DNA of 63,684 nucleotides, filler included, from Stramenopiles sp. TOSAG23-6 (Eukaryota), in the NCBI GenBank assembly GCA_900128565.1. It is 8 parts of 8 records of this genome, joined end to end, with 100 filler letters (N's around TTAATTAATTAA, not from the genome) between each part and the next. Parts side by side here need not be neighbours in the genome. Positions count along the whole stretch, not along the records: positions 1 to 11,782 come from LT636240.1; positions 11,883 to 23,663 come from LT636241.1; positions 23,764 to 35,528 come from LT636242.1; positions 35,629 to 47,366 come from LT636243.1; positions 47,467 to 59,182 come from LT636244.1; positions 59,283 to 60,683 come from LT639111.1; positions 60,784 to 62,184 come from LT639112.1; positions 62,285 to 63,684 come from LT639113.1. One strand, given 5' to 3'. Each line of letters starts with the position of its first letter. The first letter of the stretch is position 1. The notes below the pieces were generated by a model. That model saw nothing but the letters and a program-made list of their open reading frames with translations. It made no database searches and was not told where the DNA came from. Made by a program: the position numbers and the translations under genes. Shown piece by piece: positions 1 through 63,684 of the stretch.

Positions 1-42
1 AAAAAAAAAAAAAAAAAAAAAAAAATATTCTTCACAATACAT
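1..42 (+). mobile_element. Introner-like intron, 3' end only (ends AT)
   Basis: ...ttcttcacaatac-at|gat; downstream frame matches ORF at 64. Confidence 0.7.
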
Positions 43-1419
43 GATTATTCATGGATAAATAATATGAATGATTTGACTTCAAACATGTTTTTTAAACTTC
101 AAACTGATGGACGGCATCAAAGTGAAGATGTCGAAATGATAGCTAGTAAAACAGTAGTTAGAGGTGTTCAAATGGTGATTTTGTATTTTGCTGGTAATTA
201 TTATTGTCAATTACGTAATGGAGAAGGCGATGTACGTTTTCATTTCAATTTTGAATTTTTTTTTTTTTTTGTTTTTCGTACGAAATGTTGTACCTAACAA
301 ATTTTTTTAGAATTTTTTTGAAATATTTTTTCATAATACATCATTCTTTATTAAACACTCGATTTCCAGATGTTAGTTGGCAATCAAGAGGGTATATGAT
401 TCAACATAGTAATCCTGTTGATCATCCTCATTTTCGTCAATTAAGTTTATGTATGTTTTAGAATCAGCATAAAATTCAAAAAATTAAAAATTAAAAAAAT
501 TCAAAAAATCAAAAATTAAAATTTTTTTTTTTTTTTTTNTACAAAATTTTGTACGTAACAAAAAAAAAAAAAAAATATATATATGTTTCACAATACATGG
601 GAAGGAAGTCCTTCAACAGAGCTGAATCCATTTGGACTCGACACAAATAATATGACAGCATCTGCTGTTGCTTCAGCTGTTACAGGAAGAGATAAAAATG
701 ATAGTGGTATTGAAAATAGTGATGATGATGAAATATTACTAAATGAAAATGATACACAAAAAAAATCACGAAATACGAGTGGACGGTACAATCGTTTTCA
801 AAGAGTAAACACACGAAATACAAGTGAAGAAATCCATGCTACAAAAGTTGCTACTTTACGTGTTAATACGGAAGCTGGTGGTGGTGGACGTAGTGGCATT
901 GGAGCTCTATCACCAAAATATATGAAAAAGAATAAAGAATCAAAACATAGTCATATCAAAAATGAATTTGATAAAAGTTCTGATGAAGATCTTTTTGGCC
1001 CAGAATCATCTGAAAACACGAAATATAGGAATAAAAAAATAATTTCTGCAGATTGTCAAAGTCCAAGTAAAAGAGAATCAAAACAAAAAACAATACATTC
1101 AAACAAAAATATCATACAAGAATCAAGTCCAACAAATACATACAGACCTCATGTACGTTTTATTTTTTTTTTAACAAAAAAATCCAATTTTTTTTTCGTA
1201 CGAAATTTTGTACCTAACAAATTTTCAAAATTTTTTTTTCAATATTTTTCCAAAATACATCATATAGCACCAATGAAACTGTCATCAAAAGCAGAGAGAA
1301 AAGCGAAAAAAAGAGCAAAAAAATTAGAAAAAAAATTAAAAAAGTTAAAAAAGTTATCAGGTGGTGGTGTTGCACCATGGGAGAAAGGAGGGCGTCCGTT
1401 ACTTTTAAGTAAGAAATAA
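43..1419 (+). CDS. Uncharacterised protein, 5'-partial; exons 43-231, 342-450, 599-1152, 1261-1419
   Basis: Removing three family inserts joins ORFs 64..297 and 583..1419 in one frame (GEGD|HSLL...LSL-W-EGSP...RPH|HIAP). Confidence 0.7.
232..341 (+). mobile_element. Introner-like intron GT..AT, flanks at/at
   Basis: gat|gtacgtttt...gtacctaac...cataatac-at|cat. Confidence 0.85.
451..598 (+). mobile_element. Introner-like intron GT..AT, flanks at/at
   Basis: ttat|gtatgtttt...cacaatac-at|gg. Confidence 0.85.
1153..1260 (+). mobile_element. Introner-like intron GT..AT, flanks at/at
   Basis: cat|gtacgtttt...gtacctaac...aaaatac-at|cat; 108 nt, in frame. Confidence 0.8.
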
Positions 1420-1570
1420 GGTATAATTTTAGATGTACAAAATAAAAAATATTTTTACCAAAATAACTAGGATTTTATAATTCTCACTTTTCGTCCCATA
1501 TGAAAAGAGGAAGAAAATTGTAATTGTTATAGTATAACATATTATAACATATTATAACATATACAATATA

Positions 1571-3811
1571 TTATTCACATTTGCATATTTGTTGAGCATT
1601 ATTCAGGGTACAACCATTGCTATATCCAACTTTTCCTTTTTCAATTTTTTCACATTTTACACGGCTATGCCATCCTTGTGTACATTTTGCTTTTTTTGAT
1701 TTGCAAAATTCTTCACAGTTGCCTCCATTTGTATCAACAAGTACCTCACATCCAGATATTTGTGAACAAACTTCAAAGATCTCGTTAGTAGCAGTTGTAC
1801 ACCAATCGAATATAGTTCTTATTTCAGCTGGAGGTGTGGATGTGACTGTACTTATGTTAGTGTAAGGATCTGGTATGTATAAGTATGTACTTTTTCCAGA
1901 AGTAGGATTATTTGCTTCACATTTACAGTATTGATCGCCATACTGCATTCGACACCCGTCACCGATACGACGAACATCATGGATCATTTTACCTGGACAC
2001 TTTCCACTATTTTCATTCGTTCCATTGCTACCACCATTCCATATACAATGACCACTTTCACTACATTCGTATCTGCTATCATATTTACTACAAGTTTCTT
2101 CCCACTTTCCAGGCTTACCCCGATACTCTTTGCTAACAGAACATAGTGATGGACTGTCCCATTTACAACGCTCATTTGGACTCCCATTATCATCTTGCGT
2201 ATTTATACAATCATTCTTGTTTGTATACTGGCTACATATTCTTATCAATTTCACATACTTTGCATGTGGTAAGCTATCTCTTACCTTATCACTTACTTTA
2301 CAATTGGAAGGATTATTCGCATCGTGATTCCAAGCTTCAATACATTTAGAGCCTCTCTGTAAACAAAAGTCTTCACAGTTATGTCCATTTGTATTAACAA
2401 ATACATCACATGCATCCGAATTGGACGAGCAGACTTCAAGAACATCAGGATCATCAGTTGTACACCATATTAATGTAAGTGCTTTTTGTTCTGGTATAGA
2501 TGGCATGGCTGGTGTATTAGTTTGTTGTTGTTGTTGTTGTTGTTGTTGTGGTGGTGGTGGTGGTGGTGTAGGTGTATTAGTTTGTTGTTGTTGTTGTTGT
2601 GGTGGTGGTGGTGTAGGTGGTGTATTAGTTTGTTGTTGTTGTTGTTGTGGTGGTGTAGGTGGTGTATTAGTTTGTTGTTGTTGCGTAGGTGGTGTAGAAG
2701 TTCCATTAGAAATTTGTTTTTCTGGAACATCATTCATAGTTCGTGCTAGATCCCGAATCTGATCATAGAAGCGTTCTAGTTCCTTTGTCCCTCTTCTTAT
2801 TTCCTTTATTAGATTACTATGCTCTCCTTTATCAGACTCTCTCTCACCATATTTTCCTTCTGTATCAGACTCTCCAGACTCNCCTCCACTAAATTTTCCT
2901 CCTTTACCATACTCTCCTCCTTTATCAGACTCTCCTTTATCAGATTCTCTTTTATCAGACTCTCCTTTACCATACTCTCCTTTATGAAACTTTCCTTCAC
3001 CATATTTTCCTCCTTTATCAGAATCACGTTTACCAAACTCTCTTTGATCATCATTGCTTGTATTATCTTTTCCTGTACCTTTCATATTATGGTTTGTCGA
3101 GTGTGTGTTGTTAGAAAACATTTTTTCTTTCAGTGCGTTCAGTTTCTTTTTAACATTTTGCAAATGAATATTATAGTGTGCATTCAATTGCTTCAAGGTT
3201 GATTTCTCCTTGTCAAAGCCTTGTTCGCGTGTCTCATGTACTGTCGTATCACGATGCACTTCATTCAGTTTTTGTACCAGTTTGGACACTTCATCCTTTA
3301 TTTCTTCCAAATCGCTGCTATTATCATTGGTAACGGAATTAGTTGCGGACATATCCTTGGGGTTTCCATTTTGTACATCTTTTTTCTTCTTTTTCCTATT
3401 CGTCTTACCACTTTTATCTTCGGCTATCCCTGTATGATTTTCTTCAAGATTTTCATTTTGAAGTACATCTTTTTTCTTCTTTTTCCTATTACTCTTACCA
3501 CTTTTATCTTCGACTAACTTTGTATGGTTTTCTTCAAGGTTTCCATTTTGAAGTACATCTTCCTTCTTCTTTTTCTTTCTACTCTTTTTACTTTCATCTT
3601 TGACTTTCTTTGTGTAACTATCTTCATTATCAAAGTCCCCAAGCTTACGAACTAGCCAATCAAAGTTAGCTTGTTCAAGCCCTAGGCGACTTAATTTTTC
3701 TTTCAAGCTAGGTAGATCCGTATTTTCTGGTGCTTTCGTTTCCATGAACGCTGTATTACTTTTTGATAGTCGTAAACACGATACGATAAGTATCACTATA
3801 AACTGCTTCAT
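1571..3811 (-). CDS. Secreted protein: signal peptide, Lys/Glu and GESDK repeats, Pro/Gln linker, duplicated Cys-rich domain
   Basis: 746-aa ORF; hydrophobic N-terminus; two WCTT..EVCS..C.V.V.TNG.NCE.FC modules. Confidence 0.8.
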   Translation of the reverse strand: MKQFIVILIVSCLRLSKSNTAFMETKAPENTDLPSLKEKLSRLGLEQANFDWLVRKLGDFDNEDSYTKKVKDESKKSRKKKKKEDVLQNGNLEENHTKLVEDKSGKSNRKKKKKDVLQNENLEENHTGIAEDKSGKTNRKKKKKDVQNGNPKDMSATNSVTNDNSSDLEEIKDEVSKLVQKLNEVHRDTTVHETREQGFDKEKSTLKQLNAHYNIHLQNVKKKLNALKEKMFSNNTHSTNHNMKGTGKDNTSNDDQREFGKRDSDKGGKYGEGKFHKGEYGKGESDKRESDKGESDKGGEYGKGGKFSGXESGESDTEGKYGERESDKGEHSNLIKEIRRGTKELERFYDQIRDLARTMNDVPEKQISNGTSTPPTQQQQTNTPPTPPQQQQQQTNTPPTPPPPQQQQQQTNTPTPPPPPPQQQQQQQQQTNTPAMPSIPEQKALTLIWCTTDDPDVLEVCSSNSDACDVFVNTNGHNCEDFCLQRGSKCIEAWNHDANNPSNCKVSDKVRDSLPHAKYVKLIRICSQYTNKNDCINTQDDNGSPNERCKWDSPSLCSVSKEYRGKPGKWEETCSKYDSRYECSESGHCIWNGGSNGTNENSGKCPGKMIHDVRRIGDGCRMQYGDQYCKCEANNPTSGKSTYLYIPDPYTNISTVTSTPPAEIRTIFDWCTTATNEIFEVCSQISGCEVLVDTNGGNCEEFCKSKKAKCTQGWHSRVKCEKIEKGKVGYSNGCTLNNAQQICKCE
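2505..2695. repeat. (TTG)n/(GGT)n compound coding microsatellite (QQQQTNTPPTPPP units)
   Basis: Visible trinucleotide arrays. Confidence 0.9.
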
Positions 3812-4311
3812 TATAACATGTACACACTACGCATCAATGTTTTCTATATTTACTACAACAGTGAGGTTTGTGTATTGCTAAGCTTATGTACTTAATATAC
3901 GTATCCTCTTTAGAAAGAAGGGAGACGGTATCATTGAATCTGGAATTCAAAAAATGAATTTTCAACAACGTATCCTCTCAAAATAAATTCGAAATTCGTA
4001 AAATTCTGTAACTGTCATAAAAAAACGAAGAAAAAAACTACTAAGAACAAATTTTCACAACATTCGTATTAGGCCTACTTAGCCTTAAGCCGACTACTGT
4101 ACCATTAGAGATTACTACTGGTACCTACTTTTATCTACAAACTAAACTTCACACGTTTACAATCAAAAGTGATTGATATATTTACATTGTGCATCCACCA
4201 GTCTAAAAATATTGTGTAGTACAACTTATCCCGACAAACCTGCATAAACTAAAACAACAGAAACGCAACAACTTCGAGTGAGTCCGGTACTTTTTTGTTG
4301 ATAGTACTACT

Positions 4312-6833
4312 ATGTCTAATAATAAATTACACAGAAATGTAACTGCAACACGACACATTAAAGGATATAAAGCATTTCGTCATCGATCGAGTCAAGGCAT
4401 TGAAGAGCAAATGAGCTTAGCTAATAGAATCAGTTCAGATGGAGACCATTTTCTTCGTAAAATTAAAGAGTTGAAAGAATTTTCAGTTCGTTCAAAACAT
4501 ATTGATAGAGTGAATCGAGAGAAAGTTCATTGGCTAGAACGAAACACAAAACTAAGAAATCAATTGTATAAAATAGAAACAGATTTTTTGAAATTAATAC
4601 AGTCAATACCTACCAAGACGAAAAAAACGAAAAAAATAAAAAAAATAAAAATTCAAAACATGCACAAAAGTAAATTTTTGCAAACATCTACAGATTATAT
4701 CGAAAACAATGAAAACATGGATACCATTTTGAAAGATCAAATAGAGTCATGTATAGATCATTTTGAAAATGATGATCAGATTGAACATTCGTTATGTACA
4801 GAAAATACAGAAAATTGTACCAAAAAAAACGAAAACATTGAAATGAATGATGAAATGAATGATGAAATAAGTGATGAAAACATTTTCTTTTTTAACAACT
4901 TTCAAGAATGGTGTGAAACAAAAACAAGGAAACGAAAACAAATGAGTGAATCATTAAAAGACCAACTTGAAGGTTTAAAAGCACTTTATTCATATTTAAT
5001 GCAAAGTAAATCTGTCGTTCAATCGGATACACGAAATATAGAAAAATATACAAATTTTGATTATGTAAATAATTCGCCATTTCAAATTGGTGCACGTCAA
5101 TTTAGTAATTTATTAGATGAAGCTAAAATAGCACAAGGAATAGCACAACAACAATTAGAAATACAAGAAGATAAATGTACTGAAGATGTAGCAGTAGCAA
5201 CAAAAATAGTACGAAAATTAATGAGACAAAAGATTTCAGAAAATACAATTCCTAACCCTAACCCTAACCCTAATGAAAACAATACAAATAAATATGGAGA
5301 AAATGGTTTCAGTCTTTTTAATATTTCAGAGATATTAAACAAGTTAAATGAAGGATATGGTTCGAAAGTCGAAAATAAATTATTAAGAGAAAATTCATTA
5401 ATTGAATTAGAAGATTTTGTAGAAAAATCAAATGTAATGTTGTCAAATATTCGAAACGAATTTATACAAAAGTCGAAAAAAATATTTTTAGTCGTTTCAA
5501 ACCAAAATGAAAATGATGAAACAAAAATATTTGAAGAAAAAAATTTCGAAAAAATGATTTTTGAGTATGGTGGTTGGTCCAAAAAAATGCATGAAAAGTT
5601 TGTTCATTTGCATACAGAATATGCAGGGAAAAAAATTAGGGGTAATGAAGTAAGACGTAAAGAAATGTTTCATTCACGATTAATGGTTGAATTTCCTAAT
5701 TTATCGATTAGTAGTGTATGTTTTATATGAATTTCTAATTTAATTTTTTTTTTGTTTTCATACGAAATTTCGTACCTAACAAATTTTAGTTTTTTTTTTT
5801 TGAAATATGTTTTCACAATACGTGTAATACAACATTTATCATGGTACGACTCATTTCGATATTGGCAAGTTCATACACGAAATAGCAGAAAAGATATATA
5901 TCGACAATTGAAGTGTAAAGTAAAGCAAATTATTCAAAAATTAAAATCAAATTTTGAACGTGTACAAAAACATGAAAAACGAAACAAAATGTTATCTTTA
6001 TCTCAAAAATTAACTCAAGCACGACACGAAAAACTTGTAAAAATGCGATTAGAATTTCAAACAAAATTAGCAATCCAAGAATTTCAAAAGGAAAAAGAAA
6101 AAAACGAAAAACAGAAAATTGAAGAATTGCAAAGATTTGTTCGTAAAAAAGAACTCATCCAAATGAAAATGAAGATTAAGGAACATCAGAGAAAAAAAGA
6201 ATTAGCACAAAATGAGCTACAGAAAGAAATAATGAAGCAGCAAAAATTATTGGACGCAAAATATAATGAAATGAGTGAAATAAATAAGAAACGCGTGGCG
6301 ATGCGAGCACAAAAAACAGCTGAAAAAATTCGTCTTCGTAAATTAGAAATTGAACTTGCTGAGAACGATCGGTTCAAGTTGACAGAACATTTGCAGAAAT
6401 TGATCAGTTCCACTCCTTATGCAGATCGAATAGCTTCCTTACAAATAGATAGGAAGTATGTTTAACCCTAACCCTAATCATTCATTTCAATTTAATTTTT
6501 TTGTATCTTCTCTATTATTCTTTTTTCGTCCCTAACATTTTTTTTTCTTGACGTACTTTTTCACTATACAAACGAGTTCAAAGTTCAACTTTTAAATTTC
6601 GTGCATATCAAGAAAAAACTGCAGATATAGCTGCTGCAATAGCAAATAGACGCACAGGAGGTACAAAACTTCTTGGTCAAAGTCATTTTGGTTTTACTGA
6701 TGATCAAATATTTTCAGATGTTCGTTTCAATATTCAAGAAGCACTTCGGGAACGAGGACTGATAAAATCAGGTGTTGCACGAGATATGTTTTCATGTAAA
6801 ATTATTCCACCATACGCTCATGTTTCAGAGTGA
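4312..6833 (+). CDS. CCDC148: Coiled-coil protein, CCDC148-like; exons 4312-5715, 5824-6455, 6572-6833
   Basis: Spliced C-terminus GFTDDQIFSDVRFNIQEALRERGL and GGWSKKMHEKF motif resemble CCDC148. Confidence 0.7.
5716..5823 (+). mobile_element. Introner-like intron GT..GT, flanks gt/gt
   Basis: agt|gtatgtttt...cgtacctaac...cacaatac-gt|gta; joins two long ORFs in frame. Confidence 0.85.
6456..6571 (+). mobile_element. Introner-like intron GT..AA, flanks aa/aa; carries (TAACCC)2
   Basis: aggaa|gtatg...cactatac-aa|a cga gtt. Confidence 0.8.
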
Positions 6834-6867
6834 TGAGAAAAAAATGCTTAAATAAATTATACAAATT

Positions 6868-7596
6868 TTATATATTGAATCTCATAGTTTTAGGTTTTTT
6901 TTCTCCTGCTTGTATTTCAACTTCAATGATTGACGAAAGCCTTCCTTCTTTGTGTTTCTTCTCAGTGACAGCTTCATTGTGTTTCTCAGTTGTATTTTCG
7001 TCACTTTCTTTCTTTTCTATCGTATCACTTTTTTTCTCTTTAGTATCACTTTCATCACTTCCACCACTTTCATCACTTGTTTTCTTTTTAGCATCACTTT
7101 CATTCATTTCATCACTTTGATCAGTTTCATCACTTTTATCGCTTTTTTTCTTTTTAGTATCACTTTCTTTCATTTTATCACTTTCATCACTCTCGTCACT
7201 TTGATCACTTTCATCACTTTCGTTACTTTCATTCTCTTTGTTGACACTTTTATCTTTTTTCTCAGTTTTCTTAGTTTTTTCCTTTCCATTTTGTCGTTCA
7301 TTATCTTTAGAAGAAGCAACTGCATTTCGAATGTTGACTTCAATTTTTACATGACCATTTTGGTTTTGTACTGAGACTCCATTCCCAATAGAACTACTAT
7401 CAGAAGCTTCGTTTTGTGACTTATCATCTTTTTTTTTCTTTTCTACCATCGCAGCAGTCTTTTTTCCTTTCAAAACAGTAATGTTGATTTTTTTTTGTCG
7501 GAGATTTCCATTCAAGTGTTTGTGTTTCAACAACCTATCCACACCAAAGATGGGGTGCACCATGACAACAAAAAATAACACAAACAACTTCTTCAT
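6868..7596 (-). CDS. Secreted Ser/Asp/Glu-rich protein; short paralogue of 8065..10671
   Basis: MKKLFVLFFVVMVHPIFG near-identical to neighbour's N-terminus; ends at ..AGEKKPKTMRFNI. Confidence 0.65.
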   Translation of the reverse strand: MKKLFVLFFVVMVHPIFGVDRLLKHKHLNGNLRQKKINITVLKGKKTAAMVEKKKKDDKSQNEASDSSSIGNGVSVQNQNGHVKIEVNIRNAVASSKDNERQNGKEKTKKTEKKDKSVNKENESNESDESDQSDESDESDKMKESDTKKKKSDKSDETDQSDEMNESDAKKKTSDESGGSDESDTKEKKSDTIEKKESDENTTEKHNEAVTEKKHKEGRLSSIIEVEIQAGEKKPKTMRFNI

Positions 7597-7960
7597 TGTT
7601 CTCTTTAAGGAAAAAAGAGTCAAAATAAATTGATCAACGCTATAAACACCGTATCTTGGAGTGGTATTCGAGACAACGTTTTCCATAAAGACCGTTTTTC
7701 CGTTAAAAAAAAAAAATAATAACGGTTGGTCAGCGTTTTGGTTATTTAAAAACCGCTCTTTTCGTGTCATCACAAATGTTGTGAATCCTACAATCAAATT
7801 TTGCTCATAAGATCATTTTACTAATTTTTCACGTAGATTCGGAAAATATAATTTTAAATAATATATATTTACATCTTGAATTAAAGATGCAAATTTTTCG
7901 AATTTATTACTGTAATTAAGATTTTATAGATAAATTGCAAATATGTAATACTTTATTACC

Positions 7961-8102
7961 ATTGAAAAAGTGTTATCTAATATTCCACAATATATTCTGG
8001 TTTCACATTGAAAAAGTGTTATCTAATATTCCACAATATATTCTGGTTTCACAAGTTCAGTTATCTAATATTCCACAATATATTCTGGTTTCACAAGTTC
8101 AG
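7961..8102. repeat. Three tandem copies of the ~36-nt 3' end of gene 8065..10671
   Basis: gttatctaatattccacaatatattctggtttcaca occurs three times. Confidence 0.9.
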
Positions 8103-10671
8103 TAGAACTTGCCATAAGGTAGTATTGTTCTGCGCCTGGTTTACCACTTCCCCAGGTGTCATAAGCTTCTTCAATACCTTTATAATACTTAGAATTACTG
8201 TGTCCTTCCAACATTTTTGCATAGATAATACTATTTGATTGTGAAAACTTTATTGGAACTCCAGTATGAACTGATAAATAAACAGCTCTCCCAAATCGAT
8301 CTTCTCCTCTTTGTTGCTTCCGTGGTATTCGAAAACCTACCTTCATAATGGTAAATGTTGTTTCTCTTTTGGGTGTGCCATGCCATCCGCATAGCTCTCG
8401 AGTAGAAACTTGTTTCTTTTCCAATTCTTTTCGTTTTTCTTCATATGTATCTTCAACCTTTTTGTAACGACAGTAATACACTGATTTTACATTTTGTTTT
8501 GAAGTCTTTTTGAACATATTTTTCACATAATAAAAATGCGCAATATATTTGGCTGGTACACTCTCTGATAATACATCTGTCGCAAGAATATGAACACAAC
8601 CATCTGTGATGTCAATTGGGCTTGGTTGATTACCACAACTAAAAGATGGATCAAAAGATGAATTGACACTTGAAGAAGATCCAGGAGATGAACCAGACGA
8701 GTGTCGAAGTTTCACATTTGCAAATTGCTGAACGTTTGGGGCTCTATGTTCTATAGCACTATTTACAACTTCTTGTAAAAGATTTGGATAGTTGGCAAGT
8801 AAGATGGAGTGATTCTCATTTGGAAGATGAATATCATTAAAACTAACTCCTCTTGAACTTGCTTTTACATACTCCAATTTCCTAGTATTCCAATAATCCT
8901 TACCAGCAGTGATAAAATACGGAATGACACCTTTTGGAATAGGCGATTTGTTTGGCTTACCATTGAGCATTATCATTGGTCCTCTCCAATAATTTGTGTA
9001 AATGGATGGACATGTGTAGTCAGATGAGCGACTACCGCAAATGATAACATTAGGAGGTCCTTTATTAGCAATCATTTCTTGAACTCTGTTTGCAAGAGTA
9101 CATAAATTTATATCCGGATCTTTGCCGACGATATCAAAAGAATGATCCTTACACTCTACATCAGGTGGTTCGCCTTTCACCCAGTCACTTGGGACAGTTT
9201 TAACCACTTTGTCCTTCCTAAGTTTGGAAAAGGAGACGTTGTTTGCAGTTTCCGAGGCTAATCCCATTGGAATTATAATTATGTAATTGTTTGGTTGTTT
9301 TTCTTGCCAAGAACCATGGACATTTACAAATACTCCACGAGGTATTGTTCCCCCAGATGCTCCAGAACGATGTCCCTGACTATGAGAGTCTACATCATCC
9401 TCACTTTCATCACTGCTATCACTTTTATCACTGCTATCACTTTTATCACTGCTATCACTTTCATTGCTTGCGTCACTTTTATCACTTTTATAACGTTTTT
9501 TCTTTTTAGCATCACTTTCATCACTGCGATCACTTTCATCACTGCTATCACTTTCATCACTTTCAACGCTTTCATCACTTTCATCACTTTCATCACTTTC
9601 ATCACTTACAACGCTTTCATTCTCTTCGGTATTAACTTGTTCACCATCACCAACATCTGTACTTAATTCGAATTCCATTATTTTAGGTTTTTCTTCTCCT
9701 GCTTGTACTTCAACTTGAATGATTGATGTACGGCTTCTTTCTTTGTGTTTCTTTTCAGTGAAACCTACATTGTGTTTCCCAGTTTTATTTTCACCAATTT
9801 CTTTCTTTTCTGTCGTATCACTTTCATCATTTTCATTACTTTTTTTCTTTTTCTTTTTCGTACCACTTTCATTACTTTCATTACTTTCATTTTCTTCAGT
9901 TACACGTTCATGTTTTCCCTCAGTTAGTTCCTTTCCATTTTGTCGTTCACTCTTTTCAGAAGAATCATCTGCGCGTTCAATGTTGACTTGAATTTCTACG
10001 GTACCTTTTTGTAGTATGGCTGTTGGTGTTGCTGTTGGTGCAGCAGTTGGTGCTGGTGTTGGTGATGCAGTTGTTGGTGCAGCTGTTGGTGAAGCTGTTG
10101 GTGCTGGTGTTGGTGATGCAGTTGGTGCTGGTGTTGGTGATGCAGTTGTTGGTGCAGTTGTTGGTGTTGCTGTTGGTGTTGCTGTTTTAAACAACTTTTT
10201 ATCATACTCGCTTCTTAATTTGTCATCACTTAGAACTTCATGAGCTTCAAGAATCAATTTGAATTTTTCTTCATCTCCACCTTTATCAGGGTGATGTACC
10301 TTAGCTAAGTTATGATATGCTACCGTTATCTCTCTTTTCGTTGCCTTTGGGCCAACGCCGAGCCTTGTATAATAATCAGCTTCGCGCATAGTTGTTAGTG
10401 ATGCAGTTGGTGTGGCTGTTGGTGTTGCCGTTGGTGTAACTCCGTCCCCGCTAGAACTACTATTAAGCTCTTCATTTTGTGAGTTATCATCTTTTTTTTT
10501 CTTTTCTACCATCGCAGCAGTCTTTTTTCCTTCCAAAACAGGAACGTTCATATTTTTTTGTTGGAGTTTTCCCTTCAAGTGTTTGCGTTTCACCAACTTA
10601 TCCACACCAAAGATGGGGTGCATCATGACAACAAAAAGTAAAACGAATAACTTCTTCATTGTTCTCTTCAT
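8065..10671 (-). CDS. Secreted multidomain protein: signal peptide, DnaJ domain, T/P and SDE repeats, C-terminal PARP-like ADP-ribosyltransferase domain
   Basis: DYYTRLGV..HHPDKGGDEEKFKLILEAHEVLSD (J domain with HPD); GWHGT..GF..RFGRAVYLS..EQYYL..PEYIVEY (PARP catalytic-like). Confidence 0.8.
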   Translation of the reverse strand: MKRTMKKLFVLLFVVMMHPIFGVDKLVKRKHLKGKLQQKNMNVPVLEGKKTAAMVEKKKKDDNSQNEELNSSSSGDGVTPTATPTATPTASLTTMREADYYTRLGVGPKATKREITVAYHNLAKVHHPDKGGDEEKFKLILEAHEVLSDDKLRSEYDKKLFKTATPTATPTTAPTTASPTPAPTASPTPAPTASPTAAPTTASPTPAPTAAPTATPTAILQKGTVEIQVNIERADDSSEKSERQNGKELTEGKHERVTEENESNESNESGTKKKKKKSNENDESDTTEKKEIGENKTGKHNVGFTEKKHKERSRTSIIQVEVQAGEEKPKIMEFELSTDVGDGEQVNTEENESVVSDESDESDESDESVESDESDSSDESDRSDESDAKKKKRYKSDKSDASNESDSSDKSDSSDKSDSSDESEDDVDSHSQGHRSGASGGTIPRGVFVNVHGSWQEKQPNNYIIIIPMGLASETANNVSFSKLRKDKVVKTVPSDWVKGEPPDVECKDHSFDIVGKDPDINLCTLANRVQEMIANKGPPNVIICGSRSSDYTCPSIYTNYWRGPMIMLNGKPNKSPIPKGVIPYFITAGKDYWNTRKLEYVKASSRGVSFNDIHLPNENHSILLANYPNLLQEVVNSAIEHRAPNVQQFANVKLRHSSGSSPGSSSSVNSSFDPSFSCGNQPSPIDITDGCVHILATDVLSESVPAKYIAHFYYVKNMFKKTSKQNVKSVYYCRYKKVEDTYEEKRKELEKKQVSTRELCGWHGTPKRETTFTIMKVGFRIPRKQQRGEDRFGRAVYLSVHTGVPIKFSQSNSIIYAKMLEGHSNSKYYKGIEEAYDTWGSGKPGAEQYYLMASSTELVKPEYIVEY

Positions 10672-11099
10672 GAAAAAAAGAGTCGAAATATATTCACAAA
10701 CGCTATATAAACCTCTCCAAAGTATACTATAGAAACAAAATATATATCGAATAACAACTTTTTCCTGTCTTTATTGTTTGAATTTTGATATTATACACTG
10801 AATCTTGGATACGTAGATCTATCTTCCGTTAAATTTTAAAACTTAGAAAAAAATTAACGGTTATTCTTTTCTTTTTCGTCTCTCATCGAAAGTTGCTCTT
10901 TCTCATCTTTTCGCACTGCTTTGTGATAAAAACACAACTTCGTTTCATCATCCACTCTCTCTTTCTCCCTCTCTCTCTTTCTATCTCTTTCTCATCTTGT
11001 GTATAGTGGATATCAAATAGCACGTCAACATCAAATTGTTTTGATACAGTTTTACTAAATATCTTGTGTTAGAAAAGGGGTAATACCCCATATATAATA

Positions 11100-11782
11100 A
11101 TGCCATACACGACTATAACAGGATGGCTTAAAAAGTTTAAAAGTAAACGAGACTCCAAATTCTTTACTAGCTTTTGGAACAGGCGATACTTTACCATTGA
11201 AAAAGTTTTAGTCAAAGGTAACTATGAACTTTCGCTTTGCTATTTTCAGAAAAAAAAGCATTCACGAAAACGTGACACCGCAAGAGGCATGATACTATTA
11301 AAACACATTACAAAGATTGTTCTTGGGAGTTCAGATAACTTTGAGGTAGGAGTAAAAGGAAGTGAATCACGGATATATAAATCAGATTTAGAAAGTATGA
11401 AAAGAGAGCGTTTGCTTCGAGCGGCTGAGTCATTTGAAATTTACTCAAAAACAAAAAATTTATACCTTCGATCAGATTCAAGAACAGAACTGTCCATGTG
11501 GGTTCTTAGTTTATCATCATTATGTGGTATACCGTATTGTAATGCTTTTGAACAATCAAAGGAAAACAATGATACTGATGTCATTGGGACAAAAGTTGGT
11601 ACAGAAGCGAGTACAAATGGAACAAATTCCTTTTTTCCGACAGACCTGTTTTGGTCATCTGAATTTGGCGCAATTCCAAAAACTCCTCAGTATATTAAAT
11701 CTTTACGAAAAAAACAAGGAATAAAAGTTCCAAAATATTCCTCTGGCCTTTCGGATTCAAGATACATACCTGAAAAAAAATA
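11100..11782 (+). CDS. PH-domain protein, 3'-truncated at gap
   Basis: ITGWLKK..WNRRYFTI..LYLRSDSRTELSMWV. Confidence 0.75.
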
Positions 11783-11882
11783 NNNNNNNNNNNNNNNNNN
11801 NNNNNNNNNNNNNNNNNNNNNNNNNNTTAATTAATTAANNNNNNNNNNNNNNNNNNNNNNNNNNNNNNNNNNNNNNNNNNNN
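11783..11882. other. Artificial contig linker N-TTAATTAATTAA-N (also 23664, 35529, 47367, 59183, 60684, 62185; plain N gap 46978-47107)
   Basis: Identical 100-nt cassette with six-frame stops. Confidence 0.97.
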
Positions 11883-11970
11883 AAAAAATCTAAAAAAATT
11901 TGTTAGGTACAAAATTTCGTACGAAAAAAAAATTCAATTTCAAAATTAAAAAAAAAAAATTAAAACATAC
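11883..11970 (-). mobile_element. Introner-like intron, truncated by gap
   Basis: gt|gtatgtttt...cgtacgaaattttgtacctaac on minus strand. Confidence 0.8.
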
Positions 11971-12970
11971 ACACTAAACCAGGAAGACTGTGATGTGTCA
12001 TAAAAGTAAAAATTGCATTTCCAAATAAACCAGATAAACCCTCTATATTAAAAAACATTTCAGATGGTAGAGTTGATGGGATTTTTGCTTTTGTGCCAGA
12101 GCCATCGATTCCAAATATATAAAGTGCAGGAAGTAGAAACATAATTGAAAATGCTATAAACCGTACAAAAACAACCATGACTTGTAAGTATTGCGAAAAT
12201 ATACATATATATATATATTTAATGTGTTAGGTACACAATGTTTTGGAAAAAAAATAGGTAAAAAAATCTTTATGAAAAATATCGTACAAGTAACGCGTAT
12301 TTTGAAAATTTCCCATACAGATTGGTACCATAAGTAACCATAAAACCATAGTAAAAAAGTAGTAGCTTTGTATACCTAGTATATGCGTCGTTGATGAAGG
12401 TGTCACTGTAAGAATGGATTGTACAATGCATACGGCATATGTACATAGTGTGCCAAGGAGATAGAGAACTAATGCAAGATAGCTCATCCAAAGAAGATAA
12501 CGCTGAGATTTTCGTCGAGTAAAAAACATTTCACAAAGTTCAGAAACTTCGATTCGATCTTGAAGAGAAAATAATTCATTGCTTTTAGGGTTAGGGTTCT
12601 TCAAAGGAACATCAAGTAAAGGCATTGAAAGACTATTTGAAGCAGTAGATGTATCATCTGGTGTTGGTATACTACTGGGATTAGAATTGTACATGTTTGA
12701 AGACTCTCTTCGCCAATACAAATTCCTCTTTGGCTTTTCACTCACACTTTCAGTAACACGAATAGCATTAGCTATTGACATTGCCTCGATAACAAAAGTT
12801 GCTGTGATGAATCCTAAGAGACAAACTAATATTAGAAATAGAGTAGATAAAATAATTCCAGCGCCTTTGAATGCATATGGCAAAGTCAATACTCCCGTAC
12901 CAAGAGCAAAATTGAAGAAAAACANTGTAGCAATGGCAGTGCCATATGTATCCACAGTAGTTTCTCTCAT
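11971..12970 (-). CDS. TMEM104: Amino-acid transporter family, TMEM104-like; exons 12970-12288, 12185-11971, 3'-partial
   Basis: FNFALGTGVLTLP; spliced NTRYLQV; FMTHHSLPGL. Confidence 0.75.
12186..12287 (-). mobile_element. Introner-like intron GT..TT, flanks tt/tt
   Basis: tac tt|gtacg...cgcaatac-tt|a caa gtc; restores the TRYLQ motif. Confidence 0.9.
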
Positions 12971-13395
12971 TATAAGCCTCGCAGTTTCCCCTTGAATAAA
13001 ATTCAACGCTAAATTAAGTTGTATATATGATAAGAGTATGGATGGATCAATGAATGATCAATGAATGATCATACCGATTAGACAAGACAGAATAAAAAAT
13101 TTCATGTCAATGTTGTCCGATAGCAAATTAAAATTATTTGATGTTTTTGTTTTTTTTGTTTTTTTGTTTTTTTGAGAACAGAACACGAAAAATCCAATTA
13201 CATGTCGATGTCGATGTCGCTCCTATAGTACCGGTATAGGGAGTAGTAATCAAATCTCTTCTACACAGTTGTTTATATATCAAAGACTCTCTAAATTCAT
13301 CATCATGAATATTATCATTAAAGCTCAAGCTAGTATATGCATATGAAAACGGCAATACATTCACAGTTGAAAAATATATTCTCATACTTGCCACA

Positions 13396-13740
13396 ATGAT
13401 AGTCTACATTTTGATTTGTATTCTTTTAGGTCAACATAATCGATCAGTTGGATCTATCGAGCCAACAGCTTTTGGATTCCCGTCCGATTATTTTTGCTCA
13501 GGCCGTGTCTTCGATGAACCAAGACGTATGAGGTTGAAGTGCACAAAGAATAAACCTCGACTTCTTAACTGTAGATGTGATGACAGCGCCAACTCTCGGC
13601 TTATGAAGTGCCACTGTGATCCTACGCTGCGTGGTAATATGGTTGGGGTTGTGCCTTTACTCAATAAGTTTGTCTCAAACTCTACAATTTTCCCTACAAA
13701 TATTGAACAGCCTCCTGCTAATTCTTATCCTATACCCTAA
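13396..13740 (+). CDS. Small putative secreted Cys-containing protein
   Basis: 114-aa ORF with hydrophobic N-terminus and several Cys. Confidence 0.5.
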   Translation: MIVYILICILLGQHNRSVGSIEPTAFGFPSDYFCSGRVFDEPRRMRLKCTKNKPRLLNCRCDDSANSRLMKCHCDPTLRGNMVGVVPLLNKFVSNSTIFPTNIEQPPANSYPIP

Positions 13741-13817
13741 AAAAAAAGTATATTAATTGTGTATTGGTTTTTATTGTAGAAATACGAAAAGCCGAAAAAA
13801 AGATGAGATGAGTCGCG

Positions 13818-14778
13818 TTAACAACATGTGCACGGTAACTGAGGTTTTATGGACTCAGAGGCATACTCAACTGAATAACAATTTTCTGATATCATTTGCG
13901 ACATAAATTCAATATTTGATTTTAATGATTCGGATGCATATTGAAGGGCATTGTAATTTCTACATGAAACTTCATGCAAGTATTGTGAAAAAATATTGGA
14001 CATTCGAAATTCGTTAGATATAATTTTTTTTTAACAAAAATAAATTTTCAAAGTCATGATGATTTCGGATGATTTCAAAAGCATACACATACATGTATAT
14101 TAAAAAAAAATGTAAAGTGAACAATTTCATACTAAAAAAAAGTAATCTGAAATCAATAATGAAAACCTATATGAATTTACTATTTGCTAGCAGTGTATCA
14201 TTAGCATATTGTAACGCATTATAATTTGTAATAGATGCATTTTTCATAAAATCATAATCAGATTTTAACAAAGTATCTGCATATTGAAGTGCATTATAGT
14301 TACCTCCATCCGATAAGATATTTAACATAAATGATTTGTCTGACTTCATTTTGTTACAGACGCATTGAAGGTTATGATAATTCTGCTTTACAAAAGATAT
14401 AGTACACTCATTGCAGCAACACTTATTTTTATGACTTTCAGTATTGTCTTTTTTTCTTAAATTTTTATCTTCTTGGTTCATTATGGGTACGGGTAATGTA
14501 TAATCCAAATCATAATCAATCACTGGTTCTATTTCATGATGTTTTTGCTCTGGTGAATTTATTTCATGCACTATAAAACTTCGGATTAGGTCCATTTCAT
14601 TTTTATCATCTTTTTCAACTGTGTAAACACCCTCTCCATCAGAACTTAGCCGTTGTTGGTCTGGTATTTTTCGTTGTACAGTAAATCCTCGAACAAGATT
14701 TATTTCATTCGGACTTGCTCCATATGAACTCATATATAGCATATTCAATGTAAAATAAATGATAATAAATCTTTGCAT
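13818..14778 (-). CDS. Putative secreted DUF4116-like repeat protein; interrupted at 13978-14170
   Basis: Repeated NYNALQYA...LKS..FM units continue on both sides of the insert. Confidence 0.65.
13978..14170 (-). mobile_element. Two adjacent degenerate introner-like copies (14170-14093 and 14092-13978)
   Basis: ttc at|ataggtttt...aatatac-at|gtatgt...tatctaac...cacaatac-tt|g cat gaa. Confidence 0.6.
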
Positions 14779-15240
14779 CTGATTTGGAGTAATGCTATAA
14801 CAAGTGTCTTAATTATTCATTAATTGTACTACTATAATCTCGGCATAATCAGTCAAGGCATTTGATTTCTCTAGCTGAATCTTTACTAAACATTCCCAAT
14901 CCACAGAGAAATACTATTGTAAAGAAATCTCTCTCTATATATATATCTGTTATGGGTATCTGTGCTCTTTGTTGTTGTTGTTGTTGTTGTTAGCTAAAGG
15001 TTTGAAAATGATAATACACAGTACAAGCAGGACGTCCGAAAAAGTAGTATTTCTCTTTTGCAAAATTTTTAAGCCTTTTTTTCGCCTTCCTTCGAACAAT
15101 GAGCAGGTTTGCGTTTGCGCGTAAATTGAAAAGTCGTGCGCATCATCATCACACACACAGAGATCTATCTGAGAGATCGACGCACTCGAGTAAAATTGTG
15201 TGTAAACCATCTAAGTAATTAGGAACAAACTTTCACAAAA

Positions 15241-15657
15241 ATGGCTGATGCTCCACCAATGGCTGCGGCTCCTGAAGTAAGTCTTTTCTATTCCCATTAC
15301 TTGTAAAGCACAGGTATATCTTCAAATATTTGTCTATGAAATTTTTGTTCATTTATTATCGTTTCCCTTTGACATTTTTGCTTTGCTTTCGGTTCAACTG
15401 TTTTTACTTGTTATTGACGTTCATTAAATTTTGACTATAATTTTATACTATAGGTGAAAAAGGCACAGGCTGCTGCAACGACTACTCCAGCAGCCCCTGA
15501 CTTGCAGTCTCTCCCGATTCGTGCATATCTTGATCATACTGTAGTTCCTATTTTGTTACAAGGCATGTCTGCACTTGTAAAATCACGACCAGAAGACCCA
15601 GTTCAGTTTCTCGCACATTACTTGTTGAAAAATAACCCTAGCAAGCCATCTTCATAG
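15241..15657 (+). CDS. DPY30: Dpy-30 homologue; exons 15241-15276, 15454-15657
   Basis: [45 protein letters not shown]; ordinary GTAAGT..TAG intron at 15277-15453. Confidence 0.9.
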
Positions 15658-15804
15658 TTCTTAACAATATATAAAGTTTCGTGATTGTGGATCTTCTATA
15701 TTTACTGGGTTGCGGATCGAAATAGTAAAGCGTGAACCCTGTAGAGACAAATAAAACTTCAAATTTACTAACAAACTTAACTTCTATATTCATAGAAAGT
15801 ACAT

Positions 15805-17307
15805 TTATTTCAGAAATATGACCATTACAGTAATATCATCATGAAGTTGTCTACGCGATTTCCCACTAGGGAGTAGCTGAAGCAAATCTGTAGTCATTCC
15901 ATTACGGGCTGCGGCCTTAGACAAAGCTACGTGAACAAGTCTATCAGCAGCGAGTTCGCAAATTCTACTTGGAGATAACTTCACGTTTTCAATATCTAGG
16001 GAGTTTCGATATTCACCAACGATATTTACTGCTTCATCGTTGGAAAGTTCGTCCCACAAACCATCACTAGCCATCACTACGAAAGATCCTTCAGGTTTCT
16101 CCCTCGTGATCACACTCTTTATTTTTTCATCTTCATCACAGATAGTGTTACTATTATTCGCAATTCCCATTCCTTTATTTTGTGTTCCCCAGCTAGGCAA
16201 GCCCAATGATGTATGAACGTCACCACTAAACTTCGAAAGTTTAGTCAGCATATTATCAATATCATTGATTTGTTCTGAACCTTCCGAATCTTCTGAATTT
16301 TGGTTAGGGTTAGGGTCCGAATCTTCTGAAACTTGATTATTGTCACAAATAGAATCAGAATTTTGACGTAAAAGATGAAAGACTGTAACTTCTGGTTGAC
16401 ATGATACATATGGCGGGGTATATGGGTCTGGAATGTGTCGCCCTCGTGCACGACCATATAGTCGACTATACTCCGGACCGTTATATGCCTTTAACTTGAG
16501 ATAAAGATCTCCAAAACCTCGAGCTGGCATCAACTTACCCTTAATATAGCAAGCCCCAGGGCGTTTACAACGAACTGTGTTTTCCCCAGGGTGGGCTAGT
16601 GCAAGTTCTCTCTGAATTTTCAGGCTATTTGCAGAATGATCAGTAGTAAGTGCAATAGCAGTCCAGGCATTGTAATCGATGGAAGCAGTATCTACAACTT
16701 CTTTTACAGCTTTCGTTCTGTGACCAAGAATAGCCCGACAGTCGCCTGCGTTAGCAATCACCAATTCATTGCCGTTTTCCGACAGGAGCATTACAAGACC
16801 ACAAGCTCCTACGCGACCACATTTTTCAAAACCCAAACGAAAAGCAGTTTGAATATTTTTTTCGTAGCAGTCATCGATCTCTAGAAAGGACTTAATCAGA
16901 CACATACTATCACTACCATTTGTACGAGATTTTATAGTATCAAAAATATGGTCAAATATATTGCGACAGACAAAATCAGCCACTTGCCAGCCACCATGTC
17001 CGTCGAAGACACCAAACACTGCCATATTATCACGTATTTGGACTCCATGTCGATCTTCAAGAGGTTTATTAGCGTTGTAACAAGACGAACCCCAAGCAAG
17101 TAAAGAAGGCACTTTTGCTACGGCATCTTCAACACATGTAAGACACCCGGGTGCCTTATTTTTGCTACTGTCATTTACACTTGTACAAAGTGGGCGAGTC
17201 TGTTGTCTAGCACTCAACAACAAATCATTTTTATCAACTTGTGGAAAGGCCCAAATTGCACCTGCTAGGGTACTAAAACCACCCGCTCCGACTAATACAC
17301 GACGCAT
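15805..17307 (-). CDS. PP2C/PPM family phosphatase
   Basis: GVFDGHGG, ANAGDCRA, MASDGLWD, HDDITV motifs. Confidence 0.92.
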   Translation of the reverse strand: MRRVLVGAGGFSTLAGAIWAFPQVDKNDLLLSARQQTRPLCTSVNDSSKNKAPGCLTCVEDAVAKVPSLLAWGSSCYNANKPLEDRHGVQIRDNMAVFGVFDGHGGWQVADFVCRNIFDHIFDTIKSRTNGSDSMCLIKSFLEIDDCYEKNIQTAFRLGFEKCGRVGACGLVMLLSENGNELVIANAGDCRAILGHRTKAVKEVVDTASIDYNAWTAIALTTDHSANSLKIQRELALAHPGENTVRCKRPGACYIKGKLMPARGFGDLYLKLKAYNGPEYSRLYGRARGRHIPDPYTPPYVSCQPEVTVFHLLRQNSDSICDNNQVSEDSDPNPNQNSEDSEGSEQINDIDNMLTKLSKFSGDVHTSLGLPSWGTQNKGMGIANNSNTICDEDEKIKSVITREKPEGSFVVMASDGLWDELSNDEAVNIVGEYRNSLDIENVKLSPSRICELAADRLVHVALSKAAARNGMTTDLLQLLPSGKSRRQLHDDITVMVIFLK

Positions 17308-17629
17308 AGGTTCAAAATATAAAGTTAATCAAATTTTATTGACAAGTGATATTAACAAGCAAGGGAATTCACTTAATATTAGACACAAGTGTTCTTAGGT
17401 GTCCTCGGTAAATCCAATTAGACAGTAGTATATAAGAAGAACTATCCGATTGTTCCAACAATAATTATAGCCTAAATTTAGCATGCTCTTTTTGCTTGCT
17501 TGATGTTGTCAACAAACAAACAAACAATTCTAATTCTGATTGGCCGACAGACAAAAAAATCGAATTTGAATTATTTTTTTAAATAATAAGCTAACTAGGA
17601 TGCATATTATTAAATTTAAAATTTTATTA

Positions 17630-18547
17630 CTACAAAACATGAGTCGGGTCCCATGTAACCCGTAATCCGGCATCTAATGCAGATAACTTTGATATATCAT
17701 CTACATCTAATACTCTCCCACTTGATGCTACTATTGACACATTATCTCTAATATGTGTTACATTGTTTGACTTTGGAATACACGATATTTTACAATGAAG
17801 GGACCATAAAATTAAAACTTGTGCTGGGGATATTTCGTGTTTTCTAGCAATAGTACAGATGACTTCATTTTGTAGACAATGCCCTTTTCCAAATGGACAA
17901 TAACCCTGAACAATAATGCCAGAAGATTGACACTTTTCCATGAGGCGTTTTTGTTGTTGCATTGGATTGAATTCAATTTGGTTTACAGCTGGTATGACTG
18001 TATTATCAGTACGCAAAAGGTCATTTAAATGATGTTCCTCAAAGTTAGATACACCAATAGCTCTACAGCGACCACTTCTATAAAGATCCTGCATTTGACG
18101 CCATATCAATTGTCTACTTTGTTGAGGGTCAAACAATCTACCTTTGGAAATATCCCTTATTTTTACTCCAGGCCAATGAATTAGATATAAATCGATTGCA
18201 TCCGTATTTAGCTTTTCTAATGATTGCTCGAAAGCCCTTTGTACATCTCCAATCTCTTGAACATCTCCAGGCCACAACTTTGACGTTATAAAAATATCTT
18301 TACGATCTCTATCGGATTTTTTTATAGCAGTAGCTACAGTGCTTTCCGTTTGATATCTTGATGCAGTATCAACTAAAGAAACGCCTAGATTTAAAGCCAG
18401 TGTTAGACTTGCCTCTGAAATTCCACCGTCGTTATGTGTCGTACCTGTTCCAAATAAAGGCATTGAAGTGCCATTATTCAATGTAACCGTCGATGATAAC
18501 ATAGAAACTGATGATACAGTAGACGGATTATCATTATTCGTTTCCAT
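17630..18547 (-). CDS. Aldo-keto reductase
   Basis: DTASRY, FITSKLW, DLYLIHWP, IGVSNF, NQIEF, IPKS. Confidence 0.93.
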   Translation of the reverse strand: METNNDNPSTVSSVSMLSSTVTLNNGTSMPLFGTGTTHNDGGISEASLTLALNLGVSLVDTASRYQTESTVATAIKKSDRDRKDIFITSKLWPGDVQEIGDVQRAFEQSLEKLNTDAIDLYLIHWPGVKIRDISKGRLFDPQQSRQLIWRQMQDLYRSGRCRAIGVSNFEEHHLNDLLRTDNTVIPAVNQIEFNPMQQQKRLMEKCQSSGIIVQGYCPFGKGHCLQNEVICTIARKHEISPAQVLILWSLHCKISCIPKSNNVTHIRDNVSIVASSGRVLDVDDISKLSALDAGLRVTWDPTHVL

Positions 18548-18604
18548 TACAACTCTTCATGATAATCTATTACTGGTGTTTACAAAAGTCAAACTCAAAA
18601 AAAA

Positions 18605-18690
18605 AATGACAGCGCGAGCCGCGAGCGGTCAAAACGTGAGGCGCTCGCTCTGCTCTCGAGACTCTCGAGTCTCGACTCTCGAGAGCCTCC
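18605..18690. promoter_or_regulatory. CpG/TCGAG-rich islet between divergent genes (putative bidirectional promoter)
   Basis: gcgcgagccgcgagcgg...ctctcgagactctcgagtctcgactctcgagag in AT-rich surroundings. Confidence 0.4.
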
Positions 18691-18744
18691 AACATTTGCT
18701 GATTTAATATTAAGATTTCATACTGCGACTGAAATCAATTGAAA

Positions 18745-19417
18745 ATGAAATTCAATATATTTGTAATAGCTTTGATAGTAATGCTATCGACGATCTCCTA
18801 CGCCTTGGTAATCGATGATAAAGTTCGAAAGCTTCAAAATGAACTGAGACGTCTAAAAGAAGATGAAGCTCTTTTGGCTCTACAGAAGGCAATGTTAGAC
18901 AAAACATTCAATATAAACGGACAAGGAAATGGTGGACAAACAGTTTTTATGTCAGCTGTACTTGGAGGAAATATATCAATAGTTAAATGGTTACTTACAC
19001 AAAAACGTGTGGAATTTATGATACCAGAAAAGGATGGCTATACCCCAATGCACGGTGCAGGTTTCCAAGGCCGTGCAAAGATTGCACAGTTGTTGATTGA
19101 CCACGGTCTTGCATATGATGATTTACACGAAGATGGTTATATGCCAATTCACCGAGCAGCATGGGGTCGGAATACTCGACATACAGACACAGTCAAAGTA
19201 TTTCTTGATGCAGGAGCCAAGCCTACTTTGTACATTTTCATCATGAATTTCAATTTTTTTTAGTATGAAAACTTTGTACCTAACGAATTTCAAATTTAAA
19301 TACTTTTCACAATACTTAACTTCGAAAGATGGTAGAAGCTTGTTACAGCACACGTTAAACTCGTCAACTATGCAACTGCTAAAAAAACGGAAATCAATTC
19401 AACACCAAGATTTGTAG
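18745..19417 (+). CDS. Secretory-pathway ankyrin-repeat protein; exons 18745-19229, 19318-19417
   Basis: Signal peptide; GQTVFMSAV, GYTPMHGAG, GYMPIHRAA; spliced C-terminus HQDL (KDEL-like). Confidence 0.85.
19230..19317 (+). mobile_element. Introner-like intron GT..TT, flanks tt/tt
   Basis: act tt|gtacatttt...gtacctaac...cacaatac-tt|a act tcg. Confidence 0.85.
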
Positions 19418-19774
19418 TATATATTATCTAAAATAGTTTTTCAAACAAAATTCATTTTAGTCTCAAAACTCATGGGTGATGCAAATGAAAGTGAGTTAAG
19501 AATTAGGGTTTAGGGTTAGGATGCAAATGAAAGTCAGTTACTATGTAGAATTTGCCAAGGTTCAAAATGTATGATGCCAGACACGAGTTTCTCAATTTGT
19601 TACTTGAAAGTTTACATCACGTATAGATAAAGTATTCAAAATGAGTCTTTGTGTTTATATTGAATTTTTTTCTTAGGTACACAAAAAAAAAATAAGTTCA
19701 ACTTTGATAATGTAGTAGTATTGAAAAAAAGTTTTTGAGTTTTATATTTAAATCTAGTGTGTCTAACACAACCA

Positions 19775-21798
19775 CTACGTCACTATTTCTGGTTCAATAT
19801 CACCAGTAGACTGATCATCGACAACTTCTTTCGCTGCTGCGGATACTATTTGTGCAGCAACACCAGCCTGAAAGCAAACATCTTCATCATCATCTTTCAT
19901 CATATTTTCGAGCCTCATTCTAGCACTTGAAACAATTTCATCACTGATATCTGAACACCTCAACAAGCTAGCAATTGCACCAGCGGCTGCAATACGTACA
20001 TTTGGTACATCTTGCCGACCAGCATCGATACAAACTTGAGCAAGTATAATACCAACTCCATTTTTTTGTAATTCAAGCAAAGATTTTATTGCATATAGAC
20101 CAGTGACTCTATCTAGGTAATTCGTCGCATCACCGTAGAAATCAAGAATAGCGGGTATTAGTTCAATTCTCAACCACTCGTCACCAATAGTATCTACCAA
20201 TTCACACAAAGCCTTTGCAGACGATCTACGAACAGCATCAACGTCATCTGTTAAAGATTGCATTAAAACCGGTAATAATTCTTTCTTATAAAAGTCAATA
20301 TCAAGCACCGTTGCTAACTTAGGTAACTGACAAACAATTTCTCGTCTGATTCTCCACATTCCATTTTCAGTCGAAGTTGCCAATCGAATGATTTCTGGAA
20401 GAAAAGTGGCTTGAAAATCATCTGGCCCCAATACATTTGAGATTTCACCCAAACGTGACAATGTGTCTATGCGAGTTTTAAAGTCATTAAATTCGTCTCC
20501 CTGGACAAATGATAAAATATGGCTGCCCATTTCGTCAGGCATGACACTCAAAAGGTCAATTGCTGCCGCAGCAAGAGTAACTCGGACAGCTTGCGCATCG
20601 TCCATCAACAACTCACTAAATACATTAGTTTCAACAATTTTTGATCTAAAAGCTTCAGTCCCGACCAACTCACAATAACCTACAATACCAGGAGATGCAG
20701 CAATTCGGACTTCTCTCTCAGGATCAGTTAATAGAATAGTATAGCCCTCTAGTAGTTCTGTACGTGATATTTCGCTACCCAACTCCTTCGAGATATTACA
20801 ATGTATTTTGGAAAAATATTTCAAAAAAACATCGTTAGGTACATAATTTCGTACGAAAAATAAATTCAAAATTGAAAAAAATTAAACATACATACTCCTT
20901 GGCAACATGTTTTCGAACACGCCACGAAGAATCTTGTAAACATGCTTTCACGATTGGTATTACTTGTGACACTGCTTCAGAGCGTGGAAGTGATTTAGCT
21001 AAATTCGTATTTGCATGTATTCTGGAAAAATATGCCAAATTCGAAATATGTTAGGTACGAAAATGTTTTTTTTTTCGTAAAAAAAAAAAAATTTTGAAAA
21101 AAAAAAAAAAGGAAACGTACATGAATGACAAGCACCCTCACAGAATCGGATTCATCATTCCATAACTGTTTAAATTGTGCTAGTAATTCTGAAAGTAAGA
21201 ATTCGGGCTCAACTTTATCTACCATGACACCAAACACTGCTGCAGCTGCGCGGCGAACCATAGGAGTTTCGTCTTGACAATTTGCTAAGTAAATGTTGCG
21301 AAGAATTTGATGTGCTTGTGGGTCTGTAGAAAAATTATAAGTATTCGCCACTAATGCACACGAGGAAACTCGTGAAGTAAACCAAAGTGCTTCGGATAAA
21401 CGGCGAATTATTGGGACAAGAACTTGGTCTACTACGCTACTGGAAAGCTCGGCGGCAATTGTGCAAGTAGATTGTACTGCCATGTCTCGCACCACAGTTT
21501 CTTCAACACCGCATAAAACTTCTAGAATTTCTAAAAGACAGACTGCATGATGTGCACCCCCTACAAGATCAACAAATTTTCCCAAATTCTCTGCCATTAG
21601 CAATAACAGTTCATCATCTTCTTCTAAGAAATTTTTCATGGCTGGTACTAACTCGCTGCGAGTACGCTCAGGACCGACTGCCTTTGCTAGCTTACTCACT
21701 GCTCTCATACACCGCACACGCACTTCCATATCATCGCAACGCAAATCTTCTGTAAAAAGCTTGATTGGATCAGAAGTAAGCGTTACAACCTCCATCAT
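19775..21798 (-). CDS. PPP2R1A: PP2A scaffold (A) subunit-like HEAT protein; exons 21798-21121, 21014-20892, 20800-19775
   Basis: AVGPERTRSELVP, VEETVVRD, WFTSRVSSC, DETPMVRRAAA, DSSWRVR, DVPNVRI. Confidence 0.9.
20801..20891 (-). mobile_element. Introner-like intron GT..AT, flanks at/at
   Basis: gag tat|gtatgttt...aaaatac-at|tgt aat. Confidence 0.9.
21015..21120 (-). mobile_element. Introner-like intron GT..AT, flanks at/at
   Basis: att cat|gtacgttt...agaatac-at|gca aat. Confidence 0.9.
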
Positions 21799-22279
21799 TG
21801 CAAAGTATTGTTGGGTGATGAGAACTACTGATAAAAAAAACTCAGCAATATATTCATCATCATTCGAGAGCATATGAAAAGGGTCGAATTTGAAAACCCT
21901 AACCCTAGCCTAGCGCTAGACCTGTAGCTGTCCTACTTTCAAAATTTTCAAATTTATGCGAGTCGAGCAAGCGCTAGCGCGAGGATCTCGATTCTCGATC
22001 GATCCCGTAGTTAATTGGTACAAACCGGTAGAGTCTATCTAGAAAGTTGAGAGTGTTCAGGGGCCGAGAGATACTTTGTATATAGTAGTAGTATCGCAAT
22101 TTTTACGAAATAATTGAGTAGCCAGTGCTTGAATGCAACCGCTCTTATAAGGTTTTCACAAGTCATTCTATCATTCTCTAAATTTGCGGAACAGTGTTTT
22201 AGTCATCAGCTAGTGCCGCTTATTTTTAAATTCGACCTCAAAGTAGTCGGAATAACACAAATCGATACTTTTGAATTGG

Positions 22280-23376
22280 ATGGCAGAGCAACCAAACATG
22301 GTGAATTCTGCGACTCCATTAGATGATACTGTTGATATTACCGAAGAAATTGACAAAGATGGCGATCACTCTGATGAAGAAGCTGAACTGGACGCAAAAG
22401 ATGTATTGCGAAGAAGAGACTTTGTCGAGTATAGCGATAACCGAAAGTATTGTAAAATGTCAGGTGAAATCATTGGAAAGGGTGCTTTTAAAAAGGTTTA
22501 TCGAGCTTTGGACGCCCAAAAGGGTCGAGAAGTTGCATGGTCATCCGTTCCATTGACTCATCTTGACGAGCATCAACGGCGTAGTATTATTCGTGAGGTA
22601 AAAGTTCAAAAGTTGCTGAAGCACCGGCATTTGCTTCCATTGGAGTCGGCATGGATTAATAACGACAAAGAAGAAGTCGTTTTAATTACGCCATTGGGTA
22701 CACCTCTAGTAAAATTTATAGAGCGATGGAGTGGAAATCTTCGTTTAATGCCAGTCAAACGATGGGCGAAACAACTTCTGACTGCTTTATCGTATTTGCA
22801 TACTCATTCCCCCCAAGTTGTCCATAGGGATTTAAAATGTGACAATATTTTACTTGCGCCAACTGGCGACATATGGCTTTCTGATTATGGGATGGCACGA
22901 TTTGTAGGGACAGGTACACAGCAAGGAAATATGACTACATATGTAGGAACTGCCGCTTTCATGGCTCCTGAGATGTACGACATGGGTTCGTATACTGAGA
23001 AAGTCGACATTTATGCTTTTGGTATGACAATGATTGAAATTATGACTGGTAAAGCTCCGCATTCAGACTGTGGTTGTGTTCCATATAGAATAATGATGAA
23101 AGTAACTCGTGGGATTCAACCTAAAGAGCTCGATTTCATTCGAGACCCACAGGCAAAAGATTTTATTAAGTGTTGTATTGTCATGTACGTTTCCTTCTTC
23201 CATGTCGAGTGTATATTTTTTTTTCTTGATAATTTCGTACCTTACAAATTTCGAATTTCTGATGTTTTTCACAATACATGGATGCCGAGAAGCGTCCAGA
23301 TGCACGTGAGTTATTGCTGCACCCGTTTTTACAAACTGCGGCCAGTACAGACACTAAAGATCTGGAAGGTAATTAA
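22280..23376 (+). CDS. WNK-family Ser/Thr kinase; exons 22280-23184, 23280-23376 (frame stays open past the TAA)
   Basis: GKGAFKKVY with no beta-3 Lys (VAWSSV); HRDLKCDNI; spliced end KRPDARELLLHPFL. Confidence 0.88.
23185..23279 (+). mobile_element. Introner-like intron GT..AT, flanks at/at
   Basis: gtc at|gtacgttt...cacaatac-at|g gat gcc; restores kinase subdomain XI. Confidence 0.9.
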
Positions 23377-23566
23377 AAAGAAATTCCGAAACCATTAACT
23401 TTGAATAATTTAGAAGCAGTCATCGATAATCATAATTCCAAATATTCCAAATCAAATGGTACAGATCCTAGTTCTATTGATGTCGAAAGTGATACTGCAT
23501 TTAAGGAATTATCAAAACGAGCCCAAGCTGCTGTAATTGAAGCAGGGCAAGATAAAGAATTAGATC

Positions 23567-23663
23567 GTATGTTTTATTTTTTTTTCAATTTCGAATTTAT
23601 TTTTTTCAAAAAAATTTGTACCTAACAAATTTTAGTTTTTTTTTTTGAAATATTTTTCCAAAA
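23567..23663 (+). mobile_element. Introner-like intron, truncated by gap
   Basis: gtatgtttt...gtacctaac...tgaaatatttttcc. Confidence 0.75.
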
Positions 23664-23763
23664 NNNNNNNNNNNNNNNNNNNNNNNNNNNNNNNNNNNNN
23701 NNNNNNNTTAATTAATTAANNNNNNNNNNNNNNNNNNNNNNNNNNNNNNNNNNNNNNNNNNNN

Positions 23764-23831
23764 AAAAAAATTTGTTAGGTACAAAATTTCGTACGAAAAA
23801 AAAAATTCATACAAAAAAAAATAAAACATAC
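23764..23831 (-). mobile_element. Introner-like intron, truncated by gap
   Basis: tat|gtatgtttt...cgtacgaaattttgtacctaac. Confidence 0.75.
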
Positions 23832-26070
23832 ATAACTTTCACTAGATCTATTACGACAATCTTTACTTAATGATTTCAATTCTTCACTATTCAGTAGTAA
23901 TGTTTTTGGCGGAGCATATCGAAATTTATTATTTTTATTTTTGTTGATTTTTTTTTCATTTTCTCGATGATACCGCGACATTACAAATTCATTAAATTGA
24001 TCTTTTGCACAAAAATTAGTCGTACTTTTTACTGTATGAAGGGTTTGAAGGTTTTGAAGGTTTTGAAGGTTTCGTTGTACAGTCTTTATATTTATTGGGC
24101 TCTTCGAGAGTGAGTTATTAGGATTATTAAGATTATTAAGATTATTTACATTTTGTTTTGATGATGAACCAAAATTAAACAGAACTGTCAGACTATCGGG
24201 GCGTTGCTTTAATCGTGCTAATATTGATTTTTTATCCTCTGGCATTTGTCGTTGAAACACTCGAATGACATCATTTGGAGTTGGAGGTAACGTAACTGGT
24301 TTTGATAGTATTCGAAATGGTTTTGAATTATTATTTTTTATAGTTTTTATAGACTTGCAGTGTCCTGATTCATTGTTTACATTATTTACATTTTGTACAT
24401 TATCTTGTGTATTATTTGTAGATATACATTGATTGGCTGCACGAGATGCAAGGTATGCAACTTGTGCAGCAAATGCATTAACAAAGAACTGTGAATAATA
24501 TTCTAATTTGAAAAATGTTAGGTACGAAATTTCGTATGAAACCCAAAAAAAAAAAAAAAAAATTACAAAAATTATAAAAAGGCTATAAAAATTATAAAAA
24601 GTAAAACAATTAGGGTTAGGGTTAGAAAATACGCTTTTGTCCATTTTTTACCTTTTCCAAAACCAAAATTTGGTTTTGCTTCATGAGGTAAATTATATTT
24701 TCGTTTTTTGTCATATTCCTCCTTTAGATTTAGAAATTCAGTTTTCTTTTGTCTACCCCAAAGAGTCACTGGACGCATTTGAGATTCTCTAGATTGTTTT
24801 TGTTGATTTTTTTTATTTTTTTTATTTTTTTTATTTTTTTCATTTTTTTCATTTTTTTCATTTTCTAATGTTTCATCATTTTTTTTATTTTGTTTATTTT
24901 CAATTGTTTCTAATGTTTCATCAATTTCTCGATTACGTTTCCAATCCAAATATAATTCAAGTTGTTTTGCATATAAAGCTTTTTCTTCTCTTCTTTTTTG
25001 TAAAGATTTTTGTTGATGTCTAATAATGTATTTTCGAAAAATATTTCAAAAAAAATTCTAAAAAATTTGTTAGGTACGAAATTTCGTATGAAAAAAATAA
25101 ATTCGAATTTTTTTTTACCGAAAAAAAAAAAAAAAAAAAACATACATTGATGTTTTTAAAGATTTTGAAGAAAACCCTCCAAAACCTTCAACATCAAACC
25201 CATTACCACTTGGACGTATACGTGGTAATGAAGCTCCATGGAATGTAAGGATATATTTTAATTTTGTTTTTGTTACAATATATACAATATAAATGTGTTT
25301 ATAATTATTCATTCAAAAAAAAAATATTTTAAAAATATTTTTTGTTAGGTACAAATTTTCGTATGAAAAAAAAAAAAAAAAAAAAAAAACGTACGTGATG
25401 TCGACCCAATTGTTTTCTTTCAAAATCTTTTTCTCTTATGACATCATTTAATGTAGAAACATAAACATCATTCTTCATACTCATATGCTCATTACAAATA
25501 TCAGTAATGACTGAACGTTTTATACCATTTTGTACAAATGGATGACTTAAGCCCTATACTGTGAAAAAACAAATTTAAAAAAAAAAAAATCTAAAAAAAA
25601 TTTGTTAGGTACAAAATTTCGTATGAAAAAAAAAAAGTTTTGAGTAGTACGAAAAACTGTACTTGATGATTATGAGCAGAAAGCAGCATTCTACGGCTTG
25701 TTGCTTCTCTATGAAGTCTATTTTGATTACTAAAGATATCACAAGAACGTTTATTTCGTCTGCGATCAAAGCCTATACTGTTTTTGGCTGATGTTTGAAT
25801 TTTAACATTACTTGAAGAAGAAGATTTCGCTGATTTCTGCATTTTATGTTTTTCTTTCCCTTCAGGAATAAATGAACGACCATCAGTGTATCCTTTCAAT
25901 CGTCTTCGAATCCCTGCGTTTGAGTGAACACCTAAACGACTCACTCGTGGTATAATACGTTGAATAAGTTGCGGTGGTACAACCAAAGCTTCTCTATTGA
26001 GCAAAGCATTCATGTTGTTGTCGTTTGTTTTTGTTTCTTTCATTTTTGTTTTTGTTTGTTTCATTTTCAT
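23832..26070 (-). CDS. Uncharacterised Asn/Lys-rich protein, 3'-partial; exons 26070-25663, 25553-25395, 25244-25146, 25025-24633, 24483-23832
   Basis: Four ORF fragments join in frame when family inserts are removed. Confidence 0.65.
24484..24632 (-). mobile_element. Degenerate introner-like intron GT..TT (flanks gc/tt), carries (TAACCC)2
   Basis: Family core present; using the nearby CAG would frameshift to a stop, the family-position end keeps the frame. Confidence 0.65.
25026..25145 (-). mobile_element. Introner-like intron GT..AT, flanks at/at
   Basis: tca at|gtatg...aaaatac-at|t att aga. Confidence 0.85.
25245..25394 (-). mobile_element. Introner-like intron GT..AC, flanks ac/ac, degenerate 3' motif
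   Basis: atc ac|gtacgtttt...atcctt-ac|a ttc cat. Confidence 0.7.
25554..25662 (-). mobile_element. Introner-like intron GT..AG (flanks aa/ag)
   Basis: cat caa|gtacag...cacagtat-ag|ggc. Confidence 0.8.
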
Positions 26071-26395
26071 TCGTAAAAGTATTTTAAAACAAAGTATTCA
26101 CAAAACAATATGATTGTAATGAAAAAGATAATACTGTTGTATACTTTAATCAGTCAAAACATTATACATATTCCAGATATAGAATACTAATATTATCCAT
26201 AATAGTACTAATAAGAAAAAGAGATTTATAGTCTTTAGTGAGATTTTGACAGTTTCATAAAAAAAATTAAAAAAAAAAAAAAAACTTCATTTTTTTATAT
26301 TCGACTTTGTACTACATTCTATATAGTAGTATACCTTATATACCCCTGATAGATACATTTTCATAACATTCTTTACATATACAATATATATTTTA

Positions 26396-27010
26396 TTAAA
26401 TATTCAATAACTTTTGCATGAGAACGTCACTTTCTAAAAACTTTTTTGAAGCTTCAGATCTTTCCTTTTTTGTTGTTAATGGATTGAAATCAAATGGTTT
26501 GAATCGATTGAGTGTATCAATTTTTTCACCATGTTGTGAATGATGAAAAAAATCAACATCATTTGGTCTTTGTTCATTTCTTATTGATTGTGTTACTATT
26601 CGATATAAATCATTTTCATTGTTAGTTTCATGTATTAAATTATCTGAAACAATGATTGGTGTTGAATTCAAATTAGGGTTAGGGTCTGAAACAATGATTG
26701 GTGTTGATTGTCGATTTTGTTGTAGGATGTGTTGTGATGTTTCAGGTATTTGCTGTATGATTTGAATGTCTCTTCGATTTTGGATATTTTCTATATTTCC
26801 TACAACTAAAGAAGGAGGAGCTAGTACTAATTTTGGAGGGTGATTTTGTACAGTTTCGTTCATTGTTTTCCCATCAGACGATATTGCATTCATCCACCAA
26901 GGGATTCCTGCATTATACCATGGCGGTGCTTTTTGTGCTTTTGGAATATTACTAGCCTTGACCGATATTGTTGAAGCAAAGACATATAAAATAATGATAC
27001 AGAGAAGCAT
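26396..27010 (-). CDS. Putative secreted orphan protein
   Basis: 204-aa ORF with signal-peptide-like N-terminus. Confidence 0.6.
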   Translation of the reverse strand: MLLCIIILYVFASTISVKASNIPKAQKAPPWYNAGIPWWMNAISSDGKTMNETVQNHPPKLVLAPPSLVVGNIENIQNRRDIQIIQQIPETSQHILQQNRQSTPIIVSDPNPNLNSTPIIVSDNLIHETNNENDLYRIVTQSIRNEQRPNDVDFFHHSQHGEKIDTLNRFKPFDFNPLTTKKERSEASKKFLESDVLMQKLLNI

Positions 27011-27431
27011 ATACGACTATACGTTCTACGAAAACTCTACTACTATTACACAATGACTTCGTATACGAATATTGTTCTATTCTTGAAACAGTTTGAATGT
27101 AAAGAGTAATGTGTATATGTTATGTAGATGTTGAGAGCATCAAAAGATTTTCATTGTATACTCAATTTGTTAAAGAGTCGACTACCATTTGATTTGAGAT
27201 TGGAGCATTGGAGCAGCACCACCACATGATAGATAGAATTCGAATTTATAGCTGCTATTTTTTTGATGAAAATTTTGAAAAAAAAANGAAATCTTTTTCT
27301 TTTGTTTTTTTTTTGTTTTTTTCGTGTTTCTCTGCTTTTTCGTTGGAAAACTTTCAAAACGACAGCAACATTTGTCTACAAAAACAAGTAATTTAAACTG
27401 TTCAAACAGTTCTTGTTTTAAATATACTGAA

Positions 27432-29633
27432 ATGTCGAGCATTCAACCAGAAAAAAAGGAATCTAAAAAGATTGAAGCTGAAGATACAACAATATCAAGT
27501 GTTCATGTAAAGTATGACTCTGAAACAGCGACCATGCAACGTTTTAAATCAAAAGAAGCACGAGAAAACGAGCAATGGGCGTATGGATTCGTTGGTTTTG
27601 TTACGGGTCCTCTTGTTATTTTGATGTCTTTGTGGACCCCCGCTTTATTATTACTTGCTGCAAATGACAGTACGTGTAGTTCTGGAACGGATAAATCGGG
27701 ACAAAGTTGTACTCCAGATCTTGATTGGGATCAGGACCACTGGGAAACAGCAAAAGGACAAATTAACTGTATAGAAACAGATACCTTTGGTGAAATTGTA
27801 TATGACCCTTTTATTCAAACACAAGCTTGCATACAATCTCTACAAGACTACCGGAATCTAGTACCAGCATTTACATGTAACTGTACAGGTGAATATTCTT
27901 TCTTAAACTCTGGACTTCGACCAGCCAACATACAAATTGTCATTGGAATCATAAATCATGTACGTTTTCAGCTTTTTTACTGTTACATTTTATTTATATT
28001 GTTTCAAAACTGTCCGTATTTAACAAAAAAACAAATGAAAAACAAATTAAACAATACATGCCTNTNTCATTCATTGCTCTTTTTTTCGGTGTCATTATTG
28101 ACTTTTCTGGTAATCGTTTAACCATGTGGAAAAGATTGTGGATTCTGACGGTCGTAACAACCATGTTGATGTATGTTTATTTTTTTTTTTTCGTAAATAT
28201 CTTTTTTTTTTTTTCATAGGAAATTTCGTACCTAACAATTTTTTTTTTTTTTTGGTAAAAATTTTTTGAAATATTTTTCCAAAATACATGGGTATTATTT
28301 TTAAAAATTATATATGGATTATTGGTTGTGTTTTTGCTGTAATTTGTTTTATATCACAAAATGCAAATTGGATGATTTATTGTTCATTTTTGAGTGATAT
28401 TGCAGATACAGATGAAGATAGAGGACGACTTGGTGGAATGCAACAGGCATGTATGTTTTTTTTTTTTTTTCAACTCAATTTTTTTTTTTTGGTTTCGTAC
28501 GAAATTTTGTACCTAACGATATTTTTTGTGATTTCGTGTTTTTTCACACAATACATGGAGTTATTCTGGCCAAGCTGTTTACATCATCACAGTTGGCTTA
28601 AGTGTCTCATTAATATTCAAAACTGCTCATATACCAGGCATTTTGGGTTGTATTGGTTGTGCATTATGGATGCTCTTCTTTATGCCAAGAGCATTAAAAT
28701 ATTTTTATGAACGTCCACCGAAACGAATGTATGTTTTATATGAATTTCTAATTTAAGTTTTTTTTTTTTTTTGGTTTTCATACGAAATTTCGTACCTAAC
28801 GATTTTTTTACAAAAAAATATTTTTTCATAATCCATCCGAGATGATCCAAATTTATCAAAACGAGGAAAATTTTTGCATTCAGTGAAGGAGATGATTGCA
28901 TTATTCAAAATTATACGTAAAAAATATCCTGAAGCATATAAATATTTATTTCTGTCAGTTGTGTCACGACAGGGGATTTATAGTATTTTAGCCGTATACG
29001 TGACATATTTTATAAGTCAAGTCAAATTGACTGGATTTCAAATTGTTATTATATGTATGTGTACCCCTAACCCTAACCCGAATGATGAATTTGAATTTTT
29101 TTTTTAAATTTTTTTTTTTTTAAATTTTTATTTTTTTTTTTTCGTACGACATTTTGTACCTAAGCTAACAAAAATGTTTTACAATATTTTTCACAAAACA
29201 TCTATTATTGTGTTAGTCGTTGGAGCACCATGTGGATACTTATTTACAAAAATTGTACAAAAGTTTTGTTTAAAAAAGATTTGGCAATGTTTAACTTTGT
29301 ATTGGGTTGCCGTCGGGATTATAACACCACTACTGATGTGCGTTTTCATTTTTTTTTTAGTAAAATTTTTTTCAATTTTTTTTTGGTTTTTTGGTTTTTA
29401 TAAAAAATTTGTACCTAACAATTTTTTTTTAGATTTTTGTTTTTTGAAATACTCTTCTACAATACATTTATGAGGAAGGAATGTTCATTCAATCATGTAT
29501 CGTGGGTGGTGGCTTATATGCTTTGGGCTTATCCTGGTACTTTTCGATTGCATGGCCAGCTTTTCAATCACTTGTGCCAAATGCATTAACTGCACAATGT
29601 AAGTTTTTATTATGTTTTTATTATGTTTTTATG

Positions 29634-29673
<40 letters not shown>

Positions 29674-30155
29674 CAAACTTTAATTTTTTTCAATTTTTAA
29701 TTTTTTTTCAATTTTTAATTTTTTTTATACGAATTTTTTATAACCTAACAATGTTTTTTTTTAATGTTTTTTTAAGAATTACATGTCTTGGGTTGTATGT
29801 GTTTGTTAATAACGCAACGTATTGGGTGGAACAATTAATTTATACCATTATAGTACAGGAGAAAAATGATCATCGATTGGCTATTGCAACACTTGTACGT
29901 TTTCATCAAATGTTTATCTATTAGGGTTAGGGTTTTCATTTTTTTTTTTTTTTTTTTTCATACGAAATTTCATACCTAACAACAAAACCATGTTTTCAAA
30001 TATTCTACAAAAAACTTGCCCCTTGGAGTTTTATTGCATTTTGTATAGTGTCTTTCATTGATTTTGAAAAGGGAAAAAAAGAAGCACAAAATATCGATAA
30101 ACAAACACTTGAAAGATTGGAAGTTGATCAGAATATTGAAAGTGGTGAAAAATAA
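27432..30155 (+). CDS. MFS transporter, Atg22-like; 9 exons separated by 8 introner-like introns
   Basis: Multiple TM segments; YCSFLSDIA; C-terminal IDFEKGKKEA; one frame after removing 8 inserts (two Ns in exon 2). Confidence 0.75.
27960..28059 (+). mobile_element. Introner-like intron GT..AT, flanks at/at
   Basis: cat|gtacgtttt...acaatac-at|gcc. Confidence 0.8.
28171..28289 (+). mobile_element. Introner-like intron GT..AT, flanks at/at
   Basis: ttg at|gtatg...aaaatac-at|g ggt. Confidence 0.85.
28451..28556 (+). mobile_element. Introner-like intron GT..AT, flanks at/at
   Basis: gca t|gtatg...acaatac-at|gg agt. Confidence 0.85.
28729..28836 (+). mobile_element. Introner-like intron GT..AT, flanks at/at
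   Basis: cga at|gtatg...cataatcc-at|c cga; first ~70 nt nearly identical to 5716 copy. Confidence 0.85.
29055..29201 (+). mobile_element. Introner-like intron GT..AT, flanks at/at; carries (CCCTAA)2
   Basis: ata t|gtatgt...cacaaaac-at|ct att. Confidence 0.8.
29338..29467 (+). mobile_element. Introner-like intron GT..AT, flanks at/at
   Basis: ctg at|gtgcgtttt...tacaatac-at|t tat. Confidence 0.8.
29599..29784 (+). mobile_element. Introner-like intron GT..AT, flanks at/at; contains (TA)n
   Basis: caa t|gtaagt...acctaac...aattac-at|gt ctt. Confidence 0.75.
29895..30017 (+). mobile_element. Introner-like intron GT..TT, flanks tt/tt; carries (TTAGGG)2
   Basis: aca ctt|gtacgtttt...aaaaac-tt|gcc cct. 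Confidence 0.85.
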
Positions 30156-30334
30156 TAACTTTGATGCTTCATAACCCTAATTTTTGTCTACAGTATACAA
30201 ATTTTTGTCTACAACAAACAAAAAAACAAAAAGCANAAAAAAAAAAAAAAAAGAAAAAAAGAAAAAGTTTTTAAGTTGTATAAGTATAAACTTAAATACT
30301 TAAAAAATATAGACTTTCTTTTTATTTATTTTTG

Positions 30335-30949
30335 TTAATTATGCTTTTTTTTTTTTGAAATTGTATGATTTTGTTGTTGTTGTTCCGAAAATTGTATAAA
30401 AGAATTGCGCCATGCCGTACCTTCTTCATCTTCTTGGAAAGACATGAGTACATAAGCTACAATAATCAAATTCACAGTCACAACAGCAGCTATACCACTT
30501 ATGCCAACTTTATTCGGATGTCCCTCGAAAATATGTCGCACAAGATAATACACTATGAAAGGTAATGTACACATATAAAAAGAGTACGTCCTAAGTTTTA
30601 TAAATACAGACTTATTTCCAGCAACTTCTAGTAGCATTTTGAAGTTTTCCATTTTACTAATAGAACTAGACGTACCATCGACTTCTTTTGAAGACTTCGT
30701 TACAGCATATCCTTTACCTGGACCAAGATTCTCGACAAGAAATAAATCACTTGTTTCATCTATTGTGCTTTCGTCTTTGCTTTCACTTAATTCTCTATGA
30801 AGTTTTGCATGAATGATAATTTTTTGACCTTTACGCTCAGACTCAACAACGTCCAAAATAACCCATGGTGAATCAGATATTGATTGCTTCGAGTTTGAAA
30901 ATGCTACAACAGCATCCAATTCATCTTGTTCTGGGGTGTTTTCTGTCAT
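30335..30949 (-). CDS. VMA21: VMA21-like V-ATPase assembly factor with N-terminal extension
   Basis: Two TMs (YMCTLPFIVYY; SGIAAVVTVNLIIVAYV..FQED) and KKxx end (KKHN). Confidence 0.7.
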   Translation of the reverse strand: MTENTPEQDELDAVVAFSNSKQSISDSPWVILDVVESERKGQKIIIHAKLHRELSESKDESTIDETSDLFLVENLGPGKGYAVTKSSKEVDGTSSSISKMENFKMLLEVAGNKSVFIKLRTYSFYMCTLPFIVYYLVRHIFEGHPNKVGISGIAAVVTVNLIIVAYVLMSFQEDEEGTAWRNSFIQFSEQQQQNHTISKKKKHN

Positions 30950-31189
30950 TATTCTAAATGTATAACTTTACTTTTTATCGGTGTATATTTTATGTAATGT
31001 TCTAAATGTTCTACCCGACCAATGTTTTTTTTGTTGGTCAAAAAGAAAATTATGTTACCCGGTACTACTGTTTTTGTGGGTGTTTTCCGGAGACTTTCAA
31101 ATTTAATTTCGAAATATATCAAAAAATTTACTCCTTTCTTTGTGTCTCTGATTAGATTTCATTTTTAGATTCATTTTTTTGTATGAAAT

Positions 31190-32170
31190 ATGAAACGTCT
31201 CACATTCTTTAAATATATGGTGATTCTTGTAATTACACTTTTACATGATGTTATTTCTAGCGATGAAATAACGTCATCATTTCATGATTTGAAAAGAGTA
31301 ATGAAAACTGCAAAACACATTGAAGGATTATCTTCAATTACCAATAATATAAAAGAAATCGGTAGCATCTTTCTTGGAATAGTAGATAACGACATACAAG
31401 ATAATCTATCATCTTTGAAAGATGATACAAATATATCCGTAAAGGATAATATTCAAATATCATCATTTGGGAGTATATCACCAGTGAAAGTTCCCGCAGA
31501 GTTATTTAAACAAATAGAAGAAATACATAAATATACATTATTAACAAACGAAGCTTTTGAGAAGAAATTAAAATATGAAATGAACTCATTTAAGAAATCT
31601 ATTGACAAGAGACGGGAAATGATTCAAAATGAAATTAAACAACATCAGATAAATACGATCAATTTAAAAAAAATAATTGAGATGTTGAATAATACAATCA
31701 AACATTTTGGGAAGACTTTGATAAAAAAGAATCATGTATGTTTTTATTTTTTTTTTAAACAAAAAAATCGATTTTTTTTTTCGTACGAAATTTCGTACCT
31801 AACGAATTTTTTTGTGAAATATTTTTCCAAAATACAGCAATCGTCTCAGCGATTAAAATATGCAAATCTCTTGATTGAATTTGAAGCTAATAAGAGTAAT
31901 GTAAAAGTATTAATACTACAATCTAAAAAAAAAGAAATTATTAGTCGATTGAAATTAGATTTTTTTGAGAAAAATATAAAAAGTCGAAAAACAAGAATTG
32001 AAATGTCTCATTCAATGCAAAAAGGAATCCGTCAACGTTTTCACGTTGCACAGTTGCATCTTATTGATCAAGAGAAGATTATTAAAAAGTTATCAAAAAA
32101 ACAAAAGATTATTGATACATTAGACAATGAGAATGACGTCATAGATTATCTAAGAAAATACATGCATTAG
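31190..32170 (+). CDS. Putative secreted coiled-coil protein; exons 31190-31735, 31838-32170
   Basis: Signal-peptide-like start; in-frame family insert; stop supplied by a TTAGGG insert. Confidence 0.6.
   Translation: MKRLTFFKYMVILVITLLHDVISSDEITSSFHDLKRVMKTAKHIEGLSSITNNIKEIGSIFLGIVDNDIQDNLSSLKDDTNISVKDNIQISSFGSISPVKVPAELFKQIEEIHKYTLLTNEAFEKKLKYEMNSFKKSIDKRREMIQNEIKQHQINTINLKKIIEMLNNTIKHFGKTLIKKNHVCFYFFFKQKNRFFFSYEISYLTNFFVKYFSKIQQSSQRLKYANLLIEFEANKSNVKVLILQSKKKEIISRLKLDFFEKNIKSRKTRIEMSHSMQKGIRQRFHVAQLHLIDQEKIIKKLSKKQKIIDTLDNENDVIDYLRKYMH
31736..31837 (+). mobile_element. Introner-like intron GT..AG (flanks at/ag)
   Basis: cat|gtatgtttt...gtacgaaatttcgtacctaac...aaaatac-ag|caa. Confidence 0.85.
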
Positions 32171-32564
32171 GGTTAGGGTTATGATATATTAGACAATGAG
32201 AATGACGTCATAGATTATCTAAGAAAATACATGCATCCATTTTTTTTCAAATTTCTACTACCGGTAGTAGTGTTGTTGAACCCTAACCCTAATTAATTAA
32301 AAAACATTTTGATGCAATAATTTGAATAAATACACATTTTCCATCACGTTCCACCAGTTGGGGGGGAAATTTCCTAAGAAACCCTAACCCTAACCTAATC
32401 CATTTTTTTTTCATACGAAATATTGTACCTAACAAATTTGCCGGGGGAAATCCCCAAATCAAATTGAAAACCAACGGTTCCACCCCGAAAGACACACAAA
32501 GTTTTAATAATAATAGCAGTTTATAATTTTACAAGTAACTCTTTGACTGTGTTATTTATTAACA

Positions 32565-33578
32565 ATGCCAATTATTGGTTGTACTCCTACACTTCATCCC
32601 CGGCCTGATTATCCAGAACCCATGCAGGTACTTGTACCACTTGTACTGAGTCTTCTCCGTTTTCCAGCAATGTGTTCGTTGTTTGCATTGATGACTCATC
32701 CGTTGTATATCTCTTTATCTAAGTGGATATTTTCAACCTGTTCCGATGAATATTTATCATCGCTTTGGTTCTTACCTAGTTGGGTGAATATGGATGATAT
32801 TCTTTTCACAGTGGGACTATCTGCTTCGATTTCGACGGTTTATATTCTATCCAACTCATTCTTTTTCATTTGTGACGCTAAAGAATTACTCCAACAATAT
32901 AAACTCCCTAGAAAAAAAAGTCAAGAACCTTCACCAGAGCTTATAGCTCGTACATTGAAAGAAGAGTTATTTGCACATATATTCGTTGGACCTGCACTGA
33001 TGCTGATTGTTGTTGGTCCACTTTTGAGGTATAATAATCCAGAAGCAACAAATATACATTTCATACCAAATGCAAAATTTTCACTTTTATGGAAACAGTT
33101 TTTTGTTTGCTATGTTACCAATGAAATATTATTTTATTATGGCCATCGTCTCTTACATTCTACATTTTTATATAAGGCAATACATAAACAACATCATAAA
33201 TATATTGGAACTAGATCGTTTGCAGCAGAATATGCGCATTTTATTGAAGATGTTTTGACAGCCTACTTTCCATTTGTCATTGGTTCTATTTTGATAAAAG
33301 CACATTTTCATATTGTATTTTGTTGGTTTTTCTGTAAGTTGACAGAAACATATGAAGTTCATTCTGGATATTGTTTCAAGGGCAGTTTTGTAGACAAACT
33401 TGGTTTTACACATAGTATTCAAGCAGCTCATCATGACTTTCATCATACAAAAAACTCTGGAAATTTTGGAAATGCTTTTTTAGATTATATTCATGGAACA
33501 ATGGATTTGTATATGAAATATGGAGGTATTGAAGGATACACTAATAAAACAAGTAATATAGTAAACAAACAAGAATAA
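32565..33578 (+). CDS. Fatty-acid hydroxylase/sterol desaturase family (methylsterol monooxygenase-like)
   Basis: His boxes HRLLH, HKQHH, EVHSGY, HHDFHH; AAEYAH. Confidence 0.9.
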   Translation: MPIIGCTPTLHPRPDYPEPMQVLVPLVLSLLRFPAMCSLFALMTHPLYISLSKWIFSTCSDEYLSSLWFLPSWVNMDDILFTVGLSASISTVYILSNSFFFICDAKELLQQYKLPRKKSQEPSPELIARTLKEELFAHIFVGPALMLIVVGPLLRYNNPEATNIHFIPNAKFSLLWKQFFVCYVTNEILFYYGHRLLHSTFLYKAIHKQHHKYIGTRSFAAEYAHFIEDVLTAYFPFVIGSILIKAHFHIVFCWFFCKLTETYEVHSGYCFKGSFVDKLGFTHSIQAAHHDFHHTKNSGNFGNAFLDYIHGTMDLYMKYGGIEGYTNKTSNIVNKQE

Positions 33579-33792
33579 AAACAAATAAAAACAAATATTT
33601 AAACAAAATTCTTACATAGTTACCCGGCACCATAGTAATATTGACACGTGCCAATTAAAGAGTGAGTTCAACTTCAAAATGATTTCTTCTACTACTACTA
33701 CTACCATAATATATTTGTTTGCATAAAAAAAACAAATTTATTCTCATTTTCAAGGTTGTATATACAGATTTCTACAACAATATACAATCAAA

Positions 33793-35528
33793 ATGTTAAG
33801 AACATCACAGAAAAAATTCATGATAGCAAAATCAAGAGTTAAAACACTCACAACAACCAATGGACGAGGAGTTAGGTTAGGGTTAGGGTCTCTCCGTTCT
33901 CATCAACATGACTTTTCTTCTCTTGTACCATTTCGTACCATTCATCCAAGGATTTCAAGAACTAGATCTTTAAAAAGAACACACAATGGACATCACTATT
34001 GTAGCTCTATATCTACTCAAAGAAATTATGGACAACGTCGACTATACAGCATGAGTAAAGGACATGGTAGAGGACGTGGTCAAGGACGTGGTAGTCATTG
34101 TAGTAGTGGGAATACACTTGGAACAATGGATAGAGGAAGAGGACGTGGAGGTAGAGGACGTAGTAGTGGGAATACACTTGGAACAATAGAGTTGTTAAGA
34201 AACAAGACTGTCCAAGAGAAATTAAATCAACGTCGTCCAATGTNTCCTCAATTGTTACGTACCTATCAAACATATTTTGAAGAATTATTGGATGCTGAGT
34301 TAGAAGCTGCAAAAGAACAAATACATTCAAGATTACGTCATTGGGATGTAAAACAACTTGTGAATGAAGGATACACAGTAACTCATCTAAAAGCATTATG
34401 TGTAAAACAAACAAATCATTTTTCAGTTCATTTATTTTTAGATAATTCTGCCTCATCATCAGTTCAACAAGTTTCTTGTACTACAACACAAAATAAACAA
34501 AATGAGCAAAATAAACAAAATAAACAAAACATACAAAACACAGGTAAAAAACATAAATTTACTCCTGGATCTACATGTACATTTTGTTTATCAACAGTGA
34601 ATCCAATTGAGTTTTTACAAAGTAATCATATAAAAAATGTAAAAAATGTAAAAAATGTAAAAAATGTAAAAAATGACGAAATAAAGCCTAAAATACAAAA
34701 TTATGTTGCGAATGGACGAGTACAAACAAAATCAGTAGATGGAAGTATTTTAACAATACAATTAAACGCTTCTGATATTCACTCTTTAGGTGGTCAACAA
34801 TTTATTAATAACAATATGTGGCGTTTAGATGTACGTTTTTTTTTTTTTTTGGTTTTCATACGACATTTTGTACCTAACGAATTTTTTGAAATATTTTTTT
34901 AGATTTTTTTTTTTTAAATTTCAAAAAAAAACAATTTCATACCTAACAAATCTTGAGTATATTATAATTTTTCACATTTCATGTTGCAGCGAATGAAATT
35001 TCTCATTCAAGAATGAAAAATAGTTTGGAAAAATTTGGAAGTGGTATAGGTTCTGTTGATACTATAAAAAATACAGGATTTTATAATAAAAAAAACAAAA
35101 ATCAATGGCATGGACCTGATGATCTTCGACAACATATTGTTCATGTTGCTTCATCAGGTGGATATTTACCATTGAATACATCAAAAGACAATTTTGAAAC
35201 TGATTTTGAAAATAATAAAATATTGAGTGATCCAATGGAACGAAGTTTATTACTACAAAATAATCCAATGGAACGAAGTTTATTACTACAAAATAATCCA
35301 ATGGAACGAAGTTTATTACTACAAAATAATCCAATGGAACGAAGTTTATTACTACAAAATAATCCAATGGAACGAAGTTTATTACTACAAAATAATCCAA
35401 TGGAACGAAGTTTATTACTACAAAATAATCCAATGGAACGAAGTTTATTACTACAAAATAATCCAATGGAACGAAGTTTATTACTACAAAATAATCCAAT
35501 GGAACGAAGTTTATTACTACAAAATAAT
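33793..35528 (+). CDS. Probable Upf1/IGHMBP2-like SF1 helicase N-terminal part, 3'-truncated; exons 33793-34830, 34983-35528
   Basis: YFEELLDAELEA..RL..W....L..EG and spliced WRLD|VAANEISHSRMKNSL; helicase core not in window. Confidence 0.55.
34831..34982 (+). mobile_element. Introner-like intron GT..AT, flanks at/at; two TACCTAAC motifs
   Basis: gat|gtacgtttt...cacatttc-at|gtt gca. Confidence 0.8.
35230..35528 (+). repeat. Perfect 33-bp coding tandem repeat (NPMERSLLLQN), about 9 copies, running into gap
   Basis: aatccaatggaacgaagtttattactacaaaat repeated with no spacers. Confidence 0.95.
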
Positions 35529-35628
35529 NNNNNNNNNNNNNNNNNNNNNNNNNNNNNNNNNNNNNNNNNNNNTTAATTAATTAANNNNNNNNNNNNNNNN
35601 NNNNNNNNNNNNNNNNNNNNNNNNNNNN

Positions 35629-35819
35629 ATTTATTTTTCGTACGAAATTTTGTACCTAACAAATTTCGAATTTAATTTTTTTTTACAATACATGTACGTT
35701 TTTAAAATTGAATTTCGAAATTATTTTTTTTTTTAATTGAATTTCAAACGTTTGTTTTTTAAAGTAAATTTTTTACCTAACGATTGTTGTACAAAAAAAA
35801 GCATTTTTTCACAATACAT
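35629..35819 (+). mobile_element. Two back-to-back introner-like copies (..35693 and 35694-35819)
   Basis: ...tacaatac-at|gtacgtttt...acctaac...cacaatac-at|. Confidence 0.8.
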
Positions 35820-38800
35820 ATTTATATACATAGAAATCTCCAAATGCGGGAGAAAACACAAACAATGACAAATCACAGAGGTCTTTTTCTTATCAAAAGT
35901 TTTGTTTCTAAATATGAAATGTCAGCGCTACATCGAGGGTTTATGCGATGGAAACGTTTTAATTTAAAAATGATTAAATTAAAGCGGCATAAAGCAGCGA
36001 CTAAAATTCAAGTGAATGTTAAAATATGGCAATCTCGAAAATTAATTGATCAAATACGGAATGCAAAAACTCATTTATATGATGTATCTAGATTGTTTGC
36101 AATTCGGATCTGTGAGTGGGAAAGAGTTGCTCGTAAACAGAAAAATTCCAGAATGTTTGAATTGAATTTAGATTTAGTGAGACTTCGTAATATTAAAGTG
36201 TTACGAAAGAGTGCATTAAAGATGCAGCAAGTATATAGAGGTAGACTTGGTCGGAAAGACTTTTTGGATCACAAGAATCTTGTGAGTAAAGCACTGATGG
36301 TTCAATGCGCATGGCGATCCAAGCAAGGTCGTTTTTCTTTACATTTGAAAAAGGTAGCATATGCTCAGCGCCAAGAGGATGAACGAATTGCTTCGATAGA
36401 TATTCAGAGAATTCGAAGATCACAATTAGCGAGACGAGTTCGAGCATCCAAGCAAGCTGAACTTGATGCTTTCCATGCCAAACTAGATCATATTCAGGAT
36501 ACCTGGAAACGTCTACGGAGAACATACTTTAAGAAGTGTAATCATGCGAGTGCAATGATGGATGCTGATGAGGAATCCCGAGATCGTTGGTTGGCATTGC
36601 TTGCTAAACAAAAGGCAGCAGCTACTATTTGCCAGACTTGTATGCGTGCCTGGTACGCACGTGTCACATACAAAGTTCGTCGCTTTGCCTGGAATACATC
36701 TGCATCAATGTTACAACGGACGTGGCGCAAAGTTCTTGAAGCAAGGTCTCATACAGATGAGTACAAAGAACGAAGAGCAGCGTTGAGACTCAAAGCAATA
36801 GATGCACAGAATCTTCTTATCCCATGGGTTAATTTATACCCAGAATTAGTTCTGAAAGATGTTGGTCATTTGTTGAAGAAAGATCCATCTCAAGTAGGAT
36901 ACTATGAAATTAATTTACTCGAAAAGGCAGAAGTAAAATGGGCATCATTTCATGTAACCACATTGGCATCACTGGAAGTACAACGCGTATTTCGAGGATA
37001 TTTAGGTAAATGTAAACGTAGTCAGGCATTTACCCGGCGTATAATTTTATTACAGAAGCGACACAACTGGGCATCAGTTATTTGTCAAAAAATATATCGT
37101 GGTCATCAAGGCAGGAGATGGAGTAAATCGTTTGATCTACAACAGCAGACCAGAGAACTCTTAAAGGAACTACCAGCAAAACTTGATATTAAATTTGGAG
37201 TTCGTTCGATTATATCAAAACGATACCAGCAGCTTTGGTATGATCAACAAAATGTTCTAGATAAAGCTTTGAAGTGGGGCAGACAGCATATTATCGAAAC
37301 AGCTTCTGCTGGTTTATTCCAGAGAATTTACAGAGGACATCAAGGGAAACTCGCTTATTTAGCTCGCCTGGCTATATTTAATAAAGACTCACAAGACGCT
37401 CTAGAATACACATCATGTCGATGTATTCAGTGTATTTGGCGTGGTGTATTTAGTCGTCGCACCCGAGATGCAATTGGAGTTATTAAAAGAATATGGGCAC
37501 TCGATCATAAGAGATATCCACAAATATTAACTCGAAAAATGCGAGAAATAGTGAATCTTCCACCAACAAGACTCAGTTTTGTTCAAATTGCTCGACTTCA
37601 CAGTGTAGCTGATGAGTGGGTATTATACACGCGTATGTACGTTTTCATCCTCTCAATTTAGAACTTATTTCTTTCGTAGAAAATTTTGTACTAAACATGA
37701 AATTTTTGAAATATTTTTTCACAATACATGGATATGGCAGCGCTTCGTGTTCAGAGGCGTTTCAGAGGGTTAAAGGGACGTTACTCATACATGTTAGTCC
37801 TCCAAGCCCGTAAAGAGCGTGTACGTTTTTAACATTCATTTCCAAATTTATTTTTGTATCGTACGAAATTTCGTACCTAACAATAAAAACTCAAAAAAAA
37901 AAATTCACAATACATGAACACGACCGAGCTGTCTGGGCAGCGAAACTAGTACAAAGAAACTATCGTGGGAGAAGTCATCGAATGAGTTTCATGCGATTAC
38001 TGCGTAAAGCCAAAGAGGATAAGATGAGAAAGCAATATAAAGAAGAGAGACGGGCAGAAATTGAACAAGAGAAATTCAAAATGCAATTAGAATATGAGGA
38101 GAAACGAGCACGTGTAGTTTTACTACATAAACAGAGACTTAAACAGCAAAAGATGAAAGTTGATTTAGCATGGAAAAAGCAACAGGCGAAGTTTGCCAAA
38201 GAAATGCTCCAAGCAACAAAAGAGGATCAGGATTATTTACACGATGTTCGCGTATTAAATGCTTGGCGCCAATATGCTGAAGCAGATGGTAGGGTGTACT
38301 ACCACAATGAACTTACTGGTGAATCTACATTTAATCCTCCTCCACATTGGAAGTATCCAAATGACGAGCCTAACAAATTATTATACTGGAAGAATTTCGG
38401 TGCTGTTAAGATTGCCGGAACTCAAACAATGTCCTTAGAAGAAGAAAATATATGTGGACACTGTCACTCAAACACTGTTCGTCGCGAATGCCATCAATGT
38501 GTTTCACGTTTTTGTGTTCCTTGTTACACGAAGTATCATCAAGAACCTGAAAGACAAGGACATACATATAAAATTGTTGAACCTATGGCTGCGCGAACTC
38601 TTAAATGTATTGAATGCGAATTTGCCCCCGCTGTTGTGCGTTGTAAGCAGTGTGAAGACGTATACTGCAAAGCTTGTTACCAAGATGTACATAGCAGAGG
38701 ACAGCGTACTAAACATACTTATGATGAATTTAAAGAAGGTGCAAAACTCTGTGTTGAATGTGATAAAGACTTTGCTACAAAAAAATGTCAACAATGTGGA

Positions 38801-39637
38801 GATGTATTTTGCGAGTCCTGTTCCAAAACGACTCATGCAAAAGGTAAAATGGTTGAACATACCATGCACGATCTTGATCCCTACGTGGCAGATAAACTTC
38901 TCAAGGGACAAGAATACTGTTCGGAATGTGAAGCTCGTGTTGCTATACGTGTCTGCGACCAATGCATTGATGCATTTTGCGGTCCCTGTTTTGATGCTGT
39001 TCATTCAAAAGGCAAACGAGCATTACATACATACACTGCGTATGAGAAGACAGGACGTGCCAGTGGTTGGGAAGAATATTGGGACGACGAAAAACAAAAG
39101 TATGTCTATTTTAATAAAATTACTAAAGAACAAAGAAGTACAAAACCTATTGAACTCATGGGTATTGATGAACGTGATGCATTTGTTCGTCAGCAACGTG
39201 AAGAAATACAGAAAGCAAAGATGGAAGCAAGTATTGTGAAACTAGAAACTCAACTCAAAGAAGAGTCTGAATTGCGAGCAAAAGCAGAAAAGAAGGCGAA
39301 GAAACTTCAGGATGAAAAAGAAGCAAAGGAGAGAATTAGAACGAATTTCAAACAAGGTGTGAAAAGTATAAAGCGCAAAATGATGTTTGGTAAAAGAGCG
39401 GCGGACATGCAAATGTTTGAAGAGGAAGAATTCCTACGCAAAACTGTTTTGGATAAAAATTATACTGCAGATAAGTATAAAGGAGATCTATTAAATGAAT
39501 TAGAAGATGATCGAGTTCAAGAACGCAAAGAAGCACACGCAAAAGCTAAAATAGAACGTGCCAGAATGAAAAAAGATCAAGTTGCAGATCAGTATGGTAA
39601 TGACGATGATGATTTTGAGGATGACTTCATTGATTAA
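35820..39637 (+). CDS. Large IQ-motif, WW and B-box zinc-finger protein, 5'-partial; exons 35820-37636, 37730-37820, 37916-39637
   Basis: Many Q..(Y/F/W)RG..GR IQ motifs; WW (WRQY..GRVYYHN..TGEST; GWEEYWD..YFN); four CxxC..CxxC..CxxC..H..H B-boxes. Confidence 0.85.
37637..37729 (+). mobile_element. Introner-like intron GT..AT, flanks at/at
   Basis: cgt at|gtacgtttt...cacaatac-at|g gat atg; next exon encodes an IQ motif. Confidence 0.88.
37821..37915 (+). mobile_element. Introner-like intron GT..AT (flanks gt/at)
   Basis: gag cgt|gtacgtttt...gtacgaaatttcgtacctaac...cacaatac-at|gaa. Confidence 0.88.
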
Positions 39638-39776
39638 TTTACTCATGTACCTTTGAAATAAATTTGTATTGCATGAAGATTTTATTATAAAATGAAACGC
39701 CCGATTTGAGGGAAACAGTTTTTACCGCTCTTTGTAACACTTCTTCATTTAATGGTATATATATATTATAAGGCAG

Positions 39777-39857
39777 GTACATTTTTTTTTTTTTTTNTTT
39801 CGTACTAAATTTTGTACCTAACATTTTTTTTTGATCAATTAGTAAATTGTACTTCAG
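39777..39857 (+). mobile_element. Introner-like copy GT..AG (flanks ag/ag) in probable 3' UTR
   Basis: gcag|gtacattt...cgtactaaattttgtacctaac...acttc-ag|. Confidence 0.65.
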
Positions 39858-39894
39858 AGGTTCAGAGGGCAAGTGCTATGAAATAGCATTAAAA

Positions 39895-42489
39895 TCACAT
39901 CAAATCATTATCATTTTGCATCAGTGCATTACCAAATCTAAAAACAATAGCATAGCTAAAATCATTTTTACCATACCAGCCAATGTTATTCGCTTTATTA
40001 TTCCTTCCAGGGCTACTTTTATGATCAATAATTTGTGCATCTTCCCACCATTCATTTTCACGTATTTGTCCCTCGGACTGTTCTGTATTTTTGAAATGAT
40101 TTGTATTATTTGTATTATTTGTATTTTTTGTATTGAAATAATTGCCCACATCAAGAGAAGAATCTTCATCCCAAGGAGGCGACGTGTGTTGTAATTCAAT
40201 TCTACACGTAACTTTCTTAAGTCCACGAAATTTGCAAGTATTGTGAAAAAATATTTTTTTTTCGTAAAAAAAAAAAATTCGTTAGGTACAAAATGTGTGT
40301 AGTAAAAAAATAAAATTTCAAATTCAATTTTGAAAACATATAATTCCAGCAACATTTGGGCAAAGAATCTATTTTTTCTTTCATACGTTTTTTTTCTAGT
40401 TTTTTCATTCTCATTTTTTCAAGTCTTAAAAATTCTTTTCTATTATTTGACGAAGATTTCGTTAAAGAACATTTTAATACATTTCGTGTACTTCGACGTT
40501 TCACAGGACTTTTATATTGATGTATACCCAATATTGTACCAAATGTTGTCCCTTCCGAATTTTTTATGAGTCGTTTGACATTTTGAATTTTTGATGGACT
40601 TTTCGTGCGGCTTCGAAGTTTTCTATATTGAGACTTTTTTACAGTTTTTAGAGGGATGTATTGAAAGAGAATATGCCATAAAAAAATATCGTTAGGTACA
40701 ATTTTTTTTTTTTTTTTTTTTTTTTANGNAAAAAAAAATAAATTAAAAATTTAAATATTGAAAACATACATATCTCGAAAGCGACAACCTTGTGTATCTT
40801 CAAGACTTTTGAGCATTTTACTTGATTTCCCATTGATGATTTCAGTGACTTCTTTTGTTGCACAATGAAGTTTACATCCCTCACTTAAAGCTAATTTTTT
40901 CAGGGTAGATTTTCTTCTCTTTTTTGATAATTCACATTTTGACAATGATTTTTTTTTCTTATTTCTAACTCTATTTTTATTGATATTGATTTCAACTTCC
41001 TTATTCATATCCTTGTACGTATTAATACGCAAATGATCGATTTCGCGTATCATATCTTGGTTTATAATTTGATCATCCACCATGCACTGTAAAAAAATAT
41101 GTTTTTTTTGTAAAAATAATGTTTGGGACAAAACTGTTTTTATGGAAAAAAAAAATGTTAGGTACGGAATTTCGTACGAAACAAAATTCAATTTTGAAAA
41201 CATACACATCTTTTAAAGCCTCAACGTCCTCAGTTGGCGATAAAACACGAATAGCATGTTTACATAAACAACGCCCTTCACCATATCTTGAAATATCGCT
41301 CATTACGTAACCAGAGCCACAACTCTGAGTCCAAGATGCAGATTTATCACCCATAACCAATGTTTTGTGAAAAAAAAGTTTTTTTTTTTTGATTTTTTTG
41401 TTAGGTACGAAATTTTTATAAAAAACAAAATAACTTTTTGTATGAAAAAAAAACGTACTTGAAACTTCACGTAAACATGGTCCTAAAGTTACACCAACAA
41501 TAATATGACCACCATTGGTAAATGGATCTTGATGAAGTCCTCGCTTACTTTTACGTCCCATACTTTGACGAATGAGTTGTTAAAAATATATATTTTTTTT
41601 TCGTTAAAAAAATCGTCAGGTACGAAATTTTCTATGAAAAAAAAAAAAAAGATATTCATGATGAAAACGTACATGAGTTGTACTACGTGAAGCGGCGCTG
41701 TTCCAATCTCATTTGAAAAATGGCGGCGTACTATTGCTGCAGCTTCATCAAGTATTGTACCTTCAACACGCGGGGCACTATCTCCTAATTGGTATTGATT
41801 GGATGAACCACTCTTTACCCAAGAACGAGCACAAGTATTGTGAAAAAATATTTCAAAACAAAATCGTTAGGTACGAAATTTCGTATGAAAACCAAAAAAA
41901 AAAAATTAAATTAGAAATTCATATAAAACATACACATTGGTAAATTTAATTTCTCCTGTGCTTCAAACTCTTCCTCTAAAGCTTCAGTTTTGCACCACAG
42001 TTCCCACATTCCTTCCTTGGCAAGCTTAAATAGTGGGCGATGAGCACGACTGCTTCGGGTGGGTATTTTTGAAGAATTATGGTTTTCAAAATTTTGAAAG
42101 TAACGAACAATTCTTCTGCACATCTGAGGGTCAAATATATCCGAAGACGCATTGAAACCGCGCTCTTTGAAATACTGGCGCTCTTGATGTCGTAGAAATG
42201 CGCGTTTACGCCGTTCTTGCTTCTGGAGCTTGAAAGAGATCAACAAAAATGAGACGATAATCAAAAGTAATCCAACACATTTAAAATATAGTACATAATT
42301 TGTTGACACCACTTTGTTGAAGAGTGTAATAACGAATGATAACTGATTAAATACAGTGCTGTGAGCTGTCTTAAAGTCGTCATTTATAAATGGCATGATT
42401 GAAAATGCCACTATCAGTACAAACAAAGTAAAAATTGAAATTAACGTATAATCATATCTATATTTTTTGAGCTTTTTAGCATTAGCCAT
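39895..42489 (-). CDS. Membrane-anchored protein with AlkB-like 2OG-Fe(II) oxygenase domain; 7 exons
   Basis: Two N-terminal TMs; spliced GLHQD..IVGVTLG..GSGYVM..SRY..KHAI (HxD..H); frame continuous after removing six inserts. Confidence 0.6.
40236..40341 (-). mobile_element. Introner-like intron starting AT, ending TT, flanks tt/tt
   Basis: aat t|atatgtttt...gtacctaac...cacaatac-tt|gc aaa. Confidence 0.75.
40656..40769 (-). mobile_element. Introner-like intron GT..AT, flanks at/at
   Basis: gat at|gtatg...tcaatac-at|c cct. Confidence 0.85.
41082..41205 (-). mobile_element. Introner-like intron GT..AT (flanks gt/at)
   Basis: gat gt|gtatg...tacagtgc-at|g gtg. Confidence 0.75.
41360..41458 (-). 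mobile_element. Introner-like intron GT..AT (flanks aa/at)
   Basis: tca a|gtacg...cacaaaac-at|tg gtt. Confidence 0.8.
41572..41672 (-). mobile_element. Introner-like intron GT..AT, flanks at/at
   Basis: ctc at|gtacg...acaactc-at|t cgt. Confidence 0.8.
41833..41933 (-). mobile_element. Introner-like intron GT..TT (flanks gt/tt)
   Basis: atg t|gtatg...cacaatac-tt|gt gct. Confidence 0.82.
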
Positions 42490-42990
42490 TCGCAATACAA
42501 TGATGTGGGAGAAAGAAAGAGAGAGAGAGAGAGTTGGAGAAGAGAGAGACTGCAATAACTCAGATGATGTCTCCAATCAATCGCACTCACAAATTGAAGC
42601 GTTAAAATAAAAAATAAACGTACGACGACGAGTCAACGTACGTCAACGACGTCATACCGTAACCACAATGTCATTATAAATTATAATCAAAGAATAAAAA
42701 ACAAAGTCAAGAGTATACAAAATAAATATAACGCTTTATAAAAACACCTCACATTATAAACACTATTATAAACACTTTTCGACTTTGACTTGCAGCATAT
42801 CCCGTGCAAGCAGATCACAATACATTCTCACACTAAATGTATCTTATACACACCCACATCATACATATATGTAGACACATCATACATATGTAGACACATC
42901 ATTTTGCAAACTCCCAATTTTGACTCCCGGGATTGGCTTCTTTTTATAGACAGTTGTTACAAAACCCCCTGGTACATTTGCCGGGGTTTA

Positions 42991-44589
42991 TTAGCACTTG
43001 CCGCACTTGCAGTTCGCCAAACCCCCAACTTTTGCAAAACCCCCAACTTCATTTGACGGTTTGGAGTTTATTGGCCTTTCTACAATAGGTATACCAGTTT
43101 CTCCCCATAAATCCCCATAATTGGACGAAGGAGGTGCAGCAGGTCGCCTGAGTATTATTCTTTTCCGAGTCCTTTTCTTTTCCGGAGTTTTCTCTTGTTT
43201 TTCTGTTGGTGCTGCTAGTCGTGCTGGTTGAGCTGGTGCTTCTACTTCTTTGATAGTAGAAGCAACATCTTCTCTTGCAGCTGCTTCGTTACCAACGCCT
43301 CCTTCTGTTACGGTTAGATCTTTTTCTTTCATTGGTGCTGCTGGTTGAGCTGCAACTTTTTCTACTTCTTCGATCAATCGGGAGACCCTTTGCACTTCAT
43401 CTTCTATTTGTTGTGCTGCCTCTTGTTGCGGTGGTGGTGCCGGTTGAGCTGCTGGTTGAGCTGGTCTCTTTTGTGCTTCTACTGCAGCTGCATCTTTTGC
43501 TTTTGGCCCTTCTGCTTCTGCTGTTGGAATTTCATTAGCACATTTACCACACTTACAAGCTTTTTTTCCTGGTGCTGATGCTGCAGGAGATCGCCGTTTA
43601 TCGACACCACCAGCTTCCACANCANCAGCAGTAGAAGCAACACCTGCTTCTGCTTCTGCTGTTGAATTTGTTACGGTTGGTTTTTTTTCTTTTACCAAAG
43701 TTGAATTATCACGTGCTGCATCTGGTGGTGCTAGTTGAGCTGCTGCTCCTTCTGCTGCCGCTGTTGTCTTTTGTGCTTCTCCTGCAACTGCTTCTTTTTC
43801 TTTTGACCCTTTTGCTTTTGCTGTTGGAATTTCATTATTACAGTTACCACACTCACAGGGCTTAGCTGGTGGAGGTCGCTGATTATCAACACCACCAGCT
43901 TCCACAGCATCAGCAGTAGAAGCAACACCTGCTTCTGCTTCTGCTGTTGAATTTGTTACGTTTACCGAAGTTGAATTATCACGACAATCATCACAACCAC
44001 AACCATTAGAACCACTCATCAATTGTTTCAATATTTTTGTAGTGGAACTCGCCATTTTCTTAAAGTCAGCTGTGTTAATCTGTTTTTCGGAAGCGTTGAG
44101 CTCAAAATCGAATTTTACAGATCCTTGGCTAACATTTATTCCAGAACTTCCACGAATAATTGTAAAGTTGCGCTCTTCGTAAAATTTGAGTATTGCCCTT
44201 TTCTCGTCATCGTAGGAGTTAGTAGGTGAGTATTCAACATCAATAGTCAAAGATTGAGGCACAGTGTAATTTTTAGCTTTCTTAGGAAGAAATAATACAC
44301 ACAATAATAATCCCAAAGCACACGCGACTGCAATAATAGCACCAATAAGTATACGGTTCATTCTCCTAGAGCCCACAGATTTTTCTTCGTCTGTAGAAGT
44401 CACAGGTGTCTTTGGAGTTACAACGTCTCTGTTCACAGGTACACCAACTTTTGGTGTTAATGTTGTCACTGCACCTATATTGCTTTCGATATCATTTCCT
44501 TCCATTTTCTGCATGGATACTGCTCCGGTAGAAGCATTTGCATCCTCAAGATCAGAGACAACTACTGGTAAATCACTCTTAGTATTCAT
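42991..44589 (-). CDS. Type II membrane protein with Ala/Pro/Glu-rich internal duplications and short Cys motifs
   Basis: Single TM (ILIGAIIAVACALGLLLCVLFL); duplicated VTNSTAEAEAGVASTA..C.CG.C.NEIPTA block. Confidence 0.7.
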   Translation of the reverse strand: MNTKSDLPVVVSDLEDANASTGAVSMQKMEGNDIESNIGAVTTLTPKVGVPVNRDVVTPKTPVTSTDEEKSVGSRRMNRILIGAIIAVACALGLLLCVLFLPKKAKNYTVPQSLTIDVEYSPTNSYDDEKRAILKFYEERNFTIIRGSSGINVSQGSVKFDFELNASEKQINTADFKKMASSTTKILKQLMSGSNGCGCDDCRDNSTSVNVTNSTAEAEAGVASTADAVEAGGVDNQRPPPAKPCECGNCNNEIPTAKAKGSKEKEAVAGEAQKTTAAAEGAAAQLAPPDAARDNSTLVKEKKPTVTNSTAEAEAGVASTAXXVEAGGVDKRRSPAASAPGKKACKCGKCANEIPTAEAEGPKAKDAAAVEAQKRPAQPAAQPAPPPQQEAAQQIEDEVQRVSRLIEEVEKVAAQPAAPMKEKDLTVTEGGVGNEAAAREDVASTIKEVEAPAQPARLAAPTEKQEKTPEKKRTRKRIILRRPAAPPSSNYGDLWGETGIPIVERPINSKPSNEVGGFAKVGGLANCKCGKC

Positions 44590-44916
44590 TTTCACAATTT
44601 TCAAGGGTAAGTATTTTCAATTGTAAGTATTATTTACTTCACGACGAATCGCTACAGCTGTGGGGTAGCAATCGCTACAGCTGTGGTAGCTAAAATGCTA
44701 AAATGAATGGCTGGCTTTATTTGTGTTGTTTACACGAAATATTGATGCCTTGATTTCGTGTTACAATTTTTAATAATAATTAATTTAAATCTTTGATTCA
44801 ATCGGGACTTTAGATACCCAAGAGCGGAGAATCAGACACCAAAGTACTTGGATGCCTTAGTAAACTTCAAATGAATGAACTGCCGAAAGTAAAAAGATAC
44901 TCTTCAGACCATTAAT

Positions 44917-45474
44917 ATGCCAACTAAAATTGCCGAATACAATTGCACCAATCGATGCCGTATGCACAACAATACAAAGTACAAAGATAAATGCAGCGAC
45001 TACGCTTTGAAACTAATATACGATTTGATCAATAAGGTCACAGTTAAAGATTGTACAAAGTCAGAGGGTTCAGTCGATAGCGACTTTATACGTTCTAATA
45101 TAGATATGCTGGAAGTAATTGGAGAAAGTATGTATCATGTACATCATAAAGTGGATGTCATTGCCGAAGATAATTTGCGGCGAGAACTCGTTGAACATTA
45201 TTTCCCATTCTTGGAGGCAAATGGGTCGAAAATTTCTGATCTCATCATGAAAGTTTGGGACGCTACAGATACCTGCATTCAACTCAATTTATCAGTCACT
45301 ACAGAGAAAGAGCACATTCGCGCAGTGGATTTTGTCGAACAAATATTGAATCAACTACATAGAAGAAAAGAAGCAGCGGATAATAACAGTAAAAGGATCT
45401 TCAACGAAATTTGTCGTTTAATGAAGGAAAGACGTCAAAACAAGCCAAGACGTACAGACATGCGCTGTGCTTAA
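44917..45474 (+). CDS. Hypothetical protein
   Basis: 185-aa ORF with globular-looking composition; no recognised motif. Confidence 0.45.
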   Translation: MPTKIAEYNCTNRCRMHNNTKYKDKCSDYALKLIYDLINKVTVKDCTKSEGSVDSDFIRSNIDMLEVIGESMYHVHHKVDVIAEDNLRRELVEHYFPFLEANGSKISDLIMKVWDATDTCIQLNLSVTTEKEHIRAVDFVEQILNQLHRRKEAADNNSKRIFNEICRLMKERRQNKPRRTDMRCA

Positions 45475-45754
45475 AACCTCCACGCACCGAAATAATACCA
45501 CACTCCCACCATCACCAGTAGTGAAGACAAACTACTCCCAATGAACAAAAACTATGTATAACATACGTGTAATTATTGTAAAGCCAGGTCCTTATCGTTC
45601 TAGTTTTTCGAACATATTTTATCATGCCTCGTGAGAGTCAAAATTGGTATACATTGCACAAAACTCATTCATTTTATTGTTTAGTATACAAATTTGGAAT
45701 CAAACTTTATAAATTTCATGATAAGAACAAAAAAATTTTCATTTTATTTTTTTA

Positions 45755-46927
45755 TTAGTGAACAAGTGAATCAATAATTAGCTTGTATCCTTCCTTTACA
45801 GGCACTTCTGGATTTATTACAGATTTGCACAGATCCAAAACACTTTCTAATCCCATAATAGGTACTAACGCCAGTAATGCCTGGAAGTCCGCGACGCGAG
45901 CTGCGTGCGGTTGTCTTGAACAGTTTACTAAACGACTTCTAAGAGCGGCATTGGGTAAAGGCGTATTCTCTCTATTCGCAATCGGAAAAGTGCATGTTAA
46001 TCCAGAGACTTTGTGCTGGACGATAGCTACTACGCTTAAAAAATATGAAGTACTTACTGCAGTGGCAGGTTTGCCTTCCACTAACGCGGTAAATGTTTCA
46101 CTAACTTTACAGCAACCAGGTTTCTCCTCATGTTCTAAGAGAGCTCCCGCATCTGTCATTTGAAGGCATAGTGGACTGCACTGAAATGCATCAAATTCGG
46201 CCATGCCTTCTGCATTTGCTGTAACTACAACAGTAACAAATTTACATTTATCTACATTGCTTAGTGAGCCACCACACGCTTCCATTTGTTGTTCTGCCGA
46301 CTCTAAAAGTTCGAAAGCTGTAAATCGATATTCATCGTCTTCATCACTATTCTCGGAATCACTGGAAGCATTTCGATATGGATGACTAAATATCCATCCT
46401 ACTTTTTGCAACCCCAGACTTGAAGCTACCTGCAACACACTATCTAAAGGTAAATCATCAGGAGTATATTCACTTAAACATAATTCTCCGGAAGCATCAA
46501 CCTTTTGTGGAGGTTCATAAATTACATCAACTATCGTTTTTGAGTTTTCTTCGTCATATCGACCAAAAAGGTATCCGCAACGTGGCGCAAAGGCATACGA
46601 ACGAACATACATCTGGAAAACGTTACAAGCATCGCCATTCAGAGAAACTTGTTTACAAACAGATTCCTTAGGAGCAGTAACTTTGAAGTTGTACTGGGCA
46701 TCCAATGCAGCAAACTCTGCCAGAGTCCAGTGCATTTTCATAGAACGAAGGTCCCTCAATCCAGGCCGAAACCCTTTCTTTGTAGCAGCAGTTTCAAAAT
46801 CTTGGGGTAAAATAACACCTCCTTTACCAATAGTTTTCTTTACTCCTTTTGAAGTGATGTGTACCATTTCATTTGATACGGTATCGCTGGTGTGTAAATA
46901 TAAAAGATCCCCATGACCTAATCCCAA
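45755..46927 (-). CDS. NPL4: Nuclear protein localization 4 (NPL4), 5'-partial
   Basis: LGHGDLLYL, RCGYLFGRY, VDVIYEPPQ, LQKVGWIFSH, FPIANR. Confidence 0.9.
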   Translation of the reverse strand: MGLGHGDLLYLHTSDTVSNEMVHITSKGVKKTIGKGGVILPQDFETAATKKGFRPGLRDLRSMKMHWTLAEFAALDAQYNFKVTAPKESVCKQVSLNGDACNVFQMYVRSYAFAPRCGYLFGRYDEENSKTIVDVIYEPPQKVDASGELCLSEYTPDDLPLDSVLQVASSLGLQKVGWIFSHPYRNASSDSENSDEDDEYRFTAFELLESAEQQMEACGGSLSNVDKCKFVTVVVTANAEGMAEFDAFQCSPLCLQMTDAGALLEHEEKPGCCKVSETFTALVEGKPATAVSTSYFLSVVAIVQHKVSGLTCTFPIANRENTPLPNAALRSRLVNCSRQPHAARVADFQALLALVPIMGLESVLDLCKSVINPEVPVKEGYKLIIDSLVH

Positions 46928-46977
46928 ATGTAATGTGAATATATATATATATATTTGTTTTTTGGAAAATAATTCGT
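46928..46977 (-). mobile_element. Probable introner-like intron, 3' end only (ends AT)
   Basis: ...atattcacattac-at|ttg gga. Confidence 0.55.
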
Positions 46978-47466
46978 NNNNNNNNNNNNNNNNNNNNNNN
47001 NNNNNNNNNNNNNNNNNNNNNNNNNNNNNNNNNNNNNNNNNNNNNNNNNNNNNNNNNNNNNNNNNNNNNNNNNNNNNNNNNNNNNNNNNNNNNNNNNNNN
47101 NNNNNNTCTGTCTTGCTTCTTCTTTATGCAATACGTCTATCGGAATAATAATTTAGTACTATAAAGAAGTCGAAGGCAGAGAGGTCTCTTTGGGGGTTCC
47201 ATCCATGTCAAAAAATCGGACGCTGACCTCGGACAGACCTGCCTTGAAGAAGATTTTTTTCAAAATTTCAAATTTCAAATCGACTTATCAGATTATCTAA
47301 TATTATATCCAAAAGAACACTGAAGTAGCTACAAGTGAGTGCTTACAAACATACAAATATATCATGNNNNNNNNNNNNNNNNNNNNNNNNNNNNNNNNNN
47401 NNNNNNNNNNTTAATTAATTAANNNNNNNNNNNNNNNNNNNNNNNNNNNNNNNNNNNNNNNNNNNN

Positions 47467-48451
47467 AACAGGACCAACACCAAAGGTCTGGTCAACAAAT
47501 ACTAGAGAATTGATTGATGAGTTATCACCTGGTAACACTATGCTATTCAGAAATCAAGAATCAATTGAAAGATTCTTTACAGAGTTAGAGCATAAAGTAA
47601 ACGAATTGAAAGAAACCGTGGATAGTCTCAATGCTCGCAGAAGTAGAGAAAAAGTAACTCAGGAGTACTACGACAAGGAAATAAAGCCACTTACAGCAGA
47701 TCTAGAGGCACGGACTGCTCGTCTAGAAAAGGCCAAGAACTATCCAACGTTAACTATTTTAGAAGCCAAGGGCTTAGATTTCAAAAGAGTTGTACTTGTG
47801 AATTTCTTTTCGTATGCTGATGCAAAATACTGCAAGTTGTTTAGAAGTATATTTCAAGGACATGATGTTGAGGAAGTAATCAGGGAAGATCCTGGCCTTC
47901 TTGATGGGGCACGCAATGAGTTCCGATTGTTATATGTCGCCATGACCCGAAGTATCACAGAACTCTACATTGTTGAAACGTTGGAGAATGAATGCCAGAA
48001 ACAGGCTTTTCAGTTTTTAACAAGGGCTACAAATTCATCAGAGTCAGCAGAAAAATTATTTCAGAGCTATGCACCAACTGAAGAAGGCCCAAAAGGTAGC
48101 TTACATACATTGCGAATAAGCTCATCCGAGCTTATTCGCCAAGGTTCTTATTTGATGTCAATGGCTTTGGAAGGGAGCCGGAGAATTGAGGCTGCAAACA
48201 ACTATATGGCACAAGCAAAGAAAATGTTTACATTAGCGAAACGACAAGATTTATCTGACCAAGTTGATCGATTCTTATCATGTGATTCGTTACCAGAAGA
48301 CGTTGATGAAGAAACATTTCTGGAATATATTGAGAATTGCTTAGAAGCAGGTTTGCACGGTAAATTATTGGATGCTCTTAAGAAGAAGGATTTTCCATAT
48401 CCCAAATATTTTGTCGATAAAGTTCAAGATAGAATACGAATGCTCAAATAA
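47467..48451 (+). CDS. UvrD-like (SF1) helicase C-terminal region, TRANK1-like, 5'-partial
   Basis: TILEAKGLDFKRVVLVNFF and RLLYVAMTRSITELYIVE motifs. Confidence 0.8.
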
Positions 48452-48835
48452 ATTCTAGTAGGTAACACAGTATTAGGTATCGTTTTATTGGTTGCAATTG
48501 TCCGTTGATATGCACAAAAAGAATAAATAAAAAAACAGTAAAAAACTAAAATATAGAACAACAAAATTTATTTCTTCATGATCTGAGATCACATTTTATT
48601 ATTATTTGGCATTTAGTACGAATAATGAGTACAATCATAAAACCGAATATTTAACGTAAAAAAATAGAAAAAAATCGCGCGTCATTTATTTTTGATTGAT
48701 GCGTGCCGGAGAATTTGGAGACGAGACATCGACATTAATTGGTATAACGCGACAATTACATGTAGGGAAACAAAACAAGTGAGTCTACTGCGTTTCTATC
48801 CTAGATTCACCATTCATTATTCATAAATTGCGTTT

Positions 48836-49540
48836 ATGTTACACGTTTGTCTAGACACGCTCAAAAGTCTAGCGCTTCTATACGTTATTGTAAAATTATG
48901 CTCTCTAGTCCTGCGCGTGGGTATAAAAGGTCTCATAAAAGTCTTTGCGGATGGTGTTTTAGGTTCCGTTGGGAAAGTGGTTCCAGGAATAATGGATGTG
49001 ATTCTAAAAAAAGCCATCGCAACAGAATTAATAGAAATTGAGAAGAGCTTATTAGGTGATGGTGACCCTGAAGCGAACATTTCTATTCCAATAACAGGAA
49101 TATCGAGCGACAACATCTTAGATTTGGCAAGGTCTCAAAAAGATTTGCAAGAGAAGTTTAAAAATGGTACGAAATGGGGTGGCATTTACCATGATGAATA
49201 CAAAGTAGATGGCGACCATCTCAGTAAGCTACAGAGCAAACTTTGGCAAATGTTTAACAATTCTAATTGCTTATATCCCGACATCTTTCCAGGTATTCGT
49301 AAATTTGAGGCTGAAATCACACAGATGGTGTTGACAATGGTCAATGGCAAAGACAAAGCTGTCGGCTTACTCTCAAGTGGAGGGACAGAAAGCATTATGC
49401 TTGCTGTGCTTGCATATCGAGAACAAGGTTTAAATGCTGGTATAAAAAAACCAGAAATTATTGCATCTATAACAGCTCATCCTGCTCTTTACAAAGCATG
49501 CAAGTATTTCCAAGTGAAACTTGTAAAGGTAAACACAGAT
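48836..49540 (+). CDS. SGPL1: Sphingosine-1-phosphate lyase N-terminal part (PLP-dependent)
   Basis: SNCLYPDIFPGIRKFEAEI, SSGGTESIMLA, TAHPALYKACKYF. Confidence 0.85.
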
Positions 49541-49630
49541 GTACGTTTTCAAAAAGTAAATGTTTTTTTTTTATAGAAAATTTCGTACCTAACAAAAAAA
49601 ATGAAATTTTTTTTTTTTTTCACAATACAT
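49541..49630 (+). mobile_element. Introner-like intron GT..AT, flanks at/at
   Basis: aca gat|gtacgtttt...cacaatac-at|gag. Confidence 0.85.
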
Positions 49631-50161
49631 GAGGATTTATTAGGTGAGACACTTGAAGCGAAAAATGAATTTGACTTGACTTCAAAACATACTGCTGTAA
49701 AAGTTACAAATTTAATTCAGGAATGGTCCTATTTAGATATTTCAAATTGGAATGAAAATACATCAAATGGAACTTTCTCCATTGAAATTGAAGATGAGGT
49801 GGATGAAGATGGTCAAAATGTTGAAACAACCGAAACACGATATGTGTTTGAAGTTATTAATGACCCGAGCGACTCGTCTTCAGGCAATAATCATGGTAAG
49901 AAGTATAGACAATGCGTGAATGCGGATGTGATTGATGCATTGACATTTGGAGCTGAAGATTTTCTCAGTGAACAAGGAGCAAATGATAAAGATCAATACT
50001 TCATATGCCTTGTTCGCGAAACGAGTGTGCTTCATCCTAATGTTCCCCAAGGAAAACGTGTTCAACTTCGTATTTGTCGTCAAACAGTTGAAGTTTGGGG
50101 GATAGAAGATGAAGTTGCAGAAGATTCTCTACAATATGACATTGAAATGGAGAGTGATTGA
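49631..50161 (+). CDS. Acidic C-terminal exon apparently unrelated to SGPL1
   Basis: Open 176 codons after the intron; no PLP-lysine region recognisable. Confidence 0.55.
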   Translation, partial: EDLLGETLEAKNEFDLTSKHTAVKVTNLIQEWSYLDISNWNENTSNGTFSIEIEDEVDEDGQNVETTETRYVFEVINDPSDSSSGNNHGKKYRQCVNADVIDALTFGAEDFLSEQGANDKDQYFICLVRETSVLHPNVPQGKRVQLRICRQTVEVWGIEDEVAEDSLQYDIEMESD

Positions 50162-50251
50162 GATTAAATAAAAATGCCATAAAAATAAAATAAATTTATG
50201 ATTTTAAAATACAACGCACCTCGAACCCTCGAACTTTGGTCCTTCTAGAAT

Positions 50252-51439
50252 TTAATCAACCTCTTCGTCAAAGTCTTGCTCTCCAACAAGATCAGGCATA
50301 TCATCATCATCGTCTGAAGAGGAATCATATGATGCTTGAGCATTCATACCACCCATGCCCATCTTTTCTTGAAACTTCATCATTACTTTCAAAACATCTG
50401 GGTCTGACATTAAACTCGCGTCAGGCGGTCCTCCACTCATCATTGCTGAAAATGCTTTTTGTACATTTGGTTTTGATAATAATTTTACAATTTCAGGATC
50501 GTTCATCAATCCAGCGAGCCCCGGAGGCAAACCACCCCCCATACCTGATTTTTTGTGAAAAATATTTTCAAAATTAAATTAAATGTTGGATTTTGGAAAA
50601 ATTAAAGAACAAAAAACAATCACGATTCATAGTTGAAGCATACGCATACTCTGTCCCATTGGCGGCATACCGCCTCCCATTGGCGGCATACTCTGTTTCT
50701 GTGAAGCTTCAGCTTCACGTCGTTTCCGTTCCGCTGCAGCTCTTTCTCTTTGAGCAATCTTCTCAGCTTCTGCTTTCCTCTCATTTTCAATTCTTTTCTG
50801 ATTCTGACGATCTTGAATTTTCTTAGCATGACTTTCAACTTCTTTCAATAACACAGCTGTTTCAGGATCATAGTCTACGCGTTGAGCGTCTCTGAGGTCA
50901 GTAGCTGCGTCAACCCATTTTCCGAGCATTCTATATGCCTTTCCTCTTATCTTTTTTGACTTCGCAGAGTCTGGATTTTGTTTGAGCGCAGCAGTTGTAT
51001 CCGATATTGCTGCATTTGGTCGAGGTGGAGAGCACTGAAGGAGTACCCCAGCACGTTTTGCTAAAGTGAGCACACTTGCTTGACTATCCAATGCTTTAGA
51101 GTAACATTCAACAGCTTTGACGTAGTCTTTCTGAGAAATGGCTGCTAAAGCATCTTGCTTGAACTGAGCAGCAGCCTCCCAATTATCACTATCACCACCA
51201 AATGTAGGAATTTTTGGGAATGGACGCTCATCGGGGGTGACACAACCATCATCCAAGCTTTCGTCACTAGATGGCTCTTCAGCAACAGGAGCTGGTAAGG
51301 TAGCGTTGATTCCTTGTAAATATTCTTTAAAAAATTCCAACTTCTTGTGATGAACAATAGTTGGACTCTCTGATAAATGTTTTACAAGAGTTTTTAAAGA
51401 AGAAATGTGGTCATCAGAAATTTCGGAGGGTAAAGACAT
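50252..51439 (-). CDS. ST13: Hsc70-interacting protein (Hip/ST13); one intron 50545..50643 (or ..50649)
   Basis: N-terminal dimerisation region (LEFFKEYL), TPRs (RPNAAI.D..AL..NPDSAK), GGMP repeats, STI1 (LMNDPEI). Confidence 0.9.
50545..50643 (-). other. GT..AG intron with degenerate family-like 3' end
   Basis: gtatgc...gaaaatatttttcacaaaaaatc-ag|gt atg; donor may be 50649. Confidence 0.65.
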
Positions 51440-51870
51440 CGATAACGAAGTTTAAATATGTAAACTACACAATATATTGTTATTAGCGTTGTATTAATAG
51501 TGCATTAATAGTAGCCGATACTGTCGTCAAAAGTCGAAACACCAATAGTAATAATAATAATGAAATCGTTTTGGCCAATCAAATCGTGCAATCGTGTCGG
51601 CCATCTCGTCGCGCAAACCTGCTCCAATAAGTTTTATAACCGTTATTATTTCGTCTCTGTTGTGTTTTAACGAACATACTGTAAGGGTACCGGAACTTGT
51701 CCTCTACTCAGGATATAATAATAGTATAGCACCACTAGCTACACAAGGTGACGAATAAGTATACTTTAAATTGTATATGCTAGAAAATTAGAAGCATCGA
51801 TGAACTTAAAATTTTCATCCTCTGAATAGTACAATAGATATTGAATCTAAAATTATTTGCGAGGTTGAAG

Positions 51871-54800
51871 ATGCATTTTCAGAAAGTAATGAGTAAAAAT
51901 TACTCAAAAAATTTGTCTACTCGTCGTTATTATTCTAATAACAGCATAGAAACGAAAATTGAAAATCCAACCGTCAATAATAATGAAAATGTTGTAAAAG
52001 ACGTAGAAACTCAAATAGAACTAGAACAAGATGTCCAGCTTATAAAGTCTTCAAAGGTATCGGCAGAGTTGAAGGAAGTCCTAAAAGATTGCAGAATGAG
52101 ACTACACAAATTGCAGTTCAATAAATCCATATCTGATAGTTTCGAACTTCGCAGATACAGTCGGTTCCATGGTTATGGTCGTTTTGCTGTTCATATACTT
52201 TACATGGGCTTTTCTTGCTTTGAAACCCCATCATGGGTACAACATATGAACAAAGAGGTTTTTAAAAGACGTTATTACTTCCACAGTACTACTGTGGAAG
52301 AAATATGGCTTACTGATGACCAAGCTAAGTATATTGAACTAACATTTCTACTATTAGAAGGCTATTTTGTGTTTTATTTTTTTCGGATCGTGCTAAATAA
52401 TATTTTAAAGGATCATAAGGAAAAGATCTCAAAGAAACAAAAAAATAATGACAAATATATTGCTTTACTTATATGGCGTTACTCACATTGGGCAATTATT
52501 GAGGTTCTTCTACTAGTGATTGCTTTCACTTTCGCCGGACTACGCTTTGGAGGAATAATTTCAAATTTTCCGAACCATTTGTTAAGACCAATGTTTTTTG
52601 TGGTGTGCACTAGTTCAATACGAAAAGTGACGACATTTTTGATTCAAATATTAGGAAAATTGATAAATCCTGTGCTACTGCTATTTTATTCAACATTTGC
52701 AGTTGCATTCTTTGCTACTTTACTGCATAATAAAAACACAGGATTTTACCCCGTAACAAGCTCCGAACTTCATCTTGACATTTGGTCATCTTTTAAATTG
52801 CATTTTAGAGCAGTAACTGTAGTCAACTTTCCATTTGCATTCGTTTATGAATATGAAGAATACTATTGGACTTCATTAAGATGGATGGCTTTAATGTTTT
52901 TTGGGAAGTGGTACATTCTCCCAGTAATCTTAGCTATTTGTGTATCTAATTTTATTAAAAATTATAATCAAACTCTCATGTCAAATACTGAGTTAATGAA
53001 GAATCATGGAATACTTCTTGTTTTCGAAAAACTTGATTGCCAAGAAGAAGGCAAAATTTCATTTTTTTTAGTTCACGACCTACTTTTTGGAATAATGAAC
53101 GAAACAAAATTGAAAAGACTAATGCTAGGAAAGGACGAAGAAAATATGACTCAAATTAAAAAGAATGTACTTGATGATAAGGCAGCTCGTGGAAATAATG
53201 AAATGAAAAAAAATACAAAACAGCAAATTGAACTTGCATTAGTCAAAACTATTATAGCTAAAACGATACTTGCAGAATCTTTAAAAACTCCAAAGGGGAA
53301 TCCTTCAAATTCTGCAGATGATAATTTTGAAAAGTTCAGAAACATTCAGACTACTGACATTGAAGAGAGCACCACAGAAGCTACAAAAATTGTAGAAGGA
53401 CAGCTGAAACTTACGCCTATGGAAATTGCAAAAGCTGCCAATACTGGTTATAATTATGATGATGTAACAGATATCGTTGATCACCATTTGAATTGTGTGG
53501 AAAGTGAAAATTTGCTTGATGAAAATTCCAAAATGAATGTTGAAAATACTAAAGTGGATGTTGAATATACCAAAGTGAACAAACACACTCATCAGAAAAA
53601 AAATACCAAAGGGTATAGAAATTCAAAACTTGAGACGCTAAAAGATAATAGCAAAATTGCTATTGACAATAATAACAAAACTGCTGTTGACTTTTTCCAA
53701 AGATCAAATTTAAGCTATGATACAATAGTTACTCCGCGCGAGTTTTTAAATTTTTGTCATCTCTTTTTTTCGCTGGACAAGAAAACTGGTAAAAAGCTAC
53801 GAAGAAAAGAGGAATTACTGGAAATGTTATCAAACAGATTTCTTCCTGGTGATGGCAAGAACTCCTGTTGCAAAAAATTCAGTGATTTAGTACTTCTTAA
53901 ATCTTGTAGAAACAAGAGCAAGCACAAAGCATGGTTTCGTTTCTTGGAAGATTTGCTCATAGGTCCAAGATACTTGAGAATTATAAAAAATGATCCCGTA
54001 TTTGCAAATATGGTCTACGAAGTTGCCATTATAATACTTATTTTGGTTTATTTTTTTCATATGTTTAGAATATTTTTCGATTTTAAATATCAAGAGGATC
54101 ATGATGTGGTTATAGATTTGGTTAGAGGTGAAATGCCATTCACACTACTATTTTTAATAGAGTTTTACGTGAAACTATTCGTGCTTGGTTGGGAACTATA
54201 CATAGTGAACCCTAAACACCAATTTGACTTTGCAGCTATCATAATCAGTGGAACAATATATATAGTGTGTATCATATTGTACAATCTAAGTGGAATGACA
54301 AGTTTTGCAGCTCTTCAAACAATTGTGCTTTTGATGGGAATAACATGTCTCGCCCGCTTCTTCCGTATTATCTTTGCTTGGCAACCTTTTTATTTTCTGG
54401 TGGCTATCCTTGGTGATGTTAAGCATGAACTTCTGCTAATTCTGGGATTGATGCTTGCTTTATTTATGTTTTTCTGTGTTATAGGAATGGAGGTCTTCGG
54501 AGGTCTTATTTACCTGAGTAAAGATGGGTTTAATGAACCTTCATGGTACGCGAATAGTGAAGCTTGCACCAACAAAAAGGATTATGCTGTTTTTAATTTT
54601 AATGATGTTCGTTCTTCTTTTATAACAATCTTTGTTCATTTAGTCACTCCTTTTTATTTGTCTAACTGTTATGCGAGCTTGACCTCTCCTTGGGCAAACC
54701 TTTACTTCTTCTCTGCTTGGTTACTACTTTCTATTTTAGCGATTCGGGCAAGTATTTCACTTTTTATGCATGGGTATTGGAAACGTGCACTTAGGGATCC

Positions 54801-54972
54801 CGGATACGTAAACTACTGTGCTTCTGATGAAAAATATTTTCTAGGCACACATAAACCTCCTTGGTTGGTTCTTTTGAAAAAACTAGAAAGCAGTCGACAA
54901 TATACTATGCGGAAAGATTGGGCTAGACAGAAGTTGAGAGAATTCATTAAAAAGAGAAAATCTCTCGTATGA
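51871..54972 (+). CDS. Two-pore channel (TPC)-like cation channel
   Basis: FETPSW; two 6-TM repeats; pore-like TVVNFP; IGMEVFGG..FNFND; intronless. Confidence 0.8.
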   Translation: MHFQKVMSKNYSKNLSTRRYYSNNSIETKIENPTVNNNENVVKDVETQIELEQDVQLIKSSKVSAELKEVLKDCRMRLHKLQFNKSISDSFELRRYSRFHGYGRFAVHILYMGFSCFETPSWVQHMNKEVFKRRYYFHSTTVEEIWLTDDQAKYIELTFLLLEGYFVFYFFRIVLNNILKDHKEKISKKQKNNDKYIALLIWRYSHWAIIEVLLLVIAFTFAGLRFGGIISNFPNHLLRPMFFVVCTSSIRKVTTFLIQILGKLINPVLLLFYSTFAVAFFATLLHNKNTGFYPVTSSELHLDIWSSFKLHFRAVTVVNFPFAFVYEYEEYYWTSLRWMALMFFGKWYILPVILAICVSNFIKNYNQTLMSNTELMKNHGILLVFEKLDCQEEGKISFFLVHDLLFGIMNETKLKRLMLGKDEENMTQIKKNVLDDKAARGNNEMKKNTKQQIELALVKTIIAKTILAESLKTPKGNPSNSADDNFEKFRNIQTTDIEESTTEATKIVEGQLKLTPMEIAKAANTGYNYDDVTDIVDHHLNCVESENLLDENSKMNVENTKVDVEYTKVNKHTHQKKNTKGYRNSKLETLKDNSKIAIDNNNKTAVDFFQRSNLSYDTIVTPREFLNFCHLFFSLDKKTGKKLRRKEELLEMLSNRFLPGDGKNSCCKKFSDLVLLKSCRNKSKHKAWFRFLEDLLIGPRYLRIIKNDPVFANMVYEVAIIILILVYFFHMFRIFFDFKYQEDHDVVIDLVRGEMPFTLLFLIEFYVKLFVLGWELYIVNPKHQFDFAAIIISGTIYIVCIILYNLSGMTSFAALQTIVLLMGITCLARFFRIIFAWQPFYFLVAILGDVKHELLLILGLMLALFMFFCVIGMEVFGGLIYLSKDGFNEPSWYANSEACTNKKDYAVFNFNDVRSSFITIFVHLVTPFYLSNCYASLTSPWANLYFFSAWLLLSILAIRASISLFMHGYWKRALRDPGYVNYCASDEKYFLGTHKPPWLVLLKKLESSRQYTMRKDWARQKLREFIKKRKSLV

Positions 54973-56110
54973 ATATTATAGGCACGAAGTTGAGATATAT
55001 GGCCATATAGAAACTCCACTAGACACCAATGGCTTATCATTAAATTATTTCTTCCCTCCTTTTCCCATAAATAGAAGTAATAAATGGTATAAGTTGCGAT
55101 ACTTTATAATTGGATTGAAATTTTAAAACTAAATTTTAAAAACACAAATTTTTCACTTATCTTCATTGCAGACCGTTGCAACGTATTCATGAAGAAGTCT
55201 CCAGAGAAGTTCCTTTAAAGATCTACCCTGGAATCCATTTTAAAACTCATTTACACTTTTAAATGTTATATTGCTTATTTTTTGGATAGGTATTTTGAAG
55301 AAAAACCTTCTCAAAGAAATATTATTTATGTAAACACTCTGCTACGAGTAGATAGAAAGAACTAACTCAAGAATTCAACATAAATTTATTAGTTTTCTGG
55401 CTCGAGCCAATACACACAACTTTTATACTCGAAGCTCCCTACAAAGAAATACTTGATAAGTTTTACTAATTGAAAGAGTCAGAACTATTCAAAATATTAC
55501 CAAATCATCAAACATCTTTTTCCATGTCAAAATGCTTACTCAATGTAAACCAAGTTTAAAAAACAATGCAACGAAAAAACAAGTACCTCCAAATAATAAA
55601 AAAATTGTTGCGGGTTCCATTATAAATAAGTTATAATATACGATTATTCGACCTCTGGTGGCGATGCTTTTAATATTTTGAGAAATTACAATAGTGATAC
55701 CGTAACAACACAGAGTAGCTTGTAAAGAATCATTGCGATTGATCACTGGATACTAGCTGTTATATTTTGAGTAGAACCCTAACCCTACGTAATCTATCAA
55801 GCATCCTTGAATCTACTATATAGTTCCCTTAATTATTTCCCCTGAAAGAAGCGCATCTATATTATGTACTAGTGACAAGAATGAAAACGCCAGAAGTTAA
55901 AGGACTATAAAATCAACTCAAAGGAGATCTATTTTTTTGTGGAATATGGCAATGTAACAATAGAAAGTTTATGGTTGTAAAACTAGTCAATATTTTTTGG
56001 TCATTCCAAATTGCTTTTAATCTTAACTATGTAGATTATAAATTGATAATAACTATTTATCACATGATAATCTAAAACTTTTAATAATGAATTGTGATAT
56101 TAATTATGAT

Positions 56111-56410
56111 TTACATAAAAACAGCTTGTCCTAAAGTTGTCTGTCCTATATTAACAGACTCGAGCACTTCGATTTCTACAACGCTGTTTCCTCGAATCAG
56201 TACCATACCAATTGGTTTTTTATCGTGCTGACTACGCACTTCTACACTCTCGTCGACAACCAAATTCATGAACATATCAAACCCACGAAGATATCCTACA
56301 ACGATGCGTTCCTTATTCATTGTTATTCGAAGACGCTTTTCCATTAATTTTTTGAGTTCTGGCATATCTCGCCGACGACCATTATTATCAGTAGTAGATG
56401 GTAACACCAT
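56111..56410 (-). CDS. SNRPG: Small nuclear ribonucleoprotein G (SmG)
   Basis: PELKKLMEK..GYLRGFDMFMNLVVDE..IGMVLIRGNSV. Confidence 0.9.
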   Translation of the reverse strand: MVLPSTTDNNGRRRDMPELKKLMEKRLRITMNKERIVVGYLRGFDMFMNLVVDESVEVRSQHDKKPIGMVLIRGNSVVEIEVLESVNIGQTTLGQAVFM

Positions 56411-56859
56411 TTTTCTGTATCTATAATAACAAACTGCTATATGCTACTAATTCAAACGGTTGAAAGCTTAACACTTTGTCAAATTACACTCTACTTTATT
56501 AGAGAGTGCTAAGGCAACGCAGCATGTAAAAAATACCTCGACTAAAGTTTCCAAATTGCACCACTCCAGTTTTTGCTAAAGCGCTGCAAACGCGACTCTC
56601 TCGACTCGAGTCAACGCGAACGCAAAGACACGAAATCGAAATCTCTCAAAAATTGAGTTGTGTGGTGGTCATAAATTATTAATGTTTGACATCATCATCA
56701 TTATGAATTCTCCTTGCTATTCAAATGTTATTAAGCGAACGGAAAATATGAAGAGAATGCCCCCACAATGAATATTATTGTTCTAGTACTGAGTTAGTTA
56801 ATTATTTTGATATACTTTTTTAAAGTATCTTTGGTACCTGTTGAACGCCATTCAAATTT

Positions 56860-57399
56860 ATGTTTTTTTGTCGACGACGTGTCACTTTCCAACGTTTTGC
56901 ACGTTTTTTCTCAACGGCACAGAATAAAAATACACCCAATATTCCTAAAACTACTGATGTAGCTACCGCTACTTTAAAACGGGAAAGTGTATTGCGTGAA
57001 GAATTGTATAACGCATCTGTTAATGGTGACCTTGGTAAAATTATGCAAATACAATCTCAGGGTGTGTACTTGTCTGATAAGTTCATTGCGGAAAAAAAGA
57101 AGAACGAAATAAATCTTAAAGAAACTTCTTATGGTCGTATATATCGCCGAAAAGATAATGGTAAATGGCAAGCACATGATACACAGGGTCAATATTGTGG
57201 CCAATTTGAAACTTTAGATCAAGGAATAAAAAAGCTGAAACTTCAATTTCAATCAAAGCAAAACTCACTTAAAACTTTTTCCGAGACACGTGAAGATCAT
57301 TCTTTAAACGCTGAAGATACTTCATTAAGCGGCACACAAAAGTTCAGAGCCGGGGTCATGTTATGTAGCTTATTAGCTATATTTTACACGTATACGTGA
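56860..57399 (+). CDS. Hypothetical protein with mitochondrial-type presequence and C-terminal TM
   Basis: MFFCRRRVTFQRFARFFST; hydrophobic tail. Confidence 0.55.
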   Translation: MFFCRRRVTFQRFARFFSTAQNKNTPNIPKTTDVATATLKRESVLREELYNASVNGDLGKIMQIQSQGVYLSDKFIAEKKKNEINLKETSYGRIYRRKDNGKWQAHDTQGQYCGQFETLDQGIKKLKLQFQSKQNSLKTFSETREDHSLNAEDTSLSGTQKFRAGVMLCSLLAIFYTYT

Positions 57400-57620
57400 G
57401 TTGAGTAAGTGAATAATATTTTGATGAGCACATAACGTGACCTGGGCAAGGAGAGCGATCGATTGGAGCAAGTTCAAACTTGCATCGTAAAGACAGAATA
57501 CAATTAATTAGAAACCATGGAGTTTTCGCACACGTTTATAAATTTGTAGCATGATAATACAATATTCTTCTTTTGGTTCCAAGATAATCACTCCAACAGT
57601 GAACATTTAAAGCTGTAGCA

Positions 57621-59182
57621 TTATAATACAACTTTCTTTTTGGATTCCAGGATAAACATTCCTCCAATCAACAGTATAATCGACGCTCCTGGCGCCACTA
57701 GCACTAGATGAAATGCATCAAGAGCTATGGCAAGCAAGGCCATTAATCCAATGAGGAAAAGCGAAAGTATAACAACGATAAATTGTTCAATTGAAGAAGA
57801 AATTGCTGAGATATCAATTTCACGACCATGATTTTCATCAGAATATCCTACTGTTGTGAGATAGTATGCAAGTGTGTTCAGAAAACTCACATAAGGATGG
57901 CGACCATGATTACTTCCTCCTTCTTCTGCCCATCCAAAGCCTTCCCATACATTTTCACATAGGAAACGAATTGGGGAGAGAAACATATGAATAACATCAG
58001 CACCTGTAAGCAACTCATAGTTTCCTATCTTTAGAGGAGGGGATGATGCATAGGAAGAAGCTAAAATATTATTAACCATAATATTCCCATGAATAGTAGT
58101 TGGCGCATATATACCTCTCTTTTCTACCTGAGAAATACGTGTAATAGTAGATGATGACATGAGACTTTGTCCAGAATGCATGTGCCAAAGAATATCACCA
58201 ACTTCCACAGTTTCTGCCAAGACAGGCTTGCGAGAGCTTATGCTTTCACCAGCAATGACAAAATGGTTACCAGTTAGTTCTAGTATACCCCCACTCTCTG
58301 TTTCTAATCGAAGAAATCTCTCGGTGATTTTCCCATCGCGATCCGCAAAAAGGTAAACTTTGGAGAATTCATTTGGTCCAACAAGAACTTCATCACCAAC
58401 TTGCAAATCTTCCATCAAGATACGCCGAGTTTTGTTTATATCAACCTTAACTTCAACTGTGGCATCGGCAGGAAAGCAAGCATTTGCAGTGGGACAGCAA
58501 GTCCTCGAGACAGAGTTTGGATTTGCACCTTCTTCTTGAGGGCATTTTGCTAGTTCATGTATTATGAAAAATATTCTTTTTTTGTTAGTAAAAAAAAATC
58601 GTTAGGTACAAAATTTGGTACAAAAAAATAAATTTCGAAATTCAATTTTGAAGACGTACGTATTTATAATTACCGTAACTGCCCATTTGAATATCCGTGT
58701 AGCACATACACATTCCATTTGTACAGGATCCCCTTGTTGATTCCGACGGACCACCAGGAGTACAATTAACACCTTTTGGTTCCCCGGTATTTCCTTGAGT
58801 CACAACGTTAGTATATGCCAAATCCTCATCATATCCCATAATTTTGTAGGAATTAGGTGCAAAATAGCATCCATATATCCAATCACCTTCCTCTCCAAGA
58901 CGCCTTCCTCCTTTCCCTCCTCCCTTTGACGTCTTACCTTTTGGTGAATTTTCAGATTTCTTTGATTTCTTTGGTTTCTTTGGTTTTTTAGGTTTTTGTT
59001 TTTTAGGATTTTTGTTTCTCTTTTTCTCTCTGCTCTCCTTTCTACTTTTCTCTTGCGGCGTCGGGTCGAAGCCATTATGAGCAGAATAGAAAACAAAACA
59101 TTTGTTTGACGTATCTAAACATGTAGATGTAGAACATTCCACAAAGTATGAAGCCCCCGTCTTTCCCATTTCCGCTTTGATA
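57621..59182 (-). CDS. Hedgehog-type Hint (Hog) domain protein, 5'-partial; exons 59182-58660, 58556-57621
   Basis: A-CFPADATV..MEDLQVGDEVL..LELTGNH..GIYAPTTIHGNIMVNNILASSYA; HPY sterol-recognition-like region; C-terminal TMs. Confidence 0.88.
58557..58659 (-). mobile_element. Introner-like intron GT..AT (flanks ac/at)
   Basis: aaa tac|gtacgtc...cataatac-at|gaa cta. Confidence 0.85.
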
Positions 59183-59282
59183 NNNNNNNNNNNNNNNNNN
59201 NNNNNNNNNNNNNNNNNNNNNNNNNNTTAATTAATTAANNNNNNNNNNNNNNNNNNNNNNNNNNNNNNNNNNNNNNNNNNNN

Positions 59283-60683
59283 TATAGATTGTACTAATCA
59301 AGACAAATATATTTGATATCATTGTTGTTTATTCATTCGTTTTATACTTGTGATATTGTTGATGTTACTCTGAGTATTTTATAGTTTGTACAAATCAAAA
59401 CAAACATAGATGATATCATTGTTGTTTATTTGTTTTATACTTGTGATATTGTTGATGTTGTTTCGAGTATTTTATACATTGTACGAATCAAGACAATGTT
59501 TTTTGATATAATTGTTGCTTATTTTTCCGTTTTATAATTGTGATATTGTTGATGTTGTTTGCAGTATTTTATATATTGTGCAAATCAAGACAAATATATT
59601 TGTTATCATTGTTGTTTATTCATTTGTTTTATTATTGTGGTATTGTCGATGGTGTTTATGGTATTTTATAGATTCTACTAATCGAGACAAATATATTTGA
59701 TATCATTGTTGTTTATTCATTTGTTTTATACTTGTGATATTGTTGACGTTGTTTGATGTATTTTATAGATTGTACTAATCAAGTCAAATATATTTGATAG
59801 CATTGTTGTTTTTTCATTTGTTTTATAATTGTGATATTGTTGATGTTGTTTTAAGTATTTTATAGATTCTACTAATCAAGACAAATATATTTGATATCAT
59901 TTTTATTTATTCATTTGTTTTATACTTGTGATATTGTTGATGTTGTTTCGAGTATTTTATATATTGTACTAATCAAGACAATTATATTTGATATCTTTGT
60001 TGTTTATTCATTTGTTTTTATAATTATGATATTGTTGATGTTGTTGTTGGTACTATATAGATTATACTTATCATGACGAATATATTTGATATCATTGTTG
60101 TTTATTCATTTGTTTTATACTTTTGATATTGTTGATGTTGTTTTGTGTATTTTATAGATTGTACTAATCAAAACAAATGTTTTTGATATCATTGTTGTTT
60201 ATTCATTTGATTTATACTTGTGATATTGTTGATGTTGTTTGGCGTATTTTACATATTGTGCAAAGCAAGACAAATATATTCGATATCATTTTTGTTTATT
60301 CATTTGATTTATAATTGTGATATTGTTGATGTTGTTTTGCGTATTTTATAGATTGTACGAATCAAGATAAATATTTTTGATATCATTGTTGTTTATTCAT
60401 TTGTTTTATAATTATGATACTGTTGATCTTGTTTTGGGTATTTTATAGATTGTACTTATTTAGACAAATATATTTAATATCATTGCTGTTTATTCATTTG
60501 ATTTATAATTATATTATTGTTGATGTTGTTTCACGTATTTGTTATATTCTAATTATAAAGACAAATATATTTGATATCATTGTTGTTTATTCATTTGTTT
60601 TATAATTGTGTTATTGTTGATATTGTTTGGAGTATTTTATAGATTGTACTAATCAAGACAAATATATTTGATATCATTTTTGT
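59283..60683. repeat. Diverged ~97-bp tandem satellite, about 14 copies, filling a whole contig
   Basis: Unit ~ tatagattgtactaatcaagacaaatatatttgatatcattgttgtttattcatttgttttatacttgtgatattgttgatgttgtt..gagtattt. Confidence 0.9.
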
Positions 60684-60783
60684 NNNNNNNNNNNNNNNNN
60701 NNNNNNNNNNNNNNNNNNNNNNNNNNNTTAATTAATTAANNNNNNNNNNNNNNNNNNNNNNNNNNNNNNNNNNNNNNNNNNNN

Positions 60784-62184
60784 GGGTGACATAATTTCAC
60801 CCCATGGTGTCGAGTTTATGTTTTCTAGATTTTGAGGTAATTCTGAACCTCCTTCCCCATTACCAACAATCATAGAAATCCCATTTCCTAACCAATTTGT
60901 TATTCCTTCAGTTACCGACTTTCGCCTTCGAACAGCAGCAACACCACCTTCAACACCATGTCTAGTTAATCTTTCTTGTAATAGCATGATTGCCATTAGA
61001 AATTCCGGATTATATGGCCCAGTTTCCCGAAGTTGACAGGTTTGTAATTGCTTAATATCAACACCACTATCTCTAATTATTTCAACAATAGATTCCAAAT
61101 ATTTAACTGATTTATTCGTAAATCCCAAATCGGCAAGTATCTCAGCATATTAGATCTAGGTGATACAAAAAGTCGGGGGTTGCCACCCAATTCTTTTCTA
61201 TGATTTCCACCAATTAAGACCATTCGTGCATTTAAATCAGGAATATCAACAGGCCGTCCTGAGATTAAATAACAAATATGTGTAATAAACAAATATGTCA
61301 AATTCAAAATTCATTAGGTATAAAAAAATATAAATTTGGAAAATCTTTTTTGTTTAGGTACAAAATTTCGTACGAAAACCAAAAAAAAAATTGAAATGCG
61401 TAATTCAAACGTACATGAGCGATTTCCACACACATTTCCGACGACCACAAACGGTCCCCAAGATTACACATAACATCATAGTCATCAGCTACAGGATTTG
61501 TCAAAATAGCAGCAATATTTTCCCTCCAATTCTGAAGTATTGCTAGGCCATACATAAAAGGAAAATATTTCAAAAATTTTATTTTTTTTGTTAGGTACAA
61601 AATTTTCATAGTAATTTTTTTTTTTTTTTTTTAATGAAAAAGTACATGAGGCGTGTCGTGAATCATAGATTCCGCATCTCCAGCGAAACGCATATACGTT
61701 GATCGGGCAGGATTTCCTAAATTATATGATGACGCAGCAAACTCTCTTACTACGTTTTGGTATAAGGATTCTCCAGTCACAGATGATATAAGTAAAGCGT
61801 GAGCCCACATTTTTGATTTCATTGCAAGATCGACAGCAGTTTGTCTATCACCCAAAACAAGCAAATTCTCGATTTTTTTCAAGTTCTTTGAACGTTCTGA
61901 GTCACTTATCGTAGTAGTACTATTTTTATTTTCTGAATTCTCTTTAGCTAATTCATGAGTATTCCATGTATTTTGGCAAAATATTTCAAAAGAAAATCGT
62001 TAGGTACAAAATTGTGTACGAAAAAAAAACTCGAATTTGAAAAAAAATAAAACATACGTCCTTCTAAAAGTAAAGCAGCAACATCACTTTCGGGGGAGCC
62101 TTCCAGATTAATTCCAGAATTTTCTGTTTCCGGTGTGTGCAAGAGGCCTTTATGTTTATGAAAAATTCCTAATAATTTCCATAG
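60784..62184 (-). CDS. SEC16: Sec16-like COPII protein, internal fragment; exons ..62058, 61965-61646, 61549-61415, 61277..
   Basis: PESDVAALL; LLVLGDR..A...MWAHALLISS; NWRENIAAILTN; LGDRL; spliced AH|ICYL. Confidence 0.8.
61278..61414 (-). mobile_element. Introner-like intron GT..AT, flanks at/at
   Basis: gct cat|gtacg...attacac-at|att tgt tat; restores AHICYL. Confidence 0.88.
61550..61645 (-). mobile_element. Introner-like intron GT..AT, flanks at/at, degenerate 3' motif
   Basis: cct cat|gtactttt...gtacctaac...ttatgt-at|ggc. Confidence 0.75.
61966..62057 (-). mobile_element. Introner-like intron GT..AT (flanks ac/at)
   Basis: gga c|gtatg...aaaatac-at|gg aat. Confidence 0.85.
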
Positions 62185-62284
62185 NNNNNNNNNNNNNNNN
62201 NNNNNNNNNNNNNNNNNNNNNNNNNNNNTTAATTAATTAANNNNNNNNNNNNNNNNNNNNNNNNNNNNNNNNNNNNNNNNNNNN

Positions 62285-63659
62285 TTGATTTTGAAAATTT
62301 GTTATATTGACAAAATTGTGCATATTTTTCATGTGATTTGGCAAGTTTTATTTGAAATGTAGCTATTTGTAATGTCCATTGATGTTTTTGTATTTGCTGT
62401 TTTTGTTGTATTTCAGTATTTTTTTGTTCATTAGGGTTAGGGTTTACAGGGTTAGGGTCAACAATTATTTTTTTTTTTTGTATTGAAAATAAATTTTGTT
62501 TTTTTTCTTTAGTTGATTTTTTTGTCATACAATCAACATTTTCAAGAGTACAAATAAGCACAGGACTTGATGAATCATTTAAATTCATTGGAATGACAAA
62601 AGCTAAAAAATCAATTTTTAATTCTACAAAAATTCGTTTTGAATGAATCATTGCATCAGCAAAAATATTTCGTGATTCTTGAATTGATTCTATTAATTTA
62701 CGGTTTGTAAGTTTTTTAGGTTTTTCAGGTTTTTTAGGGTAATTATCTGAGTCTGGAATATTGTTTGTAGTGTTGTTGTTTGTATATATTTCACTATTTT
62801 TTATATTTTTTTCAATATTNTTTTCAATATTTTTTTCAATGTTTTCAATTTCAATATTTTTTTCAATTTCTGGAGTTGAAAAAAATAAAAGTAAAAATTC
62901 AATACATCGTTTGTTATACACAAATAAAATAGGAGAAATTTGAAATTGAACATTCATATCTAATANATCATCTGGAGGATTTTTATGAATGAAAATACGA
63001 GCTATACATTTTCTATTTGTACCTTTTTCGTGTTTTTCATGTTTTTCGTGTTTTTCATGTTTTTGATATTTTGGTTTAATTATATATTTAAATTCATTGT
63101 TTGAATTATTTCCATTATTTTCACTATAATNATCATTAATATTGTCACAAACCTGTAATGAATCCAAAAGTAGTTCAATAGTATTTGACATAATCATTTT
63201 TTTATAATGATATGATCCTTCAAACATAATCATCAAAGACGATTTTTTATCAAATTTTTCATTTTTAGCAAAATCATCAAAACTTTTCGTACGAAATGTT
63301 GTACCTAACGATTTATCAAAAAAATGTTCAGTCACTAGTGATATTCTACAACATTTTAGATGTAACTGAATATCAGTCATAATATAATCTATAGGTACCT
63401 GATAAGTATTGATATTCACAGCATCTTGTGAGCTTAATGTAGTGATATCCATACCCAATTTTTGACTTAAAGAAAAAATATCTACTTCAAAATCATCATC
63501 AATTCCATGTATTTTAGAAAAATATTTCAAAAAAATTCTAAAAAATTTGTTAGGTACAACATTTANTATNAAAAAAAAATTCGATTTTTTTGCNAAAAAA
63601 ANAATAAAACATACATTCTCCCCAATGGCCCAATTGTACCAACCTGCCCAAGAATAATC
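62285..63659 (-). CDS. VPS13-like protein, internal fragment; exons 63659-63615, 63506-62285
   Basis: SWAGWYNWAIG; PIDYI...LHLKCCRISL; ISPILFVYN..IEFLLLFF; FVIP....SPVLICTL. Confidence 0.6.
63238..63335 (+). mobile_element. Degenerate introner copy antisense to, and read through by, the VPS13-like ORF
   Basis: ttttcgtacgaaatgttgtacctaacg core on + strand inside the minus-strand ORF. Confidence 0.65.
63507..63614 (-). mobile_element. Introner-like intron GT..AT, flanks at/at
   Basis: gag aat|gtatg...aaaatac-at|gga att. Confidence 0.85.
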
Positions 63660-63684
63660 CTATATTGTGAAGGGAAAAAAAAAA
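63660..63684 (-). mobile_element. Introner-like intron, 3' end only (ends AG)
   Basis: ...cttcacaatat-ag|gat tat. Confidence 0.6.

Follow-up and report, generated by a model that had tools for sequence, protein, structure and literature searches.

A recently amplified family of introner-like elements with predominantly non-AG putative intron ends in a stramenopile genome

The window analysed here, a stretch of 63,684 nucleotides (linkers included) from the draft assembly GCA_900128565.1 of Stramenopiles sp. TOSAG23-6, contains a repeat family that is real and recently amplified, and the length that has to be removed to join the reading frames interrupted by its copies is that of the element plus two nucleotides, modulo 3. 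The host is an AT-rich marine eukaryote. We consider it probable that the family is an introner, that is, a family of small non-autonomous DNA transposons with a 2-bp target duplication that is spliced from RNA in the register set out below and has been mobilised by machinery of the ISL2EU/PHIS kind. The intron most likely begins at the GT of the element and takes in the whole 3′ duplicate, giving GT..AT in 28 of 38 copies, and introns so formed cannot be GT-AG.

A repeat family with a two-base target-site duplication

The motif GTAYGTTTT occurs 28 times in the window against 2.5 expected, a count reached in none of 100 shuffles, and a 20-nt core of the element occurs 13 times with no occurrence expected. 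Searching the window with an nhmmer profile of 14 aligned copies, a kind of search that the original prediction put forward for the whole genome, yielded 41 matches at E < 1e-3. The curated set on which most counts are based consists of 38 complete copies of 86–184 nt (Table 1), so that the 41 complete copies initially claimed hold good as a family and not as an exact number. Their general form is NN/GTAYGT...TACCTAAC...U-rich...ATAC/NN, the slashes marking the borders with the flanking dinucleotides. Some whole copies in unrelated genes are 95–97% identical, the stretches between the splice signals included; the copy at 41833–41933, for instance, is 97% identical to that at 28729–28836 and 95% identical to that at 5716–5823. 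Across the family, median pairwise identity is only 0.69. The copies have a 16-nt internal palindrome in common, and their terminal inverted repeat is very short, about 4–8 nt with mismatches (GTAT(G)TTT against the complement at the 3′ end). In a DNA metagenome run the summed depth over an element-bearing bin is about 43,000, as against 6–8 over single-copy parts, and element depth in DNA run X2 is thousands-fold above single-copy depth. Four copies adjoin assembly breaks, and breaks occur inside copies; since the draft has many Ns, single-base errors are possible in the window.

As in known introners, many similar copies interrupt unrelated genes in the manner of introns (among these are the PP2A-A, WNK-like, Sec16-like, ankyrin, Hint and transporter-like genes) and carry a target-site duplication, and as in MITEs the elements are small, non-coding and of high copy number, their 4–8 nt inverted ends falling short of the 10 nt or more of MITEs. 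The expectation that nearly all copies would be in sense orientation is borne out by the 41 profile matches: one partial copy (63284–63320) is antisense in its ORF, three matches (32402, 35627 and 39791) fall outside clear coding sequence, where partial and tandem copies are found (35627–35819, 32402, 39791), and the rest are sense. All 38 curated copies are reported as sense to the ORFs they interrupt, the one at 35694–35819 not being in clear coding sequence.

The dinucleotides on the two sides of the element match in 30 of the 38 copies (23 AT, 4 TT and one each of GT, AC and AA); the pattern is that of the 31 in 41 originally counted, with the exact figure revised. Seven of these matching pairs are other than AT, compared with 0.79 expected, and none of 200,000 permutations reaches seven. 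Flanks differ in eight copies, namely the five already listed as mismatched (37821, 41082, 41360, 58557 and 61966) and those at 31736, 41833 and 25554, the GT/TT copy at 41833–41933 belonging to the youngest subfamily. The 3′ dinucleotide is AT, with a non-AT one on the 5′ side, in five of the eight and AG in two. The logo of the target comes close to a palindrome, C-AT-G: of the 38 copies, 16 have C at position −3 and 21 have G at position +3. The matching flanks are a real 2-bp target-site duplication with a preference for AT, and the earlier claim of a repeated, recently amplified element with such a duplication is upheld by the profile matches, flanks and identities alike.

Table 1. Copies of the element in the window, with complete copies given from the GT through the 3′ dinucleotide
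Positions	Strand	Flanks (5′/3′)	Kind	Remarks
232–341	+	AT/AT	complete	
451–598	+	AT/AT	complete	
1153–1260	+	AT/AT	complete	
5716–5823	+	GT/GT	complete	95% identical to 41833–41933
6456–6571	+	AA/AA	complete	telomere-like CCCTAA pair near 5′ end
12186–12287	-	TT/TT	complete	amino-acid-transporter-like gene, TRYLQ junction
19230–19317	+	TT/TT	complete	ankyrin-repeat gene; donor GTACAT
20801–20891	-	AT/AT	complete	PP2A-A intron 2; residue-exact junction
21015–21120	-	AT/AT	complete	PP2A-A intron 1; residue-exact junction; AG 7 nt upstream unused
23185–23279	+	AT/AT	complete	WNK-like kinase gene
25026–25145	-	AT/AT	complete	
25295–25394	-	AC/AC	complete	
25554–25662	-	AA/AG	complete, diverged	AG end
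27960–28059	+	AT/AT	complete, diverged	N just downstream, frame not readable
28171–28289	+	AT/AT	complete	1 of 7 removed introns within 389-codon ORF
28451–28556	+	AT/AT	complete	
28729–28836	+	AT/AT	complete	3′ end ATCC; 97% identical to 41833–41933
29055–29201	+	AT/AT	complete	telomere-like insert
29338–29467	+	AT/AT	complete	donor GTGCGT
29599–29784	+	AT/AT	complete, diverged	donor GTAAGT, 3′ end TTAC
29895–30017	+	TT/TT	complete	
31736–31837	+	AT/AG	complete	AG end
34831–34982	+	AT/AT	complete, composite	two branch-like motifs
35694–35819	+	AT/AT	complete	directly after partial copy 35627–35692; not in clear coding sequence
37637–37729	+	AT/AT	complete	
37821–37915	+	GT/AT	complete	mismatched
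40236–40341	-	TT/TT	complete	ATATGT, A for first G; frame ambiguous, +0 / +2
40656–40769	-	AT/AT	complete	
41082–41205	-	GT/AT	complete	diverged 3′ end; canonical GT(41207)..AG(41087) also in frame
41360–41458	-	AA/AT	complete	mismatched
41572–41672	-	AT/AT	complete	3′ end repeats last 9 nt of upstream exon
41833–41933	-	GT/TT	complete	mismatched; youngest subfamily
49541–49630	+	AT/AT	complete	pyridoxal-decarboxylase-like gene
58557–58659	-	AC/AT	complete	mismatched; both registers give the same residue; lies upstream of Hint module
61278–61414	-	AT/AT	complete	diverged 3′ half; Sec16-like gene, AHICYL junction
61550–61645	-	AT/AT	complete, diverged	donor GTACTT, 3′ end ATGT
61966–62057	-	AC/AT	complete	mismatched
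63507–63614	-	AT/AT	complete	only 15 upstream codons before window end
11890–11971	-		partial	5′ part, cut by N linker
23567–23663	+		partial	3′ end cut by N linker
23769–23833	-		partial	5′ part, cut by N linker
24513–24547	-		partial	core, within longer intervening stretch 24651–24489, out of frame as GT..AG and by the family rule
63284–63320	+		partial	core, antisense to its ORF

Removal of the element restores reading frames

A junction was counted as bridged when, after removal of the element plus 0, 1 or 2 nt, an ORF ran across it with 25 codons or more both before and after it. Removal with two additional nucleotides bridges 35 of the 38 junctions, as against 13 with one and 11 with none, and single ORFs then cross 7, 6, 3, 3, 3 and 3 junctions. 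Both junctions of the PP2A-A gene can be placed to the exact residue on a solved human structure (chain 2pkg_A), where the exons meet without a gap at 217/218 and 258/259; this confirms the earlier claim that removal restores this protein. An AG ending is impossible in any register of either intron, and in intron 1 an AG situated 7 nt before the junction is passed over. The C-terminal PP2A-A exon shares 32% identity with its best match in a set of 1.84 billion representatives, and the host is accordingly unlikely to be a tunicate like Fritillaria.

Other restorations had been claimed as well. That of subdomain XI in the WNK-like kinase is weakly indicated, by a spacing around the junction equal to that in PAK kinases and a short exon that matches only at E = 0.18. 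The strings TRYLQ, in the amino-acid-transporter-like gene, and AHICYL, in the Sec16-like gene, do arise at the junctions upon removal, and the exon preceding the latter matches Pfam TPR_Sec16; the IQ motifs are found within exons of the window. Metatranscriptome contigs cover exon parts at 37976–39509, with none among the contigs listed bridging an element, and searches for a near-identical protein from any transcript and for a junction-spanning protein found none. No convincing intron outside the family was seen in the few genes read in the window.

Splice signals and the position of the cuts

The element begins with G in 37 of 38 copies (A in that at 40236–40341), followed by T in all 38, and GTAYGT is complete in 31. 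A branch-like motif, TACCTAAC, precedes the junction by a median of 38 nt, some 34–50 nt before the 3′ end, and is separated by a U-rich tract from the conserved end of the element, ...TTTYCAMAATAC, whose most constant terminal feature is ..AC (C in 36 and the preceding A in 33 of 38). The GTAYGT start of the original prediction is recovered in these counts, as is a motif resembling a branch point. U12-type introns have a ATATCCTT-like or GTATCCTT-like 5′ site and a TCCTTAAC branch site 10–20 nt from the 3′ end; judged by this customary consensus, the 5′ logo GTAYGTTTT and the median branch distance led us to reject that type.

Read as GT..NN, the 3′ ends of the 38 copies are AT in 28, TT in 5, AG in 2 and GT, AC and AA in one each, which leaves 36 other than AG. 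The rarity of AG ends that had been predicted is real, at two in 38 and not four in 41. The proposal that almost any dinucleotide is accepted went too far: only eight ends are neither AT nor AG, and at least one of these, in the copy at 5716–5823, has an in-frame ...CAT site 12 nt downstream. AG occurs between branch motif and junction in 13 of 37 copies, at a multiple-of-3 position in only one of the 13, and if element plus 2 nt is what is removed, AGs 5–8 nt upstream of junctions are passed over. In all five copies folded, the RNA fold is no better than those of shuffles (z = −0.58, −1.40, −0.94, +0.15 and −0.82); the element ends pair in one of the five minimum-energy folds, and these copies do not show the stable pairing of ends that marks hairpin-dependent introns of the euglenid and Amoebophrya type. 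The Fritillaria arrangement, a 5′ AG after exonic YAY with YAY again as the last three intron bases, does not apply either, given a 5′ GT in 37 of the 38 copies; C precedes the duplicated AT in no more than 16 of them, and the AT copies, which end in CAT, fit YAY at the 3′ side only.

In the mechanism that we propose, a transposon of about 90–150 nt would insert with duplication of two target bases, usually AT, in a loose C-AT-G target, and in one orientation would open directly with a yeast-like 5′ splice site, GTAYGT, and carry behind it the TACCTAAC branch site, the U-rich tract and the 3′ end. The intron would be removed by the U2-type spliceosome, and because the pre-mRNA would lose exactly the element and one copy of the duplicate, sense copies in coding sequence would survive. 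Mobilisation may have been the work of a transposase of the ISL2EU/PHIS kind; given the very short inverted ends, and as no transposase, THAP or YqaJ domain was found in the ORFs scanned in the window (sets of 9, 10, 7 and 6), this class assignment is a guess from the duplication alone. In the 30 copies with matching flanks, cuts at GT..NN, NGT..N and NNGT..AC give identical mRNA. The earlier claim that GT through the repeated NN is removed therefore stands for the restored frames and PP2A-A and is a probable reading as regards removal in RNA and the place of the cut; the mismatched copies, with AT or AG as 3′ dinucleotide in seven of eight, suggest the GT..NN register. It is quite possible, if somewhat short of probable, that the second splicing step proceeds here without reading an AG, the cut falling two bases past ...CAMAATAC or being placed by its distance from the branch site, with the duplicated dinucleotide as acceptor, and that one ISL2EU-like miniature transposon supplied most introns of a compact genome.

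Alternative explanations

The same mRNA would result if both cuts lay two bases further left, so that the intron consisted of NN and the element, ended in ..ATAC and carried GTAYGT at +3 to +8; the copies with AT duplicates would then be U2-type AT-AC introns. This register was absent from the considerations of the original prediction, and we think it unlikely. It predicts an identical mRNA for the 30 copies of 38 with matching flanks, places the most constant terminal feature, ..AC, at the intron end, and is helped by the established compatibility of an initial A with a final C in introns spliced by the major type; common copies do fit AT-AC introns in one of the three equivalent registers. 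Fritillaria widely uses 3′ AC and 3′ AT ends (excerpt of PMC13326754). Against this stand the first six bases of the element, which match the U1/U6-binding consensus exactly when the cut is at GT..NN, and the first two intron bases that the leftward shift would entail (AT 24, GT 4, TT 4, AA 3, AC 3); AT in five and AG in two of the eight mismatched 3′ sides fit a constrained 3′ site better. As a U12-type AT-AC intron the left-shifted form fails on both the customary 5′ sequence and the branch-to-3′ distance, 34–50 and not 10–20 nt.

Spread as RNA, by reverse splicing of excised introns into other transcripts and their subsequent copying back to genomic DNA, has been proposed for fungal introner-like elements. 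It would make the terminal AT part of the intron and not a duplication, and it suits an element that by itself has all the parts of an intron and whose inverted repeat is very short; the AT on both sides of most copies might be an element-borne AT at a preferred site, as might the AT at the 3′ side of five of the eight mismatched copies. We nevertheless regard it as very unlikely, since an element-borne AT cannot give the seven matching non-AT flanks, the palindromic target logo is as expected for a transposase, and there are partial and tandem copies outside coding sequence. Extremely improbable is the view that there is no mobile family at all and that ordinary old introns are alike through strict splice signals and AT-richness. 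Donor, branch motif and 3′ end are indeed the most conserved columns, and the median identity is low, but strict signals leave the near-identity of whole copies in unrelated genes, between-signal parts included, to be explained, along with the shared palindrome, the depth in DNA runs, the co-varying flanks and the assembly breaks inside copies. Removal from DNA, with the window as a germline-like genome, is hardly credible, although short elements with a 2-bp repeat, one of which is left after excision, resemble the TA-bounded internal eliminated sequences of ciliates (excerpt of bioRxiv 10.64898/2026.07.09.736142 and general knowledge): strand should not matter to DNA excision, whereas all 38 curated copies are sense and one partial copy is antisense in its ORF; donor and branch motifs are part of the elements; ORFs read with the standard genetic code reach 1044 codons; and DNA contigs of run X2 contain exon-element junctions.

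Comparison with known systems

The comparisons below refer to excerpts of the sources cited. In Fritillaria borealis the final bases of the intron repeat a short exonic sequence that stands ahead of the 5′ site, and the 3′ splice site is therefore made from the duplicated target (PMC11282704); its non-canonical, MITE-derived introns include AG/AC and AG/AT classes, with AT and AC as common 3′ ends (PMC13326754). The principle of a 3′ splice site arising from a duplication is thus already known, and with this precedent and that of Amoebophrya (PMC7789003) it was too strong to call the architecture undescribed. Both the Fritillaria introns and those proposed here are transposon-derived, depart from GT-AG and have 3′ AT or AC ends, and a U-rich tract is present in most Fritillaria classes (PMC13326754, PMC11282704), whereas Fritillaria has a 5′ AG, a YAY/TAC triplet repeat and many classes in place of GTAYGT, a 2-nt repeat, a strong TACCTAAC and one dominant family. 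The introners of Micromonas pusilla and Aureococcus anophagefferens are likewise non-autonomous DNA transposons of small size that have inverted ends and make a duplication, and in which one splice site comes from the element, the duplication helps to make the other, and only spliceable insertions persist (PMC11282704); their duplication is of 3 nt and their acceptor a canonical AG (the same review and general knowledge), as against 2 nt and a non-AG end in 36 of 38 copies.

Amoebophrya (Syndiniales), too, has repeated non-canonical introns; direct repeats lie across their borders with the exons, whose exact position is thereby left ambiguous, and a MITE-like origin has been proposed for them (PMC7789003). 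They have hairpin-forming inverted repeats of 8–20 nt, direct repeats of 3–5 nt and no consensus splice motifs, in a genome where no U1 snRNA was found (PMC7789003); the present family differs in its strong donor and branch motifs and in folding no better than shuffles. The nonconventional introns of euglenids and hemistasiid diplonemids, with non-GT-AG borders, duplication-like junction repeats and a suspected MITE origin, depend on pairing between the intron ends, have G/C-rich inverted ends and lack a polypyrimidine tract (PMC11282704, PMC12621601), unlike the AT-rich introns considered here, in which the donor and branch motifs are canonical and the RNA does not fold significantly. ISL2EU transposons, a group of the PHIS superfamily, have AT-rich targets and a 2-bp duplication, typically AT (PMC4122938), as is found here, the duplication alone being compared; long terminal inverted repeats are lacking in the present family, and no transposase, THAP or YqaJ gene was seen in the scanned ORFs. 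We found no published description of a canonical donor and branch site combined with a non-AG end.

The near-universal AG at intron ends is usually ascribed to U2AF35 and to contacts in the second catalytic step, and natural systems that relax the AG rule are, to our knowledge, rare. If the proposed reading is true, the family would be an unusually clean case, in which donor and branch site are those of the textbook and only the acceptor differs; with only the 3′ end changed, 3′ splice-site recognition would be isolated as the altered step. Because the target duplication would supply the acceptor, its sequence would differ among the copies in a manner that is known. The genome would provide an independent case, beside Fritillaria and Amoebophrya, in which most introns break GT-AG, and standard gene finders are expected to mis-annotate it. 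It would then be possible to test which features the spliceosome requires at the 3′ end, by what means a transposon can colonise coding sequence harmlessly, and how a single element can fill a mostly intron-poor compact genome with introns.

Gene content and lineage

The window, 63.7 kb and AT-rich (GC 0.27-0.41 across 2-kb windows), is densely packed with eukaryotic genes that are read by the standard code. Those identified encode a PP2A scaffold subunit (PP2A-A), a WNK-like kinase, a PP2C, a DnaJ protein, an ion channel, a Hint-module protein, a Sec16-like protein, ankyrin repeats and a VPS13-like protein; no rRNA, snRNA or tRNA was found in the window. The Hint (hedgehog-type intein-like) match is strong (E 9e-32), and the exon upstream of the one that carries it belongs to no recognised family. 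The window consists of contigs strung together at seven joints, each made of 44 Ns, a 12-nt linker and another 44 Ns, and gene neighbourhood across the linkers is not real. Its DNA is present in seawater metagenomes and, at small shares, in marine metatranscriptomes. Among 1.84 billion cluster representatives, the best identity to exon C, the C-terminal exon of PP2A-A, is 32%; only 17 of them match at E<=1e-30, the top clusters bear uninformative names, and the Atlas matches to PP2A are PP2A-A clusters from many phyla. The sequence of this exon points to a lineage on a very long branch, to which nothing in the collections is closely related. Candidates suggested by published work, namely a larvacean, a diplonemid, a syndinian and Mesodinium, found no support.

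A dominant family of short repeats

The motif GTAYGTTTT occurs 28 times in the window compared to 2.5 expected, and a core of 20 nt that surrounds the element's branch-like motif occurs 13 times compared to 0 expected. Fourteen copies can be aligned end to end, and the profile derived from them produced 41 matches in the window at E<1e-3; curation of the profile matches, with their neighbourhoods read, yielded 38 complete copies of 86-184 nt. The copies typically start with GTACGT (16 copies) or GTATGT (15 copies) and, in 26 of 38, have ATAC as their last four bases. Upstream of the junction, at a median distance of 38 nt, is a TACCTAAC-like motif followed by a T-rich tract. A 16-nt palindrome at the centre of the element extends into the branch motif; the termini form only a short inverted repeat (~4-8 nt). 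Median pairwise identity is 0.69; young subfamilies exist within the family, and the copy at 41933 shares 97% identity with the one at 28729 and 95% with the one at 5716, the three being located in unrelated genes. In a DNA metagenome run, summed depth was ~43,000 over an element-bearing bin versus 6-8 over single-copy parts, and four copies end at contig breaks or linkers, which is what an assembly broken by a high-copy repeat would show. Both observations are consistent with thousands of copies per genome. A scan of the metagenome collection with the 20-nt core retrieved a single contig (L001, 3.2 kb) with one further AT/AT copy, and the same scan of viral sequences retrieved none. Further along, this contig also holds a possible ordinary GTAAGT donor, as well as CCCTAA-like motifs. 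The one core match in prokaryote genomes lies within a bacterial gene, shows no other feature of the element and was taken as chance.

Target-site duplication

The dinucleotide preceding GT is identical to that following ..AC in 30 of the 38 copies. Since AT dominates the flanks, the informative cases are the matching non-AT pairs, of which there are seven (TT four times, and GT, AC and AA), among them the copies at 5716, 6456, 12186, 19230, 25295 and 29895; shuffling of the 3' flanks among copies gave a mean of 0.79 such matches, and none of 200,000 shuffles reached seven. The target is roughly palindromic: 16 of 38 copies have C at -3, and in 21 of 38 the duplication is followed by G. As the original prediction had proposed, the matching flanks represent a 2-bp target-site duplication. 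For ISL2EU transposons the signature stated in PMC4122938 is a 2-bp duplication, typically AT, and this likeness may serve as a lead only; no transposase was seen in the ORFs scanned.

Removal of the elements restores frames and proteins

All 38 curated copies are in sense orientation relative to the open reading frames they interrupt. When the element and the two following nucleotides are removed, 35 of 38 junctions are bridged (ORF of at least 25 codons on each side), as opposed to 11 when the element alone is removed and 13 with one additional nucleotide; the three unbridged junctions belong to a copy beside Ns, one outside clear coding sequence and one at the end of the window. This test gives the removed length modulo 3 only, as the same-frame removals of -1 and +5 nt bridge 34 and 33 of the 38 junctions, and the exact length comes from PP2A-A. 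Beyond the two long reconstructed ORFs listed in the table, four others each run across three junctions.

The two introns of PP2A-A are both element copies. Aligned to chain 2pkg_A, exon A extends to residue 217, exon B (41 residues) covers 218-258 and exon C begins at 259, with neither gap nor overlap at the junctions, so that the predicted restoration of this protein holds to the residue. The expectation that kinase subdomain XI would be restored in the WNK-like gene fared less evenly. The exon before the junction aligns with the final part of WNK3 subdomain X, and across the junction, with the split codon counted, the spacing is that of PAK/OSR1 kinases, the resemblance of the short downstream exon to their subdomain XI being a weak match (E=0.18). 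For the TT copy at 19230, the match to Pfam Ank (positions 1-28) stops one residue short of the exon end, and no ankyrin match was obtained with the exon that follows; the ankyrin period would suit a junction placed two nucleotides beyond the element.

Coordinates of the features discussed (window positions, except for contig L001)
Feature	Position	Strand	Remarks
N/linker joints	11783-11882, 23664-23763, 35529-35628, 47367-47466, 59183-59282, 60684-60783, 62185-62284		pieces ~11.7-11.8 kb, then ~1.4 kb
PP2A-A exon C	19778-20800	-	C-terminal exon
PP2A-A intron 2	20801-20891	-	element copy
PP2A-A intron 1	21015-21120	-	element copy
Hint-module exon	57624-58556	-	
ORF after removal	28067-30152		389 codons, across 7 junctions
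ORF after removal	39898-42576		678 codons, across 6 junctions
Copy with altered 5' end	40236-40341	-	ATATGT for GTATGT (A at +1); TT/TT flanks
Copy without usual 3' end	41572-41672	-	no ..ATAC end; final 9 nt repeat those at the end of the upstream exon
Intervening stretch with half a copy	24489-24651	-	starts GTAAAA; telomere-like pair and element 3' half; ends ..CACAG
Double copy	35627-35819	+	two copies head to tail, one AT common to both
Composite copy	34831-34982	+	two branch-like motifs
Partial element core	63284-63320	+	antisense in VPS13-like ORF (minus strand); would be translated
CCCTAACCCTAA pairs	5250-5273, 6466, 12585, 16304, 24610, 26673, 29065, 29921, 32167-32393, 33877, 62431 and others	both	6466, 29065, 24610 just within element copies, close to 5' ends; 5250-5273, 12585, 16304, 26673 in frame in long ORFs, Pro-Asn repeats
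Copy on contig L001	2450-2580	-	full copy, AT/AT flanks, within open frame

Intron ends and register

Each PP2A-A intron can be read in three registers that produce one and the same mRNA (GT..AT, TG..CA or AT..AC), none of them AG-ended. In intron 1 an AG stands 7 nt before the fixed junction, and its use would break the frame; more generally, an AG lies between branch motif and junction in 13 of 37 copies, at a multiple of three in only one. For both PP2A-A introns, the intron ends cannot be GT-AG. If the cut runs from the GT of the element to the end of the 3' dinucleotide, the 3' dinucleotides of the 38 copies are AT (28), TT (5), AG (2), GT, AC and AA (one each). We somewhat prefer this register to the one that cuts two bases to the left, because the element opens, right at the presumed cut, with the six-base consensus to which U1 and U6 bind; because G at +1 is present in 37 of 38 copies and T at +2 in all 38; and because, among the eight copies with mismatched flanks, the 3' dinucleotide is AT in five and AG in two, the 5' one being GT, AC, AA or AT. 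In these eight copies, too few for a statistical test, it looks as if the 3' dinucleotide is the constrained one. The mismatched copies, which include those at 31736-31837, 37821-37915, 41360-41458, 41833-41933 and 61966-62057, fall either in genes that match no Pfam family or in stretches that are not conserved, and the copy at 58557-58659 yields an identical residue in either register. The AT..AC reading is somewhat less likely. At 41082-41205, a canonical GT..AG intron via an upstream GT is likewise in frame. The copy with A at +1 lies in the 678-codon ORF, where the frame stays open locally whether the element is removed with two further nucleotides or with none.

The original prediction, that a mobile repeat supplies spliced introns, stands as regards the mobile repeat, its duplication, the restored frames and PP2A-A, and its repeat family, paired flanks and non-AG ends are borne out by motif counts, profile matches, and flank and frame tests; an RNA junction is the part for which no bridging contig was listed. 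Three metatranscriptome runs contain window sequence at small shares (X6 0.13, X7 0.11, X10 0.05). RNA contigs over 35629-40726 cover exon parts only, none of those listed bridging an element, and the joints listed are swamped by cross-matches among element copies and count neither way. Element depth is also very high in the RNA runs, which could reflect pre-mRNA, excised introns or DNA carry-over. Among proteins, exon C had no match of near length at E<=1e-30, a cut-off too strict for distant relatives at which identical proteins would have shown; the initial 70 residues of the exon that follows 37915 (proteins of shorter length) and the transporter exon (longer lengths) had none within the E-value threshold, and close matches from transcript-assembly proteins were found for none of these three exons. 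We infer splicing in RNA from the strand bias of the copies, their splice motifs, the reading frames and homology. Excision of the inserts at the DNA level is unlikely given the strand bias of the copies and the donor and branch motifs that they contain. Hairpin-driven splicing was rejected, as RNA folding gave no support for such a mechanism.

Atypical copies and telomere-like pairs

Several copies depart from the common form. The 9-nt repeat of the copy at 41572-41672 could stem from a duplication longer than usual, from a deletion or from repair. For the intervening stretch at 24489-24651, which holds half a copy, no simple rule fits: GT..AG is out of frame and removal would have to be 2 nt shorter or 1 nt longer, which may indicate an assembly error or a different cut. 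The double and the composite copy look like insertions beside or into earlier copies. Apart from the partial core near the end of the window, no antisense copy was seen in an ORF. The window holds 19 occurrences of the telomere-like pair CCCTAACCCTAA (at most one mismatch, both strands) versus 0.11 expected; these pairs may have arisen as short insertions of telomeric sequence where breaks were repaired, or may belong to a second small element.

Relation to known introners

According to PMC11282704, introners of Micromonas and Aureococcus use the duplication for a splice site and keep AG, and in Fritillaria borealis most introns are non-canonical, the exonic TAC before the intron being repeated as its 3' end; the commonest 3' ends there are AT and AC (PMC13326754, section 21). 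Amoebophrya introners are described in PMC7789003 as having direct repeats across ambiguous borders, with no consensus signals. A splice border within the duplicated flank is the principle common to all of these and the window family. Unlike them, the family described here combines a canonical donor and branch site with an acceptor that alone is non-canonical, its duplication measures 2 nt, and it predominates as a single family in a gene set that is compact and otherwise poor in introns. All eight introns read in the gene at 27288-30152 are of the element form. No description of a canonical donor and branch site with a duplication-made non-AG acceptor was found in the literature searched, though a prior description may exist. 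Pending RNA evidence, the family is of high interest for specialists on introns and the spliceosome.

Follow-up and report, generated by a model that had tools for sequence, protein, structure and literature searches.

A putative end-to-end pair of introner-like elements upstream of an IQ/WW/B-box gene in an uncultured marine eukaryote

Gene content and layout of the locus

The DNA analyzed here, referred to as the window, is a stretch of 63,684 bases from Stramenopiles sp. TOSAG23-6, which is not one molecule but a chain of eight small contigs connected by N44-TTAATTAATTAA-N44 linkers (five of ~11.7 kb and three of 1.4 kb) with a GC content of 27-41%. Its open reading frames are those of eukaryotic genes, including genes for a protein kinase, PP2A-A HEAT repeats, PP2C, an aldo-keto reductase, NPL4, an ion channel and a Hint module, and an Rfam search of the whole window returned 0 families. 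When public sequencing runs were searched, the word share of the stretch was 0.94 in one small 2015 run, which is probably the source run, and, within a single study, 0.76, 0.50 and 0.48 in three seawater DNA runs of 2024, and marine RNA libraries contained small word shares. From this occurrence in seawater DNA runs and marine RNA libraries, the host is an uncultured A/T-rich marine eukaryote.

Several repeats of other kinds were also observed. The third contig terminates in a 33-nt tandem repeat (35164-35528), and a 97-nt tandem repeat occupies an entire 1.4-kb contig (59283-60683). Telomere-like runs of (CCCTAA)2-4 are scattered over the window, with 19 matches at ≤1 mismatch against 0.11 expected (among them 5250-5273, 6466-6477, 12585-12596, 16304-16315, 19510-19521, 21897-21908, 24610-24621, 26673-26684, 29065-29082, 29921-29932, 32167-32178, 32281-32292, 32382-32393, 33877-33888, 55777-55788 and 62431-62442). 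The runs at 29065, 29921 and 24610 lie just inside repeat introns, and at least one run, that at 16304, lies within an open coding frame, that of the PP2C gene.

The locus of interest is at the start of the fourth contig, preceded by a non-biological, unstranded linker (35529..35628; N44-TTAATTAATTAA-N44). The first unit, copy A (35629..35693, plus strand), begins at the base following the linker and reads ATTTATTTTTCGTACGAAATTTTGTACCTAAC...TACAATACAT, also written ...TTTTTTTACAATACAT. It contains a T-run, the core CGTACGAAATTTTGTACC (35639-35656, plus), the branch-like motif ACCTAAC (35654-35660, plus), the end of which is 33 nt from the 3' end of the unit, and the terminal TACAATAC-AT (35684-35693, plus); the 3' end of the unit corresponds to the family 16-mer with one mismatch. 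Because contig 4 begins at 35629, what is present of copy A amounts to the last 65 nt of an element, the 5' splice site and upstream exon falling outside the data. The second unit, copy B (35694..35819, plus), is a complete element of 126 nt. It opens at 35694 with GTACGTTTTT, or GTACGTTTTTAAAATTG as also written, in which GTACGT (35694-35699, plus) begins an intact GTACGTTTT; its core palindrome is degenerate, its ACCTAAC (35775-35781, plus) is separated from the 3' end by 38 nt, and it closes at 35819 with CACAATACAT, that is CACAATAC-AT, the family end motif TTTTTTCACAATACAT (35804-35819, plus) being present with no mismatches. The AT at 35692..35693 (plus) is common to both units, since it forms the last two bases of copy A and directly precedes the GTAYGT of copy B, and is read as one copy of a target duplication. 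At the join (35693/35694), a putative 3' splice-site motif therefore directly abuts a putative 5' splice-site motif (...TACAATACAT|GTACGTTTT). The letters at 35629-35819 are as the initial annotation had given them, with the tail of the first unit abutting the second and nothing between.

Downstream of copy B, 24 nt (35820..35843, plus) lead to the first ATG, and these are open in the frame of that ATG (8 codons), a length at which coding sequence and 5' UTR are indistinguishable. As a second ATACAT followed by AG occurs here (35826-35833), the 3' cut of copy B at 35819 is a candidate. The ATG at 35844 opens a gene (35844..39637, plus) for a protein with an IQ motif, WW domains and B-box zinc fingers, in which two ordinary introns of the family, one of 93 nt (37637-37729, plus) and the other of 95 nt (37821-37915, plus), separate IQ-motif exons and keep the frame. 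Judging from this arrangement, the pair would be located in the 5' UTR or ahead of the first visible coding exon of the IQ/WW/B-box gene.

A family of introner-like elements

The family was defined with a profile HMM constructed from 31 curated copies, including copy B, and applied with a cutoff of E≤0.01. The search yielded 46 matches, two of which were reverse-strand echoes of the palindromic core inside other matches, and thus 44 separate family matches were found in the 62,919 non-N bases of the window, or ~1 per 1.4 kb. The profile matched 35626-35693 at its positions 28-99 of 99 (E 1.4e-10) and 35694-35819 at its positions 1-99 (E 1.3e-10), the latter score being partly circular owing to the use of copy B in the profile. 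With E values of ~1e-10 each, both halves of the pair are family members far beyond chance. The profile matches together with the alignment thus bear out the earlier assignment of both halves to an introner-like family; the description of one copy followed by the next holds insofar as both match the family, but the first copy consists of the 3' 65 nt only, being cut by the contig start.

The copies reside in genes for kinase, PP2A-A, transporter-like, Sec16-like, Hint-domain and IQ/WW/B-box proteins, all in sense orientation relative to the genes, and subfamilies can be recognized by non-signal sequence motifs common to copies in unrelated genes. In the alignment, the 5' part of the family, (C)AT | GTAYGTTTT, is followed by a variable A/T-rich stretch and a T-run, behind which come the core CGTACGAAATTTYGTACCTAAC, a further T-rich segment in which GAAATATTTTT is frequent, and the 3' end YCAMAATAC plus two nucleotides. 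The elements are 81-152 nt long (median 106), with 33-75 nt (median 37) between the end of ACCTAAC and the 3' end, and start with G in 30 of 31 copies and have T at position 2 in all 31. Based on these features, the copies most likely constitute an introner-like family of ~100-nt spliceosomal introns.

At the DNA level, the family core CGTACGAAATTTCGTACG forms an almost perfect palindrome located directly 5' of the branch-like CTAAC (35639-35656 and most copies). Common core variants such as CATACG...CGTACC break the pairing with no compensatory change, and RNA folding of copies A and B together gave z = -0.65, no better than shuffles. On account of these two results an RNA hairpin in the core is not claimed; the uncompensated variants suggest instead that the palindrome acts in the DNA or as a site for protein binding. 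Two kinds of unusual copy were also noted. The family intron at 40341-40236 (minus) starts with ATATGT instead of GTAYGT and ends in ...ATAC-TT, with TT before it and the frame kept. In addition, partial core copies at 32400-32442 and 24551-24486 are missing the usual ends; they neighbour telomere-like runs and are situated within other introns or upstream of them.

Two seawater DNA runs (X2 and X3) and two marine RNA libraries (X5 and X9), stored as contigs, were compared with 35629-40726. The summed contig word depth of the intron repeat in these data was ~10^2 to 4x10^4 as against 0-24 on unique parts, with high stretches at 35629-35798, 37669-38008, 39709-39878 and 40219-40388; for the core motif, it was ~44,000 in X2 and ~17,000 in X3, compared with ~3-9 on unique parts. 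These depths suggest thousands of copies of the intron repeat in the sampled populations, the depth being a sum over all copies, possibly including those of relatives or other organisms, and not a copy number. The core motif was found in 0 viral_contigs and 0 prokaryote genome_contigs. The excess of core word depth over the unique parts indicates that contigs break at the repeat, and because copies of the repeat intron contain 4 of the 16 contig ends (11883, 23663, 23764 and 35629), the repeat intron limits assembly of this genome.

Putative splice borders and reading frame

As examined by a frame script over the 31 curated copies, removal of GTAYGT...C plus two nucleotides kept the reading frame in 27 of 27 testable copies, for which the chance expectation is ~1 in 3 where one downstream frame is open and the evidence is weaker in about ten cases with two open frames. 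The copies at 232, 35694, 39777 and 40769 were outside the test, copies A and B having no upstream exon. The contigs of the RNA libraries X5 and X9 over 35629-40726 were, among the records listed, exon-internal only, with no intron-spanning record.

The last two removed bases in the 31 copies were AT in 22, TT in five, AG in three and GT in one, and the 3' ends are thus mostly non-AG. Ends of the ...AC-AT style are exemplified by the introns at 28171-28289, 37637-37729, 49541-49630 and 34831-34982, and plain GT-AG members by those at 31736-31837, 25662-25554 and 39777-39857. Owing to the 2-bp repeat, the mRNA would for most copies be identical whether the cut is GT...AT or lies two bases further upstream (AT...AC). 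At introns with unequal dinucleotides, either cut is in frame and a single residue changes: R or H at 37821-37915 (plus; flanks GT/AT), R or W at 62057-61966 (minus; flanks AC/AT), H or Q at 31736-31837 (flanks AT/AG), and M/I, M/L and V/M in introns of a SWIM-like gene; differing flanking dinucleotides occur at 41933-41833, 41458-41360 and 41205-41082 (all minus). When exon 3 of the IQ/WW/B-box gene was used as a query, only relatives of ≤52% identity were obtained and the alignment did not fix the junction residue (R/H); a Sec16-like exon retrieved nothing, and neither search returned a protein of the same species. Since spliceosomal cleavage falls immediately before GUAYGU, the cut GT...(A/T/G)T is favoured here over AT...AC as the probable one.

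At 34982, the frame requires ...TTTCAT|GTT though an AG sits 7 nt downstream, and in several copies (e.g. 232-341) an AG that lies past the branch motif but ahead of the 3' end goes unused. Judging from the AT end at 34982 and these bypassed AGs, choice of the 3' site seems to depend on the extended end motif rather than on the first AG.

A two-base shift of the cut would make most family copies AT...AC, as in U12-type AT-AC introns, and the branch-like CCTAAC resembles the U12 branch consensus. U12 introns have the 5' consensus (A/G)TATCCTT and a branch site ~10-15 nt from the 3' end. The U12-type reading was rejected, given that the family has GTAYGTTTT and not ATATCCTT at its 5' end, that its motif is 33-75 nt from the 3' end, and that the shifted first two bases would vary among AT, TT, GT, AG, AC and AA.

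Flanking direct repeats and putative insertion site

The dinucleotide preceding GTAYGT recurred as the final two bases of the removed segment in 23 of 31 copies (22 of 30 when copy B is left out), the matching pairs being AT/AT in 17, TT/TT in four, and GT/GT and AG/AG in one each, and in all eight mismatched pairs one base is shared. When the 3' dinucleotides were shuffled among copies, matches averaged 13.7 and peaked at 22 over 100,000 trials, and 23 was never reached. The covariation of the dinucleotides, above all that of TT with TT, fits a 2-bp target duplication and not two independent splice-site consensuses. The AT at the join had been proposed to be a duplicated dinucleotide, and the excess of matches over the shuffles supports its reading as part of a 2-bp direct repeat flanking the element.

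The reconstructed pre-insertion site has C at -3 in 12, A at -2 in 23, T at -1 in 26 and G at +1 in 17 of the 31 copies; as the window background for C or G is ~17%, a pre-insertion preference for C-AT-G emerges. The terminal inverted repeat is GTA(T)...(A)TAC, with three positions kept in 27-29 of 31 copies and the fourth in 14 of 31. Because these inverted ends measure only 3-4 nt, the case for insertion with target duplication is the flanking repeat itself.

Authenticity of the join

Judged from this one assembly, the join is probably real, and we would put considerable though not full trust in it. Its breakpoint coincides to the base with both element borders and leaves a single AT, a join that a random chimera would rarely yield. 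In an X3 contig of 223 nt from the 2024 seawater DNA, which aligns with 35709-35928 with two homopolymer-length differences, copy B is independently placed before the IQ/WW/B-box gene. An X2 contig of 60 nt aligns with 35634-35693 with two mismatches and one gap and stops exactly at 35693; this contig is probably another copy of the repeat. Likewise, the listed joints and loose ends around the pair are cross-matches from other repeat copies.

The strongest rival is an artefact of assembly or amplification, in which the terminal 65 nt would derive from another copy of the repeat by a chimeric read or a wrong extension, with no tandem in the genome. Such an origin is suggested by the position of the join, 65 nt from a contig end in an assembly where a quarter of such ends fall within the repeat, by the scattered N in the contigs, which point to a modest consensus quality, and by the comparison with the X2, X3, X5 and X9 records, where among the records listed (the longest ones, with 5856 more beyond) no contig bridged 35693/35694. 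We nevertheless regard an artefact as unlikely, because the breakpoint matches the 3' border of copy A and the 5' border of copy B to the base and leaves one AT and no more, the homology between the two sides is CATG-sized, about four bases, and would not suffice for a mis-join by overlap or by k-mers, and the resulting structure is the one that the flanking repeat of the family itself predicts.

Metagenome contigs were also scanned for ACCTAAC-N(20-50)-ATACATGTAYGTTT, and 30 loci were obtained. These were rejected as tandem junctions and regarded as chance matches, since the family core or T-runs were found in 0 of 30, the scan having no baseline for the presence of the family in this collection.

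Formation of the pair

The arrangement can be explained by the insertion mode proposed for the family. An element would insert with a 2-bp duplication, usually of AT within C-AT-G, and, since G is the first and C the last base of an inserted element, both of its borders would again read C-AT-G. A later insertion into the AT of such a border would give [A]-AT-[B]-AT, with zero spacing between the units. The suggestion in the initial annotation that the second element entered the duplicated dinucleotide of the previous one predicts exactly the ...ACAATAC-AT-GTACGT...CACAATAC-AT that is seen, with a single AT at the join, whereas insertions into two neighbouring ATs would leave AT-AT. Over their common part, copies A and B are dissimilar, with identities to the consensus of 0.77 and 0.69, respectively, and with different inner motifs. 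In view of these wide differences, two insertions are likelier than a local or recent tandem duplication.

As a second rival, the DNA could be real and copy A a dead 3' fragment, or a product of recombination or partial duplication, in which case the two units would form one compound intron or an unspliced leader. Partial or fused copies do exist in the window (34831-34982, matching profile positions 25-88 and then 33-98, as well as 32400-32442 and 24551-24486), and the 5' part of copy A is beyond the contig start. Unlike the fused intron at 34831-34982, however, the units abut here at their very borders and each has its end motif intact at the join, copy A retaining the family 16-mer with its one mismatch and copy B an unbroken GTACGTTTT, and we therefore consider this explanation quite improbable.

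It is hardly credible, finally, that the elements are DNA segments excised from a somatic genome like ciliate IESs, with the pair representing two adjacent excision units: ciliate IESs are short, A/T-rich and bounded by a 2-bp repeat, with TA-bounded excision, and the present elements are likewise short and A/T-rich, interrupt coding frames, have a density of ~1 per 1.4 kb and lie between 2-bp direct repeats, one of which would be retained on removal, but they carry a GTAYGT 5' splice site, a CTAAC branch-like motif at a fixed 3' distance and a T-rich tract in sense orientation, occur together with exons in seawater DNA contigs (X2 record 37703-37888), and accompany long ORFs that read with the standard code, unlike those of most ciliates. 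An IES of the ciliate type was thus rejected, the flanking repeat being AT/TT/GT and not TA, spliceosomal signals being present and the code being standard.

Taking these considerations together, we lean slightly toward a genuine end-to-end pair formed by two members of the introner-like family.

Possible routes of removal

Each unit would contribute a branch-like motif and a 3' end of its own, and copy B a 5' site as well. If copy A were removed first, the upstream exon would be joined to G35694 and exon|GTACGT would be recreated for a second round; if copy B were removed first, the 3' end of copy A would be recreated adjoining the exon at 35820; and in a one-step removal, the 5' site of copy A would be used with the branch motif and 3' end of copy B. 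According to the initial annotation, the pair has to be spliced out recursively or as one compound intron. This amounts to a list of options, and a need for recursion does not follow, as the three routes would give the same mRNA. The compound of A and B would measure ~225 nt, compared with 152 nt for the longest family intron in the window. Given that the family introns are short, that the units are self-contained, and that the compound would exceed this maximum, removal unit by unit with the upstream unit first would be expected.

Relation to known introners and composite introns

Introners, as known from Micromonas and other organisms, are many near-identical short introns in unrelated genes that bring their own splice signals, and the same appears to be true of the present family, in which high copy number, sense orientation and frame-restoring removal were all found at the sequence level. 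DNA-transposon introners of Micromonas and Aureococcus reportedly build one splice site from the target duplication. Different from Micromonas-type introners, the present family ends mostly in ...AC-AT and not in AG. Merged introners are reported to occur in Micromonas at low frequency (PMC4815162); compared with these, copies A and B meet border to border with one common 2-bp repeat and no internal fusion.

The introners of Amoebophrya are reported to have direct repeats of 3-5 nt across the exon/intron borders and inverted repeats of 8-20 nt, with no canonical 5' site and no clear terminal signature (PMC7789003). The present family shares with transposon introners and those of Amoebophrya a cut made ambiguous by a direct repeat, splice signals supplied for the most part by the element, and partly complementary ends; it differs from the latter in its 2-bp repeat, its inverted ends of 3-4 nt and its canonical GTAYGT 5' site.

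In Drosophila, recursive splicing takes place at zero-nucleotide-exon ratchet points in long introns (10.1101/006163, PMC8605326). The A/B join resembles these ratchet points in that a putative 3' splice site abuts a putative 5' splice site and that its use would recreate a 5' site. The ratchet points of Drosophila subdivide very long introns and have a conserved AG|GTRAGT, whereas the A/B join reads ACAT|GTACGT, involves units of ~100 nt and would originate from repeat insertion, and its recursive use is putative.

Fungal stwintrons consist of two U2-type introns in one intervening sequence, and some belong to repeated 'sister' families; a splice signal of the outer intron is split by the inner one, which has to be excised first (PMC8469720, PMC9024468). 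The stwintron reading of the pair was rejected, as the units abut with no overlap under either cut, no signal is split and any order of removal works.

Expected frequency and significance

Assuming uniform insertion into AT, the ~43 elements and 6275 AT dinucleotides of the window lead by simple arithmetic to ~0.29 end-to-end pairs expected per window, and hence the presence of one pair is unremarkable from density alone. The preference for C-AT-G raises the expected number of border insertions above this value. Genome-wide, roughly 1 element in a hundred is expected to be in such a pair. One other adjacent pair appeared in the profile census (34841-34898 and 34907-34981), and this is an internal fusion, seen as a 152-nt intron (34831..34982, plus) on the neighbouring contig that contains two ACCTAAC cores and represents a partial fusion of two elements. 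Since this intron sits inside a coding gene, introns with a double core are tolerated.

In our non-exhaustive literature search, we found no border-to-border introner pair sharing one target duplication and no GT-AT introner family in a marine protist, and the words 'tandem' and 'nested' had 0 occurrences in the main text of PMC12130899. The pair is a modest variant of known things, merged introners having already been reported in Micromonas, and it looks like an occasional by-product of the insertion mode of the repeat and not like a new splicing mechanism. The family outweighs the pair in interest, being dense and highly conserved, with non-AG 3' ends and a 2-bp flanking repeat.

If the join is real, the pair would record the landing of one introner on the border of another, a border that mimics the preferred C-AT-G site, and would offer a compact natural test of whether an intron-definition spliceosome re-splices at a zero-length exon. 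As a broader and doubtful possibility, nearly all introns of this organism could be copies of one mobile element that is spliced as GTAYGT...AC-AT by its end motif despite nearby AGs, homes beside itself because its borders restore the favoured C-AT-G target, and generates zero-length exons that are re-spliced. If true, the introner system would be self-targeting, and its short introns would serve as a natural model of recursive splicing.
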